Positions 1 through 64,000 of a stretch of DNA of 64,000 nucleotides are shown here, piece by piece. The position numbers and the translations under genes are program-made. Numbering within the stretch: the first letter of the stretch is position 1; each line of letters begins with the position of its first letter. Location of the stretch: NCBI GenBank assembly GCA_963833985.1, contig CAWIAD010000002.1, positions 4,288,001 through 4,352,000 on the forward strand, read 5' to 3'. The notes under the pieces were generated by a model that was not told where the DNA came from, searched no databases, and saw only the letters and a list, made by a program, of their open reading frames with translations. The DNA comes from an uncultured Planctomycetaceae bacterium. GTDB lineage: Bacteria > Planctomycetota > Planctomycetia > Isosphaerales > Isosphaeraceae.

Positions 1-1689
1 CACCTCGGCGATCTCCTCCGAGTCGACCTCTTTCTTGAGCAGCCGGCGCGTCTCGCGGGCAGGTCCGCCATCCGCCTCGGCCGAGGCCCGCTCGGCCTCG
101 GCGATCCTTTGCTCCAGCTCTTTTCGTTCACGCTCCAGCTTGGGGGCTTCCTGGAACTTGGGATCGCGGGCGATCTCGTTGTAGTCTTCGCCACGGCTCA
201 TCCGCTTGTTGAACTCGTCGTTGAGCTGCCGGGACGCCTCGTGCACGGCGGCGAGCCGCTCGCGCATCTGCTGCACGTCGCCCAGACCGGACTTCTCCAT
301 CTCCCACTGCCGGCGCAGGTCTTGCAGATTCTTCTCGTCCTCGGCAATCTTCTCCTCGACCTCGGCCAGCCGATCGCGGGCATGGGCCTCGGTCTCCGCC
401 TCGAGCATCCGTTTGGCGAGCTGAAGCTGGAGCAACCGCCGCTGAACGACGTCGATCTCGGTGGGCACCGACTGGAGCTCCATGGAGAGCCGGCTCGACG
501 CTTCGTCCACCAGGTCGATCGCCTTGTCGGGCAGGAAGCGATCCGTGATGTAGCGCGCCGAAAGCTTGGCGGCCGAAACCAGTGCCGAGTCCTTGATCTT
601 CACCTTGTGGTGGATCTCGTAGCGCTCCTTGATGCCGCGGAGAATCGCGATCGTGTCCTCGATGGACGGCTCGCCAACGAAAATTGGCTGGAATCGCCGC
701 TCAAGCGCCGGGTCTTTTTCAATATGCTCGCGGAACTCGTCGAGCGTCGTGGCGCCGATGCACCGCAGCTCACCCCTGGCCAGTGCCGGCTTCAGCAGGT
801 TGGCCGCGTCCATCGAGCCTTCCGCCTTGCCCGCCCCCACAACCAGGTGCAGCTCATCGATGAACAGGATGATCCGTCCCTCGGACTGCGTCACCTCTTT
901 CAGCACGGCCTTGAGGCGATCCTCGAACTCGCCGCGGAACTTGGTTCCGGCCACGAGGGCCCCCATGTCCAGCGCGATCAGCTTGCGGTTTTGCAGGCTT
1001 TCCGGCACGTCCCCTGAAACAATGCGCTGAGCGAGCCCCTCCGCGATGGCCGTCTTGCCCACTCCCGGCTCGCCGATGAGCACCGGGTTGTTCTTGGTCC
1101 GGCGGCTGAGAACCTGGACCACGCGGCGGATCTCGGCATCGCGGCCGATGACGGGGTCCATCTTGCCGCGCCGTGCCAGCTCAACCAGGTCCCGGCCGTA
1201 GCGTTCCAGGGCCTGGTACTTGTCGTCGGGGTTCTGGTCGCTCACGGTCTGCCCGCCGCGGACCTTCTGCAAGGCTTGCAGGATGTCCTTCTCGCCGACA
1301 CCCAGGGCTTCGAGCACCTGCTGTGCGCGGCTCTTCACCTTGACCAGCCCGAGCAGCAGGTGCTCGACCGAGACGTACTGGTCCTTCATCCGCTCGGCCT
1401 CGGCCTGCGCCGTATCGAGCAAAGTCGCGAGGTCGGGCGCGAGCGACTGCTCGCCGCCGGTGACCCTGGGCAGCGAATTCATCCCCTCCTCGGCGGCCCG
1501 CAGCACCTGCGTGGGATTGACGCCAAGCTGGGTCAGCAGGCTGCGGATGACCTGCTGTTCCGGGTCCAGGAGCGCTGCCAGCAGGTGCATCGGCTCGATC
1601 CGCTGGTGTCCGCGCTCGCGCGCCAGTGCCTGCGCCGCCTGCACAGCCTCCTGGCTTTTCAAGGTGAGTCGGTCAAAACGAAATGCCAT
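1..1689 (-). CDS. clpB: ATP-dependent chaperone ClpB (3' part runs off the window)
   Basis: ATG at 1689 reads [16 protein letters not shown]. Contains Walker A ([10 protein letters not shown]), [18 protein letters not shown] and [11 protein letters not shown], plus a coiled-coil M domain. Absent from the ORF track because it is open at the edge. Confidence 0.95.
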
Positions 1690-1888
1690 GGGGTTCACCA
1701 ATCAAAAAGGATCGGGTCCGCGCAGCGAGAGCGGGCAGTGGCCCGCGGAGCAGGGTGAATGAGACGTGGCGCGCCAGCTCGTGGCCAGGGGCCGAAGCCC
1801 AAAGGCAAACGGTTCGTCACCGGATGCATCTTGCCGCGACCATTCGCCACGTCTCACCCGCCACCTCAGTCCGGCCGGAAACGGCCGA

Positions 1889-3824
1889 TCACTTCTTCTC
1901 CTCGAACTCGACGTCGATGACGTCCTCGGGCTTTTGCGATCCGTCACCGCCATTGGGCGACGCCGAGGGCCCCGGTCCGGCAGTTCCGCCTGGGCCCGCT
2001 GCTGCTGCGCCGGGTGCACCGGAGGAGTAGAGATGCTCCGACATCGCCTGGCTGGCCCGGGAGAGCTCGTCGATGGCACGGTTGATGGCCGCAACGTCCT
2101 CGGACTTGGCGGCCTCGTTGACCTTGTCGATGGCGGCGCGCAGGGCCGACTTGTCGGTCTCGCTGAGCTTCTCCTTGTGCTCCTCGAGGACTTTCTTCGA
2201 GCTGGTAGACGCGCTGCTCGGCCATGTTCCTGACCTCGACCAGCTCGCGGCGCTGCTTGTCGTCGGCCGCGTGCGACTCGGCGTCGCGCTGCATCCGATC
2301 GATCTCTTCCTTGCTCAGACCGCCCGACGATTCGATGCGGATGGTCTGCTCCTTCCCGGTCCCCTGGTCCCGGGCAGTGACGTTCAGGATGCCGTTGGAA
2401 TCGATGTTGAAGGCGACCTCGATCTTGGGGACGCCCATCCGTGCCGGCGGAATCCCTTCCAGATTGAAGTCTCCCAGGAACCGGTTGTCGCCGGCCATGG
2501 GGCGCTCGCCCTGATAGACCTTGATCGTGACGGCGGTCTGGTTGTCCTCGGCCGTCGTGAAGACTTCCTTCTTCTCGGTCGGGATCGTGGTGTTCCGCGG
2601 CACCAGCACGGTCATCACCCCCCCCTTGGTTTCCAGACCAAGCGAGAGCGGAGTCACATCGAGCAGCAGCACCTGCTTGACGTCGCCGGTCAAAACCGCG
2701 CCCTGGATGGCCGCACCGACGGCGACAACCTCGTCGGGGTTGACGCCCTTGTGCGGGTCCTTGCCGAAGATCTCCTTGACGATCTGCTGGACTCGCGGCA
2801 TGCGCGTTGAGCCGCCGACAAGGACGACCTCATCGATCTGGTTCGGCTTCAGCTTGGCGTCATCAAGGGCCTTGATGACCGGTCCCCGGCAACGCTCGAA
2901 CAGGCTGTCAGTCAGCTTCTCGAACTGCGAGCGGCTGATGGTCATGGCCATGTGCTTGGGACCGGAAGCGTCCGCCGTGATGAACGGCAGGTTGATGTCG
3001 GCCTGGGCCTGGAAGGAAAGGTCTTTCTTGGCCTTCTCGGCGGCTTCCTTGAGCCGCTGAAGAGCCATCTGGTCCTTGCGCAGGTCGATCCCCTGCTCCT
3101 TGCGGAACTCCTCGGCGATGTGGTTGATGAGGGCCTCATCCCAGTCGTCGCCGCCCAGGTGCGTATCGCCATTGGTCGAGAGCACCTCGAAGACGCCGTC
3201 GGCGACATCGAGGATCGAGATGTCGAAGGTGCCCCCGCCCAGGTCGAACACCGCGATCTTCTCGTTCTTCTTCTTCTCGAGGCCGTATGCCAGGGCCGCC
3301 GCCGTCGGCTCGTTGATGATCCGCGCAACCTCGAGCCCGGCAATCTGGCCGGCATCCTTGGTCGCCTGCCGCTGGCTGTCATTGAAATAAGCCGGTACCG
3401 TGATCACCGCCTTGCGGACCTTGTGTCCGAGGTAACTCTCGGCGGCTTCCCTCAGCTTGCGCAGGATCAGCGCGGAGACCTCCGGCGGCGTGTAATCCTT
3501 GTTATTGATGTGCACCTTCACAAAGTCGCTCGGTCCGCCCACCACCTCGTAGGGGACCATCTTCTCCTCGTTGCGGACTTCCTCGTGACGGCGGCCCATG
3601 AACCGCTTGATCGAGTAAACCGTTCCTCGAGGGTTCGTGATCGCCTGACGCTTCGCCGGCTCGCCAACCAGAACCTCCCCCTTGGATGTGAATGCAACCA
3701 CCGAGGGCGTCAAACGGCTCCCTTCCTGGTTCGGGATCACCGTCACGTCCGAGCCTTCCATCACCGCGACGACGCTATTGGTCGTACCCAGGTCGATTCC
3801 GATAATTCTTTCACCTTCCGCCAC
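1889..3824 (-). CDS. dnaK: Molecular chaperone DnaK (apparent 1-nt insertion near 2195)
   Basis: GTG start after GGAAAGGAGA. Motifs [28 protein letters not shown]. The typical C-terminus (...[12 protein letters not shown]) lies in another frame, with the stop at 1889-1891. Confidence 0.95.
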
Positions 3825-3992
3825 GACCCGTCTCCTTTCCCACGTTGAGCGGTGATGTGAACGCGCGCCCGGACACGTCGTCCCGACGCAGCGAGCTTCA
3901 GCAACCGATTGGCAAGCCAGACTGGCCATCACGCCCGCAGCCGCTTGCCAGCAACGCCTGATGTCACCGTCTCACAAGATGATCCTCCATTG

Positions 3993-4008
3993 AGCAAGCT
4001 CCATGCCA
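3993..4008 (-). promoter_or_regulatory. Putative sigma54 (-24/-12) promoter for dnaK-clpB
   Basis: The minus strand reads TGGCATGGAGCTTGCT (GG-N10-GC), about 170 nt upstream of dnaK. Confidence 0.65.
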
Positions 4009-4513
4009 GAGCCCCACGTCCCCTGCGCAGTTGGCTTAAATCGCGATTGCAGCAACTTTTAGAGCAAGGTTTCTGGTGCGCATGGGCTCACCGTTGCTTC
4101 CCTGAACCTGCCAGAACGACAGTCTCGCTTTCGGGCATCCAGAACGGCTGCAAAAATGGCACCCGCTTGTGGTACTCGGCTGGAAAGTGGTCCCCGTGTC
4201 ACGGACCCGCACGCGGGTGGGAGACCTCGTCGCGCCCGCAGCGCCGGGCCGCCCACGCTTCCGTGGACCGCCGGGCCGGAAACCGCTTGACAGAGCCGTT
4301 TTTTTCTTGTAATTACTTATCGCTCAGAAGCTTGCGTCTGACATGAAGTTTTACCCCGAGCCCGGACCTGGTGCCTACTCGCCGGCTCACCACGTGAGCA
4401 ACTGCACCGCAAGCCCTGACAATGATGGATGTTGCGCACGGTACGTACGACTTCCCCCGAACTTCCGGGATCTTGCTCCAGGTTCGTGACTTTGTCTCTC
4501 GTCGAGTGGACTG

Positions 4514-5686
4514 ATGGCCCGCAAGCCCGCCCCGAACAATCGCATTTCCTCGAACGCGAAGGCAACCGTCGCCGAGTCGCCCGAAACCAAACGCGCACCA
4601 ACGTTGACGACCCTGCGCAGCGAGATCGACCAGGTCGATCAGAATCTCGTGGGTCTGCTCAATCGCAGGGCCGAGATCGCCGCCCAGATCGGGCAGATCA
4701 AGCATCATCAGGGTCTCGAGGTCTGGTCCGCCGCGCGCGAGGATGAGGTCATCGCGAAGGCCCTCGCAGCCAGCCAGGGCCCGCTCCCCATCGAGACGTT
4801 ACGGCTCATCTTTCGCGAGCTCATGAGCGGGTCGCGCTCGCTTCAGCGGTCGCTCCGTGTTGCTTGCCTGGGACCCAAGTATAGCTACAGCTACCTGGCC
4901 GCGGTGGCGAAGTTCGGCGAAGCGGTGGAGCACGTCCCGGTCGGGTCCATCGCGGCGGTCTTCGAGGAGCTGAACCGCCGGCATGTCCAGTTCGGCATCG
5001 TCCCGCTGGAAAACTCGACCGACGGGCGAATCGCCGACACGCTGGACATGTTCATCAAACTGCCCAACGTGAAGATCCGGGCCGAGATCAAGCTCAGGAT
5101 CCATCATTGCTTGCTGGGGCGATCCGAGTGGGGTCAGGTACGTCGCGTGTACTCGAAGTACCAGGCACTCTCGCAATGCCGCAACTGGCTCGGCAAGAAC
5201 TTGCCCCAAGCAATGAAGGTCGAGGTGGTTTCCACGGCCGCCGCCGCCGAGCTGGCCCAGCGCGAGGAATTCGCGGCCGCGGTGGCCAGCCGCGCCGCCG
5301 CTCAGGCGTACCGGCTCAATATCCTGGCGGAGAACATCGAGGACCAGGTCCACAACGTGACCCGCTTTGCCGTGCTCGCCGAGGTGGCCGAGCAGCCTAC
5401 CGGACGCGACAAGACCTCGCTCATGCTCAGGCTGCCGAACCAGGTCGGGTCGCTGGTCAAGACGATCTCGCCGTTCGAGAAGTTCGGCGTCAACCTGACC
5501 TGGATCGAGTCCTTCCCGATCCCCAACTCGCAAGGCGATAGCGACCCCGCCTACCTGTTCTTCGTCGATATCGACGGGCACGAGTCGGATCCCCAGGTCC
5601 AGAAAGCGGTCGACGCCGTCCGCAAGCGCTGCGAGCGGCTCGACGTCCTGGGCTCCTACCCCCGGAGCAAGGTGATCGAGGCGTGA
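4514..5686 (+). CDS. pheA: Chorismate mutase / prephenate dehydratase (P-protein)
   Basis: CM domain (LRSEIDQVD...REDEVI), PDT motifs (VPLENSTDG, NVTRFAVL) and ACT domain (NLTWIESFP, LGSYP). Confidence 0.93.
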   Translation: MARKPAPNNRISSNAKATVAESPETKRAPTLTTLRSEIDQVDQNLVGLLNRRAEIAAQIGQIKHHQGLEVWSAAREDEVIAKALAASQGPLPIETLRLIFRELMSGSRSLQRSLRVACLGPKYSYSYLAAVAKFGEAVEHVPVGSIAAVFEELNRRHVQFGIVPLENSTDGRIADTLDMFIKLPNVKIRAEIKLRIHHCLLGRSEWGQVRRVYSKYQALSQCRNWLGKNLPQAMKVEVVSTAAAAELAQREEFAAAVASRAAAQAYRLNILAENIEDQVHNVTRFAVLAEVAEQPTGRDKTSLMLRLPNQVGSLVKTISPFEKFGVNLTWIESFPIPNSQGDSDPAYLFFVDIDGHESDPQVQKAVDAVRKRCERLDVLGSYPRSKVIEA

Positions 5687-5729
5687 ACCCTCCGCGCTCG
5701 GCACCGTAGCGCAGCGGGCCGACGGCTCG

Positions 5730-6395
5730 TCAAGGACCAGGCGGTGCCGCCGGCAACGCGGGCATATCGGCCCCCATTCCGCCACGAGGCGGCTCGGACA
5801 GCCGCAACTGGTCAGCCTGCTGCTCCAGACTCATGGCGCGGTTCAGATCTCCCTTGAGACGGTAGGCCCGGCTCAGGTTATACACCGGGTCGATCGAACC
5901 AGGGTTCAGCTTGACCGCCAGTTCCAGTGCGCTCACGGCCTCGCGCAGCTCGTGGCGACTGATCGCCAGCCTCCCGAGATCGAGCCATGCGGCCCCATGC
6001 CCGGGGTCCAGGGCGACGGCCCGACGCCAGCACCGTTCGGCTTCGTCCAGGTTCCCTTCGGCCTCGAAGGCGATGCCTGCGAGCTCGAGTGCGTCCGCGT
6101 TCGCGGCCGGAGACGAGACCGCTCCCAGCACCTCCCGCGCCGCGGCGGGACGGCCGGACTTCAGGAGAGCCCGTGCTTGCTCCAGACTCCGCGTGGGCAC
6201 GGACCGATCGGGCCGCGCCAGGGGCTCCTTCCTGAAGCGGCTCCAGGCAATCACGATCGTCGGCAAGAGTGCCGTCAGCAGGGCGGCACAGACAACGAGG
6301 ATCACGGCTGACGGGCGTGGCTGCCCCGGAAGCCGGCGCGGGCTGCCGTCCAGGCCCGCACGACTGTTGCTGAGTCGCTGTTCAGGTACACTCAT
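5730..6395 (-). CDS. Membrane-anchored tetratricopeptide repeat protein
   Basis: Distal part of track ORF 5730..7466, with its own ATG at 6395. One TM segment followed by TPR-like repeats (AERCWRRAVALDP, AVSALELAVKLNP). Confidence 0.7.
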   Translation of the reverse strand: MSVPEQRLSNSRAGLDGSPRRLPGQPRPSAVILVVCAALLTALLPTIVIAWSRFRKEPLARPDRSVPTRSLEQARALLKSGRPAAAREVLGAVSSPAANADALELAGIAFEAEGNLDEAERCWRRAVALDPGHGAAWLDLGRLAISRHELREAVSALELAVKLNPGSIDPVYNLSRAYRLKGDLNRAMSLEQQADQLRLSEPPRGGMGADMPALPAAPPGP

Positions 6396-6480
6396 GATTC
6401 TGGTCGCACTGGCCCGGCGCGGGAGTTCCGCAGCGCCGGTACCGTTTGCAACAGGCAGCCCGGCTTCGTGCCTCCGCGCG

Positions 6481-7535
6481 TCACACGAGCATGATCGCGA
6501 TCTGGCCGGCCCTCGGCCGGCGCGGCCCACGATGGCTGCGGCCGCAGTGCCGCGGGCTTGCAGCTCGGAGACCAGGCGATCGGCCTGCTCAGGGCCAACC
6601 GCGATCAAAAGCCCGCCCGAGGTCTGGGCGTCGAAGACGAACTCCAGCAGCAGCGGATCCACGGCCGGCTCGACGCTGAGACGGCCCGCCAGGAACTCCC
6701 GGTTGGTCTTGCTGGCTCGAGTGTAGTATCGCGCGACAGCCAGCGGCAAGGCACCCTCGATCAGCGGCAGGCTGGCGACGTCGATCTCGAAGGTCAGGCC
6801 CGCCCCCTGGGCCATCTCGCAGGCATGACCGGCCAGTCCGTAGCCCGTGACGTCGGTCACCGCGTGCACCCCTCCGGCGGCGCGGAGGGCGTCGCGGGCG
6901 GAGGCGTTCAGCGCGATCATCTGCGTGACGGCGCAATCAAGCACCCCGAGGGGACACTCCTGGCGCTTGGCGGCCGTGGTCACGAAACCGGTGCCCAGCG
7001 GCTTGGTCAGCACCAGGACGTCTCCCGGCTGCGCGCCCGCGTTGGTGAGGATCTCGGCCGGGTGAATCAGCCCGGTCACGCTCAGGCCGAACTTGATCTC
7101 CTTGTCACGCACGGTGTGGCCGCCCAGCGTGGCTGCCCCGGCCAGCGCGACCCGGTCGCTGGCACCCCGGAGGATCTCCCCCAGGATCTCCATGGGAAGC
7201 TCGTCGTCAGGAAACGCTGCGATGTTCAGCACCGTGACCGGACGGCCGTTCATCGCGTAAACATCCGAGAGCGCATTGGCGGCTGCGATCTGGCCGAAGG
7301 TGAAGGGATCGTCCACCAGCGGCGGAAAGAAATCGAGCGTCTGCACGAGCGCGAGGTCGTCCGAGAGGCGGTACACACCCGCATCGTCCATGGTCTCGGT
7401 GGCGACCAGCACGTCGGAGTTGCCACGCGCGAAAGGCCCGGCGCGCAGAACCTGCGCGATCCCCATGGGGGATATCTTGCCTGCTCACCCCGCACAGTTC
7501 GCGTAGTCAGTCAGTCTCTTCTCTCGTCCAGACAT
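6481..7535 (-). CDS. selD: Selenide, water dikinase (selenoprotein, Sec at codon 17; apparent 1-nt deletion near 6520)
   Basis: ATG at 7535 gives MSGREKRLTDYANCAG-TGA-AGKISP. Motifs DDAGVY, IAAANALSDVYAM, GGHT, DVTGYGLAGH, DAQTSGGLL. The natural end ...IAIMLV* at 6481 is in a shifted frame. Confidence 0.92.
7442..7458 (-). promoter_or_regulatory. Putative bacterial SECIS element of selD
   Basis: Hairpin CGCGCAG-GUU-CUGCGCG starting 26 nt after the in-frame UGA at 7485-7487. Confidence 0.7.
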
Positions 7536-7589
7536 ACGTCGGCGCGCGAATCCTTTCTCGATGCCGGCCGTTTCCGACCGCACATAAGT

Positions 7590-7829
7590 TCAAACGTTCA
7601 GAGCCTTGCCGATTTCATCGAGCAGCGCCTGTTCGTCAGGAAACTTCCCCGTCTCGAGCTTCGAGTATAACCTCTTGCCGCCGACGCTGAGCTCGAAGCA
7701 GCCTCCCTTCGAAGGAATCATCACGAACCGGCTGATCGACTGCTTGTACCGGGGCAGGACCTTGGCCGTCAAACTGACGGCCTGGGGCTCGTAGTTTCAA
7801 AGCGAACAGTATTCCAGCACGACTTCCAT
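7590..7829 (-). CDS. SelW/SelT/SelH-like (Rdx family) selenoprotein, CxxU, 79 aa
   Basis: Reads MEVVLEYCSL-TGA-NYEPQAVSL...PSKGGCFELSVGGKRLYSKLETGKFPDE. All Rdx hallmarks are in one frame across the UGA at 7797-7799. Confidence 0.9.
7764..7782 (-). promoter_or_regulatory. Putative bacterial SECIS element of the Rdx gene
   Basis: Perfect 8-bp stem GGCCGUCA-GUU-UGACGGCC starting 14 nt after the UGA. Confidence 0.75.
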
Positions 7830-7903
7830 GGTTTCGGTCTCCCGTCTCGTTTCCCATCGCGCGTTGGCAACGGCTTGCACCCAGTTCCATCGTAGTTCCG
7901 CGG

Positions 7904-9112
7904 TCAAGCGGAACGGTTGTGGGAACCGGCAGGCACTCCTTCCGCGGGTTGCGGGTGTCCGGGGCTCGCGGGCGTTCCCACGGCCGCGGAGAGGGCGCGA
8001 TGCGACAACCCCGCCACCGGTGCGAACGCGGAATCCGTCACCACCGGCTCCGGAGACTGCCAGTCCACGCTCATCAGCTCCGCCCAGCGATTGAGCTCGG
8101 GCACGGCCTGAAAGACCAGCTTCAGGCTCACCGTGATCGGCATCGCCAGGATCAGGCCGATCAGCCCCCAGAGATACCCCCAGAACAGGCAGGCGATCAG
8201 CACCGTGGTACCGTTCAGGTCCAGTGAACGTCCCATCACCAGGGGAGTCACGAAATAGCCTTCCATGCCCACGACAGCCAGGTACATCGCGGCCACCAGG
8301 AGCGCATCGCCGATGGAGCCGGTCTGTCCCATCGCAATCGCGGTCGGCAGTGCCCCGCCGATGATCTGGCCGATGTAAGGGATGAAATTCGTCAGCGCGG
8401 CGAACAGTCCCAGGATCAAGGCAAAGTGCACGTTCATGCACCAGAGGCCGAAGGCGATCACCAGCCCCAGCCCCAGGTTGATCAGGGTGCGCGCCACCAG
8501 GTAATCGCGGATCTTGCGCGTCACCGCCGCAAGCATCGCGGAGGCTTTCTCCGCCTCACCGGTCGTGCGCGCGAAGAACCGCACCACCTTGCTGGTGAGC
8601 ATCGGCCCCTCCACCAGCAGAAAGATCACCAGCACGAGCACGATGAAGCCCTGGACCACCCATATCGAGAAGTCAGAGAGTCCTGCGCTCAGCTTGTCGA
8701 TCAAGAGCGCACTGTTGGTGTCGCCCAGCCGGTCGATCGTGCCAGGCTCCGGCAACACCGCACGAAGATACGGCTGATCGCGCGCCAGGTCGCTGATCCG
8801 TGCGCTCACCTGGCCGGCGAGCCGCTCGACGTCCGCCGGCAAGGTGTGCGTCGCCCGGAATAACCCCTCGGCCGTCAGGCTGGCCACGTACAGGCCACCC
8901 ATGAGCAGCAGGATGACGAGCGCCAGCCCGCCCGCCGGACCGAACGGGAACCAGCGGCGGACAAGCGCCGCGGCCGGGGAAAGCATGCAAGCCAGAACGA
9001 GGGCCAGTGCAACCGGAATCAGGATCATCCTGAGCAAGTACAGCGCTGCAATCACCCCCAGGACCGCCAGGATCACCTGGGAAGAGGCTGCGTACGTTCC
9101 CTGTCGATCCAA
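7904..9112 (-). CDS. AI-2E family transporter
   Basis: Multi-TM protein with NFIPYIG, MEGYFVTPLVMGRSL and WGYLWGLIGLILAMP. Start uncertain; it may be ATG ~9194 with an indel near 9160. Confidence 0.88.
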   Translation of the reverse strand: MDRQGTYAASSQVILAVLGVIAALYLLRMILIPVALALVLACMLSPAAALVRRWFPFGPAGGLALVILLLMGGLYVASLTAEGLFRATHTLPADVERLAGQVSARISDLARDQPYLRAVLPEPGTIDRLGDTNSALLIDKLSAGLSDFSIWVVQGFIVLVLVIFLLVEGPMLTSKVVRFFARTTGEAEKASAMLAAVTRKIRDYLVARTLINLGLGLVIAFGLWCMNVHFALILGLFAALTNFIPYIGQIIGGALPTAIAMGQTGSIGDALLVAAMYLAVVGMEGYFVTPLVMGRSLDLNGTTVLIACLFWGYLWGLIGLILAMPITVSLKLVFQAVPELNRWAELMSVDWQSPEPVVTDSAFAPVAGLSHRALSAAVGTPASPGHPQPAEGVPAGSHNRSA

Positions 9113-9149
9113 GTTCTTCCTCCGGGGAAGGTTACGGGCAGAGTTGGCG

Positions 9150-10232
9150 TCATCCGCCGGGAGGCTCGGGCGGCGGGCGATCTCCCTTCATCATTGCGCG
9201 GCCGCCAGTGGATCGCAAGGCATCCCTCTCGGTGTTCAAGAAGGCATCCGCCCGATCGGGTGCCACGAACCGCCGCAGCAGGGTGCGCAGGGTGGTCTCG
9301 GCCTGCTCAGGCAGATCTGGCACTCCGTGCGTGGCGGCAGCGGATGCAGAAACCAGCCCGAACCACGTTAGCCGTGCCGGCCAGTGCGCCAGCTCGGCCG
9401 CGCGATCGAAGCGCTCCTGCACCCGCAACCCCCAGACAACTCCCCAGTGATCGCGAAACCAGAACCACAGATCTTCCAGCGCGCCGCGGCCCTGTGACGG
9501 CCGCCGCGCCGCGCGATCCCCGAGGAACCAGCCAAGGGCCAGTGTCCAGGCAACCAGGGGCCAGGCCGCGGCACGCGTGGCGGCCGTCCATTCCCCGCGT
9601 GTCAGTGCCAGGTATTCCACAATGAATCCCGCCCCCACCGAGAGGGCTGCTCCGCAGTACCGCGTGGGAACGAAATTGGTCACCCCCGCCAGCACCAGCA
9701 GCCCGTAAAACACCGTCCAGGGTGAGTCCAGCTGCACTTGCCCCAACCCCTGGGCGCGCCGCAGCCGGCCTCCCGCTTCCAGCCAGGGAATCAAGAACAC
9801 GAGCATCAGAAGCACCATCAGGATCGCCCACGCTTTCCCGCCGGGGTTGCGTGCACCCAGCACCGAGATGAGCGCGGCCAGCAGCGCCAGGACCATGAGG
9901 TAAGTGATCCGCCCCGTCCACGGCCGGCCCGATTGGGGCACTTCCAGGAAACCTTGCACCTGGGCCAGCACACCCAGCACGATGCCCAGGCCGGCCCACA
10001 CCAGTGCCCCTCGGAGTGCCGTCTGCTCGGCGTTCCGCCAGGCGGCCCGCCAGCTCGGGATCGCACCACCGAGCGCCAGGAGAACTCCGCAGGCAGCGCA
10101 CCGGGGGTCAATGGCCGTGAGCACACCCGAGATCACGATGCAAGCAGCCCAGAGCCGCAAGTACACTAACATCCACGCAGTCATGTGCCCATCTCGGAGA
10201 TTTAATCTGGAGGCTTTAGGTAAAATTGACAA
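9150..10232 (-). CDS. Hypothetical integral membrane protein
   Basis: About 8 hydrophobic segments, co-oriented with the AI-2E gene. Start and stop are uncertain. Confidence 0.65.
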   Translation of the reverse strand: MSILPKASRLNLRDGHMTAWMLVYLRLWAACIVISGVLTAIDPRCAACGVLLALGGAIPSWRAAWRNAEQTALRGALVWAGLGIVLGVLAQVQGFLEVPQSGRPWTGRITYLMVLALLAALISVLGARNPGGKAWAILMVLLMLVFLIPWLEAGGRLRRAQGLGQVQLDSPWTVFYGLLVLAGVTNFVPTRYCGAALSVGAGFIVEYLALTRGEWTAATRAAAWPLVAWTLALGWFLGDRAARRPSQGRGALEDLWFWFRDHWGVVWGLRVQERFDRAAELAHWPARLTWFGLVSASAAATHGVPDLPEQAETTLRTLLRRFVAPDRADAFLNTERDALRSTGGRAMMKGDRPPPEPPGG

Positions 10233-10314
10233 TCCGCCTTGTCGCAGACGTTATACTTGGAAAGAGGAAATCAAGGTGTGCCGCAGGAGTCGGCGATTCT
10301 CGAGAGTCTATCCG

Positions 10315-11061
10315 ATGGTCACAACGACGGTGAGTGCGGTTCTGGTGTGGGCATCGCTGGGTCTCTTCCATTGCGGGCACGACAAGGTGCGCGAGGAGTG
10401 CACGGTCTGCACTGAGGAGGCTCCGGCGGTCCTGGCGCAGATTTCCAGGCTGGAATCGTGCTCGGGCTGGATGGCCCGGCGCAAGGCGGCGCGGGTGCTG
10501 CGAAGGTACGACTGGAAATCTCATCCCGAGGCGGCGGAAGCCCTGTCCGAGGCTCTACTGCACGACGATTGCAACCTGGTGCGGCAGGAAGCGGCCGAGT
10601 CACTGGCCCGGATGCGCCCGTGCCTCCCCGACGTTCATGCGGCGGTGCTGAAAGCGGCGAAGTGCGATCCGAGCTTGCTCACGCGATGCGCGGCCAGGAA
10701 GGCCCTGAAGTCACTGGGCAAGTCGTGCATCGAACCCTGCTCGATCTGCGGGCCGGCGGATGTCCTGCCGGGCGAGGTTGTGCTGCCGATGCCGCCCTCG
10801 ACCGGCCCGCTACCGTTGGATTCGACGGTGGAACCCCTGCCCGCCGAGCCGATGGAAGTTCCCGGCTCGCCGTCCGACCTCTCGCCCTTCAGCCCCGGAG
10901 CCAGCCCGCCCTTGCCGTCCGCGGTTCCTGGTCCCGCCATGCTGCGCCGGCCGGTCGCCCCGCGGACGCCCGTAGTGGAGGGCCCATCGTTGACGGGCCC
11001 GCTCGGCTTGCGGGGTCCGCGCCCGAACCTGGCGGGCACCCTGCTGGGCAGCGACGATTGA
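10315..11061 (+). CDS. Secreted HEAT-repeat protein with Cys residues and a Pro-rich tail
   Basis: Hydrophobic N-terminus and HEAT-like units (LVRQEAAESLARM, LTRCAARKALKSL). Confidence 0.7.
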   Translation: MVTTTVSAVLVWASLGLFHCGHDKVREECTVCTEEAPAVLAQISRLESCSGWMARRKAARVLRRYDWKSHPEAAEALSEALLHDDCNLVRQEAAESLARMRPCLPDVHAAVLKAAKCDPSLLTRCAARKALKSLGKSCIEPCSICGPADVLPGEVVLPMPPSTGPLPLDSTVEPLPAEPMEVPGSPSDLSPFSPGASPPLPSAVPGPAMLRRPVAPRTPVVEGPSLTGPLGLRGPRPNLAGTLLGSDD

Positions 11062-11127
11062 TCGCTCAAGCGGGCCGGCCACGCCGGGCCAGCCCCACCG
11101 GAAGTCTCTCTGCCGGCATCGGTTCCA

Positions 11128-13381
11128 TCAAACCTCGGCGGCGAGCGTTTCGTCCTTGGCTTCCTCGGCGACAGGCCGCCTGGCGATCATGGCGACGAGC
11201 AGAAGCGCCAGCGCGAGCCCGCCAAAAAGCCAGGCCACGCCCAGGCGGTAACCTGGCTCGCCGCCGTCCGGCGAGGGGAGCGAGAAATCGACGTACTGAC
11301 CCACCTTTTCAAAGACGACCAGCAGGGCGATGATGATGCCCGCCAGTGAGCCGCCGGCGATCAGTCCCGTGGACATCATGGTTCCGGCGCTCATGTCGGA
11401 CTCTTCGGGCGTGAACTTGCGCAGACGGTCGACCACCAGGCGGATGAGACCGCCCACGAAGATGGGCAGCGTGGTGGAAAGCGGCAGATAGACTCCCACG
11501 GCGAAGGCCAGCGCGGAGACGCCCGCAAGCTGCACCACGATCGCGAGCACGACACCCAGGATGACCAGGCCCCAGGGCAGGTCGCCCTTCATGATGCCGT
11601 CGATGATCGTGGCGAACAGCCGCGGCTGGGGCGGGTTGAACTTCTTGAGCGGTGCCCCGGTGCTGGAATAGTTCAGCCGGCCGCCGATGCCGGGATCTTT
11701 CAGGTATCGCGCCGTGCCGGTCTCATCGACCAGGTACTTGCCGGGCAAGACACCGTTCTCAGGATTGACCACCCACCAGACCTTGTAGGCCTGGCCGTCC
11801 TTGCCGATGTCGGTCTCGGTCAGCTTCGAGACGTCGGCCTTCACCGAGGGGAGGTCCTCAGCCTTGTCGGTGACGGTCGTGTATGCGTTATTGAGCGCCA
11901 GCAGCGTGCCGCCCATGACGATCGCCGACACCAGGGCGCCCACCAGGATGGAGACTTGCTGCTTCCAGGGCGTGGCACCCACGAGGTACCCGGTCTTCAG
12001 GTCCTGCGAGGTGGTTCCCCCGTTGGACGAGGCGATGCACACCACGCCGGCGATGGACAGGGCCACCAGGCGATACTGGGGTCCCACCCAACCCAGGAGC
12101 ACGAAGATCAGACACGTCAGCAGCAGGGTGGCGATGGTCATCCCCGAGATCGGGTTCGATGACGAGCCAATGACACCGGTGATCCGCGAGCCTCACGGTC
12201 ACGAACAGGAAGCCAAACAGGACAATCATCACGGCGCCGATGATCCGGCCCGGGGTATCGGTCGGGATCAGGTTCGACACCGCGATGGCCGCGACCAGGC
12301 CAAGGCACCCCAGCAGCACCAGCGACATGGGAATATCGCGGTCGGTCCTGGGGTGGCTTGTCTCGTTCTCGGCCTCGAAGGTCGTTGCGTCCGCGCGCTT
12401 CGGACCTCCCAGGGCCCGAAAGCTCTCGCGGATTGAGCCGAAGATGAGCGGCAGGGCGTTAAGCATGCTGAGGATGCCACCCGCGGCCACGGCCCCCGCG
12501 CCGATGTAACGCACGTACTGGCTGGAGATCTGCCCGGCACTCATGGCGCTGATGCGCTGCTGCCCGGGCGGCAAGACGCCGGTGAGGCCGTCGCCGAAGT
12601 AGGCGATCATCGGCACGAAGAGCAGGGCCGACAGCATCCCGCCGCCCACGATCACCGAGGCGATCCGCGGCCCGATGATGTAGCCCACTCCCAGGAGTGC
12701 GGGGGCCGGCTCCAGCGAGACAACGGCCTTGTTGTAGCCCTTGATGCCGGTGATCGGCTGATCCAGCTCGCTCGACCAGAGCTTGAACCCTTGCATCAGT
12801 ACCTGATAGACAAAGCCCAGCCCGAAGCCCAGGAACACCGTCTTTGCGTTCGAACCGCCGTGCTCGCCCGCGATCAGCACCTTCGCACAGGCGGTACCCT
12901 CGGGGTACGGCAGGGAGCCATGCTGCTTGACAATGAACGCTCTGCGCAGGGGGATCATCATGAGGATGCCCAGGAGCCCGCCCAGGACCGCCACGAGCAT
13001 GACCCGCGTCCACTCCAGTTCGTACCCCAGAAGCATGAGCGCGGGCATCGCCGCGCCCACGCCGAAGGCGATCGACTCGCCGGCCGAGCCGGCCGTCTGT
13101 ACGATGTTGTTCTCCAGGATCGTGGCCGACCGGGTGCCGAACGCCCGCGAGAGTCCGCGAAAGATGGTGATCGCCAGCACAGCGACCGGGATCGACGCGG
13201 AGACCGTCATTCCCACCTTCAGGAACAGGTAGAGCGACGAGGCGCCGAAGACCACTCCGAGAACCGAGCCGAGAAACACGGCGGAGAGCGATAATTCGAT
13301 GAGCTGCGCGGAGGGCGGCACGTAAGGCTGGAAAACTGGTTCCTTGACCGGGCCAGACGCACTGGTCTCGGGGGTCGCCAT
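11128..13381 (-). CDS. OPT-family oligopeptide transporter (apparent 1-nt insertion near 12191)
   Basis: Motifs GMTVSASIP, ENNIVQT, LPYPEGTACA. The conserved VSSRITGVIGSSSNPISGMTI and SQDLKTG are restored by removing one G. Confidence 0.9.
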
Positions 13382-13423
13382 GGGCTGGGACTCTCCATCA
13401 CGTGAGGACGCGTGGTTCCTGGA

Positions 13424-13489
13424 AGGCGGAAGAACTGCTGCGGGTCAGTCAGGTTCAGGCGGAGGTACTGCTGCGGGTCAGTCAGGTTC
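13424..13489. repeat. 33-bp tandem duplication
   Basis: aggcggaagaactgctgcgggtcagtcaggttc followed by aggcggaggtactgctgcgggtcagtcaggttc (2 mismatches). Confidence 0.9.
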
Positions 13490-14141
13490 AGAGGGTGCCC
13501 GCCGCCGTCATCGCCGGGTGCAAGGGGCCCATCATGGGGCCGCGTTTCACCTCGGAAAGCCGGTTGACGATGTCTCGGAGCACGTCGATCATGCACTGGC
13601 CGGCTTCGATGTTGTAGATCAGCTCTCGGGGGTAGAAGCTCAGGGTCTTGTAGGTATCCTCGTAGTAGGTGGCAAGCCGGCGGCGGATGACCTCCTCGTT
13701 CATATCGTCGAGCCGGTTTTCCCGCAGGGCGCGGACCTTCAGGCGCTCCATGGCGAGCTTCGTGTCCTGGATCTGGAGGTGGAAGATCTGGACGACGTCC
13801 AGTACGCTGTCGAGCATCTCCGCCTGCGGATAACTGCGGGGCAGGCCGTCCAGGATGAGCGTGTGCTGTTCCGGCAGCATGACCTCCTGCATTTCCATGA
13901 TGTGCAGATGCCGCTTGAAGATACGGACGGTCAGCTCATCGGGAACCATGAGGCCCTGCGAGGTATACTGTTCGATCTCGCGGCCGATCCGCCCGTATTT
14001 CGGGATCTTCCGGAAGATGTCCCCCATGGAGATGTGAATCAGGTCGGGAAGCTGGCCGAGCACTGCGCCCTGGGTTCCCTTGCCGCTGCCCGGCATGCCG
14101 AAGAGCAGGTAGGTGCGGTACCTGGTGGAATACTCGTCCAT
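13488..14141 (-). CDS. adk: Adenylate kinase family nucleoside monophosphate kinase (short LID)
   Basis: GMPGSGKGTQ, HISMGDIFR, ILDGLPRS, RLDD...IRRRL. Confidence 0.85.
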   Translation of the reverse strand: MDEYSTRYRTYLLFGMPGSGKGTQGAVLGQLPDLIHISMGDIFRKIPKYGRIGREIEQYTSQGLMVPDELTVRIFKRHLHIMEMQEVMLPEQHTLILDGLPRSYPQAEMLDSVLDVVQIFHLQIQDTKLAMERLKVRALRENRLDDMNEEVIRRRLATYYEDTYKTLSFYPRELIYNIEAGQCMIDVLRDIVNRLSEVKRGPMMGPLHPAMTAAGTL

Positions 14142-14370
14142 GGGTTCCATTCTCCCTGAGTTGGCGCTCATGGTATCACCTATTTCGCGAAAACGCGGGA
14201 CAGCATTCCTCGACGTTACCAGACGAGACGCAACCAAACCAGACAACCCGGACGAGCATGTTGCACCGTCTGGGCGGGAACTTCAACGTTTCGGGACCTG
14301 CGGCGGTCCCTGGTCGTCGTGACAGCTTGATACTTCATGTCTCTCATAGAGATCGGTCCGGAGCAAGCCC

Positions 14371-15000
14371 TTGCAGGAAACACGGCTGTTGTTGATCCGC
14401 CACGCGGAGACCTCCGCACCGGATGTCTTCCACGGCGCGGAGTCTGATGTCGGCCTGAGTGCCTGGGGTGAGCACCAGGCCCGGCGGCTGGCCGAGATTC
14501 TCCAAGGCGAATGCGTGCAAGCCGTCTACAGTTCGGCCCTGCGCCGGGCCGCATCCACGGTGCAGCCCATCGCCGCGGCCTGCGGGCTGAAGCCGGTGAT
14601 CGTGCCGGTGCTGCACGAGCGAAGCATCGGGCCACTCTCCGGCCTCAGCCGCCAGGAGGGCTGGGAAACCTATGCTGAATCGAAACGCCGCTGGATGGCC
14701 GGCGACCTCGAATTCACCCACCCCGGAGGCGAATCGTTCTCCGACATCCGCGGTCGCGTCGTGCCGGTCATCGAAGAGCTGGTCGATCGCCATCCGGCGG
14801 AAACCCTGGTGGTCGTGGCGCACGGTATCGTGATCCGCGTCGCGCTCTTGAGCCTGCTTCCCGGCCTGGAACCCGCCGACTTCGACCGCGTCGCCATCGA
14901 CTTTGCCTCGATCAACGACCTGCGCTGGGACGGCGGACGATGGCACGCCCACGCGCTGAACCGGCTCGTCGCACCCTCGCCGGCGAAGCCGGTGGCATGA
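14371..15000 (+). CDS. Histidine phosphatase (phosphoglycerate mutase-like) family protein
   Basis: LIRHAET, VYSSALRRA, PGGES, VVAHG. Confidence 0.88.
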   Translation: MQETRLLLIRHAETSAPDVFHGAESDVGLSAWGEHQARRLAEILQGECVQAVYSSALRRAASTVQPIAAACGLKPVIVPVLHERSIGPLSGLSRQEGWETYAESKRRWMAGDLEFTHPGGESFSDIRGRVVPVIEELVDRHPAETLVVVAHGIVIRVALLSLLPGLEPADFDRVAIDFASINDLRWDGGRWHAHALNRLVAPSPAKPVA

Positions 15001-15073
15001 GGCATGCGCAGAAGGGGGTCATACTCGAGGCATTTCAAGGGCTTGCCTTCGGCTCCATGGTTCGGAACGCGCT

Positions 15074-15502
15074 CTAGGCGTCTCCCTTCCCGCCACCTTG
15101 CGTATCCGGGGCGGAGGCAGGCAACTGGCGTTGTCGGCAGCGGTAGCAGAGCCAGCGATAACGCCACCCTGCCCTGTAGAGCCGCAGCGGATACACTTGC
15201 CCGCAGGCCTGGCAAGGAGCGCGCAGCACACGATCCTGACGCTTCTCCGTTTCCGGAAGCGCCGCGGTTTCATCCCTGGGAGGCGCTGGCTGGGAAGGGG
15301 ACTGCTCGATCTCCCCGAGCAGGTCCTCGACCTCCTGGATGCGCGACTTCAGGAGTGCAAGGCTCTCCCGGGCCTGAGACATCTCTCCCGAGGGAATACA
15401 CCGTTGCATCGCGCTGGAGAGCCGGTCGACTTCCTGGTTCAGCAAGGCGACGGCTTTCTCCTCCAGCAATCTTCGATCAGGGCTCGCCGATGCGCCTGGC
15501 AT
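15074..15502 (-). CDS. Hypothetical protein, coiled coil plus CxxC...CxxC zinc ribbon
   Basis: Helical N-terminal half, then CQAC and CYRC. Confidence 0.5.
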   Translation of the reverse strand: MPGASASPDRRLLEEKAVALLNQEVDRLSSAMQRCIPSGEMSQARESLALLKSRIQEVEDLLGEIEQSPSQPAPPRDETAALPETEKRQDRVLRAPCQACGQVYPLRLYRAGWRYRWLCYRCRQRQLPASAPDTQGGGKGDA

Positions 15503-15871
15503 ACGACCGCCTTTCTGGTTCCGACTCCGTAGCAAGACGGAGAATCTGCGCCGCTCCGTACCCTCATCCGTGAAAATACCACTCCATGACCCGCTCCGCC
15601 AGCGCCGCACGGAGACTTACGGACCAAGGCACCACGCAGCCTCGAGCGGTTCATCCATCGCCCGTCGTGTCGCACCGGTGCTGGAGCGATTGCACGATTC
15701 TCGCGTCCTCGCCTGCAAGGCCGATGGAGTAGAAAGGCACACAACCGCCCCGGTCGCAGCCTCTCATGAAGATTTGAAGATCCGGAAAAGTCTCCTTGAC
15801 CACCCCCCCGATGCACATAATGCGTCCGGTTCACGACCCAGGCGCGAGTGAGTGATTGGAGAGGATTCGAT

Positions 15872-16915
15872 ATGGGATGGATCTGTCGGCGACTGACCCT
15901 CTGGTCTCTCGCGTTCGCGTTCGCGTTCGTGCCCGCAGGCGCCGCCGCGGACGTGACGCGCGACCAGATTGTCTCCCACTGGAAGGCGTACTGGGCCGCG
16001 ATCGAGAACGTCGAGGTCGAATGCGATGAATTCGTGGTTCGTGACGGCGCACTTGAGAAAGACCCCTCCTTTCCCCTCATGCAATACTCCCTCGTCCTCG
16101 GCTCACGCGCGAGGAGGGCCATCAGGGGAACAGCCACCAACAGCGACGGGACTCGGTGGAGGCCCTTCGACGTCAGGGAGGATGGCCGGCAGACCTGCGA
16201 TATCGAGCCGTTCAGGGACGATCTGGATTCCACCAACGTCCTCGTTTTGCGTCCCCAGTCGAGCACCAGTTCCGTCTACCAGGGGCCGATGTGCGCGTGG
16301 CTCTGGCTCATGAGGCCGGGCGGCAAGACTCTGGAGGGCTTGCTCGCGGGCGGCGGATCTCTGGAGCTTTCCCGCGGCTCCAAGGAAGTCCGCCTCGTTT
16401 TCGATCACAAGGGCGCTCGAAAGACCTGCGAGCTTGATCCGGACCACGACTGGCTGCCGGGGAGATTGCGCATGCCCGATGGCATGGTCTTGTGCGAGGC
16501 AACCCGCTTCACCCGCGAGCGAGGGCTTTACTTTCCCGTTGAAGGCATTCAGGCCATGCCCCCGTCCGGACAAAAACAAAAGTTGATGATGCGAATTCAT
16601 GTCAACCGTATCCAGCTCAACGCGCCGCTGCCCGCGTCCCGATTTTTGGCGCCGGCCCCTCCACCGGGAACGCTGATCCACGATGAGATTCGGAAGACGT
16701 CATGGTATCAGGGCGGGGACGAGGCCAGGCTCAAGGCTGAGAAGCTCCACCACGTCGATTCGAAGTCGGCGACGAACGCTGCAAAGGTCACCGCCTCGGT
16801 CGATCCTCCGGCCTCACCCTGGTTTCGGCCTCTGGTGGCATTCGCTGTCGGTTCCTTCGCCGTCGCCCTGTTTCTGCGGGTTCGGTCGTACCGGGCCGGC
16901 CGGGCAACGGCGTGA
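15872..16915 (+). CDS. Exported protein with a C-terminal TM anchor, possibly LolA-like fold
   Basis: RBS GAGAGGA and signal peptide ending AGAAA. LNAPLPASRF...PPPGTLIHD resembles the LolA C-terminal motif. TM (WFRPLVAFAVGSFAVALFL) followed by a basic tail. Confidence 0.7.
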   Translation: MGWICRRLTLWSLAFAFAFVPAGAAADVTRDQIVSHWKAYWAAIENVEVECDEFVVRDGALEKDPSFPLMQYSLVLGSRARRAIRGTATNSDGTRWRPFDVREDGRQTCDIEPFRDDLDSTNVLVLRPQSSTSSVYQGPMCAWLWLMRPGGKTLEGLLAGGGSLELSRGSKEVRLVFDHKGARKTCELDPDHDWLPGRLRMPDGMVLCEATRFTRERGLYFPVEGIQAMPPSGQKQKLMMRIHVNRIQLNAPLPASRFLAPAPPPGTLIHDEIRKTSWYQGGDEARLKAEKLHHVDSKSATNAAKVTASVDPPASPWFRPLVAFAVGSFAVALFLRVRSYRAGRATA

Positions 16916-16931
16916 TCCTCTCATCAGAAAG

Positions 16932-17360
16932 ATGAACACCATGGACACTCTCTCGAACGCGGCTTTCCTCCGGCACCTTCGGCGGCTCGCCTTTTCCTCC
17001 GGGATCGTTACGTCCCTGCTGGCCGCCGCTCACTCGAACGCGGGCTCGGTCTATTACCCGAAGAAATCCTGCCAGGTGGATATGAACCTTCCCAACCAGT
17101 GCGAGTCCGGGAACGGCGCGGGGTGCCCGACCGACCCGGGACAACAATTTACCAGTTATTACTGTTCCTCCTACATTTATCCAGGTGACTGCAACACTAC
17201 GGGGGGCGGCTGCACGGTGTACACGTCGGGGTCGTCGTGCGGCACCAGGACGTGGTGCTTCAATGGACTACCATGGAACGGCACAAATCCACCCGCGGGC
17301 CAGTGCACCGGAGATCCTCAGAATTGCAAGAGTACGACCAATTCGGGCGGTGGAAACTGA
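16932..17360 (+). CDS. Small secreted cysteine-rich protein (10 Cys)
   Basis: Signal peptide ending AAAHSNA and a mature part rich in G/S/T/N with 10 Cys. Start at 16932 or 16941. Confidence 0.75.
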   Translation: MNTMDTLSNAAFLRHLRRLAFSSGIVTSLLAAAHSNAGSVYYPKKSCQVDMNLPNQCESGNGAGCPTDPGQQFTSYYCSSYIYPGDCNTTGGGCTVYTSGSSCGTRTWCFNGLPWNGTNPPAGQCTGDPQNCKSTTNSGGGN

Positions 17361-17426
17361 GTTCTTTCACAGGGTGCGTCTGGCCGCCTCATGGACGCTG
17401 CCTGACAAAGTATAAGGAGGCACGGC

Positions 17427-18438
17427 ATGAGAAGAGCCAAGGCGACCCGGGGCTTCACGCTCATCGAGATGCTGGTCGTGATGGGCGTGGTTGGCCTGAT
17501 CGCCGCGCTCCTCCTCCCTGCCGTACAGGCGAGCCGGGAAGCCGCCAGGAAGCTCTCGTGCGGCAATAACGTGAAGCAGGTATGCCTGGCGCTGCACGCG
17601 TACCAGGGGGCGGTGGGCAGGTTTCCCCCGGCGATCAGTAAGGGTGGGGATGGCTTCTACAATGGTCTCTACGTGGACAAGCAATTCTCCATGATCGCCG
17701 CCGTCCTGCCCTACCTCGATCAGCAACCACTGTTCAGTTCCATCAACTTCTCGTCGTACATCGCGGACCCGTACGACCCGAGGTACCAGATGGACCTGTC
17801 GTCGAACGCGACCGCGATGGGAACGGTGCTAGAAATCCTCCTCTGCCCATCGGACCCCGCGCCGCCCATGGGACCAAAGTCAACGGCCGGGACCAACATC
17901 CGCGCGAACATGGGTTCCGAGCGTTGGGGCTACTGGGTCGGCCCGAAGTGGGCAAAGGAGGGTCCCTTCGACGCACCGGTATCCGCAACCATCGACGGCC
18001 TGAGACTCGACGGCCATGGTTTGTGAAAAGCTGCGGAGCTCGGCCGACGAGACCCAGTTCGATCCCCGGACCGGCGCGATCGTCGGCGGGCTTGGCCTGC
18101 CCTATACGATTCAACAATCCATCGACGATTGTGCCTCGCTCCAGCGAACGCCCGGCGGAATTCGCACCCAGGCGGGGCTCTGCTGGCTCGTCGGCACTCT
18201 TTCCAATGCGTCTTACAACCATACGATCGCTCCCAACAACTCGCTGCCCGACTGCCAGTTGCCCGCCCTGCACCCGAGCGGCGGTTGCTTCGGGGCGCGC
18301 AGCAACCATCCCGGGATCGTGAATCTAGGTATGGCGGACGGTTCCGTCCGCGTGGTGAGGAACGGTGTCGACCCAGCGGTGTGGCTGGGTCTGGGGACCC
18401 GCGCCAGTGGGGAGATGATCTCCGCCAACCAGTATTGA
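17427..18438 (+). CDS. DUF1559-family prepilin-type protein (apparent 1-nt insertion near 18004)
   Basis: RG|FTLIEMLVV...LLLPAVQASREAARKLSCGNN, LLCPSD, DGLSSTAMVCE across the shift, and the C-terminal H-X9-DG motif (SNHPGIVNLGMADGSV). Confidence 0.9.
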
Positions 18439-18652
18439 AAGAGGCTCAATTGACGACATCAACAAGCGGCTCGGCGGCCCGGGCCAACTGAAAGGCCATC
18501 ATCGAAGGGCGGGGCTTTTTCTATTCCGGGTGGAGGGCCCACGCTCTCAACCAGGTAGTTGCCTCCTCGCCTGCGAGGCCGGTGGCGTGATCAGGCTGCC
18601 ATGTCGCCGGAGAGGCTGATCCCAGAGACAGGAACCGACCGCCGGGATTATC

Positions 18653-19288
18653 ATGGTCAAGGGGCTCTTCGGACCGGGTCGAGCCGTCCCACTGGAATTC
18701 GTTGCAACAGGGACCGATACGGTGAGAGTCAAATCTCCTCGCTGGACCACCGAGCGATTCAAACTCGCCTCCCAGGCCGGTTGCTTCCACGACATGAAGG
18801 TCGAGCTGGTGGGAGGAAGGCTGGTCGAGATGACGGAGAGTCCCGAGCATCGAAACACCGTGGAAAACATGGCCGAACTGCTCAACGCGGCCGTGGACAG
18901 GGCCAAATGGTACGTTGCCCGCGAATCGTCCGTGGAATTCGATGACTGGACGCCGCTCCCCGATATCGCCGTCTGCCGCGGACCACGCCGGCCGACCTAC
19001 ACGCATCGGGCTCCAGGACCAGAGGACATCGTCCTGCTTGTCGAGGTCTGCCAGTCAACCTACCGTTACGATCGACGAGTCAAACTACCAAGGTACGCCA
19101 GGGCCGGCATTCCACTGGTCTGGATCGTCCATCTGGATCGTCAGGTCATCGAAGTCTATTCGAATCCGCGCGGCAAGGGCTACGCATCCCGCGATGTGTT
19201 CACGGCAGAGGTATCGATCCGGCTGAGAGCCGTCGAACCTCCCGCCCTGATCGATGCCACGATCCCGGTGATCGAGGTCTTGTCTTGA
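18653..19288 (+). CDS. Uma2-family (PD-(D/E)XK) endonuclease-like protein
   Basis: VELVGGRL, PLPDIAV, LLVEV...YDRRVKLPRYARAGIP.VWIV. Confidence 0.88.
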   Translation: MVKGLFGPGRAVPLEFVATGTDTVRVKSPRWTTERFKLASQAGCFHDMKVELVGGRLVEMTESPEHRNTVENMAELLNAAVDRAKWYVARESSVEFDDWTPLPDIAVCRGPRRPTYTHRAPGPEDIVLLVEVCQSTYRYDRRVKLPRYARAGIPLVWIVHLDRQVIEVYSNPRGKGYASRDVFTAEVSIRLRAVEPPALIDATIPVIEVLS

Positions 19289-19442
19289 AGAGAACCAGCA
19301 ACCACCGGGCCTGATCAAAGCAAGGCGTGACCATCTCCACTGAGCCACGATCCCAGCAAGGCCGACCCGCGAGCGCCTACAGAGATTCCGGTGAGATTTC
19401 GCCAGTCATCCAGGTCCAGACACCGTTGACTGTTCTCTTCGA

Positions 19443-21739
19443 CTACGCCGCGGGCTCGGGCGTCAGTTCTGTGCCGTTCTTGAGCGCTTCCCACTCTTCC
19501 CAGCTGTACAGCACCTCGCGCGGTTCGCCCTTCTTGAACTCGCCCACGATGCCGTCCTCGGCCATGAAGTCAATCAACCGCGCGGCGCGGCCGTAGCCGA
19601 TGCCGAGTGCGCGCTGGAGTAGCGAGCAAGATCCGCGGCCCTCGCGGACGACGATCTCGATGGCCGGCTCGTAAAGCTCGTCGCGCTCCTTCAGCCCAGC
19701 GCTGCGGTCCTTGCCGGGGGCACCGCCGCTCACCTGGTGCTGCATCACCTCGCGGCTGAACTCGACCGGATACCGCTCCAGGTACTGGCAGACCCGCTTC
19801 AGCTCGGCATCGGAGACGTAGGTGCCCTGCGAGCGGACGATCTGTGACGTGCCCGGAACCAGGAAGAGCATGTCGCCGTTGCCCAGCAGCCGGTCGGCGC
19901 CGATCTCGTCGAGGATCACCCGCGAGTCGCCCCGGCTGGCCACCTTGAACGAGATCCGGGCAGGCATGTTCCCCTTGATCAGCCCGGTCACCACGTCGAC
20001 CACCGGCTTCTGGGTCGCCAGGATCAGGTGCATACCCACCGCGCGCGAGAGCTGAGCCAGGCGGACGATGTGCTGCTCCACTTCCTTGGCCGCCGTCATC
20101 ATCAGGTCGGCCATCTCGTCGGCCACGATCACGATGTAGGGCATGTGGGTCGGGATGCGCTTCTGCTCCTCCTCATCTTCAGGCCGTACACGCTCCATCA
20201 GCTCGGCCGGGCCAAGCTGGTTGTAGCCCTGGATGTTCCTGACCTCGGCCCTGCGCAACAACTCGTAGCGCTCGTCCATCTTCTCGCAGGCCCAGGCCAG
20301 GATGCTCTCGGCCTTCTTCATATCGGTGACAACGGGGTGCATCAGGTGCGGGATCTTCTTGTACTGCGAAAGCTCCACTTTCTTGGGGTCGATGAGGATC
20401 ATCTTCACCTCGTCGGGCCGCTTGGTCATGAGGATCGACAGGATCATCGCGTTCAGGCAGACCGACTTACCGGTGCCGGTGCTGCCGGCCATGAGCAAGT
20501 GGGGCATGTCGGCCAGGTCGAAGACCATGGGCGTGCCCTTGACGTCCTTGCCCAGGTAAAGCGGTATCTTGGAGGGCTGGGCAACCGTCTCCGCGCTGGA
20601 GATGACCTCGCTCAGGCGAACCACGGCGCGGCGGTCGTTCGGGACCTCGATGCCGACAGTGTTCTTGCCCGGAATGGGCGCCACGATCCGCACGCTGGGT
20701 ACCGCCAGCGCGATCGCCAGGTCATCGGCCAGGCTCATCACCCGGCTGACCCGCAGACCGGCTTCGAGCTCGATCTCGAACTGGGTGATGACCGGTCCGG
20801 TGTCGATCTGCACCACCCGGACCTTGTAGCCAAAATCGAGCAGCGTCCGCTCCAGCAGCATGGCCCTGGCATGGATCTGGCTCTCGTGCTCCTGGATGGC
20901 GAAGGGTGCCGGCGGCTCGAGCAGCGCGCGCGGGGGAAGCTCGAACGGAGCACCCGGCTCGACCGGCGGAAACGCCAGTGCCTCGCGCCTGCGACGGGCT
21001 GGGTCAGAAACGGTCCCCGCGCGGTGGCCGTTCCCGAAGCGGCCTGCGGACCCTGGCCGGCAAAAGCGGTCGGGTCCGGAAGTTCCGCGAGGCGCTTGCC
21101 GGGACCTTTGCCGACGGCCGCGGGTGCAGGCAGCATGCGATCTTCGGCGTGAATCGGTTCCGGCAAGGGCTTGGCAGCACGCCGGCGCGAGCGTCCTTGC
21201 ACCCAGAGGGCGATCTCCCGGATGGGCCAGGTGAAGAGCACGTCATGGCAGAGCACCAGGCCGAAGGCCCCTGCTGAGATCAGCAGCAGGAGCATGCCGT
21301 ACGGGCCGAACTGGTTGAACAGGAAAAGCGATATCAGGGCGCCGCCGTAGCCTCCACTGCCCACGGGTGGGCTGGGGCGGAGCCCCGGCGCGTACTTGTG
21401 AACCAGCGCCGCGGCCACGGCCAGCAGCAGGCCGAACCCCAGAGCGGGCGTGCCACGATCCGCGACCTGACGTCGCGCCGCAACCAAAACGTTCAGCGTC
21501 ACCAGTCCCAGGAACAAGAGCCACGACGACCAACCCATCAGGCTGAAGAGCCCGTGGGCCAGCGTGGCTCCCACCGGCCCGCAGGGGTTCGAGAGCTGGG
21601 GCGACTGGTTGGCCGGCTCCGCCCCCGAACCGGGTGCGTCGGCGGGGTCGTACCCGCCCAGGCTGAGCGCCACGAACACGTTGAACAGCAACAGGATCAG
21701 GGCCGGCGCGAGGCGCAGCAAACGCTGTCGAACAGGCAT
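19443..21739 (-). CDS. ftsK: DNA translocase FtsK (apparent 1-nt deletion near 20985)
   Basis: 4TM N-domain, PHLLMAGSTGTGKS, LILATQKP, LLGNGDML, and gamma domain (SLLQRALGIGYGRAARLID). Confidence 0.93.
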
Positions 21740-21892
21740 GGAACCCCCCCGGTGGGCAAGCGCGGGCGGGGCGCGGCCGGCAGCATCACCCAGGGGCGCA
21801 GTCCCGCACTGGCCTCCTTTCTTTTCGTCCGGAGGGTCAGCGTCCCTTGCGTTGCGGATGGCCGGTTCCCGGGCGGGGCCGGCCGGGCCTGC

Positions 21893-22165
21893 TCATTCTG
21901 TGGACTGGGTAAGATCCACGGTGCCGCCGTCGCTCTCCAGGTCCTCGGTCGCCTCGTTCGTCTGGACCTTGCCCGACATGTCCAGGTAAATCTTGTCCTG
22001 CATGATCTCCTGGATCACCATCGTCATCTTGTCCACGCCGCGCCCGTCCACCAGGGCCCGCGCCCCCTGGTTCAGTGCAATCATCCGCTTCTGGATCAAG
22101 GTGGAGAGCTTGAAGCGCCCTCCCACCTTGTTGACAATCTCTTCTTCCTTCAGCTCATCGATCAT
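21893..22165 (-). CDS. rpoZ: RNA polymerase omega subunit
   Basis: [16 protein letters not shown]; lies directly downstream of gmk. Confidence 0.85.
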
Positions 22166-22774
22166 GGCCGATCAACCCTCCACAATGGTTTTCCGAGAGA
22201 ATGCACGCCAGCTCGTCCACCGAGCGATCCAGATCATCGTTGGTCATATGAACATCATAGCAATCTGCCAGCTCGATTTCGCGGCGCGCGCCGCCAGCCG
22301 GCGCTGGATGGATGCCTCGTCGTCGGTGCCCCGCGCCCGCAGACGCTCTTCCAGGACATCCATCCCCGGCGCCCGCACGAACACCAGCAAGGCGCTGGGG
22401 ACCTTCTGCCGGACCTGAATGCCCCCCTGCACGTCGATCACCAGGATCACGCAGGTGCCTTGCTTCAGGGCCTCACGAACCGGCCCGGCCGGCGTCCCGT
22501 AGCTGTGGCCGTGCACCTCGGCCGATTCCAGGAGCTGGTCGCGGATCTGCTCGAACTCGGGCCTCGAGAGAAAGACATAATCCCGGCCGGATTGCTCGCC
22601 GGGACGGGGAGGCCGGGTGGTGGCGGAGACGGAGACCTGGAGCCGCAAGCCCGGCTTTTCAAGCAGGCGCTGGACCAGCGTGCTCTTGCCCGACCCCGAG
22701 GGACCCGAGAGAACGATCAGCCGTCCGGGAAGTTTGGACCAGTCCAGCTCCTGCACCGCGTCCCCCGCCGTCAT
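22155..22774 (-). CDS. gmk: Guanylate kinase (apparent 1-nt deletion near 22287)
   Basis: [34 protein letters not shown]. The C-terminus [10 protein letters not shown]...[11 protein letters not shown] is in a shifted frame. Confidence 0.92.
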
Positions 22775-23660
22775 TCCACGTTCTGAACCAGCTCGCGGAT
22801 CCTCTCGAGCAGGCCCTTGATCTCGACCACGCTCCGGCTGATCTCGACGTCGCTGCCCTTCGAGCCCACGGTGTTGATCTCGCGGCCGATCTCCTGGACC
22901 ACAAACTCGAGCTTGCGCCGGCGCTCTCGGGCTCATCGAGCACCTCGCGAAACTGCACCAGGTGGGCCCGTAGCCGGACGATCTCCTCGGAGATGTCGCT
23001 GCGGTCCGCCAGGACGGCGACCTCGCGGACGAGGTCCCTGGGCTCCACGGTCACTCCTTGGTCCTGCACCAGCGCCCCCACGCGTTCGGCCAGCCGTTTC
23101 TGGTAGGCCTGCACGACCAGCGGCCCGCGCTCGGCGATCCGTCCCAGCTCGCCTTCGATGGCACGCCCCAGGGACGCCAGCTCCTGGCCCATGGCCTGCC
23201 CCTCGCGGGCCCGCGCGGTCTCCAGCTCCCCGAGCGCCACGCTCACGACATGCGCGATCTCCGGCCAGTCGTCCCGCGGATCGGCGGCCGGCGCCCGGAC
23301 CTCGTCCACCACTCCGGGCAGAGACAACAGCCAGCCGTAGGCCAGGCCGCTGATCGCCGCTTCCGAGGCATCTCCCAGGAGGTCGCGAAACTGGTCGCGA
23401 TAGCTCTTCAGCGCCACCATATTCAGCTTGTAGTCGCCGGCCTCGCGGGGCCGGTCGATCCGTACGTTGACCTGCACCGACCCCCGGCGGACCTTCTCAC
23501 GAATGAGCTGCTCCAGGTCCAGCTCGAGCGGCCCGTACGGCTCGCTCAGCTTGCTGGACACCTTGAGATGCCGGTTGTTCACCGTGCGCACTTCCACTTC
23601 GATCGACCGCTTCTGGTCCTGGAAACGGGCAGATCCGAAGCCGGTCATGCTCAGCAGCAA
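22771..23660 (-). CDS. yicC: YicC/YloC family endoribonuclease (apparent 1-nt deletion near 22925)
   Basis: [24 protein letters not shown], then [20 protein letters not shown]...IRELVQNVE* in a shifted frame. Confidence 0.92.
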
Positions 23661-23729
23661 GGCAACCTCATCTCAATAGGGAAAGAGCGTTGAACCGGGA
23701 GCAGCAGGCAGGGAGCAGATCCATCCCCA

Positions 23730-23781
23730 TCGCGAGAGCCTGGCGGTCCGTTGCGAGAGCCTGGCGGTCCGTCGCGAAAGC
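23730..23781. repeat. 21-bp tandem repeat (~2.5 copies) between secG and yicC
   Basis: t(c/t)gcgagagcctggcggtccg twice, plus tcgcgaaagc. Confidence 0.85.
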
Positions 23782-23793
23782 GGACGGGCCAGC

Positions 23794-24255
23794 TCAGGGG
23801 TTCTTGGACGGTGCGTCGGGAGTGAGCGGGAAGTTGGTGCCGCTCGGAATAGCCGGAGCCTTGCCATCGGCGGGCGCCTCGGCAGGCCCCGATGAGCTGG
23901 AGCTGGAGCCGGCACCGGAGGCGGGCGGCTGGGCTCCGCTCTGCGCCTTGCTCTTCGATGACGAGGCCGCCTCCTTGGAGAGCGAGCTGGGCTGATCGGC
24001 CGCCCAGATGGTCGAATTCTGCCGGCCCGTCATGACGACCAGGACCATGGCCATGAGCATCCAGATCGAGGCCGTGACGACCGTGATCCGGGTGAAGGTA
24101 TCGCCGGCCTTGGCGCCGAACGCGCTGGAGCCGCCCATCCCGCCGAAGGCACCCGCCAGGCCGCCGCCCTTGCCGCGCTGGATCAGGATCAGGCAGATCA
24201 GGAAAATGGAGACCAGGACGATCAGGGTGTTGAAGATTGCTGTCAGGACGCCCAC
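23794..24255 (-). CDS. secG: Preprotein translocase subunit SecG
   Basis: [18 protein letters not shown]...FTRIT; follows tpiA. Confidence 0.92.
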
Positions 24256-24346
24256 AAGTCGAATCCTCTCTGGCTGTTCGGGGAGAATCAGTTGAAATGA
24301 GGCGACACCCCCTGGAGTCGAGCTTACGCTCCAGGCGCGGGTTCGT

Positions 24347-25129
24347 TCAAGGCTTGCCGCGTGCGGTCACTTCCTGGCCGGCCTTGATGATGCCAAGGAA
24401 ATCACCCGCCTTCAGGCTGGCCCCGCCCACCAGCGCGCCGTCGATATCGGGGCAAGACAGGAGCTCTTGCGCGTTGTCCGGCTTGACGCTCCCCCCATAC
24501 TGGACAACCACCCGGGCCGCCGTCGCCTCCCCGAAGGTCTGGGTCAGCCAGCCGCGGATGAAGGCGTGCACGGCCTGGGCCTGCTCGCGCGTGGCCGTCA
24601 AGCCGGTGCCGATCGCCCAGACCGGCTCGTAGGCGAGAACCACCCCGCCCATCTCTTCGGGCGAAAGGCCGGCGAGCGAGCCGGCAAGCTGCTGCTCCAC
24701 CACGGCCTCGGTCTGCTCGGCCAGCCGCTCTTCCTTCGTCTCGCCGACGCAGACGATGGGGATCAGCCGGGCTTCGAGCGCGGCCTTGAGCTTCTTGTTG
24801 ACCTCGTCATTGGTCTCGCCCAGGCCGTGCCTGCGCTCGCTGTGGCCCAGGATCACGTGGGTGCAGCCCACATCCACCAGCATGCTGCCGGAGATCTCAC
24901 CCGTGAACGCGCCGCCGGCTTCCCAAAACATGTCCTGCGCGCCCAGCCCGACAGGAGAGCCCTCCAGGGCGCGATCCACCTGGCCGAGGAACACGAACGG
25001 CGGGCAGACCGCCACGTGAACGTCGGTCGCGGTGCCGAGTCCGGTCTTGATTCCCTCGACCAGGCCGAGTGCCGACTCGGTCGAGCCGGGGTTCATCTTC
25101 CAGTTGCCGGCGATCAGCAAGGTGCGCAT
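24347..25129 (-). CDS. tpiA: Triosephosphate isomerase
   Basis: [36 protein letters not shown]. Confidence 0.97.
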
Positions 25130-26166
25130 GACACCGTTTCTCCTTCGGGAACGTTGATCGTCTTGTCCAGCACAAGGGCAAGTTGCCGCAGACTTTTCAT
25201 GAGGACGGCGTACTGCTCCGGGAGCAGCGCCTGGGGCCCGTCGGAGAGCGCCTTCTCGGGGCAGGAGTGAACCTCGACGTGCACCCCGTCGCTGCCGGCG
25301 GCGACGGCCGCCCGGGCCATGGCCGGAATCAGGTCGGGCCGGCCGGTGGCGTGGCTGGGATCCACAATGATCGGCAGGTGCGACAGCGCCTTGACGTTGG
25401 GCACGATCGACAGGTCCAGCGTGTTCCGCGTCGAATCCTCGAAAGTGCGGATGCCCCGCTCGCAGAGGATGACCTGGCGGTTGCCCTGCGCCAGGATGTA
25501 CTCCGCCGACATCAGCAGGTCCTTCACCGTGGCGCTGATGCCGCGCTTCAGCAGCACCGGCAGCCGCGTCCGGCCCACCTCCTTGAGCAGGTCAAAGTTC
25601 TGCATGTTGCGGGCGCCGATCTGGAAGATGTCGGCGTAGCGTTCCACCAGCTCAACCTGCCGCGGGTCCATGACCTCGGTGACCACCGGCATGCCGAAGT
25701 GCTCGCCGGCGGCCTGAAGCATCCGCAGTCCGTCCTCGCCCAGCCCCTGGAAACTGTAGGGGCTGGTGCGCGGCTTGAACGCGCCGCCGCGCAGGATGTT
25801 TGCGCCAGCTTCCTTCACCAGCCCGGCCAGCTCGAAGAGCAAGGGCTCGCTCTCGATGGCGCACGGGCCGGCGATCATCGCCAGGTACCCGCCGCCAATC
25901 TTCACCCCCTTGACCTCGATCACCAGGTCCTCGCGGTGGAACTCCCGGCTCGCCAGCTTGAACGGCTTGAGGATCGGCACGACCTGCTCGACCCCCGGAA
26001 TGGCCTGTAAGGGCTGCACTTGCAGCTTCTCCTCGTCGCCGATGACCCCGATGATCGTGCGCGATACTCCCTGGCTGAGGTGCGGCGTCAGGCCCAGGGC
26101 CTCGATCCGCTCGAGCACGTGCTTGAGCACGTCGGGCGTGGAATGCGGCTTGAGTACGATGATCAT
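25114..26166 (-). CDS. aroF: DAHP synthase, type I-beta
   Basis: N-terminal ferredoxin-like domain starting [44 protein letters not shown]. Confidence 0.93.
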
Positions 26167-26434
26167 CGGCGGTCTCGCTTCGGGTTCCTCGCTCGCCGCC
26201 CGGCACCTCGCCGTGCAATACCAGACATCGGCAGCGGGTAGATTGGCCCCAGGCGGGCTATCGGTGAGAATCACACAGTCTAATCGATCAGTCTGGCCGC
26301 GTGAAGCGATTCCAGGCCAAAAAGGGGCCGAGGCCCTGCGAGGATTCGGATTCCCGGATCGACCACTCCTGCTGGCCGGTGATACAATGAGGCCCGAGAC
26401 AGTACTTTCAGTCAATTGAACTCCGGGTCCCGCC

Positions 26435-26656
26435 ATGTCATCGATGTCCCAGGAAATTCTTGAAAAGGCTCTTGTCCTACCAGCGGAGGAGCGCGCTCAA
26501 CTCGTTGAATCCCTGCTTGCAAGCTTTGACAGGCCTGATTCCGTGATCGACAACCTGTGGGGCCGAGAGGCCGAGAACCGTCTGGAAGCCTACGATGCGG
26601 GCCAGATGAAGGCGTACCCGGCAGATGAGGTCTTCCGGGAGTTCAAGGATCTGTGA
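26435..26656 (+). CDS. Addiction module antitoxin
   Basis: [18 protein letters not shown]...W..EAENRL; its stop overlaps the toxin start (GTGA). Confidence 0.85.
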
Positions 26657-26943
26657 ATGTCAGGTTTCTTGAAGCCGCCAGAAACGATCTCCGAGACGCG
26701 ATTCGCTTCTACGAGGGCCAGCGTCCCGGTCTCGGCCGCGAGTTTCGCGATGAAATCCTGGCCGCCATTGACCGCATCACAAAGCTGCCGGAAGCGTGGC
26801 GTTCGTTGAGTCAGAACACCAGACGTTGCCGGACCCATCGGTTTCCCTACGGCGTGATCTACCAGACCCGCGGCCATGAGATCCTCATCGTTGCCATCGC
26901 CCATCTACATAGAGAGCCCGGCTACTGGACTGATCGCCTCTGA
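26653..26943 (+). CDS. RelE/ParE family toxin
   Basis: FYEGQRPGLG.EF, RFPYGVIY, IVAIAHLHREPGYW. Confidence 0.88.
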   Translation: MNVRFLEAARNDLRDAIRFYEGQRPGLGREFRDEILAAIDRITKLPEAWRSLSQNTRRCRTHRFPYGVIYQTRGHEILIVAIAHLHREPGYWTDRL

Positions 26944-27020
26944 GAACACTCGGGCTCGCCTTGTGACCGACGAACCCAGGACGTTTGTCTGAGATCCTGA
27001 CCATTCCTGGGGTGCAATGT

Positions 27021-28391
27021 ATGACGCACGGTTTCCATCGTCGCCGGTTTTTCGAGCATTGCGCGGCCGGAGTCGCTATCGGGGCGGCCGCGACAAGCGG
27101 TGCTCGCGCCCAGTCCGGTCATCCCAGAATCGCCGCGCTGGCAAGCACCTACTTCTACCTCTCGCACGCTTACCACATCGTCGGCCGGTTCCTGGACGGA
27201 TTCGTGCTCTACCACGCAGGCGCGAACCCCGCGGACCCGTTCGGCACGCTGCACCGGCCCCCCTTCGAGATCGCCAGCATGTACATCGAGCAAGCGCCGG
27301 AGGCCACCGACCTGGGCCGGGCGAAGGCACGGCAGTACGGCGTCCGGCTGTCTCCGACCATCGCCGATGCCCTCACGCTGGGCACCGGCACGCTGGCCGT
27401 CGACGCCGTGCTGCTGATCGCCGAGCACGGCGATTACCCGCTCAACGACCGGCTGCAAAAGCTCTACCCCCGCGGCAAGTACTTCCGCCAGGTGCTCGAC
27501 GTCTTTCGTGCCTCCGGCCGCGCCGCGCCCGTCTTCATTGACAAGCACCTCTCGTACAGCCGGGGCGAGGCCCTGCAAATGGCGGCAGCGGCCCGCGAGC
27601 TGAAGGTGCCGCTCATGGCCGGATCGAGCTTGCCGGTCACCTGGCGCCTGCCCCCGCTGGAGCTTCCCCTGGGCTGCGACGTCACGGGCATCCTCGTCGC
27701 CTCGCGTGGCAACCTCAAGATCTTCGGCTTGCACGCGCTGGAGACCCTTCAGTGCATGGCCGAAAGGCGCAACCGCCAGGGCAAGCCGCAAGGCGTGACC
27801 TCGGTGACCTACCTGGAGGGCGACGCCGTCTGGCGGGCCGGCGACGCGGGGGCCTGGTCCTGGGAGCTGCTGCGCCACGCCCTGGCCCGCAGCCACACCG
27901 TGAACCCCGGCGATATCCGCCGGAACACCGCCGACTTCGCCCAGCCCGCGGTCCGCGACGCGGCCACCATTTTCAATCGTCCGTCCGCCTTCATGGTCCA
28001 GTACGCCGACGGCCTGCGCGGCACCGCGCTGATCCTCAACGGCCACGTGGACGACACCACCGTCGCGGTCCGCCTGCGCGACCCGTCCGCGCCGGGCGGC
28101 AGCACCATTGCCTCCACGCTCATGTACCTGCCCGCCCCGCCCGGTGCGCGGTTCTTCGATCCGCTGGTACTGCGCATCGAGGACTTCTTCCGCACCGGCC
28201 GGCCCCCCTACCCCGTCGAGCGCACGCTCCTCTCCGGCGGCATCCTCGACGCCGCGCTCGAGAGCCGGGTGCAGGGCTGCCGCCCCGTCGCCACGCCCGA
28301 GCTGGCCGCCATCGACTACGCCGCCCCCGCCGACTCCGGCTTCATCCGCACCCCCTTGACCTCACCGCTCCCCGGCCGCGCGGGCCATTGA
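27021..28391 (+). CDS. Tat-exported hypothetical protein (possibly oxidoreductase-like)
   Basis: Twin-arginine signal HRRRFF; DAVLLIAEHGDYP, VFIDKHL, MAGSSLPV. Confidence 0.7.
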   Translation: MTHGFHRRRFFEHCAAGVAIGAAATSGARAQSGHPRIAALASTYFYLSHAYHIVGRFLDGFVLYHAGANPADPFGTLHRPPFEIASMYIEQAPEATDLGRAKARQYGVRLSPTIADALTLGTGTLAVDAVLLIAEHGDYPLNDRLQKLYPRGKYFRQVLDVFRASGRAAPVFIDKHLSYSRGEALQMAAAARELKVPLMAGSSLPVTWRLPPLELPLGCDVTGILVASRGNLKIFGLHALETLQCMAERRNRQGKPQGVTSVTYLEGDAVWRAGDAGAWSWELLRHALARSHTVNPGDIRRNTADFAQPAVRDAATIFNRPSAFMVQYADGLRGTALILNGHVDDTTVAVRLRDPSAPGGSTIASTLMYLPAPPGARFFDPLVLRIEDFFRTGRPPYPVERTLLSGGILDAALESRVQGCRPVATPELAAIDYAAPADSGFIRTPLTSPLPGRAGH

Positions 28392-28465
28392 GCTCCAAGG
28401 GGAAAACGGATTGGCCAGCGGTGCTCGCGGATCCGCGCAGTCTTTCACGGGTTCAGGCGGTCAAC

Positions 28466-28511
28466 AAAAAAACCGCCCGCGCGCGGCTTGTGATGCCGGC
28501 ACGAGCGGTTT
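28466..28511 (-). terminator. Intrinsic terminator ending the pilin cluster (possibly bidirectional)
   Basis: Minus strand AAACCGCTCGTGCCGGC-loop-GCCGCGCGCGGGCGG followed by T7, between convergent genes. Confidence 0.7.
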
Positions 28512-28574
28512 GTTCCGTCGTCAGAGGATGGGCAGGTCCGCTCAGCTCTGTTGAGCCCGGCGCGAGGCCGGGCT

Positions 28575-29882
28575 TTACTGGTTGATGAACGAATCCTGGT
28601 CCACGGTGAGCTGCTTGTACGGCAGGGGGAGCCGGGTGCCCGCCGGGGTGATGATCTTGGAATAGACGGTGCCGTCGATCGTGTTGTTGATGAACCGGAC
28701 CGAGCCGTCGCAGAAGCCGTAGTTGCTGCCCTGCGGGTGGCCGCTGTTGACCATGGGGAAGGTGCCCTTGATGGTCAGGACCGTGCCGTAGCCGATGTTC
28801 TCGTCGTCGCCCTGCTTGTTGGCATACTGCCAGGCGGGGATGTCAATCAGGGGAGTGTAGTTCGCCGCGGTGCCGAAGGTGTTCACGCAGATGCCCGAGC
28901 CCGGCCCGCAGACGTCATCCGAAGCGATGAACATGCAGAAGTTCGGGTACGGGACGGCCCAGCTCGTGGGGAAGCCCCCGGAGTAAGGCACGCCGGTGGA
29001 GTAGCCCACCAGGGTGCTCTCGCCCAGCAGGATGGTCGAGCCAGTGCCGTCGACGATCGAGCTGAGCGTCGTCTTGTTGGCGCCCCATTGCGGCGAGCGT
29101 CCGTTCATCGAGGCCGGGATGTTCGTGGCGTCAGTGGGGAACTGGTTGTCATATACCGAGTTCAGGAACATGACGCCCATCTTCGTACCCACGCCCTGGT
29201 CGAAGACGGGGCTGGGGGGCGTGCCGCCCGGGTCCCAGGTCAGGGCGCTGCCCGAGCCGCCACCGCTGGGGCCGGCCAGTCCGTCGGCCTTGAAACCGTT
29301 CCACTGCAAGGGCGCCGCGGGGAAGCGGACGAAGCCGCCGTTGACCACGTAGCTGAGGTTGCCCTCGTTCGTGGTGAAGTTGTTGTCGTCCGGGCAGCGG
29401 AGGATGCCCAGCGACTTCTGCAAGAGGCCGTTGGGAATCGTCGAGTTGTCATTCGCGGCGAGGTTGATCGTCGCCCAGAACGGCAGGTGCTTGGTCCAGT
29501 TGTTGGCGATGTCCTGCTGGTCCAGGTCACTGGCGATGTCGATCATCCAGCTATACGCCGCGCGGTTGTAGACGTATTGCGTGATGCCGGTGGTGGAGGT
29601 GCCCTGGGCCTGGTACAGCACGGAGGCCGTGGGAATCGGGTTGGTGAGGGTGGCCGGATCCTCGAAGAACGTGCCGGCGGCCGGGTAGGCGTTCTTGCGG
29701 CCGGCGAACGAGTTCAGCGCCAGGACGAGCTGGCGCATGTTGTTCTGGCACTGGGCGCGGCGGCCTGCTTCGCGGGCCGAGTTGATGGCGGGCAAGAGGA
29801 GCCCGACGAGCACGCCGATGATGCTGATCACCACCAGCAGCTCGATGAGGGTGAAACCTCGGCGAAGACGACGGCGAGTCAT
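28575..29882 (-). CDS. DUF1559-family prepilin-type protein
   Basis: [19 protein letters not shown]...[35 protein letters not shown], and H-X9-DG ([16 protein letters not shown]). Confidence 0.92.
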
Positions 29883-30087
29883 GAGCGGTCCTTTCCAGAG
29901 TTTGACGACGGGAACAGTTCGAATTCTATCAGCGTATCGCCGCTACAGACAATACGTTCACGTATCGGGCCTTGGGACGCGCTGCGCCCACCGGCTACGC
30001 GGGCGTGGCTCCAGGTCATGGCTCGCAGGCACCTCCCAGGGTGAGCTCAGCAGGGTGCAATCCACCGTTTCCAGGGACGATGCATGC

Positions 30088-30117
30088 GGTGGGTTGCGCT
30101 CCGCTGACCCACCCTAC
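30088..30117 (-). repeat. GTAG-type REP-like palindrome
   Basis: GTAGGGTGGGTCAGCG-GAG-CGCAACCCACC on the minus strand. Confidence 0.7.
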
Positions 30118-30179
30118 GAAAGAGCACCACAATCAGGGCCACTCGGTGACTCTTCGAATCCCTCCTCGGAAAAGCGTCA

Positions 30180-33100
30180 TTATTCGATGGTCTGGCGGTA
30201 GACGACCGCCGGCCGGAAGCTGCCGATGACGTTCGGGTCGTAGCCGGTGAGCTGGAGCCGGTCAACCAGGAAGAAGCCGCGGTAGCGGGTGGTCTGCCCG
30301 ACCGACGAGCCGACCTCCGCCCCGAGGATGTCATACGCCAGGGCCATGGCCGGAGTCCCCGCGGCGACGCCCGCCATCTGCAAGTCGCCCTGCCGCTTCA
30401 CCTCGAAGAAGCCGACGGTGATCCAGACCGCGTACTGGTGCGTGCGCACGGTGGTCAGGTTCATCGCCTTCTGCAACATCTCGGTGCGGAAGTAGGGGTG
30501 CTGCCTCTGGTCGATGACCGCCGGAGCGTAGTTCGGCCCGCCCGGCTTCAAGTTCACGCTCGTGCTCATTCCCAGGTACGGTTTCGGCGTGGGTGGAGTG
30601 GCGACAGGCGGCGAGGGCGCTGTGCCGCTTGGCACCCAGAACAGGTTCACGACGCCGTCATTGACAGTGAAGGATGTGCCGCCAACCAGGAACTGCGGCA
30701 GGCCGCCGGTCTGCACAGGTGCCGTGACGGGCACCAGGTTGTTGATGTACGGGTCACCGGTCTCGCTGGCGTTGCTGACCGCGCCGCCCGAGGCTGGGAT
30801 GCCGTCCGGCGGCTGGAACAACCGCCGCACCGGGATCGCCGGCGGCACCTGGAGCTGCGTCATCGGGTTGCTCTGCGGAGTGCTGCCCGCCGGAGTCGCA
30901 CTCAGGTTGGTCGCGTAGCCCTGGTACAGCGACGGGTTCCGTACGCCGGGGTCGCCGATGTAATTGCCCGTGTAGCCGGTGGGCGGCCACGCGGGCGTGG
31001 GCGGAGTGGTCGGCGTGGGCGGGTCTGTGTAGAGCGACGGTGGCAACTGCGCTGGCCGCATGACGGTGTAGTTGATGTCCGGGTAAGACAGCGAATGGAA
31101 CGGCCGGTCGGCCGGGATCGCGAAGGTGTTCCCGGCGATCGCCGGATAGGCCGGCGAGGTTTGCACGCTGTAGCTCTGCCCGGTGGCGCCGCTGCCATGT
31201 CCGAAGAGGAAGCCCGAGCCGCCGTGCCGCAGCGACAGGAACTGCGCGAACGAGGCCTTCATCCGGTTACCGAGCAATCCCGAAAGCCGGTCATTGGCCA
31301 GTACGCCAATGTTGTTCATGGCGTAGGCCGACGCCGGCGCACCGGTGGCCAGGGTGGATGTGACCACGAGCGGGAGCGGCGATGTGCCGGCAGCCAGAGG
31401 TAGGGGCGATGTCGTGGAGGTCCAGGACGCCCCGGTGATCCCGTTCGGGAAAACCATGTTCTGAAGCTGGTCGAAGCTCAGGAGCTGCTGGTTGAAGTTC
31501 TGGTCCTGGCTGCCGAAGACGCTGAAGAAGACCTCCTCGTCGATGATCAGGTTCAGGTTGACGAGCCCCGGCTTGATGTCCTGCCGCAGCCAGTCGAAGT
31601 TCGTGCCCTGGGCCACCGGGCTGATGGCGCCGATCATCTGGTTGGGCACCTCGAAGAACTCGAACATCTTGAACCAGCCGTCGCCCGTGGCATCCCCGAA
31701 GAGCGAGGTGGTCGCGGACGTCGGCGAGGCCCCGGTGTAGAAGAACTTGTCCACCAGGTACGGGAAGCTATGGGGCGAGAGCGGGCTTGTCGAGCTCACT
31801 CCGCTCACGGTGTTGAACGCGTTGGAGGCCGTCGCCGGCGCAGCGGGCAGCTTCTTGAGAGTGGCCGCCGTGACGGTGCTGGGCAACGGCGTGACCAGGC
31901 TGAAGGTGCTGGTCACGTTCGCGGACGAGGGGGCGAACTCGGCGAACTGCTTGGTGAACAGACCCGGCGGGCAGCCGGGCACCATCAGGAGCTCGGCCAC
32001 ACTCGTGAAGTCGCGGTCGTTGAACGGGAACAGGTCCCACGGCTCCAGCAGATAGGGCGGCGTCGAGGGCGGACCGGCTGTCCCGAGGAACGCGCCCCCC
32101 GCGGTGTTCGCCGCATCATTGGGCCCGCCCAGGGTATGGTAGAAGTACTTTGCCGGCCCGGTGATCTGCAGACCTGCCGCCTGGCCGTAATTGGCCACCG
32201 TGGTGGTCGGCACGGCGATCTGCTCGGTGTACCCGTAACGGGGATCGAGTGCGCCGGCCACACCAGGCATGGGCACGGCATGACCCCCGCGGAACGGCTG
32301 GAGCCGCTGGTACGACATGATGTAGTTGGTGCCGACCGTGGGAGGAGTGCCCGGCTTGCCTCCGCTCTCAACGAACGGAAACCTCATGGCGTCCACGACG
32401 ATCATCGGGTTGGTGGCCGAGACGGCCGCGAACGGGTTGGCCGGTCGGCGCAGGCAGACCCAGAAAAACATGCCATTACCGGAGCCGGGGCCTGGCCCAA
32501 GACCGTTGAGGATCTTCTTCGGGTAGGTGGTCGGCGGTGTGCCGCCGTAAGTGGGAGGCGGCAGCACGCCGGCCGGAACGGTGCCGGAAGGGACGCCGGC
32601 ACTCACCGGGTCCCACGTGGCGTTGAAGGTGTAGGTCGGTGTGTAGGGCTTGTTCTCCGCGTTCGCGGGCATCGGGTTGCCGAAGGTCGTGAAATAGTAG
32701 GGAGCCAGCGGGTTGTCGGGACCGGGTGCAGCGAAGTAGCCGACGAAGAGGTTTGCCAGGGTCGCGGCGCCGCCCGGCGGCATGGCCTGCGGCAGCGGGA
32801 AGAGCACCGGGTCGCCCGCGGGCGTCAGCGGGTTGGCGTAGGTCGGGTTGATCGCGCCAGCCGCGGCCGAAGAGAGCGGTAGCAGGCCGTAGTAGTTGCC
32901 GCCCGGCTGCAACATGCCCGTGATGGGGTCGGGCCGGCTCTGTGGCAGGTCATCGGTGAAGATCAGGTCCCAGCAGCCGCCGTCCCACGGCGTGGCGGCA
33001 CCGGTGGACTGGAAGCCGGCCAGGTCCAGCACGCTGGCGTTGTTCGAGCCGTTGCCCAGGCCCGCCACTGTGGTCGTGCCCAGCTCGGGCGAGGTGAGCA

Positions 33101-36100
33101 CGTTCACCAGCTCGATGAAGAACCGGTTGGTGGTCGGCGCACTGGCGAACGAGTAGGCCATCACCTCGTTGATGGCGATCGGGTTGTATTCCATGCCGTA
33201 CTGGTCGAGCGGGATATCGGTGGCCGCCTTCGAGACCCTCAGCACCGGGAACGGGCTGGCGCCGGCCGTGCCCGGACGCAGGAACACGTCCGGGTTCTGC
33301 CAGTGCGTCATCGCCGCGTCGGTGTCGCGGAAGTCGACGATGTTGATCACGTACTGGCTGAGCTGCGCCAGCTCCTCGGCCGTGTCCACGGCCCGCGGGG
33401 GCAGAATGGACTTGAGCGTCTGGTACGTGTCGCTGATCCACTTCTGCCGCACCGGCTCGTTGGGATCGTTCGAGACCGGCAGCGGATAATTGAGGTTGAT
33501 CTTCTTGTCGCGCTGGGCCAGCGACATCGTGGGCGAGGGCACGGGGTTGGTGGGGTTGGGCAACGCCGTGATGTTCGGGTTCGTCGAGGCCGGAACGTTG
33601 AGCGTGGTGAACCCGGCGTCGGCATTCTTGGTGAACCGGGCGTTGTAGGCGAAGGCGAGGCCGCCCGGATTGTCATTCGTCCAGGTGAAGTTGTTCGTCT
33701 CCCACGAGTCCAGCGCGAACAGCCTGCGGCGGCGCTGGCCGTCCACCCGGTTGGTGAGGCTCACCGGCGCCAGCGACGACAGCCGTGAGACCAGGGAGGC
33801 GCCGTCCATGTCCTGCTGGCGGTACAGCCACTCCAGGTCGCCGTAGCCGAACGGGGCGTCAAGCTGGGCATTGGGAGTGTACAGGTTCATCTCGTCGGCC
33901 TCGTTCAGGCCATCGGAGTTCGCCTTGCCATTGACGCTGGCGTCATAGGTGGGGAACTTGGCCGGCAGATACGTCAAGCCCGCGCTGGCATTCGCGTCGA
34001 TGGGTACGCCGCCGGCGCGCTGGGGGTTGAAGATGCCGCCGCTGGTCGGGTAGTTCAGGTTCGGGAACCGCTGGCTCTCGAAGCCGTGCAGGGGGTTGCT
34101 GTCGCTGGGGCCATTGATTCCCGCGCCCATGTTCTGCACCAGCATGGTGGGGTAGACCTCGCCGCTGGTCCAGGGGAAAGTCACCGAGCCGGGCGCGGCA
34201 CCGCCGGAGGCCTCGACCTGGCCCGGCAGCCCCGGCGGGCGGAAGTAGCTGGAGTATTCGACGCGTCCGAACATGTCGGCACCGGCATTCGGGCCGGGCT
34301 TGGTGTTCACTCCGTCCCACTGCACGATCGAGCCGGTACCGTTGATGTCGCCCGGCGTCACGTACCTCCGCAGCCGGTCCACCGGCAACAGGTAGGCACC
34401 GGCTGGGTCCAGGAAGTCGAGGTCGCCCACCTCGCCCTGGCGGTTGCCCGTGTTCACCGGCGGATAGGGATCGAACGAGTTGTTGTTGTCGTCCGCGGCG
34501 TCGCGGGGGATGCCGTTGATCATGTCGGTCACGTCCATCGAGTACCCGGCGCGGATGCGGTTGTTATAGGTCGGCATCACCAGGTTGAACGGCGCCCCGC
34601 CACTGGGGTTGGGCACCGGGTAGCCGTGCACCGACTGCTGCTCGCCCCAGCGGCCGGCCACCGCCGGGGTCAGGCGGAGCACGCCGGCCGTCGGCGGATT
34701 GGCGCCGTTCATGTCCACGTCGCCGACGTCGGCAATGCTGTTGGGCATGAAGTAGGGCACGCCGCCCATGACCACGAGGTTGTTGTCGCCGTTGACCTGA
34801 CCTGTGAGGTCGGGCACGCCGGCGTTCACGGCGGGCGTTCCCGGGTTGATCTGCGGCCGCGTGCCGGCGAGCAGGTTGCGGAGCTGCGTCAACCGGACGT
34901 CAAGCCCGCCGCTATCAACCTGGCTGTTGCCGAGGTACGGGCCCGGGTAAATCTGGGGGGTGTAAGCCGTGGCGAAGTCGGTGCTGCGGTAGCCGTTTTG
35001 CAAGGCATATGTGGGGTCGATCTCGCTCACCGAGTTCCCCAGGTGCTGCGCGTGCGAGGCGCCGTTGCCCCCCCGGCCGCCGGCCAGGTTGCCGGCCGTG
35101 TTCAGCGGAATCCGGCCGTTCAGGCCGATGACCATGAACGCGAAGAGCGGCTTGTAAAGCTGGCCCTGGGCGTTCCGCCGCGCCGGGTAGCCGAGGTCCA
35201 GCCAGACCGAGTCGGTGAGCCCGTCGCCGTCGTTGTCCACGTCGTAGTTGATCTTGCCATTTGGGCCGGGAGTGAGGTCGGGGAAGGCGTTCGAGTCGTG
35301 CCCGTCCGCGGCCACCGGCCGCAGGATCCGGGACATGTCGAAGGTCCAGCCGTTGGTCACGTCGCGTGACCAGTCGTTCGTGGTGTTGGCCAGGTCGTAG
35401 CGAATGGCCGCCGGACGGTGAAACGAGGGAATGATGACCGAGCCGTCGGCGCTCTGCATGGCCAGGAACCAGTTCTCCAGGTCCACCGCGTCGTAATCCT
35501 CGTCCATCCCCTGGAGGTTCGGGTTCAGTCCGTTGTACCGGAAGTTGCCGTGCACCGCATTCGTGGTCATGCCCGGGCCGTTGAAGGCGTGCAGCCAGCG
35601 GCCGTCAAGCACGAACTGGGCCACGCCGTTGAGCGTGCCGCCGGACGCGGCGACCAGGTACTGGCCGGGAAGCTGCGTCACGTAGCCGGCCGGGTAGCTG
35701 GGCGTCACCGTTGGGTTGTTCAGGGTCGTCGCCGCATCGGTGGCGGGGATGCTCACCGTCAGGGTGCGATAGCCATTGCCACCGGGAACATAGCCGCTGT
35801 CGGCCAGCACCTCCAAGGTCTGGCTGACCACCCCCGTGCCGCCGTTGGCCAGGGTGCCGTTGTACGAAACGCGCAGCACCCAGCGGTTGAAGTTGTAGCC
35901 GTAGAAGGTGGAATCGCCGGCGGGGATGTTGGTGGTCAGAACATAGAGGGTGCCGGCTCCCGCCGTCACGCCCGTGATGTAGAAGTAGGAATCGCCATGG
36001 GGCGCCATGAACGCGCCGTCGGGACGGGAGGCGAGGTAACCGTTGAAGTGGCCGTCGTTGCCGTACATGTCGCGGGCCATGCTGTGCCCGCGGATCACCG

Positions 36101-36330
36101 AGCGGATATCGCTGGTGTCGCCGATGAGCTGCTCGAGCGCGTAATCCATGAGCTCGATCGCGCTGCGGCTGGTTCACCGATTGCGCAAAGCTGCGCGAGC
36201 TGATCCGCGACTGCCCCGTGAAGGTGGCGAAGGTGACGCCGATCACGGCCATGAGCGCCAGCACGCCGAGGATCAGGACCAGGACGATCCCCCGGCGCGG
36301 TCGCTGATATTGATTCGTCCTGGCCAGCAT
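30180..36330 (-). CDS. Giant PilX/GspK-like minor pilin, ~2050 aa (apparent 1-nt insertion near 36160)
   Basis: The N-terminus RRG|IVLVLILGVLALMAVIGVTF lacks Glu5 and lies in ORF 35605..36387. It joins the 1989-aa ORF. Contains DVDNDGDG and a C-terminal NLTTVRTHQYAVWITVGFFEV. Confidence 0.75.
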
Positions 36331-36397
36331 GATCAAGTCTCCGTGGCGTGCGTGTCGGGTGAGCTGAGCCCACCATCCCTCATGCAATGCTGGTAAT

Positions 36398-36418
36398 GGC
36401 GGGTTGCACCCGCCCTAC
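36398..36418 (-). repeat. GTAG-type REP-like palindrome overlapping a stop codon
   Basis: GTAG-GGCGGGT-GCA-ACCCGCC; its TAG is the stop codon at 36415-36417. Confidence 0.7.
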
Positions 36419-38631
36419 AGTTTATCTGTGAAATCCTGCCGGATCGTCAATGTCTTGATACGTTGATTGGTCGGGTCCGTGACGCGGATCTGAATCTGGA
36501 TGCCGCGCAAAGGCGCCGGGTAGGGCGGCGGATACGACGGATAGATGGGCGGCGAATACGGCGGGCCGGCCGGAAAGAACGGTGCCACGCTGCCGGCGGG
36601 GTACACGCCCGTGCCGGGCGCCTGGGTGTACTCGGTGGACCACGAATCCCAGACCCGCCGCAGTCGCACCACCGCCGGGTTGTTGTCGCCGATGTTGCCG
36701 TTGTAGTTCGGATACCCCGAGTAATAGCCTGGCACGACGGCCCCGAACTGGGCGTCGAACCGGTTGTCGTTCACCAGGGGGGGCATCCGCCCCTCGTGCG
36801 CGAGGGTCTGGTTCAGCAGGTCGTACTTGTTGGCGTTGATATAGGCATACGCGGGTGCGGCGTAGCCGTTCACCGGATCGTAGTTCCCCGCCAGGTACGG
36901 GAGCGCCAGGTTCGTTCCCAGGTACTGCGGCGAGAGGTTCTGGGTAAGCCGCGGGTCGTCGCCCCAGCCCAGGTCGGCATAGGCCCCCAGGCTGTTGTCA
37001 TAGGCCTTGATGTCGAAGCTGCGTACGCCGGTCATCACCAGGTCGTCTTCCCAGCTATACTGCGACCAGAGCGACGGCGGGTTGCCCCCCGTGAGCGGGA
37101 AGAAGACGCTCGGCGTGCCGAACAGGTCGTTGTACGGTTGCGGCGTGTTGCGGTAGACACCGGTCATGGCGGGCAAGGGCGTGCCGGCCGGCAGCGCCGC
37201 GTTGGCGAAGATGTAGCCCAGGCCGGTTGGCTGGGTCAGGTTGGTGTTGATCTGGTACGTCGGGTCAACCCAGAAAGGCGAGAGGGTTTCGCGCCAGGTG
37301 GGGAAGCCCCACCAGGTCTGGACATAACCGCTCTGGTTCGCCGGCACGGCCACGTTGTCGCCGGTATCCAGGGGGTTGTGGTTGAGGTTGTTCAGGTACC
37401 CCAGCGTGTTCCCCTCGTACGTGGCCGCAACCGGTGCCAGAGGCGTGCCGACGTTGACCTCCGGGTTCGGCGAGTGGATCCAGCCGTAAGCCGCCGTGGT
37501 CATCGATTGCGGCACGGAGTACGCCCCCGGGAAGACGAACGGGAACGCCATCATGGCCATGTGCGGTGGCGGCCACGGAAACCCCGTCGGTGCAACGCCT
37601 GGATAGTAGAGCAGCGTGTTGGCCACGTTGGTCGGACTGAGCACCGTCGGGTACAGGGTCGGGTAATAGTCGGGAACATTATCGCCGTTGAGGTCATCGC
37701 TCAGGCCGTCCGGCGTGCCGCCTCCTGTGCCCAGGTTGTAAAAATCGTCCGAGAACCGCTGGTAGGCGAACCGCTTCTCGCGGCTGGCCAGGTCGCCCAG
37801 CGTATTGAGAAGCACCGAATTGCCATGGAATGGCGCCCCGGTGCCGGAGGGCCGGGCCGAGAGGTCGTTGACCCCTTGCCAGCTTACCTGGTTGCCGGTC
37901 AGGTTCGCCGGGTTGCCGCCGAGCGCCGGCGGGAAGAACCCCGCGTTATTGAACGGAGCGTTCGGGTTCAGGTTGTTCACGGCCGGCTCGACCGTCGATT
38001 GCAATTCCGGCACGACCAGCAGCACGCGGCGGTAAAGGTTGCCGTTGCGCAGGAAGTAGATGATCTCGGCGTGGTCGCTGGTGATCGTGATCGGCTGCGG
38101 GGACTGGTTCGGGATGAAGCCGTTCACCGTGTTGTACGCCGACCGCACCCACATCCGCCCCGTGAACGGCTGGCCCGCGGGCGCCTTGGCGGTGAAGCGG
38201 ATGTAGTCGTCGGAGTCCTCTCCTTGCACGTCGGCAAACTCGTTCTCGCCGTACTCGCAGTAGCCCGGGTTGTTCTTCGGGTCGTTGGGCGGGGTCATCT
38301 TGCAGGTGATGCCGCTCAGGTCCGAGCGGACCGTCGAGAACAGCAGCCGGAGCTGGTTGTCCAGGTCCTGGTACACCTGCGCCGCGTTCAGTGCCCCGGT
38401 CGCCGCCTGGAAGATCTGCACGATCACCGTCATCATGAGCAGCAGGATTGCCAGGGTGACGAGCATCTCCACGAGGGTGACACCGCGCCGGGCTCGTGAG
38501 TGGCCAGCGGCCAGCGGCCAGCGGCGCGTGGTGGTCGAGGAAGCATCGGGGCGCCGTGCGGGAACTTGCGGCAGGTCGGAGGGCGCTGCGCCGTGGTCTC
38601 GGATCGCTTCAACGGGCTTGCCGCACCACAT
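36415..38631 (-). CDS. Large PilW/GspJ-like prepilin-type protein (~738 aa)
   Basis: RRG|VTLVEMLVTLAILLLMM, EIIYFLRNGNLYRR, and C-terminal LRGIQIQIRV. Confidence 0.8.
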   Translation of the reverse strand: MWCGKPVEAIRDHGAAPSDLPQVPARRPDASSTTTRRWPLAAGHSRARRGVTLVEMLVTLAILLLMMTVIVQIFQAATGALNAAQVYQDLDNQLRLLFSTVRSDLSGITCKMTPPNDPKNNPGYCEYGENEFADVQGEDSDDYIRFTAKAPAGQPFTGRMWVRSAYNTVNGFIPNQSPQPITITSDHAEIIYFLRNGNLYRRVLLVVPELQSTVEPAVNNLNPNAPFNNAGFFPPALGGNPANLTGNQVSWQGVNDLSARPSGTGAPFHGNSVLLNTLGDLASREKRFAYQRFSDDFYNLGTGGGTPDGLSDDLNGDNVPDYYPTLYPTVLSPTNVANTLLYYPGVAPTGFPWPPPHMAMMAFPFVFPGAYSVPQSMTTAAYGWIHSPNPEVNVGTPLAPVAATYEGNTLGYLNNLNHNPLDTGDNVAVPANQSGYVQTWWGFPTWRETLSPFWVDPTYQINTNLTQPTGLGYIFANAALPAGTPLPAMTGVYRNTPQPYNDLFGTPSVFFPLTGGNPPSLWSQYSWEDDLVMTGVRSFDIKAYDNSLGAYADLGWGDDPRLTQNLSPQYLGTNLALPYLAGNYDPVNGYAAPAYAYINANKYDLLNQTLAHEGRMPPLVNDNRFDAQFGAVVPGYYSGYPNYNGNIGDNNPAVVRLRRVWDSWSTEYTQAPGTGVYPAGSVAPFFPAGPPYSPPIYPSYPPPYPAPLRGIQIQIRVTDPTNQRIKTLTIRQDFTDKL

Positions 38632-38652
38632 GAATCTTCGCCTCCCGCGTAT

Positions 38653-38758
38653 CACTCGCTGTTCAGAGGAGCGGTGGGCCTCGCTTCCCTCGACCCACCC
38701 TACGACACTCGCTGTTCAGAGGAGCGGTGGGCCTCGGTTCGCTCGACCCACCCTACAA
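38653..38758 (-). repeat. Two tandem 53-bp units, each with a GTAG-REP palindrome
   Basis: cactcgctgttcagaggagcggtgggcctcg...ctcgacccaccctac twice. Confidence 0.9.
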
Positions 38759-38774
38759 AACTGCCTGCTGCCTA

Positions 38775-40271
38775 CTACCGCACAAAAAACGTCTGCGGGA
38801 TCACATTCACCACATAGGGGCAGATGAGCGCGGCGTTCATCACCAGGGGGTGGCCGTTGGCGCTCATGAGCGTCTTCGCGTCCAGCGGGCGGTTCACGTA
38901 AACAGTCATGGACCTGAAGTTCGCACCGAGGAGCGGGTCGGGCTGGGCGGGGTTCACCTTCTGCACCTGGTACCAGAAGCAGCGCTGGGCCGGCAGGTTG
39001 TCCCACTCCCCCTTGTTCAGCGGGTTGGGCACGCCCATGTAGGGCGGCGGACTGGCGTTGCCAATGTAGAACCGGCTGTACATCACCGTCTGGTTCCGCT
39101 CGTAGGTGACGTCGGCGATGAAGTCGCCCACCTTGACGATCGGATCGGCCTGGGTGGCGGACCAGCGCAGCAGCACCGTGCGGTCGGCCCCGGCGCCGTA
39201 GCCCGGGCCGCCCTGGGGATAGATATTGTTGTTGGCCCCGTACCCGTACACGGCCTCGACCACCGTCTCGCCGGCGGCCTGGTAGAACGTCGTGCCGTTG
39301 ATCGTGACCGGGTCGAGCGAGAACGGCCGGTTCTCGAAAATGACGATGTTCCCCTCGAACGCCGCGCCATTGGCGGTGTTGGTCTGCTGAGCGGTGACCA
39401 TCCACGAGAACCGCCAGTCGTTGCTCGGCTGGTAGGTCGGGGTGGGGACGCCGTTGACCAGGACATTTGAGATGCTCAGGTCGGGCACCACCGGGCTGGG
39501 CGTGTTCACAGGGGTGGACGGCTGGAACGCGACCGTGTAGGTGGTATTGCTCGGGTCCTGCCAGACCACGTCCTCGGGCGAGACAAAGGTGGTGGGCACC
39601 ATGTTGGCGGACGGCATGATGTTCGGCCGGTTGAAGTTGGTCAGCCGTTGCAGCCCGTGGGCGCTGGCCATGCCGCCGTCCGAGTCGGTGCGGAGGAACG
39701 AGCCCGAGCCGGAGGTGGTGTGGAACGTCGCGGCCGCGAACCGCGCCTCGGGCATCGTCTGGCCAATGGGATCGAGATATGTCCCTGTCTGGTATCTCCA
39801 GAGCGGGTCATACGCGAACGGCAGGCCGTAGCCGCCGATGCGCACGGCGCTCACGCCCGGGTTCGCACCGCCGTTGGCGGTGTCGTTCGGATCACCGCCG
39901 TAGTAGGGCGTGTCCTGAGTCAGCGGGTTGTACAGGTTGCTGCCAATGGGGTTGCCACCCAGCGGGTTGCCCGCGCCGTACCAGAGGTTGTAGTACGTCC
40001 CGTAGGCGTTCTGGATGTTCAGGATGTCGGCGGCGCGGAACGAGCTGGCATTGAGCAACCCCCGCGCGGCCACGTCGGCCGTGGCCGCCTCGAAGAGGTA
40101 AGCCGACCGCGTCTGGCGCTGGGCCTCGCGCAGCCGCAGCAGGCCGATCGGAAAGAGCGTGGCCAGCGAGACCAGCCCCACGCCGAGGATCATGATCGAG
40201 ATCAATATCTCGGTGAGCGTGATGCCGGCGGAGCGCGGCGCGGTCGGGCGGGGCGTGCAGCGAACGTTCAT
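38775..40271 (-). CDS. Large PilV/GspI-like prepilin-type protein (498 aa)
   Basis: SAG|ITLTEILISIMILGVGLVSLATLFP. Confidence 0.8.
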   Translation of the reverse strand: MNVRCTPRPTAPRSAGITLTEILISIMILGVGLVSLATLFPIGLLRLREAQRQTRSAYLFEAATADVAARGLLNASSFRAADILNIQNAYGTYYNLWYGAGNPLGGNPIGSNLYNPLTQDTPYYGGDPNDTANGGANPGVSAVRIGGYGLPFAYDPLWRYQTGTYLDPIGQTMPEARFAAATFHTTSGSGSFLRTDSDGGMASAHGLQRLTNFNRPNIMPSANMVPTTFVSPEDVVWQDPSNTTYTVAFQPSTPVNTPSPVVPDLSISNVLVNGVPTPTYQPSNDWRFSWMVTAQQTNTANGAAFEGNIVIFENRPFSLDPVTINGTTFYQAAGETVVEAVYGYGANNNIYPQGGPGYGAGADRTVLLRWSATQADPIVKVGDFIADVTYERNQTVMYSRFYIGNASPPPYMGVPNPLNKGEWDNLPAQRCFWYQVQKVNPAQPDPLLGANFRSMTVYVNRPLDAKTLMSANGHPLVMNAALICPYVVNVIPQTFFVR

Positions 40272-41745
40272 CGTGTGTCCCCCCTGATCCCCTGCTGGGG
40301 ACCGAGGAATGGAAAGTTGGGACCGGGGCCCGGCGGAATCGGGGTCGCGTCAAACGTTTCGACGTTGTTGGTGACCATCTGCCCGGTGCGGGTGTAGAGG
40401 GTCATCAGCCTGCGCTCGCCCGTCAGTGCGCGGGTGCCGAGCGGGTCGTTGGTGCTGGGATAGGCCGTGGCGTAAGAGCTTCCGGGAACCATCGGCAGCA
40501 GGTAGGGCACGCCTTGGTGCGCCAGCGGGTCGAAGAGGTCGACCCGTTCTGACAGCCAGAAATGGTAGAACGACGAGTCCATGCCGAACGAGGCCGGCGA
40601 GGAGTACTCCGTGGTTGGCACGACGGTACCGTTGGGGTAAAGCAGGATGTCGACGTAGCCCGTGGTGGGGTCGACCGGCAGCCGCGACCGCTCGGATACG
40701 TAACTCACGCCGGTCGATGCCGAGAAGTTCGCATTGAAGTAAGCCGCGTTCCAGGTGGTCAGGTCGATCACGATGTTCGACGGCAGGGGCGTCTCACGCG
40801 AGCCCGGCGAGACCACCGGCCGGCGGGCGATCGTGTAGGCGATGTTGTTGTTGCTGCGGCTCAGGATCGCGTTCTGCCAGGTTTCCACCTCGAGCCATTC
40901 CGTGATGTTGTTCGCGTCGATCACCTGGTCGACGATCCCGTCGTTGTCGTTATCGATGCCGTCGAAGCCGTTGTCCACGAAGCCGTCCTTGTTGTCGTCC
41001 ACGCCGTTGACCAGGAAGAGAAGCTCCGGGTGGTACGCCGTACCGTTCGGCAGCACACGTTGTAGAGGTGGCGTCGCGCCGGGATCGCCGACGTTGACGA
41101 ACAGCTCGGGGTTGTAAACGTTCATCGGGCCGACGACCGTGTACCAGATACCCGTGCCTTGAAGCTGCATCTTGTCGCCGATGCGGATGTTCCAGTACCA
41201 GGAGGTCGGCGAGTTGAGAATGTTGCTCGTGGGATCGTAGACCGACTGCTCGACGTAGAGCATGGCCGAGGTGGCCGCGGGGTAATAGGTTCCCCCCTTC
41301 TGGGCCGGGTAGGGGAAGTAGGTTGCCGGGTTGATCCCGGCGGCGGTGTACTCGCCTAGAGGGGGCCCGAAATCCACGTTCACAAGCCCCTCCGTGTAAT
41401 CGGGCGCGAGCTGGATGGGAATATACCGGTTCGCCGCCAGGATGCGGGTCGGGTCGAGGACGTTGGTATTGGGGTTGATGCCGTTCAGCACCGGATCGGG
41501 CAATAGCCGGATGCCCGCGGGCGCGTTGGTGTTGATGGCCGTGTCGCGGGCGCTGCGAGCGCTGCCTGGAGAATGCGCGCGGCCTCGCTGATCTGCCAGT
41601 GGTTGATGGTCTGGAGCGTCGTCGGCAGCACGATCACGCTCACCAGCAGGATGATCAGCATCACCACCAGCAGCTCGATGAGCGTGAACCCGCGCCGCGC
41701 TGGTCGGTTCGTTGCCCGGTCGCCGCGATGCTCTGGCCGGCTCAT
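40268..41745 (-). CDS. Large FimT/GspH-like prepilin-type protein (~492 aa; apparent 1-nt deletion near 41555)
   Basis: [14 protein letters not shown]...EAARILQAAL in ORF 41485..41745 continues as ARDTAINTNAPAGIRL in ORF 40268..41752. Confidence 0.8.
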
Positions 41746-41748
41746 GGA

Positions 41749-43347
41749 TCACGACCCTCCGCTGCCGCCACTGGCCTGGCGGTTCTGGTTGCTGATGTCG
41801 TCGCGGCCGTACTCACGCAGTTGCTGGCTGGTGGGATCCACCTGCGTTGAGACCGGGATCTGCAACGAGTTGGTGAGCTGCCCGGGATCAAACGGGATCG
41901 CGTAGTTCTCATAGGTGATCAGGTCGTAAGCATTCAGAGCGGGGGGGCTGGGGAACACCGAGCTCGGGTACAGCAGGAAGACCCCAAGCTGCTGGTCGAA
42001 GCCGGAGGAGAGGATCAGCGGCTTGGAGAAGAACGCGCGGCGGTTCGGGAAGATGGTGCCGCGATCCCAGTAGTATGCGTAATTGCCGTTGTGGCTGACT
42101 GGCTCGGTAAGACGGTGGAAGAATGCCTCGAAGCCGACCACGCCCCCGCTGCCGCCTAACGACCCGGCCGTCCCCGTGAATGCGAGCGGGTACTGTGTGT
42201 TTTGCGCGGCCGCCCACCACGCCGGCGCCACCAGGAGCTGGTTCGGGTCGAACGGGTCCTGCTCGCGCGCCTCGAAGACCGTGCGATAGGGCGGGTTGAA
42301 GAGCTCGATGGGCGAGGAGACGGCCGGCGTCTGCGTGTAGTCCCAGTAGTCCACAACCTGCCCGCGCTGGGTGTCCGTATGGTACAGGAGCGGCCAGCGG
42401 AAGAACTGGATCGGCTGGCCCCAGGCGTCCACGAACTCGGGCAGGCCGTCGCCGTCGGTATCTCTCACCTCCTTGTCGCTGAAGTCGTCGCGGTTGAAGA
42501 ACGCGCCCAGGGGCCCGACGCCCTCGACCAGAATCGCATAGAGCGTTTCGGCCCGTGCCGTGTTGTGCTTGTGGGCGGCGAGGTTGGAGAGCACCTGCGA
42601 GTGATTGCCCGCGTTCACCCCCTCCTGCCATTCGTCGACCAGGCCGTTGCCGTCATTGTCCAGGCCGTCATAGCCGGTGGGCACGTAACCCAGGTTCTTG
42701 TACAGGCTGGCGGCCGCGAAATACGAGGCGCCGAAGATGCCGGTGCCCACGGTGTTGGAATAATTCCCGGCACCGTAGCCGGGCGTGAAGCCGGAGGGAG
42801 GGATGAGCGGGCCGGCCACCGAGTTGCCCAGCGGCAAGATGAAGTTGCCCAGTCCTTGCTGGTCGATCGTGGCGCCCGGGTAACCGGCCGCCGGGAAGGC
42901 AAAGTTGAGCGGGTAGCTGTAGGCCGTGGGGTTGAAGTTCTGCACGAAGAAGACATCCGGCATCTCGCTCTTGACGTAGTCGTACCAGGCGATCACCTGT
43001 GCCCTTGCCGCGGCCGAGCCGTACTGCGACTTGGGCCAGCCGAGCGGCTCCTGGTTGCCGTTGCCATCCGCATTCCCGATGTAGACCCCTGCCATGTAAT
43101 AATGCGCCGGGTTCGGGTCGGGCCGGGTCTGCAAGAGCGCGTCGAGCCGGTCATTCACGCCCGCTTCCAGCTTGGTGATGAGCGCCAGCGTGGCGTCCTC
43201 CTCGGCCCGCCTGCGGGCCTCGCCGCCCGCCACGAGCAGGAACGTGATGATGATGCCGATGATCACCATCACGACCAGCAGCTCGACGAGGGTGAACGCC
43301 GGGCACACGCCTGCGCGATACACGCTGGGCTCCCGCCGCTTCCTCAT
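41749..43347 (-). CDS. Large GspG-like prepilin-type protein (~532 aa)
   Basis: PA|FTLVELLVVMVIIG, DTDGDGLPEFVDAWGQPI, LILSSGFD, DDISN. Confidence 0.8.
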   Translation of the reverse strand: MRKRREPSVYRAGVCPAFTLVELLVVMVIIGIIITFLLVAGGEARRRAEEDATLALITKLEAGVNDRLDALLQTRPDPNPAHYYMAGVYIGNADGNGNQEPLGWPKSQYGSAAARAQVIAWYDYVKSEMPDVFFVQNFNPTAYSYPLNFAFPAAGYPGATIDQQGLGNFILPLGNSVAGPLIPPSGFTPGYGAGNYSNTVGTGIFGASYFAAASLYKNLGYVPTGYDGLDNDGNGLVDEWQEGVNAGNHSQVLSNLAAHKHNTARAETLYAILVEGVGPLGAFFNRDDFSDKEVRDTDGDGLPEFVDAWGQPIQFFRWPLLYHTDTQRGQVVDYWDYTQTPAVSSPIELFNPPYRTVFEAREQDPFDPNQLLVAPAWWAAAQNTQYPLAFTGTAGSLGGSGGVVGFEAFFHRLTEPVSHNGNYAYYWDRGTIFPNRRAFFSKPLILSSGFDQQLGVFLLYPSSVFPSPPALNAYDLITYENYAIPFDPGQLTNSLQIPVSTQVDPTSQQLREYGRDDISNQNRQASGGSGGS

Positions 43348-43425
43348 CGTCCCTGTTCCCTTGTGATCCATGAGCCTCGCTCTCGACTGCGTTCTCGGTT
43401 CGACCTGTTTCCCGCTCGATCCGGG

Positions 43426-43446
43426 GGTGGGTTGCACCTACCCCAC
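43426..43446 (-). repeat. Degenerate REP-like palindrome
   Basis: ggtgggttgcacctaccccac; same length as the 36398 copy, with 4 differences. Confidence 0.55.
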
Positions 43447-43449
43447 GCA

Positions 43450-44727
43450 TCAATCAAGCCGGCCGTTGTGGATATTGGTGATGTTGTCGCGCTTGCGCGT
43501 GCGGATCGTGGTATCGGTCGTGTTATGATAAACACTCATGTTTGTGTCGAGCGGCAACGGGTTGGAGACGTCCGGGTTGTACTGCCCGGCCACGCCGTAC
43601 TGACCATCCAGACCCGAGGAGATGATCTGGAAGCTCTGCGGGTTGTAAAATGTCGTGGCGCTGGTGACGGTGCCGGAGATCGGTGCCGAGGTCGTGCTGG
43701 TGTACGGGTTGGGCGCCGGCGAGAGGCAGACATTGTTCGCCACGGGAAACTTGACGAAGTAGCCCAGGTACGGGATAGAGCCATTCATGTCCACCTCCGC
43801 GTCCGGGGCCGTCGCGAAGTTCACGTCGTTGGGGTCGTAGCCGCCGTTGCCGTAGGCGCTGAAGTAGGCGTAGAAATTGATCTGGCCGTTGCCCAGCGTG
43901 TTGCCCAGCGAGTCGACGTAGCCGGGAATCTGGGGCAGGGTGAACGAGGTGTAAGGATTCGTCGGGTCGATCATCAGCCGGCCGGGGTTGAACTCGAAGA
44001 GCGGGGGCTGGCGGTTGCCGCTGTAGTTGGTGCTGCCGACGATGCTGTTGGTGAACGGATTGGTGGGGTCCTTGCCGAAGCCCGTGAGACCATAGCCGCT
44101 GTTGGTCTGGAGCGGCACACCACCCAGGAAGAAGACGAGGCACTCGTGCCCCTGGAGGATATAGGGAGCGTCCATCACCCCGTTGCCGTTGAAGTCGTAC
44201 CAGCGTCCTCCGGTAGGGATGGATCCGAAGTTGCCGGGATAGACGATCCCTTGCGTGTTGAAATTGACCCTGGGGAAGAACTTCCGCAGGGCAGAGATCG
44301 ACCGCTGCGCCAGTTGCCCGAGCGTGATATCGCCCACCGAGGTGCCCGCCGGAAGGTACGCTGTACTGTTCACGACGCTGTAGTCGCCGTTCTCAGCGAG
44401 GTAAACCCGGCTCGGCGGGTAGTCGCCGTACTGGCTCTTGAACTGCGCGAGCGCCTGGGCCATCTGGTTGATCTCGCCGCCCACGGCCGTATTCTTGGCC
44501 GACCGCAGGGCGGCGTTGATCGCCGGCAAGAGCAGGGCGATCAGCACCGCCAGGATGAGGATCACGACCAGCAGCTCCACCATGGTGAAGCCGCTTCTCC
44601 GTCGTGGTGATGCGATCGCACGCCGTGGGCGGGGAATAATGGGCAGTGGGCCGTGGGCCGTGGGCCGTGGCGGGAGACCACTGCCGGTGGCCCGAGAGTC
44701 GTCGATGGCCGTTTGCGGATTGCACAT
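43450..44727 (-). CDS. Large GspG/PulG-like prepilin-type protein (~425 aa)
   Basis: RSG|FTMVELLVVILILAVL, FKSQYGDYPP, FQIISSGLDGQYG, DNITN. Confidence 0.82.
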   Translation of the reverse strand: MCNPQTAIDDSRATGSGLPPRPTAHGPLPIIPRPRRAIASPRRRSGFTMVELLVVILILAVLIALLLPAINAALRSAKNTAVGGEINQMAQALAQFKSQYGDYPPSRVYLAENGDYSVVNSTAYLPAGTSVGDITLGQLAQRSISALRKFFPRVNFNTQGIVYPGNFGSIPTGGRWYDFNGNGVMDAPYILQGHECLVFFLGGVPLQTNSGYGLTGFGKDPTNPFTNSIVGSTNYSGNRQPPLFEFNPGRLMIDPTNPYTSFTLPQIPGYVDSLGNTLGNGQINFYAYFSAYGNGGYDPNDVNFATAPDAEVDMNGSIPYLGYFVKFPVANNVCLSPAPNPYTSTTSAPISGTVTSATTFYNPQSFQIISSGLDGQYGVAGQYNPDVSNPLPLDTNMSVYHNTTDTTIRTRKRDNITNIHNGRLD

Positions 44728-44793
44728 GTCACGCGGCTCCTCTGTATCCCTTTGGATGCGATGCGATCCCGTGGATTGATTGCCCAATGCCGC

Positions 44794-44901
44794 CTGCCTA
44801 CCGCCGCCCTGGTGGGCCTCGCCTTGCGGCTCGACCCACCCTACAAACTGCCTACCGCCGCCCTGGTGGGCCTCGCCTTGCGGCTCGACCCACCCTACAA
44901 A
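44794..44901 (-). repeat. Two perfect tandem 54-bp units, each with a GTAG-REP palindrome
   Basis: ctgcctaccgccgccctggtgggcctcgccttgcggctcgacccaccctacaaa twice. Confidence 0.92.
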
Positions 44902-44917
44902 GCTGCCCACTGCCGGA

Positions 44918-46159
44918 TCAGCCTGACAGCTTGGTGATGAGCGTGATCAGGGGCAGGAAGAGGGCGATCACGATGAAGCCGACGATGCCGCCCAGGACGA
45001 CGATCATGATCGGCTCGAGCAGGCTCACGAGCGACTCCACGGCCACTTCCACCTCTTCGTCGTAGTTGTCGGCAATCTTGTTGAGCATGGTGTCGAGCTC
45101 GCCGGTCTCCTCGCCGACGTCGATCATGTTGACCACGATGTCGTCGACGATGCGCGCCTTGCGCAGGGGCTGGGCGATGGTCTCGCCCTCGCGGATGCTC
45201 TCATAAATACGCGTGAACGCCCGCTCGAAGACCGCGTTGCCGGCGGTCTCCTTGACGATGTTCAGCGACTCGAGGATGGGCACGCCCGACTGCACCAGGG
45301 TGCCCAGGGTGCGCATCGTGCGCGCCACGGTGGACTTCTCGGCGATCGTCCCCATGACCGGTATCATGAGCAGGATCCGGTCGCAGACGTAGGCCCCCGT
45401 CTTGTTGCGGTATAATAACTTGATGAATACCCAGAACAGAAACGGAGTCAAGAAGACCACGTAGAAATACTTGATCAGGAAGTGGCTCGCATCGATGAGG
45501 ATGGTGGTCATGCGCGGCAGCGGGACGCCGAAATCTTTGAAGATCGATTCAAACTTGGGGATGATGTAATAAAGAATGAAGCCGACGATCGTGCAGGCGA
45601 CGAGGATGACCACGACCGGGTAGACCATGGCGCCCTTGATCTTCCGCTTCAGCGACTGGGCCTTTTCCTTGAAGTCGGCGAGCCGCTGGAGGATCGCCTC
45701 GAGGGCACCGCCGGCCTCGCCCGCCTTGATCATGTTGCAGTAGAGCCGGTCGAACGCCTTGGGGTGTTTCTGGAACGCCTCGGAGAGGGTCTGGCCGCTC
45801 TCGATGTCCTCGATCACGTCGCCCAGGGCGTTCTTGAGCACTCCGGGCTTCGACTGGCCTTCCAGGATCTTCAGGCTGCGGAGGATGGGCAGGCCGGCAT
45901 CCTGAAGCGTCGAGAGCTGGCGGGTGAAGGTGCAAAGCTGCTTGGTGGAGATCTTGCCGATCGTGAATGACTTCTTCTTCCGGCGGCCCCCCTTCTTGGC
46001 GGCCGACTTGCGGGTCTTCTTCGCCTTCTCAGAGATCTTGGTGACGAAGAAGCCCTTCTGGCGGATCAGTTGCTGGGCTTCTTCCTGGGTCGCGGCGTCG
46101 ATCGAGTCCTTGACCTCGCGCCCCGTGTGGTCCATCGCTTCATATTGAAAAGTCGGCAT
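44918..46159 (-). CDS. pilC: Type IV filament platform protein PilC/GspF
   Basis: FTRQLSTLQDAGLP, AGEAGGAL, GAMVYP, GEETGEL, LLEP. Confidence 0.93.
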   Translation of the reverse strand: MPTFQYEAMDHTGREVKDSIDAATQEEAQQLIRQKGFFVTKISEKAKKTRKSAAKKGGRRKKKSFTIGKISTKQLCTFTRQLSTLQDAGLPILRSLKILEGQSKPGVLKNALGDVIEDIESGQTLSEAFQKHPKAFDRLYCNMIKAGEAGGALEAILQRLADFKEKAQSLKRKIKGAMVYPVVVILVACTIVGFILYYIIPKFESIFKDFGVPLPRMTTILIDASHFLIKYFYVVFLTPFLFWVFIKLLYRNKTGAYVCDRILLMIPVMGTIAEKSTVARTMRTLGTLVQSGVPILESLNIVKETAGNAVFERAFTRIYESIREGETIAQPLRKARIVDDIVVNMIDVGEETGELDTMLNKIADNYDEEVEVAVESLVSLLEPIMIVVLGGIVGFIVIALFLPLITLITKLSG

Positions 46160-46208
46160 AAATGCTCTCCGTCAGGATGGAAAGGGGCCAGCGGCGCGTG
46201 CCTGGGGC

Positions 46209-47924
46209 TCAGATTTCCGTCATGGTTTCCCGGATGATCTCCTCGACGCTGGTGACCCCGCGATCGATGGCCTGGAGACCGGACTCGCGCAGGGTCCGCA
46301 TGCCGTACTTGCGGCAGGCGTTGCGGAACTCATCGAGTGAGACCTCGGAGACGACCATGTCGCGCAGGTTTTCGTTCATGATCGCCAGCTCGTAGATTCC
46401 CATCCGGCCCTTGTAGCCGGTGTTGTTGCACTTGTCGCAGCCCTTGCCATAGAACCACTTCTGGGCCGCGGCCTGCTCGGCGGTCAGCCCCAGCTCCATG
46501 ATCACCTCCTGGCTGGGGGTGAACTCGGTGCGGCAGAAGTTGCAGATCTTCCGCACCAGCCGCTGGGCCAGCATGGCCTCCACGGTGGCCGTGATGAGGA
46601 AGGTCGGCAGGCCCATGTCGCGCAGCCGGGTGATCGCCGAGGGGGCGTCGTTGGTGTGCAGCGTGGTGAAGACGATGTGGCCCGTGAGCGACGCCTGGAT
46701 CGAGATCTCGGCGGTCTCCAGGTCCCGCGTCTCGCCCACCAGGATCTTGTCCGGGTCCTGGCGGAGGATCGCCCGCAGGCAGTTGGCGAAGGTGACGCCG
46801 ATCTCGGGGTTGATCGGCACCTGCACGAGCCCCTCGATCTCGTACTCCACCGGCTCCTCGGTGGTGATGATCTTGTCCTCGATCTTGTTCAGCTCGTTGA
46901 GCGTGGCGTAGAGGGTGGTGGTCTTGCCCGACGACGTCGGCCCGGTCACCAAGATGATGCCGTTGGGCTTCATGATCACTTCCATCCACTTCGCCAGCGT
47001 GTCCTCGGGCATGCCCAGCTTGCGCAGGTCAAGCTGCACCACCGAGCGGTCGAGGATCCGCAACACCACGCTCTCGCCGAACATGGTGGGCAGGGTGGAG
47101 ACCCGGATGTCCACGTTGTTGCCGCCCAGGGCAAGCTGGATCTTGCCGTCCTGCGGCAGCCGGCGCTCGGCGATGTCAAGATTCGACATGACCTTGATGC
47201 GGCTGGCGATGGCCGGCGCCAGGTGCCGCGGGGGGGGCACTAGCTCGTAGAGGATGCCGTCCACCCGGTAGCGCATCTTGTATTCTTCCTCGAACGGCTC
47301 GAAGTGGATGTCCGAGGCCTTGTCCTTGATCGCCAGGAGCAGCACCATGTTCAGGAGCTTGCGCACCGGGGCCGCCTCGGCCATCTCCTCGATCGCCTCG
47401 AGGTCGATGGTGTTCTGGTTGCGGTTGGCCAGCTGCGCCAGGCCCTTGTCCTGCTCGATCTGCTTGACCACGTCCTGGATGGTCTCGTGGTGGCCGGCGT
47501 AGAGCCGCTCGATGGCCGACATCACGTCCGACTCGGACGCCACCGCCCCTTTGACCTCCACCCCCAGGAAGAGCCGCAGGCTGTCGATGGTCGAGGGGTT
47601 CTGGGGCTCGGCCATGGCCACCGTGACGCTCTTGTCCTTCTTGTTCTGCGAGACCGGCACCACCTTGTAGGCCGTGGCCATGCTCTCGTTGACCAGCTCG
47701 GTCATCTCGGCGGGAATGGTGGTGTCGGCGAGCTTGATCACCTTCATGCCGAGCTGCTCGCCGAGCGCCTTGAGCACCTGGTCTTCCTTCACCATCCCCA
47801 TGCGCACCGCGACCTTGCCCAGAAGCTCGGTGCCGGAGCGCTTCTGCTCCTCGAGCAGCTTCCAGAGGCCATCCTCGTCGAGGTAGCCCATGTCCACCAT
47901 GATCGTGCCGATGCGTCGCGCCAT
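46209..47924 (-). CDS. pilB: PilB/GspE-family assembly ATPase with MshEN-like N-terminus
   Basis: ASDIHFEP, PQDG, GPTSSGKTT, LRQDPD, LTGH, TLHTND, and four Zn-binding Cys. Confidence 0.9.
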   Translation of the reverse strand: MARRIGTIMVDMGYLDEDGLWKLLEEQKRSGTELLGKVAVRMGMVKEDQVLKALGEQLGMKVIKLADTTIPAEMTELVNESMATAYKVVPVSQNKKDKSVTVAMAEPQNPSTIDSLRLFLGVEVKGAVASESDVMSAIERLYAGHHETIQDVVKQIEQDKGLAQLANRNQNTIDLEAIEEMAEAAPVRKLLNMVLLLAIKDKASDIHFEPFEEEYKMRYRVDGILYELVPPPRHLAPAIASRIKVMSNLDIAERRLPQDGKIQLALGGNNVDIRVSTLPTMFGESVVLRILDRSVVQLDLRKLGMPEDTLAKWMEVIMKPNGIILVTGPTSSGKTTTLYATLNELNKIEDKIITTEEPVEYEIEGLVQVPINPEIGVTFANCLRAILRQDPDKILVGETRDLETAEISIQASLTGHIVFTTLHTNDAPSAITRLRDMGLPTFLITATVEAMLAQRLVRKICNFCRTEFTPSQEVIMELGLTAEQAAAQKWFYGKGCDKCNNTGYKGRMGIYELAIMNENLRDMVVSEVSLDEFRNACRKYGMRTLRESGLQAIDRGVTSVEEIIRETMTEI

Positions 47925-48291
47925 GCCTGTTCGTCCCGGTCTGGTCTGTCGCTGGAACCGAACCCTCCGCGCAGGGACCAAGCCGTTTCCCGCGCGGGGT
48001 TCGCTGCGTGCCGGTTTGTTGTGAGTGCAAGAAATTCAGAAAACGGACGGCGGAATCCAGAACGAACCCCGCCCTGACGGAGAATCAACCCGGAACAGGA
48101 CCGAGGTCGCGTCCCGCCGAAGCCAGCTCGAAGGCCCGATGCGGCCGGCCCGGCCGGGCCTCGCCCGCGGGGCAGGCCTGCCAGGCCCGGATGACGGCAT
48201 TCAATGATTCAATGACGATAATTTCTTAGACATCCTTACATTCGAATGACGGATCAGCGGGAGCACCGTGACAGCGGGCCGCGCGGGGGGC

Positions 48292-49404
48292 TCATTTCTC
48301 CTCTTCCTCCTCGCTCGCCTCGTCCTCGAAGATGCCCTTCTTGGCGTTCTCGATGCGTTCACGCAGATCGTTCGGCTTGCGGGACTTGAACATCACCTCG
48401 GTCTCCTCCACCAGGCCCTGGCGCCAGAGGTTGAAGAGGCTGTCGTCGAGGAGGATCATGCCGTGCTTGCGGCCGGTCTGGATGGACGAATCGATACGGT
48501 ACGTCTTGTTCTCGCGGATCAGGTTGGAGATCGCCGGCGTGACGACGAGCATCTCGTAGGCGGCCACCAGCCCCTTGGGTTTGCGTGGCAAGAGGGCCTG
48601 GGCCAGAATGCCGATGATCGCCACCGACAGCTGGGTGCGGATCTGGTCCTGCTGCTCCTTGGGGAAGACGTCGATGATCCGGTTGACGGTGCCTTCCGCC
48701 GAGTTGGTGTGCAGGGTGCCGAAGACGATGTGGCCCGTCTCGGCGGCGGTGATGGCCGCCTGGATGGTGGCCAGGTCGCGCATCTCACCCACCAGGATGA
48801 TGTCCGGGTCCATCCGCAGGGCGCGGCGGATCGCCTCGGGGAAGTCGGGCACATCAATGCCGATCTCGCGCTGGTTCACAAGCGACTTGTTGTGCTTGTG
48901 GAAGTACTCGATCGGATCCTCGATGGTGATGATGTGCCGGTCCATGTTGTTGTTGATCCAGTTGATCATCGAGGCCAGGCTGGTCGTCTTGCCCGACCCT
49001 GTCGGCCCGGTGACCAGGATCAGCCCGCGTGGACGCGTGATCAGGTTTCCGATCACCGCCGGCAGGCCAAGCTGCTCGAACGTCAGGAACTCGTTGGGGA
49101 TCCGCCGCAGCACCAGCCCCACGTTGCCGCGCTGCTTGAAGACCGCGACGCGGAACCGCGCCATCTCGCCAAAGGCGAAGCCGAAGTCGGTACCCCCCAC
49201 CTCCTGCAACTCTTGCTGGCAACGCTCCGGCGTGATGCTCTTCATGAGCGCCACGGTGTCCGGCGGCTCCAGGACCTTCGTCGCCAGTGGGCGCATGTGG
49301 CCATGCAACCGCACCACCGGCTGCTGGCCAACCGTCAGGTGCAGGTCACTGGCTTTCTGAGTGCAGACCGTTTGCAGCAGCTTGTCGATGAGCAACGTGC
49401 CCAT
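48292..49404 (-). CDS. pilT: Type IV pilus retraction ATPase PilT
   Basis: ASDLHL, GPTGSGKTT, TIEDPIEY, ALRMDPD, AAETGH, AISNLIRE. Confidence 0.93.
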   Translation of the reverse strand: MGTLLIDKLLQTVCTQKASDLHLTVGQQPVVRLHGHMRPLATKVLEPPDTVALMKSITPERCQQELQEVGGTDFGFAFGEMARFRVAVFKQRGNVGLVLRRIPNEFLTFEQLGLPAVIGNLITRPRGLILVTGPTGSGKTTSLASMINWINNNMDRHIITIEDPIEYFHKHNKSLVNQREIGIDVPDFPEAIRRALRMDPDIILVGEMRDLATIQAAITAAETGHIVFGTLHTNSAEGTVNRIIDVFPKEQQDQIRTQLSVAIIGILAQALLPRKPKGLVAAYEMLVVTPAISNLIRENKTYRIDSSIQTGRKHGMILLDDSLFNLWRQGLVEETEVMFKSRKPNDLRERIENAKKGIFEDEASEEEEEK

Positions 49405-49735
49405 TGCCGTCACAGACCTCCCACGGAGAGATGATTCCAGCCCACGCCCGCCGACTCGTGCCGATCATCCGGGGGTTGACTTTGTCCTGGAAACCAGGTG
49501 TCCACCGTATTCCAGAGCCTCGCGTTGGAGTTACGGAATGAGCTGTGCGGCTCACCTCACCCCCATTATCGGGCCCCCGAGTGATCAGATCAAGCTGATG
49601 GCGGTCCACAACTTCGGCGCACTTCACCCGTTCCAAACCAGAGCGGACCGGTGCGGCCTTCCTGGTCCGCCCTTTCCCGGCCGGGGGGGTTGGCACCCAC
49701 ACCGGCCGGTCATGGCCATACATGGAACTCCCGTC

Positions 49736-51473
49736 TCACTTCTTCGCGGTCAGCAGCCCCTCGCTGATCATGTCGTGCTGGGTGATCCGCAAGACCTCGT
49801 CAAGCGTCGTCTGGCCCTTGATCGCCTTCACGATCCCGTCCTCGAACAATGTGCCGCATCCCCTGCTTGCGAGCCACTCTACGAATAGACTGGGTGGACT
49901 CCCCCTTGAACGTCATCTCGCGCACCTGCGTGGTCAGGGTCATCAGCTCGAAGATGCCCATGCGGCCCCGATAGCCCTTCTTGTTGCAGTTGTTGCACCC
50001 CTTGCCCTTCATGAAGTTGGCCTTCTTGGCCAGCTCCGGCCGCAACCCCAAACTTGCCAGAATATGTGCCGGGGGCTCGTACCGCACCTTGCACTTGGGG
50101 CAAACTTTACGTACCAACCGTTGAGCCATGATCGCAAGCACCGAGCTGGCGACCAGGAATGGCTGGATCCCGATATCCACCAGACGTGTAATGGCACTGG
50201 GCGCATCGTTCGTGTGAAGCGTACTGAAAACCAGGTGTCCCGTCAGTGAGGCCTGGATTGCGGTCTCAGCCGTCTCCAGATCCCGGATTTCGCCGACCAG
50301 GAGGATGTTCGGGTTCTGCCGCAGCATGGCCCGGATGATCCGCGCGAAGGTCATGCCAATCTTCGCCTTCACCTCACATTGGTTCACACCTGGAAGATAG
50401 TACTCGACCGGGTCCTCGGCCGTGATGATCTTCACGTCCGGGCGATTCAGCTCGTTGAGCGCGGCGTACAGCGTGGTCGTCTTGCCCGAGCCGGTCGGCC
50501 CCGTCACCAGCAAGATCCCGTTCGGCCGCTTGACCATGGTCTTGAACCGTGCGAAATCATCGTCGGCGAACCCCAGGTCCTGGAGGCCCACCTTGATGTT
50601 CTCACGGTCCAGGATCCGCATCACCACCGACTGCCCATGCGTGGTTGGTAGAATGCTGACACGCAGGTCGATATCCTTGCCGGCGACCAAGATCTTGATC
50701 CGCCCGTCCTGCGGCCGGCGTTTCTCGGCAATATCGATCGAGCCCATGATTTTCAGGCGGCTGACGATGGCACCGAGCAGGCGGCGGGGTGCCGAGTCAC
50801 GCTCCATGAGCACGCCGTCGATGCGGTAACGGATCCGCACGCGGTCGGCGAAAGGCTCGATATGAATGTCGGAGGCGCGCATGGTGACCGCTTCCTGGAT
50901 GATCAGGTGCACCAGCTTGATGACCGGTGCGTCGCCCTCTTCCAGGGTGTTGGTCGTCGCGGATTTGCCGGTCGCACCGCCGTCCTCGGAGAAATCGATG
51001 GCCGTGTCGGTGAATTCCTGGAGCATCGAGTCGACCGATTCGGTCTCGCCACTGCTGGCCCCATAGTATTTATTGATCGCCTCGACGATGGCCTCCTTGG
51101 GCGCGAGCGCGACCTCGATCTCGCGATTGAGCACGAACCGCAGCTTCTCGATGGTCTCGAAGCCGAGCGGGTCGTGCATGATCACCTTGATCGAGCCGTT
51201 CCCCTGTGCCAGGGGCATGACGATATTCTCGCGGGCCAACGACTCGGGAACCAGCTCGATGACCGAGGCCGGGATCTCGATCTCGCGGAGCTCGACAAAC
51301 GGCAGCCCGTGCTGCTCGGCCTTGGCCTTCATGATGTCGTCGGCCTCGGCATATCCCAGCTTCACCAGGGAATCCTCGACCGATCCGCCCGCGCGCTGGG
51401 CTTCCTTGAGTTGATCGGGCCCGATGACGCCCCGCCGGATCAAGATGTCCGACCAGTCACGAGTCTTTGCCAT
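49736..51473 (-). CDS. pilB: Second PilB/GspE-family ATPase (apparent 1-nt insertion near 49855)
   Basis: GPTGSGKTT, TAEDPVEY, LVGEIRD. The C-terminus TLFEDGIVKAIKGQTTLDEVLRIT is in a shifted frame. Confidence 0.9.
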
Positions 51474-51964
51474 GGGTGATGAGCTCCAGGGAGGAATATC
51501 GAGCCCGGACCGGCGCAGCGCAGTGGCCACGACCGCTCGCTCGGTCCCCTTGACCGCGTTTGCAAATAGGTGACCCCGCCCGCGCGCTCACCGAGCGCGA
51601 GAATCTGGCATAGCGTCAGGTACGGCTGCACGATTCCTGCTGTGACTACAAGGCGACCGACACGGTCCAACCAGACTGCGGGCATCCGACGGGAATGAAA
51701 AATCGATGATGACTCCTAAGCTTACCAAGCCGTTGGACTTTGAGCAAGCGAATACGAGGGAATTCGCGATCCCGGAAGTCTCCCGCAGGCAGCCTGGCGC
51801 GTGATCGCAGCAACGAGGTGCGCCGTCATCATCGACCTATCCCGGTGGCCGTTCCGGTGCAACGGCCGCGTCGGGAAGTTCCAGCCGCTTCTCAGCCGGC
51901 GCGCAATCCACTAAACTCGACTTCCAGGGTCTGCTCGCACGCGTCTCGACCGAGGAAAGCCGCC

Positions 51965-53542
51965 ATGGCCACCGCCGCCGATCGTCCCCAGGCCGTCCTG
52001 CTCCGGGGCGAGGACAACGTCGCCGTGGCCGCGCGGCCGATCGCCCGCGGGTCGGTCGTGGAATTGCCGGGGCTCACCGTCGAGGTCCGCGAGCCAATCG
52101 AACTGGGCCACAAGCTCGCGCTGCGGCCGATCGCCCGCGGTGCGCCGGTGCGGAAGTACGGCCAGATCATCGGTTTCGCCGCGCGGGACATTGATGCAGG
52201 ATCGCATGTGCACGTGCATAACCTGCGAGCCGACCTGTTCGACCGCGACTACGCGTTTGCCAGCGAGCATCCACAGCAGCCGGAACCGGGGCGGCCGCGG
52301 ACGTTCCGCGGCTTTCTGAGGCCCGATGGACGGGTCGGCACGCGCAACTACATTGCGGTGATCAGCACGGTGAACTGCTCGGCCAGCACCTCCCGGCTGG
52401 TGGCCGACCGGTTCCGCGATGGAGCCTGGTGCGGGGAGTTTCCGCACGTCGACGGCGTCTTCGCGATCACCCACAAGGGAGGCTGCGGGCTACCGTTCGA
52501 GGGGCTCGACCACCAGATCCTGGAACGCGTGCTTGCAGGTTTCGCCCATCATCCGAACGTGGCCGCCTACGTGATCGTCGGCCTCGGCTGCGAGGGAGCT
52601 TACGCCCAGCACCTCGTCGAAACCCAGAGGCTCACGCTCCTCGGCGCAGATCGGGCGCTCGGTTCCGGCCGGCCATCCGGCCCGGACCGGCCCCGCGTGC
52701 TGAACATCCAGGACCAGGGTGGGATCACGGCGACCGTGGAGGCCGCCGTCACCGCGGTGCGCGAGCTGATGCCCGCGGCCAACTCATGGCGGCGCAGCGA
52801 GCAGCCGGCCGCGAAGATCTGCCTGGCCATGGAATGCGGCGGTTCCGACGGCAACTCGGGAGTGACCGCCAACCCGGCCCTGGGCGTGGCGGCCGACCTG
52901 CTGGTCGCCCAGGGCGGCTCGGCCGTACTGGGTGAGACTCCGGAGATCTACGGGGCCGAGCACTTGCTGACGCGGCGCACGGTCAGCTCCGCGGTCGGCC
53001 AGAAGCTGGTCGACCGCATCCGCTGGTGGGAGTGGTACACCGGACTCTTCGGCGCCCGCATCGACAACAATCCCTCGCCCGGCAACAAGGCCGGGGGGCT
53101 GACGACGATCTACGAGAAATCGCTGGGCGCGCTGGCCAAGTCCGGGTCCACGGCGCTGGTGGACGTGGTCGACTACGCCGCCCCGGTCCGGACGCCGGGC
53201 CTGGTCTTCATGGACACTCCCGGCTACGACCCTCCCTGCACCACCGGCCTGGTCGCCGGCGGCGCGAACGTGCTGGTCTTCACGACCGGTCGCGGCAGCG
53301 TGCTGGGCCTGAAGCCCACGCCGTGCATCAAGCTGGCCACCAACACGCCGATGTTCGAGCGCATGAGCTCCGACATGGACCTGAACGCGGGGACCATCCT
53401 GGAGGGTGAGCCCGTGGACCAAGTGGGCGGCCGGCTGTTCGAGCTGATTCTCGAAGTCGCCAGCGGGACGAAGACGCGCAGCGAGCGGCAGGAAGTGGGC
53501 GAGGAGGAGTTTGCTCCCTGGACCATCGGGCCCACGCTGTGA
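51965..53542 (+). CDS. uxaA: UxaA-family altronate/galactarate dehydratase
   Basis: SAF domain (DNVAVA, GHKLAL), GRVGTRNY, CGGSDGNSG, FTTGRG. Confidence 0.88.
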   Translation: MATAADRPQAVLLRGEDNVAVAARPIARGSVVELPGLTVEVREPIELGHKLALRPIARGAPVRKYGQIIGFAARDIDAGSHVHVHNLRADLFDRDYAFASEHPQQPEPGRPRTFRGFLRPDGRVGTRNYIAVISTVNCSASTSRLVADRFRDGAWCGEFPHVDGVFAITHKGGCGLPFEGLDHQILERVLAGFAHHPNVAAYVIVGLGCEGAYAQHLVETQRLTLLGADRALGSGRPSGPDRPRVLNIQDQGGITATVEAAVTAVRELMPAANSWRRSEQPAAKICLAMECGGSDGNSGVTANPALGVAADLLVAQGGSAVLGETPEIYGAEHLLTRRTVSSAVGQKLVDRIRWWEWYTGLFGARIDNNPSPGNKAGGLTTIYEKSLGALAKSGSTALVDVVDYAAPVRTPGLVFMDTPGYDPPCTTGLVAGGANVLVFTTGRGSVLGLKPTPCIKLATNTPMFERMSSDMDLNAGTILEGEPVDQVGGRLFELILEVASGTKTRSERQEVGEEEFAPWTIGPTL

Positions 53543-55683
53543 CGGCCCAGGCCAGGTCCATGGCCGGAGGCCTCCGCTCCGCCCGCCCGGCCCGGCACTT
53601 CCAGCCCGGCTCGTCCGCCTGGCTGCTCGCCGTCTTGGCCGTGCTCGAGCTGGCATGGCTGGGCTGGTTCCTGGTCGTACCACTGCCCAACTTCCCCAGG
53701 GAATCGGGCCCGATGCGACGGGGGTTCTTCCTGCTCAAGGCCTTGCCGGAGGTCGTCCCCGAAACGACCTGGGGCGAATCGCTCGTGGGGCAGGCGATCG
53801 GCGAACTGAGCCATCTGGAGAACCTCCCCGAGCGCGTGCCGATCATCGCCGCAACGACGCTCATTGTCGCCGGGGCGCTCGGCCTCGGCGAGCTGGTGCT
53901 GGGCCTGCTGCGGCTGCGCGACGGCCTGGCCGTCGCCGAGCGCCTGGCCGCCGATTTCGGCGTGGGCGCCTCGGTGCTGGGCGTGCTCGTGCTGCTGGCC
54001 GGTCGCGGGGGGCTGCTCGGCCCCTGGATCTTCCGGATCGGCCTGGGACTGCTGGCACTTGCCGGAGCGGCCGCTTCCGGGTTCTGGAGGCGCAAGTGGA
54101 AAGCGCCATCCCTGGATGCACAAACGCTGCTGCCAGCTCTCCTGGGCGCACCGTTCCTGCTCGTCATGTTCCTGGGCGCCATGCTTCCCGCCATCGATTT
54201 CGACGTGCTGGAATACCACCTCCAGGGGCCGAAGGAGTATTTCCTGGCTCATAGAATTGGATTTCTTGCTCATAACGTCTACACAAGCATGCCATTCGGC
54301 GTGGAGATGCTGCACCTGGCGGGGATGGTCGTCCTGGACGAATGGTGGCGGGGCGCGCTGGTGGGTCAGGTTCTGGTGGCCCTGTACGCGCCGGCGGCCG
54401 CGGTGCTCATCGCCTCGGCCACGGCGCGTCTGGGATCGCGCCGCGCGGGCGGACTGGCGGCGCTGATCTATCTTTCCACGCCCTGGATCTATCGCATGGG
54501 GGTGATCGCATACGTCGAGGGGCCGCTCTGCTTCTACCACGCCGCCTTGCTCTGGCTCGCCATTCCCGGGGGTCCGGCAGACCGCTCTGGGCCCGGGTCG
54601 CGGTGGATGTTGCTCGGGCTGCTTGCCGGCGGGGCGATGGCGTGCAAGTACCCGGCATTGATCTCCGCCGTCCTGCCCGTGGGCCTGCTGGCGATCGCAG
54701 CCGGCTGGAGCCGGCGCAGTCCTCGACCGGTGCTGGCGTACATTCTGGGCTGGTCCATCGTGATGGCTCCCTGGCTGGCGAAGAACGTCATGGACGCGGG
54801 CAATCCGGTCTATCCTCTGGCGTACGAGGTGTTCGGCGGCTCGAACTGGAACGAGGCCCGGCAATTCCAGTGGCAGACGGTGCACGGTCCCCGGCAGGCC
54901 ACGGCCGGTGCGCTCTGGAATAGCCTCGTCGACGTTGCCGGACGATCTGACTGGCAGTCGCCGCTTTATCTGGCCTTCGCCCCGCTGGCGCTGCTTCGCC
55001 CCGGCAGTCGCCGCCTGGTCCTTTGCTTGTGGGGCTACGCTGCGTACCTGTTCTGCACATGGTTCCTGCTCACCCACCGTATCGATCGGTTCTGGCTCCC
55101 CCTGCTCCCTTGCCTGGCCATCCTGGCGGGCCTGGGCGCGGACTGGTCTGACCGCTGGCCCTGGAGAATACTCCGCGCCATGGTCCTGGCCGTCGCCCTC
55201 TGCTGCAACTTCCTCGATTGCAGCACAGCGCTTACGGGTCTCAACGAGTGGACGGGAAACCTGGCCTCGCTCCGCCACGACCTGCCGCGCCGGCTCAACC
55301 CTCCGCTGGCGGCCGTCGACCAGTCGCTGCCCGCCGATGCGAGAATACTCTCCGTCGGCCAGGCGGCCGTGTTCCACGTCGAGCACGACATTCTCTACAA
55401 TACCGTGTTCAACCCCGAACGGATCGAACTCCTGGCCAGAGGCAAGACGCCGCAGGAGTTTCACCACGCACTCAAGGAACGCGGCGTCACGCATATCTAT
55501 GTCGACTGGAAAGAAATCAAGCGGCATCGCGCACCAGGCGGCTACGGCTTCACGGACTTCGTGACCCACGAGCTTTTCGCCGCATGGGTGGACGCTGGGG
55601 TCCTGAACGGGCCGGTGCCCATCGTGATCGATGCTCGGACAGGACGATTCGCAACCGAGCAAGAGCTGTACCCGGTTCGCTGA
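53539..55683 (+). CDS. Polytopic membrane protein, ArnT/GT-C-like glycosyltransferase
   Basis: Many TMs; FDVLEYHL..PK, AMACKYPA, KN....GNPVYP, DRFWLP. Confidence 0.6.
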   Translation: MTAQARSMAGGLRSARPARHFQPGSSAWLLAVLAVLELAWLGWFLVVPLPNFPRESGPMRRGFFLLKALPEVVPETTWGESLVGQAIGELSHLENLPERVPIIAATTLIVAGALGLGELVLGLLRLRDGLAVAERLAADFGVGASVLGVLVLLAGRGGLLGPWIFRIGLGLLALAGAAASGFWRRKWKAPSLDAQTLLPALLGAPFLLVMFLGAMLPAIDFDVLEYHLQGPKEYFLAHRIGFLAHNVYTSMPFGVEMLHLAGMVVLDEWWRGALVGQVLVALYAPAAAVLIASATARLGSRRAGGLAALIYLSTPWIYRMGVIAYVEGPLCFYHAALLWLAIPGGPADRSGPGSRWMLLGLLAGGAMACKYPALISAVLPVGLLAIAAGWSRRSPRPVLAYILGWSIVMAPWLAKNVMDAGNPVYPLAYEVFGGSNWNEARQFQWQTVHGPRQATAGALWNSLVDVAGRSDWQSPLYLAFAPLALLRPGSRRLVLCLWGYAAYLFCTWFLLTHRIDRFWLPLLPCLAILAGLGADWSDRWPWRILRAMVLAVALCCNFLDCSTALTGLNEWTGNLASLRHDLPRRLNPPLAAVDQSLPADARILSVGQAAVFHVEHDILYNTVFNPERIELLARGKTPQEFHHALKERGVTHIYVDWKEIKRHRAPGGYGFTDFVTHELFAAWVDAGVLNGPVPIVIDARTGRFATEQELYPVR

Positions 55684-55854
55684 GCACCCCCCTTTGGCAA
55701 GGTTGGGGGCCGCAGCGGAGCGTGCCAGCGGAAAACACGCTTCGCGCTTGCTCATCTCTGGGTTACGATCTGGCCGCCTGGACCCGTCACGACGGCTGGT
55801 CCAGGCCCGCGAGCACACGCGCACGGCCGACGATTCTCTCAGGGAGGTTCACGG

Positions 55855-56658
55855 ATGACGATCTACGACGCGGCGATGGCCATCGTCATGGTGCTGGGGA
55901 TGGTACGGGGCGCCTGGAGAGGATTCACCTGGCAGGTGGCGAGCATTGTCTCGCTCATCATGGGCTACGCGACGGCCCACCGGGTGTCGCCCCAGCTTGC
56001 GCCTCACTTGCCCGGCGAGCCGGAAATGCAGCGCGTGCTGGCAATGGCCCTGCTCTACATCGCCGTCTCGGCCGGCATCTTCGGCGTCGCCTGGATGGTT
56101 CGCGGAACGTTGCGCAAACTCAAGTTCGAGGCCTACGATCGTCACCTGGGCATGCTGCTGGGCGGACTCGAGGGAGTCGGGGTCGGCCTGCTGGCCACGC
56201 TCTTCGTGGTCAGCCTGGCGCCCGCCACGCGAGCGCCAATCTTCACCAGCGGCACGGGCCGGCTGGTCGGGACGGTCATGAACGACCTGGGGCCCGTCCT
56301 CCCCGAGGAGGTCCGCAAGGTGCTTGCCCCGCACTGGGATGGATCGATGGCGCTGTCGAGTCCGCTGAGCCCGGCGGCCGAGACAGCGGCCGCGCTCCCG
56401 CCCGTGCGCGAGGCCGATGAGGACGGCGCCCTCGAGGTGCCCGGGTCCGCGCCGCGCTCGCTGCCGGGGCTCGCGTCCGCGGGCGGCGATGACCGGGCGG
56501 TGCGGCAAGCGGCGGCCGGAGGAACGCTTCCGGCCAGTCCGGGCGACGGCTTGCGTGGGCAGACCCGCAGAGTGGAGCGGGCCGTTCTCCACGAGATCGG
56601 CCAGCAACTGGACCAGCTTCAAACCCCGGCTCCGTCCCGCACGCAGGCCCCAAGATGA
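55855..56658 (+). CDS. CvpA family protein
   Basis: YD...GMVRGAWRGF; YDRHLGMLLGGLEG. Confidence 0.8.
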   Translation: MTIYDAAMAIVMVLGMVRGAWRGFTWQVASIVSLIMGYATAHRVSPQLAPHLPGEPEMQRVLAMALLYIAVSAGIFGVAWMVRGTLRKLKFEAYDRHLGMLLGGLEGVGVGLLATLFVVSLAPATRAPIFTSGTGRLVGTVMNDLGPVLPEEVRKVLAPHWDGSMALSSPLSPAAETAAALPPVREADEDGALEVPGSAPRSLPGLASAGGDDRAVRQAAAGGTLPASPGDGLRGQTRRVERAVLHEIGQQLDQLQTPAPSRTQAPR

Positions 56659-56879
56659 GTGCCACTCCCGAGTTGACGCTCGTAGTGGGCGACCGCCCCA
56701 TCAATCTCACCCAGGTGCTCAAGCTCTCGGGATGCGTCGAGAGTGGTGGCGAGGCGAAGCTGCTCATCGGTGCGGGGCACGTACGTGTCAACGGTGATGT
56801 CGACCTCCGCAAGCGCCGTCAAATGGCCGTCGGAGACGTGGTGCAGTTGCCGGACGGCACCACGATCCGGCTCGTCTGA
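56655..56879 (+). CDS. S4-domain RNA-binding protein (YaaA/YbcJ-like)
   Basis: INLTQVLKLSG.VESGGEAK..I..G.VRVNG. Confidence 0.88.
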   Translation: MSATPELTLVVGDRPINLTQVLKLSGCVESGGEAKLLIGAGHVRVNGDVDLRKRRQMAVGDVVQLPDGTTIRLV

Positions 56880-56896
56880 ATCTCACCCCTCGCAAC

Positions 56897-56912
56897 TGGC
56901 ATGATACTTGCT
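56897..56912 (+). promoter_or_regulatory. Putative sigma54 promoter for egtD
   Basis: TGGCATGATACTTGCT (GG-N10-GC), about 160 nt upstream of egtD. Confidence 0.65.
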
Positions 56913-57071
56913 TGAACGATGGTCTCGCCCGGTCGTGGGGCGCGGACGCTCACTCATGCAAGCGTGGACAGCCTCTTTCCCGGCTGCCTACAATCCACAA
57001 GCGGCAGGGATCGCCTCCTCGACCCCCAATTTGATCGTGCAGCCGAGATCTCATCCTCCGGGAGGTGTCCC

Positions 57072-58148
57072 TTGGCGGTCAATCCGCAACTGACCGGCTC
57101 TTCCAGTACCCTGTCTCGGACTCGCTGGCCGCGCATCATCCGCCTCGCCGAGCCACTGGACGCCCGTGACTCGACGTCGCGTTTTGCCGCGGCCGTGCGG
57201 TCGGGTTTGAGCGGTCAGCCGAAGAGCCTGCCCTGGTCTTATTTTTATGATGCCGAAGGATCGCGTTTGTTCGACGAGATCTGCAAGCTTCCCGAATATT
57301 ATTTGACGCGGACCGAGGATGGGATCCTCCGCAGGCATGCCGACGCGATGGTGGCGCTGCTGGCCTCCAGCCCCGGGCAAGGAACGGAGCCGACCATTGT
57401 CGAGCTGGGCAGCGGGAGTGCGGTGAAGACCCAGCGGCTCCTCTCTGCGGCGCTGCGGCAGCACCACCAGGTTCATTATGTTCCCATCGACGTCTCACCA
57501 CAGGCCCTTGAAGACTCGGCAGAGACTCTCAGCCGCCGGTTTGCAGGCGTTCGCGTGACGGGCTATGTGGGCGACTACCGGCGCGGGCTCGAACGCATCA
57601 TGGCGCGCGCCGAGGGTCCGCGCCTCATCGTCTTTTTGGGGTCAAGCCTGGGTAATTATGATCATGAAGCAGCGCTCGAGCTTCTGCGAATGGTCGGGCG
57701 GACCATGCGGCCGGGAGACGGCTTGCTCATGGGGACCGATCTCGCCAAGGAGCGGGCACTCCTGGAATTCGCCTACAACGATTCGCGTGGGGTGACGGCC
57801 GCGTTCAACATGAACCTGCTGCGGCGGATCAACCGGGAACTCCAGGCCGATTTCGATCTGGAGCACTTTGAACACCTGGCCTACTACGTCGACCATCCCC
57901 AGCGCGGGCACGTGGCGATTCACCTGCGTTCCAGGGTGAATCAGACCGTGCACATCCAGGCCGCGGGCACGAAGGTCGAGCTGGCGGCCGGGGAACTGAT
58001 CCACACCGAGAAATCCCACAAATACACGCTCGACGCGCTGGCCGAGCTGCGCAGGTCCGCCGGGTTCGAGGAGGCCGGAGCGTGGACCGACGAGCGCGGC
58101 TGGTTCCGCGTCCAGCTCTGGTGCCCCGCGGATGGCCCGGGGCTATGA
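57072..58148 (+). CDS. egtD: L-histidine N(alpha)-methyltransferase
   Basis: TTG start after GGAGG; PKSLP..YFYD..GS.LF, PEYYLTRTE, ELGSGS, FLGSSLGN, AYND..GVTAAFN, IHTE.SHKY. Confidence 0.9.
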   Translation: MAVNPQLTGSSSTLSRTRWPRIIRLAEPLDARDSTSRFAAAVRSGLSGQPKSLPWSYFYDAEGSRLFDEICKLPEYYLTRTEDGILRRHADAMVALLASSPGQGTEPTIVELGSGSAVKTQRLLSAALRQHHQVHYVPIDVSPQALEDSAETLSRRFAGVRVTGYVGDYRRGLERIMARAEGPRLIVFLGSSLGNYDHEAALELLRMVGRTMRPGDGLLMGTDLAKERALLEFAYNDSRGVTAAFNMNLLRRINRELQADFDLEHFEHLAYYVDHPQRGHVAIHLRSRVNQTVHIQAAGTKVELAAGELIHTEKSHKYTLDALAELRRSAGFEEAGAWTDERGWFRVQLWCPADGPGL

Positions 58149-58185
58149 AGGGCGGGGCGCAGCACGCGGGTGCCGTGGCGGACCG

Positions 58186-58404
58186 TCACTCCAGCTTGGC
58201 GTCACCGCTTTTCACGCAGTCGAGGTCGGCCAGCGAGACGCAGCCGGCGGGGAGCTCCGCATCGTCGACGAGCATGTTCGGGATGTCGTCCTCGACCGCG
58301 AACCGAGTGCCGCAGCGCGTGCAGATCAGCACGTCGTCTTCCTGACGCAGACGGGCTCTGCCGATCGGGCACACCAGAAGCTCGAGAAAGTCTTCCTTCA
58401 GCAT
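58186..58404 (-). CDS. Trm112 family protein
   Basis: LELLVCP...LIC..C...FAVEDDIPNMLVDDA. Confidence 0.85.
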   Translation of the reverse strand: MLKEDFLELLVCPIGRARLRQEDDVLICTRCGTRFAVEDDIPNMLVDDAELPAGCVSLADLDCVKSGDAKLE

Positions 58405-58735
58405 GGCAACGTCTCCTCCTGCATGGCCTCCGGCCATGAACCGCCGGCCTGGCCGCGGCGTCCTTCCCCGGCGCGAGTCTTCAGGCTACAGAGCCTGCAA
58501 GATCGCTATTATGTAATGAGCGCGCCGCGGAATGAAGCCGAATCCCTCCAGGCAATTGCTGGCGTCCCCCGGACACGGTGGTCCAGGTCCAGGGCCCTCA
58601 AAGCCCTCTGGGCTGGTCCGCGCCGGCATTCCCGGTCATAATCGCGAGACGGGCGATGGCGGTCTGCCGGGAAGCGCTCCACCGCGGAGCGTCCGCCGCG
58701 AATGCCCTGTCCGGGTGGATCTCGAACCAGGACCC

Positions 58736-59779
58736 ATGCCATACGTCGTACGCTACGGCCGGATGAGGTTCCTTGGCGAGCTCACCGATCCGCACGATCG
58801 GATTCATTGCCGGGGGGACCGGGTGGTGATTCGCACCGACCGCGGGACCGAGCTCGGCGAGGTGCTCTGCCCGGCAACGGAGCGCACCGCGCAATACCTG
58901 GAACAAGCCGCGACCGGGGAGATTCTCCGGCAAGCCACCGAGGAAGACCTGGAACACGGGCTCGCGCTCGAGCAAGCCCAGGCAAGGACCTTCGAGGTGG
59001 GCCAGGAGTTGATCGCCAAACGCAGCCTCCAGATGAACCTGGTGGACGTGGAGATGATCCTGGGCCGGGAACGGATCGTCTTTTATTACCTGGCCGAGAA
59101 GCGCGTCGATTTCCGGGAGCTGGTCAAGGACCTGGCGCGTGCCCTGCGCACCCGGATCGAGATGCGGCAGATCGGTGTGCGCGACGAGGCCAAGCTGCTG
59201 GCCGATTACGGGGACTGTGGCAAGCCGGTCTGCTGCAATACCCACCTCACGGCGATGCCGCCGGTCTCCATGAAGATGGCCAAGCTCCAGAAGAGCACGC
59301 TCGACCCGGCCAAGATCTCGGGCCGGTGCGGTCGGCTCAAATGCTGCCTGCGGTACGAGTTTGACACCTATCGCGAGCTGGAACAGCAGCTTCCCGCGAT
59401 CGGCTCCGTGGTGCTCACCTCGAAGGGCCGCGGACGGGTGGTCGCCCAGGAGATCCTGGCACAGAAGCTGGTGGTCGAGTACGACGAGCATCGCCGGATC
59501 ATCATCGGTCCGGCCGAGGTGCTGAGCGTCGAATCCACCCGCGGCCGGCACGCCCATTCGAGCCAGCCCGGCATTTCCCGGGCTGAAGACCCGGCTCTTA
59601 GCAGGAGCGTCTCCGAGCCGGACGAGGAAACCGAGCATGACGATGACCCGTGGACCGGGACCGCCACCGGACCGATGCCCGGCGATGTGCCGCCCACGCC
59701 GCCCTCCGCCAGACCCGGGCCGCGGCGTGGTGATGAGCCCGGCACCGGTCCCCTGCGCGGCGATCGGCGGGGAGGTTGA
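58736..59779 (+). CDS. PSP1/RicT (YaaT) family Fe-S regulatory protein
   Basis: RVDFRELVKDL, RQIGVRDEAK, CGKPVCC, KISGRCGRLKCCLRYE. Confidence 0.9.
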   Translation: MPYVVRYGRMRFLGELTDPHDRIHCRGDRVVIRTDRGTELGEVLCPATERTAQYLEQAATGEILRQATEEDLEHGLALEQAQARTFEVGQELIAKRSLQMNLVDVEMILGRERIVFYYLAEKRVDFRELVKDLARALRTRIEMRQIGVRDEAKLLADYGDCGKPVCCNTHLTAMPPVSMKMAKLQKSTLDPAKISGRCGRLKCCLRYEFDTYRELEQQLPAIGSVVLTSKGRGRVVAQEILAQKLVVEYDEHRRIIIGPAEVLSVESTRGRHAHSSQPGISRAEDPALSRSVSEPDEETEHDDDPWTGTATGPMPGDVPPTPPSARPGPRRGDEPGTGPLRGDRRGG

Positions 59780-59786
59780 TGAGCCG

Positions 59787-60239
59787 ATGAATCTGCGCGA
59801 CCAGCTTGCCCGTGTGATCGCCCGCGACCCGCGCTACACGATCGAGTCGTATGCCTTCGTGCTCGAGGCGCTCCGCGAGGCACGCAACCAGAAGCTCAAG
59901 CGGAAGCGAAGGAAGCGCGATCAGGAACGGGCCGTGGGAGGCCGCAAACCCGCGCACGCGGCAGTTCCCGGAGCACCACCCGGCGATCCCTCGGGCCATG
60001 TGACCGGCCGTGAACTCTGCCACGCCGCCAGGCGGCTGGCCGTCGGCTATTACGGCATGCTGGCCATCACGGTCCTGGATCAGTGGGGCATTCGCTCCAC
60101 GTCCGACATCGGCGAGATCGTCTACAACCTGATCGCGTCGGGCGATCTGGACAGGACTCCGAACGATCAGCGGTCCGACTTCGACCACGTCTTCGACTTC
60201 GCCAAGGCGCTGCGGCCGAAGTCCCTGCTCGAGGAATAA
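59787..60239 (+). CDS. Minf_1886 family protein (PVC-type)
   Basis: DPRY...Y.FV.EAL, HVTGRELC, WGIRSTSDIGEIVYNLI. Confidence 0.82.
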   Translation: MNLRDQLARVIARDPRYTIESYAFVLEALREARNQKLKRKRRKRDQERAVGGRKPAHAAVPGAPPGDPSGHVTGRELCHAARRLAVGYYGMLAITVLDQWGIRSTSDIGEIVYNLIASGDLDRTPNDQRSDFDHVFDFAKALRPKSLLEE

Positions 60240-60243
60240 GCCG

Positions 60244-60420
60244 ATGGCCTGGAGTCTGGCTCGGAAACGGTTCGTCGCGGCGTTGGGAGTGTTCGTCCTC
60301 TGGGTGGCCGCCCTGTGCATGTTGGCGTGGATCTCGGCGCGGCCGCCGGCCGCCCGCGATGCCCCCGTCGAGGGCCTTTCGCCCGCTCCGGGCACCGCCA
60401 GCCGGGCTGCGGAGCACTAG
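60244..60420 (+). CDS. Small single-TM protein (58 aa)
   Basis: MAWSLARKRFVAALGVFVLWVAALCMLAWISARPP..., starting 4 nt after the upstream stop. Below the ORF track cut-off. Confidence 0.55.
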   Translation: MAWSLARKRFVAALGVFVLWVAALCMLAWISARPPAARDAPVEGLSPAPGTASRAAEH

Positions 60421-60450
60421 CCCGACGGCCTCCCGCGCGCGGCGGTCGCA

Positions 60451-62040
60451 TCACCCGAGCGTCAGGTCGAACCGGCTCACCGATGCCGGCGGCAGCACGC
60501 AGTGCAGCTCCGCGCCGCGCAGTTCTGTGACGGTGGACCGCGGCACGACGGTCTCCGGCCGGTCGAAGGTATTGTGAGCGTTCAGCTCGCGATGCGACAG
60601 CACCGTCTGCGCGACGACCCGCGCTGCACCGCCTCGGAGCCGGATCGTCACCTCGGCCTGCTCGCTGGCATGCGTGTGCACCAGAGTAAGCGTGGCGTGC
60701 TGATCGTCGGCCCGCGAGGCGGAGCCGGCAATCCGGAAGAGCCGCGTCGGACGCGGACCGGGGCCGAATTCCAGGTCGGCCGCCTGCACGTCCAGACGCA
60801 CGGCCCGCGCCGCCTGGTGCGGCCGGTACATCTCGAACACGTGGAAGCTGGGTGTGGCCACGAACCGGTCGCCGTCGGCCAGGAACAGCGAATGAAGGTT
60901 GTTCACCAGTTGCGCCACACACGCCATGTCCACCTTGTCGGCGTGCCGGTTGAACGTGTCCAGTGTGAGCGCGGCCACGAGGGCGTCGCGCAATGTGCCC
61001 ATCTGCTCGAACAGGTGCGAGGGGTTGATCTCGGTGCCCGCCGGATGCCAGCTTCCCCATTCGTCGACCACCAGCTTGATGGAGTGCGCCGGATCGAAGA
61101 GACCCAGAACCGCCCACTGGTCGCGGATCAGCTTCTCCATCTGGTCCGCCTTGTGGAGCTGCTCGTACCACTGGTCGGTGCTGAACTTCAAGGCGTGGCC
61201 AGTGGTTCCGCAATAATAATGGGGTGCCCAGCCCTGGATCGGCGCCTTGGTGCCGTCGGCCCACTTGGTGAAGAACCGGCGCGTCCACTCGACATCATTG
61301 CTGTTGGGCCCGGCCGCGATCAGGTAGAGCTTCACGCCGTACTCGGGCAGCCACTCGGTGAACTTGCGGTATTCCCGGCAGTAGTCCTCGGGCGTGAACT
61401 TGCCCCCGCAGCCCCAGCTCTCGTTCCCCACGCCCCAGTAGCGGATGCCCAGCGGAGCGCGCTCGCCGTTCGCCTCACGCTCCGCGGCCAGAGTTGTGGA
61501 GCCCGCGGGCGCATTGCAGTACTCGACCCACTGCTGGTACTCCTCCGGTGAGCCGGTGCCCACATTGGCCGCGAAATAAGGCTCGGCCCCGCAGAGCCGG
61601 CAGAATCGCATGAACTCATGAGTGCCGAACGTGTTCGGCTCGGTCACCTCGCGCCAGCGGCCGAACCGCCTGGGCCGCGAGCCAACCGGTCCGATGCCGT
61701 CGCGCCAGTGGTAACGATCAGCAAAGCAGCCTCCGGGCCATCGAATGGCAATCTTCCCGAGCCGCTTCACATGCTCGACCAGCTTGGTGCGGATGCCGCC
61801 GTTGTTGGCAACCCTGGAATCCGGCCCGACCCAGATGCCGTCGTAGATCACCCCGCCAATATGCTCGGTGAACTGGCTGTAGATCTCCGGTCGGATGGTC
61901 GCGATCGGCTCATCGAGCAGCACCGTGACCGAGAGAGCCGGAGCACTTGCCCGCGCCGCGGTGACCCGACTCAGCGCCGCACCCGAACCTCCCAGCACCG
62001 CCGCTCCCGCCACTCCCTGCAACATCGTCCGACGATTCAT
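60451..62040 (-). CDS. Alpha-L-arabinofuranosidase (GH51), Tat-exported
   Basis: MNRRTML signal; IRWPGGCFAD.YHW.DGIGP, WGVGNE, LVVDEWG.W, AQLVN.L. Confidence 0.92.
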   Translation of the reverse strand: MNRRTMLQGVAGAAVLGGSGAALSRVTAARASAPALSVTVLLDEPIATIRPEIYSQFTEHIGGVIYDGIWVGPDSRVANNGGIRTKLVEHVKRLGKIAIRWPGGCFADRYHWRDGIGPVGSRPRRFGRWREVTEPNTFGTHEFMRFCRLCGAEPYFAANVGTGSPEEYQQWVEYCNAPAGSTTLAAEREANGERAPLGIRYWGVGNESWGCGGKFTPEDYCREYRKFTEWLPEYGVKLYLIAAGPNSNDVEWTRRFFTKWADGTKAPIQGWAPHYYCGTTGHALKFSTDQWYEQLHKADQMEKLIRDQWAVLGLFDPAHSIKLVVDEWGSWHPAGTEINPSHLFEQMGTLRDALVAALTLDTFNRHADKVDMACVAQLVNNLHSLFLADGDRFVATPSFHVFEMYRPHQAARAVRLDVQAADLEFGPGPRPTRLFRIAGSASRADDQHATLTLVHTHASEQAEVTIRLRGGAARVVAQTVLSHRELNAHNTFDRPETVVPRSTVTELRGAELHCVLPPASVSRFDLTLG

Positions 62041-62207
62041 GACGCCCCCATCGCTTCTGGTCTGCACCTTCCACAACGACCGTCAGTCTCGCGTTCGACC
62101 CTGCAAACGAATCTAACCGTGGCTGCACTCCGGAGCCAGCCCTCAGAACGGCCTACCGCCCTCTCACGGTGATCGATTTCCGAGCCGGCCCGCGCGGCGC
62201 GAACCTC

Positions 62208-62223
62208 CGGCACGCCAGTTGCT
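62208..62223 (+). promoter_or_regulatory. Putative sigma54 promoter
   Basis: CGGCACGCCAGTTGCT (GG-N10-GC), about 60 nt upstream of the ATG at 62285. Confidence 0.55.
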
Positions 62224-62284
62224 TGATACATTAGTACAGTATGGCGATCGACTGAATCACAGGGCTCAAGATGGAGGAAGGTTG

Positions 62285-63094
62285 ATGGCGGCACGGCGAC
62301 AGGCAAGGGGGAAAGCGGGGGCGAACGATTCGCGGACCACGAGCGAAACGGCAGGCCGCGCTGGTCACGATCTGATGGAGCGAGGGGACATCTTCTTCTT
62401 TTACAGGCCGGCCGGGGAGAACGCTGCGCCGGGTGGGCTGCTGGAGGTGAATCGATTTCACATCGTGCTTCGACCGGAAGGGAGCGAGACGCTCCGGTAC
62501 ATCACCATTGGCAAGAAGAAGCTACCGGACGAGCAGGACGATCAGCGCAACTGGGGGTTCGTGGACGGCGTGTTCCACACGGCCGGAGCTCTGCGCGAAT
62601 GCTTGCTCAATCCTGACGATGCGGGCGTCCGGAGCGGGGCGGGCGCTGTGCCGGCAGGCGAGGGTGTTTACGAGCTGCTGCGGCAGGGTCGCAACACCGT
62701 TCTGGCGTACGCGCTGGCGCTACCCGACGAGCCGGGCGAGGTGCAGCGGACCTTCAACATCCGGCCGCACGACCGTTTGACCCTGGTCATGAAGAATCCA
62801 GAAGCCGGCTCCCCGGTGGGTGTGGGGCTCAACGAAGATCGCCGGGTGGAGTACCCGGAGGAGCTCCAGGCGCGGTTCGGCGGCCGCAAATGGGTGGGCG
62901 CGGACCCTCCCGAGTTCCTCGATCACGAGGGTGCGGAGCTCGTGCTCATCGCCGAGGACGACAGCGGCGCGGACCTGGGGATCGAGCTGGAAGTTCGCAG
63001 CGACGATCCGGCGTCGGCCAAGCTGTTCAAGGAATTGAAGCTGGAGCGGTCCGATCGTGCCGTCCGGCCGCTCTTCGAGGGCTCGTGGGCGTAG
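62285..63094 (+). CDS. Conserved hypothetical protein
   Basis: RBS GGAGG; ERGDIFFFYRP, WGFVD, AGEGVY, KNPE, FLDHEGAE, PLFEGSW. Confidence 0.75.
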   Translation: MAARRQARGKAGANDSRTTSETAGRAGHDLMERGDIFFFYRPAGENAAPGGLLEVNRFHIVLRPEGSETLRYITIGKKKLPDEQDDQRNWGFVDGVFHTAGALRECLLNPDDAGVRSGAGAVPAGEGVYELLRQGRNTVLAYALALPDEPGEVQRTFNIRPHDRLTLVMKNPEAGSPVGVGLNEDRRVEYPEELQARFGGRKWVGADPPEFLDHEGAELVLIAEDDSGADLGIELEVRSDDPASAKLFKELKLERSDRAVRPLFEGSWA

Positions 63095-63406
63095 CGCCCG
63101 GGTTGAAGGGTCGCGCGCTGCACAGGAGGTTCTTGACGTCCAGAGGAACGGGATCGCGGAATCGATCACTCGCCGTGGAATTCGGCCGCGAGACGACCGG
63201 TACCAGAGCCCGCGTCGCTGGCTGGCGGCAAGGGCATGATCGTCCATCCACGGTATATGTCAATCCCCACCACTCGATTCATTCGGCGGTTGTCGGATGG
63301 ACCGGAATCTGAGACGATGTCACGGGCGCGGGCCTACTTTTCCGGCGGTCCGCGCCCGATTTGCTGATTGGTTCGACACTGAGCACCAACCTTCGGAACC
63401 CTCATC

Positions 63407-64000
63407 ATGAACCGCCACTTCCAGCGCGTAGGTCTTGCCTGTCTTGGATGCTTACTGACATCAACCGCCCTCGCACTCGGCGCCGACCGGCCCGCCAGCG
63501 AAATCCTCAAGGACATCGATAGTGTCAAGACACCCGCGCTGGATCGCGCGAAGGTCCGCGATCGCGAATACGTGCAGAAGTATATCAAGGACCGGCAGGA
63601 AGCCGTCGACAAGCGCCGAGGTCTGATCCTCGAGCTCTACAAGGCCGACCCGGACAATGAGCGCATCGCCACGCTGATGGCTGAGCGCTGGGGAAACACG
63701 TCTCCGGCCGTCGATCAGATCGACAACCTGGTCAAGGAAATCGACGAGACCATCGCCCGTACGAAGAACGAGAAGCTGAAAATCGAAGGCTTGTTCATGA
63801 AAGCCCAGGCGACCCTGTTCAAGTTCCGCCAGCAGGGCGAAGGCAAGCTGGACACGTCGGCCATCGATGCGTTCGTGAAGCTGGCACCGAAGGACCCGCG
63901 CAGCGCCCAGATGCTGTACATGGCCGCGGCCACCATCGAGGACGCGAAGACGAAAACGGCGCTGGAAGATCAGATCCTCAAGAATTACCCGGACAGCCAG
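63407..64000 (+). CDS. Secreted helical protein, truncated at the window edge (possibly the N-terminus of a TlpA/redoxin-type protein)
   Basis: Signal peptide MNRHFQRVGLACLGCLLTSTALALG; open frame for 198 codons to the edge. Confidence 0.65.
   Translation, partial: MNRHFQRVGLACLGCLLTSTALALGADRPASEILKDIDSVKTPALDRAKVRDREYVQKYIKDRQEAVDKRRGLILELYKADPDNERIATLMAERWGNTSPAVDQIDNLVKEIDETIARTKNEKLKIEGLFMKAQATLFKFRQQGEGKLDTSAIDAFVKLAPKDPRSAQMLYMAAATIEDAKTKTALEDQILKNYPDSQ

Follow-up and report, generated by a model that had tools for sequence, protein, structure and literature searches.

The window (the whole 64,000-nucleotide stretch of planctomycete DNA that was analysed) encodes a type IV filament machine of mixed T4aP and T2SS character that appears essential. 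The cluster comprises eleven genes, all on the (-) strand, and analysis of open reading frames and family profiles confirmed the order given in an earlier note on this DNA: pilB-pilT-pilB-pilC, then seven prepilin genes with class III signals. Judged by gene lengths and sequence, it is the orthologue of Plim_0401-0410 of Planctopirus limnophila. The explanation that we prefer, and to which we give about an even chance, is an essential T4aP/T2SS hybrid with a housekeeping role: a piston that would drive folded envelope proteins through a giant secretin, in the manner of a T2SS. As a rule, bacteria can do without their type IV filament systems. The features are as follows.

49736..51473, (-) strand: pilB1, extension-type ATPase of about 578 aa, with T2SSE and an MshEN domain
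48292..49413, (-) strand: pilT, retraction ATPase of 373 aa (TIGR01420)
46209..47924, (-) strand: pilB2, extension-type ATPase of 571 aa, with an MshEN c-di-GMP motif
44918..46159, (-) strand: pilC/gspF, platform protein of 413 aa, with two T2SSF domains
44794..44901, strand not applicable: REP-like repeat of family D16, two tandem 54-nt copies between pilC and G1
43450..44724, (-) strand: G1, GspG-like pilin and candidate for the main shaft subunit; mature 379 aa from 44,589 (start codon uncertain)
41749..43344, (-) strand: G2, second GspG-like pilin, mature 515 aa from 43,296; N_methyl
40268..41745, (-) strand: pilin in the H/FimT position, mature about 473 aa from 41,688
38775..40271, (-) strand: pilin in the I/PilV position, mature 482 aa from 40,223; weak TIGR02523 PilV match
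38653..38758, strand not applicable: REP-like repeat of family D17, two tandem 53-nt copies between I and J
36415..38655, (-) strand: pilin in the J/PilW position, mature 688 aa from 38,481, start codon uncertain
30180..36330, (-) strand: giant pilin in the K position, mature about 2,035 aa from 36,288; no E5
28575..29882, (-) strand: operon-type DUF1559 prepilin, mature 426 aa; PF07596 and H-X9-DG

The mature sizes are near the precursor sizes noted earlier. All seven carry a class III signal (G/A^F/I/V and then a hydrophobic segment), and six of them have E5. Their bodies are indeed rich in N, T, P, G and Y (combined share 0.35-0.42 vs 0.22-0.24 in the motor and platform proteins). The predicted G1 model (pLDDT 89) is nearest in structure comparison to the T2SS pseudopilins EpsG and PulG, at modest Z, and the G2 profile matches G1 with a probability of 99.6. 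In profile comparisons the N-terminal 60 columns of J align with E. coli GspJ (probability 79.5), and K gave no match to E. coli GspK. K homologues were identified in 55 of 61 genomes. The compact homologue L126 matches Pfam T2SSK above cut-off; among seven K-position proteins scanned, T2SSK was above cut-off in one and weak in a second, and it was not found among the 22 members of set A2. The last gene is a DUF1559 prepilin by both models (PF07596, 111.6, above 23.3; H-X9-DG C-terminal motif, 34.3, above 19). In a tree, the operon-type gene forms its own clade (SH-aLRT 100), separate from 48 other paralogues. The genome has 95 DUF1559 matches and at least 74 strict prepilin motifs.

H and K reach these mature sizes through a change of frame, because each differs by a single-base indel from G004, an intact locus of the same genus: a deletion in H near 41,550, which leaves signal and body in different frames, and an insertion in K near 36,155. 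A single-base insertion also occurs in pilB1 near 49,850. In G004, H is unbroken, as is K (2,002 aa). The three indels are probably assembly errors. Decay of the locus in this genome might be read from the differences to G004 and from the unbroken rpoB and rpoC, but it is very improbable: ftsK, which also lies in the window, is split likewise, though essential in P. limnophila (index 0.0016), visual inspection shows 13 of the genome's 67 DUF1559-type genes to be broken in this way, and the frames run without stops past the indels.

The cluster contains the ATPase, inner-membrane platform and class III-signal pilins that together make up the "generic" model of the type IV filament superfamily (PMC6668835). 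PilT is of T4aP type (445 bits against a TIGR01420 cut-off of 319) and carries the AISNLIRE motif. A Walker A motif and two CxxC motifs occur in both PilB ATPases. Their best model is the PilB equivalog TIGR02538, yet at 621-637 they fall below its cut-off of 676. The cut piece of pilB1 scores 605 bits and its intact G004 orthologue 628; pilB2 scores 621, with 598 on TIGR02533 (cut-off 630) and 41.9 on NF053729 (above 38). On the GspE equivalog the ATPases reach 598-620, below 630. A quick ATPase tree with few references places pilB1 and pilB2 in phylum-wide clades (SH-aLRT 85 and 100) outside GspE+XcpR and without grouping with A. baumannii PilB.

As noted before, the window contains no small pilin, secretin, PilM or prepilin peptidase; in genome-wide family searches all secretin, PilM and A24-peptidase matches fall outside it. 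The strict prepilin scan located one small pilin, of 133 aa, 12 kb past the window's left edge. Among the candidates listed (at most 34 per genome in the first look), this unlinked pilin occurs in at least 15 of 29 family genomes and at least 1 of 91 others. The remaining superfamily parts are present: a prepilin peptidase at G000:C2:2847318 and three secretins. The expectation that secretin and PilMNO would lie elsewhere was borne out for the secretins and for PilM (166, cut-off 133), and the two genes that follow PilM match no family. The giant secretin, of 1,586 aa, has a Secretin domain and a weak STN and scores 93 against 284 on TIGR02515.

The layout is kept across Planctomycetia. Of 121 class genomes, 118 have a single pilC match (E<=1e-110), with identities up to 94% among these single-copy matches. 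J was located elsewhere in all five genomes searched, four of which were seen without J at the locus, and G2 elsewhere in all three same-family genomes searched. Other classes of the phylum share the same core, some with normal-size pilins. A very large tip set is supported as typical of the phylum.

Gene lengths in P. limnophila were back-calculated from published insertion indices and matched to the named P. hydrillae locus. Derived lengths of 370, 570, 419, 352, 370, 360, 468 and 1,599 aa (Plim_0409, 0408, 0407, 0406, 0405, 0404, 0403 and 0401) all equal start-to-stop lengths there (8/8). Seven of the eight length-matched P. hydrillae proteins, plus J, match those of the window (PilT 76%, PilB2 61%, PilC 64%; G1 E 2e-25, G2 E 2e-14, I E 7e-10, J E 9e-19, K E 8e-12); H gave no match. 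The COG labels of the Plim operon follow the same gene order (PilB, unlabelled, PilB, PulF, PulG, PulG, FimT, PilV, PilW, unknown; PMC10632474). That paper flags Plim_0401-0410 as secretion-related, without a mechanism, so the system cannot be called undescribed, as had been suggested; it neither interprets the operon as a filament machine nor connects it with the PilM cluster and secretin. Subunits in the window are larger still than those of P. limnophila (mature K about 2,035 vs 1,568 aa), and the DUF1559 gene lies inside the operon. Its P. hydrillae orthologue is relocated and measures 377 aa, in agreement with the length calculated for Plim_0304 (index 0.0044).

Against published cut-offs of 0.013 and 0.022, nine of the ten operon genes have indices of 0-0.0056, and the flanking genes have 0.128 and 0.27. 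Values are 0.0041 for both Plim_0410 (pilB1) and Plim_0408 (pilB2), 0.0056 for Plim_0407 (pilC), 0.0027 for Plim_0405 (G2), 0.0009 for Plim_0404 (FimT label), 0.0028 for Plim_0403 (PilV label), 0 for Plim_0402 (PilW label) and 0.0006 for Plim_0401 (K). Thus both pilB genes, pilC and six pilins are in the essential range, and so, as identified from label and size, are the seventh pilin, the pilM cluster and one giant secretin. The exception is Plim_0409 (pilT), borderline at 0.0225 with 25 insertions. As the sole insertion-tolerant gene of the operon, it undercuts the earlier emphasis on retraction and, since it lies between pilB1 and the other genes, argues against simple polarity. Outside the operon, P. 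limnophila PilM has an index of 0.0062, the two genes beside it have 0.016 and 0.011, and the TPR-PulD secretin (Plim_0641) has 0.0019; three pilQ genes, jointly deletable, score 0.109-0.146. All recognisable parts but PilT lie within or close to the essential range in P. limnophila, a planctomycete amenable to genetics, which yields a named gene list (Plim_0401-0410, 0304, 0076-0078, 0641). Selection of the mutants used plates of modified PYGV, a peptone-yeast-glucose medium on which cells should not need to take up polymers, and this too favours the piston over an uptake role.

Because the orthologues are indispensable in the transposon data, the machine is likely a vital envelope transport route rather than an optional hair. 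The piston is favoured because J and G2 are retained wherever they were searched for when displaced, and because the unlinked PilM, its neighbours and the TPR-PulD secretin are also depleted of insertions. Its likeness to a T2SS follows from the affinity of G1 to EpsG/PulG, the T2SSK domain of a K homologue, and extension, not retraction, being indispensable. An unlinked peptidase would process the prepilins, and H-I-J-K would assemble into a tip of some 400 kDa. Two extension ATPases, neither replacing the other, would add G1 and G2 beneath the tip on PilC, and the unlinked PilM cluster would connect the platform to the 1,586-aa secretin. PilT may speed retraction without being strictly needed, and dozens of other DUF1559 prepilins may be optional subunits.

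A tentative extension identifies the machine with the large crateriform structure: a vital two-way conduit of the 1500-1600-aa secretin, PilM cluster, two extension ATPases and a 12-nm giant GspG-like filament, which would export envelope proteins and import macromolecules via interchangeable DUF1559 subunits and PilT. If true, this would be a type IV filament system that life depends on and that stands intermediate between T4aP and T2SS. In PMC5394234, crateriform structures, 12-nm fibres and the macromolecule uptake route are left uncharacterised, and we found no molecular assignment for them in the literature searched. Rather less probable is a surface retractile pilus that forms the 12-nm fibre and serves vital capture of nutrients or macromolecules and their import into the periplasm. 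Passages of PMC5394234 describe 12-nm fibres arising from large crateriform structures that connect both membranes and bind dextran, and in PMC8303584 structures that cross the planctomycete periplasm are compared to T4P machines. Subunits of 260-590 aa would make a fibre thicker than usual, PilT and PilM are T4aP parts, and the many DUF1559 proteins could provide variable binding subunits. However, import requires retraction, yet pilT tolerates insertions; the mutants were selected on a simple medium; a tip of about 400 kDa would have to traverse the secretin; and proteomics tying these genes to fibres was not found in the literature searched. A stalk or holdfast, as proposed earlier, fits poorly, as Isosphaeraceae are described as stalk-free (PMC5352709, in part) and stalk fibres as 6 nm (PMC5394234, in part).

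It is unlikely that the machine is essential for a mechanical reason, as a tether of the press-stud kind or a motor that keeps both membranes in place and in shape, possibly during FtsZ-free budding. In favour of this, the inner membrane is attached to the wall by crateriform structures, about 104 per cell (PMC5394234, in part), insertions are scarce in all of the trans-envelope parts, and the ATPase pair goes back as far as the phylum itself. A static tether needs neither both ATPases nor every pilin, however, and some of the other classes that share the core have normal-size pilins. Slightly less likely again is that the pilus is optional and a broken machine poisons the cell through abundant prepilins accumulating in the inner membrane. 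The many prepilin motifs are consistent with this, loss of any single part would look lethal, and no peptidase label (COG1989, PulO) was found in the published essential-gene sheet. Against it, loss of a single pilin, G1 and G2 included, is also in the lethal range, and single-copy retention of a highly conserved PilC fits a housekeeping role.

Comparison with known systems upholds the earlier view of a hybrid with a very large tip set: PilT and PilM are of T4aP type, and the G-G-H-I-J-K subunits are T2SS-like. T4aP are usually dispensable. The machine resembles them in PilT and, in trans, PilM, both above cut-off, in an MshEN motif on one PilB and in an STN-like domain on the secretin. It differs in having two non-redundant extension ATPases, GspG-like shaft candidates, no small PilA-type major pilin at the locus, a secretin far below the PilQ cut-off, and apparent essentiality. 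T2SS traits are the F-G-H-I-J-K order, the G1 model, T2SSK in one K homologue and a K without E5. Unlike a T2SS, in which PilT is lost (PMC6668835), the operon includes pilT; PilM takes the place of GspL, the ATPases lie below the GspE cut-off and outside its clade, and the subunits have several times the size of E. coli GspG-K.

Like Verru_Chthon A-D and the Akkermansia pilus cluster Amuc_1098-1102, the locus belongs to a PVC bacterium and has large pilins of H-I-J-K type. The link drawn earlier to Verru_Chthon is not sustained: among TIGR02596-02600, cassette A gave no match, and B, C and D score far under their cut-offs (18 vs 51, 20 vs 256 and 22 vs 70). The Amuc_1098 model gives 77 (cut-off 750), and Amuc_1101 is the model on which the PilM of this genome does best (212 bits, cut-off 650). 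The periplasmic PilA-N/PilA-C pilus of Geobacter is of T4aP type, with PilT, and is a reported secretion piston, but it has a small two-chain pilin and is not essential.

The genes pilB1, pilT, pilB2 and pilC and seven prepilin genes (G1, G2, H, I, J, K and DUF1559) lie on the minus strand of the window, from 51,473 to 28,575, in the one-strand order claimed in the earlier note. The letters are positional labels, supported by the COG labels of orthologues. Mature lengths are 379 aa (G1), 515 (G2), about 473 (H), 482 (I), 688 (J), about 2035 (K) and 426 (DUF1559), those of H and K being calculated across a frame change, whereas the E. coli T2SS pseudopilins GspG-K have precursors of 125-327 aa; the pilins are indeed oversized. 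Their bodies are, as had been noted, rich in N, T, P, G and Y (35-42%, versus 22-24% in the motors). Of the seven, G1, G2, H and K carry DxDxDG-type acidic loops, which we take to be possible calcium sites. Three K homologues show weak matches to a lamin-tail domain. No match to a secretin, PilM or prepilin peptidase falls inside the window, in agreement with the earlier reading; all such matches are elsewhere in the genome.

In Planctopirus limnophila, Plim_0410 to Plim_0401 were singled out as four type II secretion genes and six phylum-specific genes (PMC10632474). The source data of that study include insertion indices (n/(length-1), a per-gene transposon tolerance) of 0.0006, 0, 0.0028, 0.0009 and 0.0027 for Plim_0401-0405 and 0.0038, 0.0056, 0.0041, 0.0225 and 0.0041 for Plim_0406-0410; flanking genes score 0.128 and 0.27, and the section cut-offs are 0.013 and 0.022. 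All ten except Plim_0409 (pilT) appear among its Fig. S3 essential-gene labels, as do the ExeA-like ATPases Plim_0854 and Plim_2231 and the 301-aa PilE-labelled Plim_1856. Because the indices are such fractions, gene lengths can be recovered from them. For eight genes (leaving aside Plim_0402, with index 0, and pilB1, outside the locus), one of three candidate lengths equals the start-to-stop length in the P. hydrillae locus, in the correct order. BLAST links eight of nine proteins of that locus to those of the window; its H has no BLAST match to the window's H. The length-based match proves that Plim_0401-0410 are orthologous to the operon. In a quick tree including 48 other paralogues of the genome, the last gene of the operon falls in its own DUF1559 clade (13 rows, SH-aLRT 100). 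Its P. hydrillae orthologue is relocated outside the operon and encodes 377 aa, which is also the length obtained for Plim_0304 (index 0.0044).

The missing parts were expected elsewhere, and this holds for PilM and a secretin; PilM's two neighbours are unannotated (C2 and C1, below, are contigs of the window's genome):

C2:4,705,736-4,717,693 (L227:737-12694), the genome's one PilM (834 aa, long and a probable fusion to PilN), two genes without annotation (615 and 679 aa) and a 1586-aa secretin

A strict first look detected this secretin in every one of 29 family genomes and in 44 of 121 class genomes. By label and size only, the cluster and secretin correspond to P. limnophila PilM Plim_0076 (749 aa), Plim_0077 (579 aa), Plim_0078 (707 aa) and TPR-PulD Plim_0641 (1566 aa), with indices of 0.0062, 0.016, 0.011 and 0.0019, all on the Fig. 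S3 list (PMC10632474). The three other pilQ genes of this species were deleted together (PMC11958385), and their scores of 0.109-0.146 provide a useful control. No prepilin-peptidase label was found in the essential-gene sheet of PMC10632474.

The window's genome is 10.2 Mb and 96% complete, and its closest named relatives are Isosphaeraceae. K homologues occur in 55 of 61 genomes, and 118 of 121 class genomes give exactly one PilC match at E<=1e-110. Gene order is conserved in the 12 other class-level loci (fetched via K or PilB2), every one with pilT. Mature G1 spans 264-431 aa (76 of 79 rows, omitting three cut rows), mature G2 286-589 aa (69 of 72, omitting three broken rows) and complete K proteins 1544-2605 aa (22 aligned). 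J is missing at four loci; all four of these genomes encode it elsewhere, as does a fifth. G2 is present in three of three genomes of genus g21, although the locus of one of them (G033) lacks it; a search at E<=1e-12 did not find it in either of two genomes from other classes. Loci L238-L246 show J or G2 relocated outside the operon in some lineages, yet retained; in two genomes, G033 and G261, G2 forms a tandem pair. In G004, of the same genus as the window's genome, a second H-like pilin gene directly follows the DUF1559 gene (L028:3778-5058).

Other classes retain the ATPase pair, some with an 867-1613-aa K and some with normal-size pilins; gigantism is not phylum-wide. At L129, L131 and L133 (families f22 and f43) the pair precedes pilins of 117-186 aa and a last pilin of 531-563 aa, with PilX_N at L129 and L131; at L133 the two ATPases are not separated by a pilT. 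The PilB1 (23 rows, SH-aLRT 85) and PilB2 (25 rows, SH-aLRT 100) clades are phylum-wide, and neither joins GspE+XcpR or A. baumannii PilB in a quick tree that included six outside references. Records titled 'Candidatus Kuenenia stuttgartiensis' and 'Alcaligenaceae' (L081-L083, L114) have the Planctomycetia layout, with PilT 85-86% and 73% identical to the window's, respectively; these titles may be wrong.

The machine belongs to the type IV filament superfamily and has mixed parts, as had been proposed: PilT and PilM are of T4aP type, and gene order and, more tentatively, the fold of G1 and the type of K are T2SS-like. It fails defining tests of both T2SS and canonical T4aP, and of the Verru_Chthon cassette; a link to the latter is not supported. 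Both extension ATPases are separately needed, because insertions in pilT between them survive and those in either pilB do not. Only PilB2 passes a c-di-GMP motif model.

We conclude that growth on modified PYGV plates requires extension, a full tip set and one particular secretin, whereas it depends on retraction only in part. Because of this imbalance, we favour, with about even confidence from gene content and the essentiality of orthologues, a piston that would export folded envelope proteins. A surface pilus for uptake is possible, if doubtful; a mechanical tether or budding motor is unlikely. Essentiality might instead reflect indirect toxicity from stalled prepilins, which we consider rather improbable. 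Regardless of which role is vital, the machine fits what is described of the large crateriform structures (PMC5394234): they link the membranes like press-studs, number about 104 per cell and carry 12-nm fibres that bind dextran. Such structures have been likened to T4P machines, with genes unnamed (PMC8303584).

The system is real, conserved and uncharacterised. The earlier suggestion that it is undescribed is too strong: the operon had already been singled out in PMC10632474 for its type II secretion genes. The main text of PMC6668835, as available, does not mention Planctomycetes, and the literature searched, including portions of PMC5352709 and PMC11131199, held no description of the system; subscription journals were thinly covered, and a published characterisation may exist. 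New here are the orthology proof by gene length and the essential-range status of the seventh pilin, the PilM cluster and the secretin, the last set against secretins that can be deleted. Also new are the finding that relocated subunits are retained and the age of the two paired ATPases. The apparent essentiality would surprise specialists, and the crateriform question becomes testable in a tractable strain.

Genes pilB1, H and K each carry one single-base indel relative to the intact locus of G004. We read these as assembly errors; local decay of the locus is highly improbable. Breaks occur in 13 of 67 DUF1559-type genes of the genome, judged by eye (8 of 61 found by an N-terminal pattern and 5 of 6 further ones, among 13 others), and rpoB and rpoC are intact. 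Other window genes bear on this, the last two possibly through assembly indels:

19443-21739, minus strand, ftsK split between two frames (one with the 4TM part, the other with the motor part), which served as a control for assembly indels
17427-18375, plus strand, second DUF1559 gene, frameshifted
22659-23660, minus strand, YicC-like gene, only 72 of 120 positions of the C-terminal model matched

Two further features were located in the window:

53539-55683, plus strand, PMT_2-type membrane glycosyltransferase, 2 kb from the operon start, conceivably acting in pilin glycosylation
5730-7466, minus strand, AIR-synthase-related domain fused to TPR repeats (domain match)

Some 12 kb to the left of the window, L231:5977-6375 encodes an orphan 133-aa PilA/PilE-like pilin, which has counterparts at 53-87% identity in 16 other genomes, frequently as a tandem pair, and may be an optional thin-pilus subunit using the machine. 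A separate compact T2SS/T4P-like cluster (L228; G000:C2:5406593-5418307) encodes normal-size pilins (127-198 aa), its own ATPase, GspF, a PilO/GspM-like protein and a 585-aa secretin. A further cluster, at G000:C2:1816424-1826840, combines a small pilin and four DUF1559 genes with several GspF-like genes and an ATPase that lacks its N-terminal domain. Also present are an orphan PilC and several orphan PilB- or PilT-like ATPases (L229:1054-2439; G000:C2:2556404, C2:4967071-4970208 and C1:3277193).
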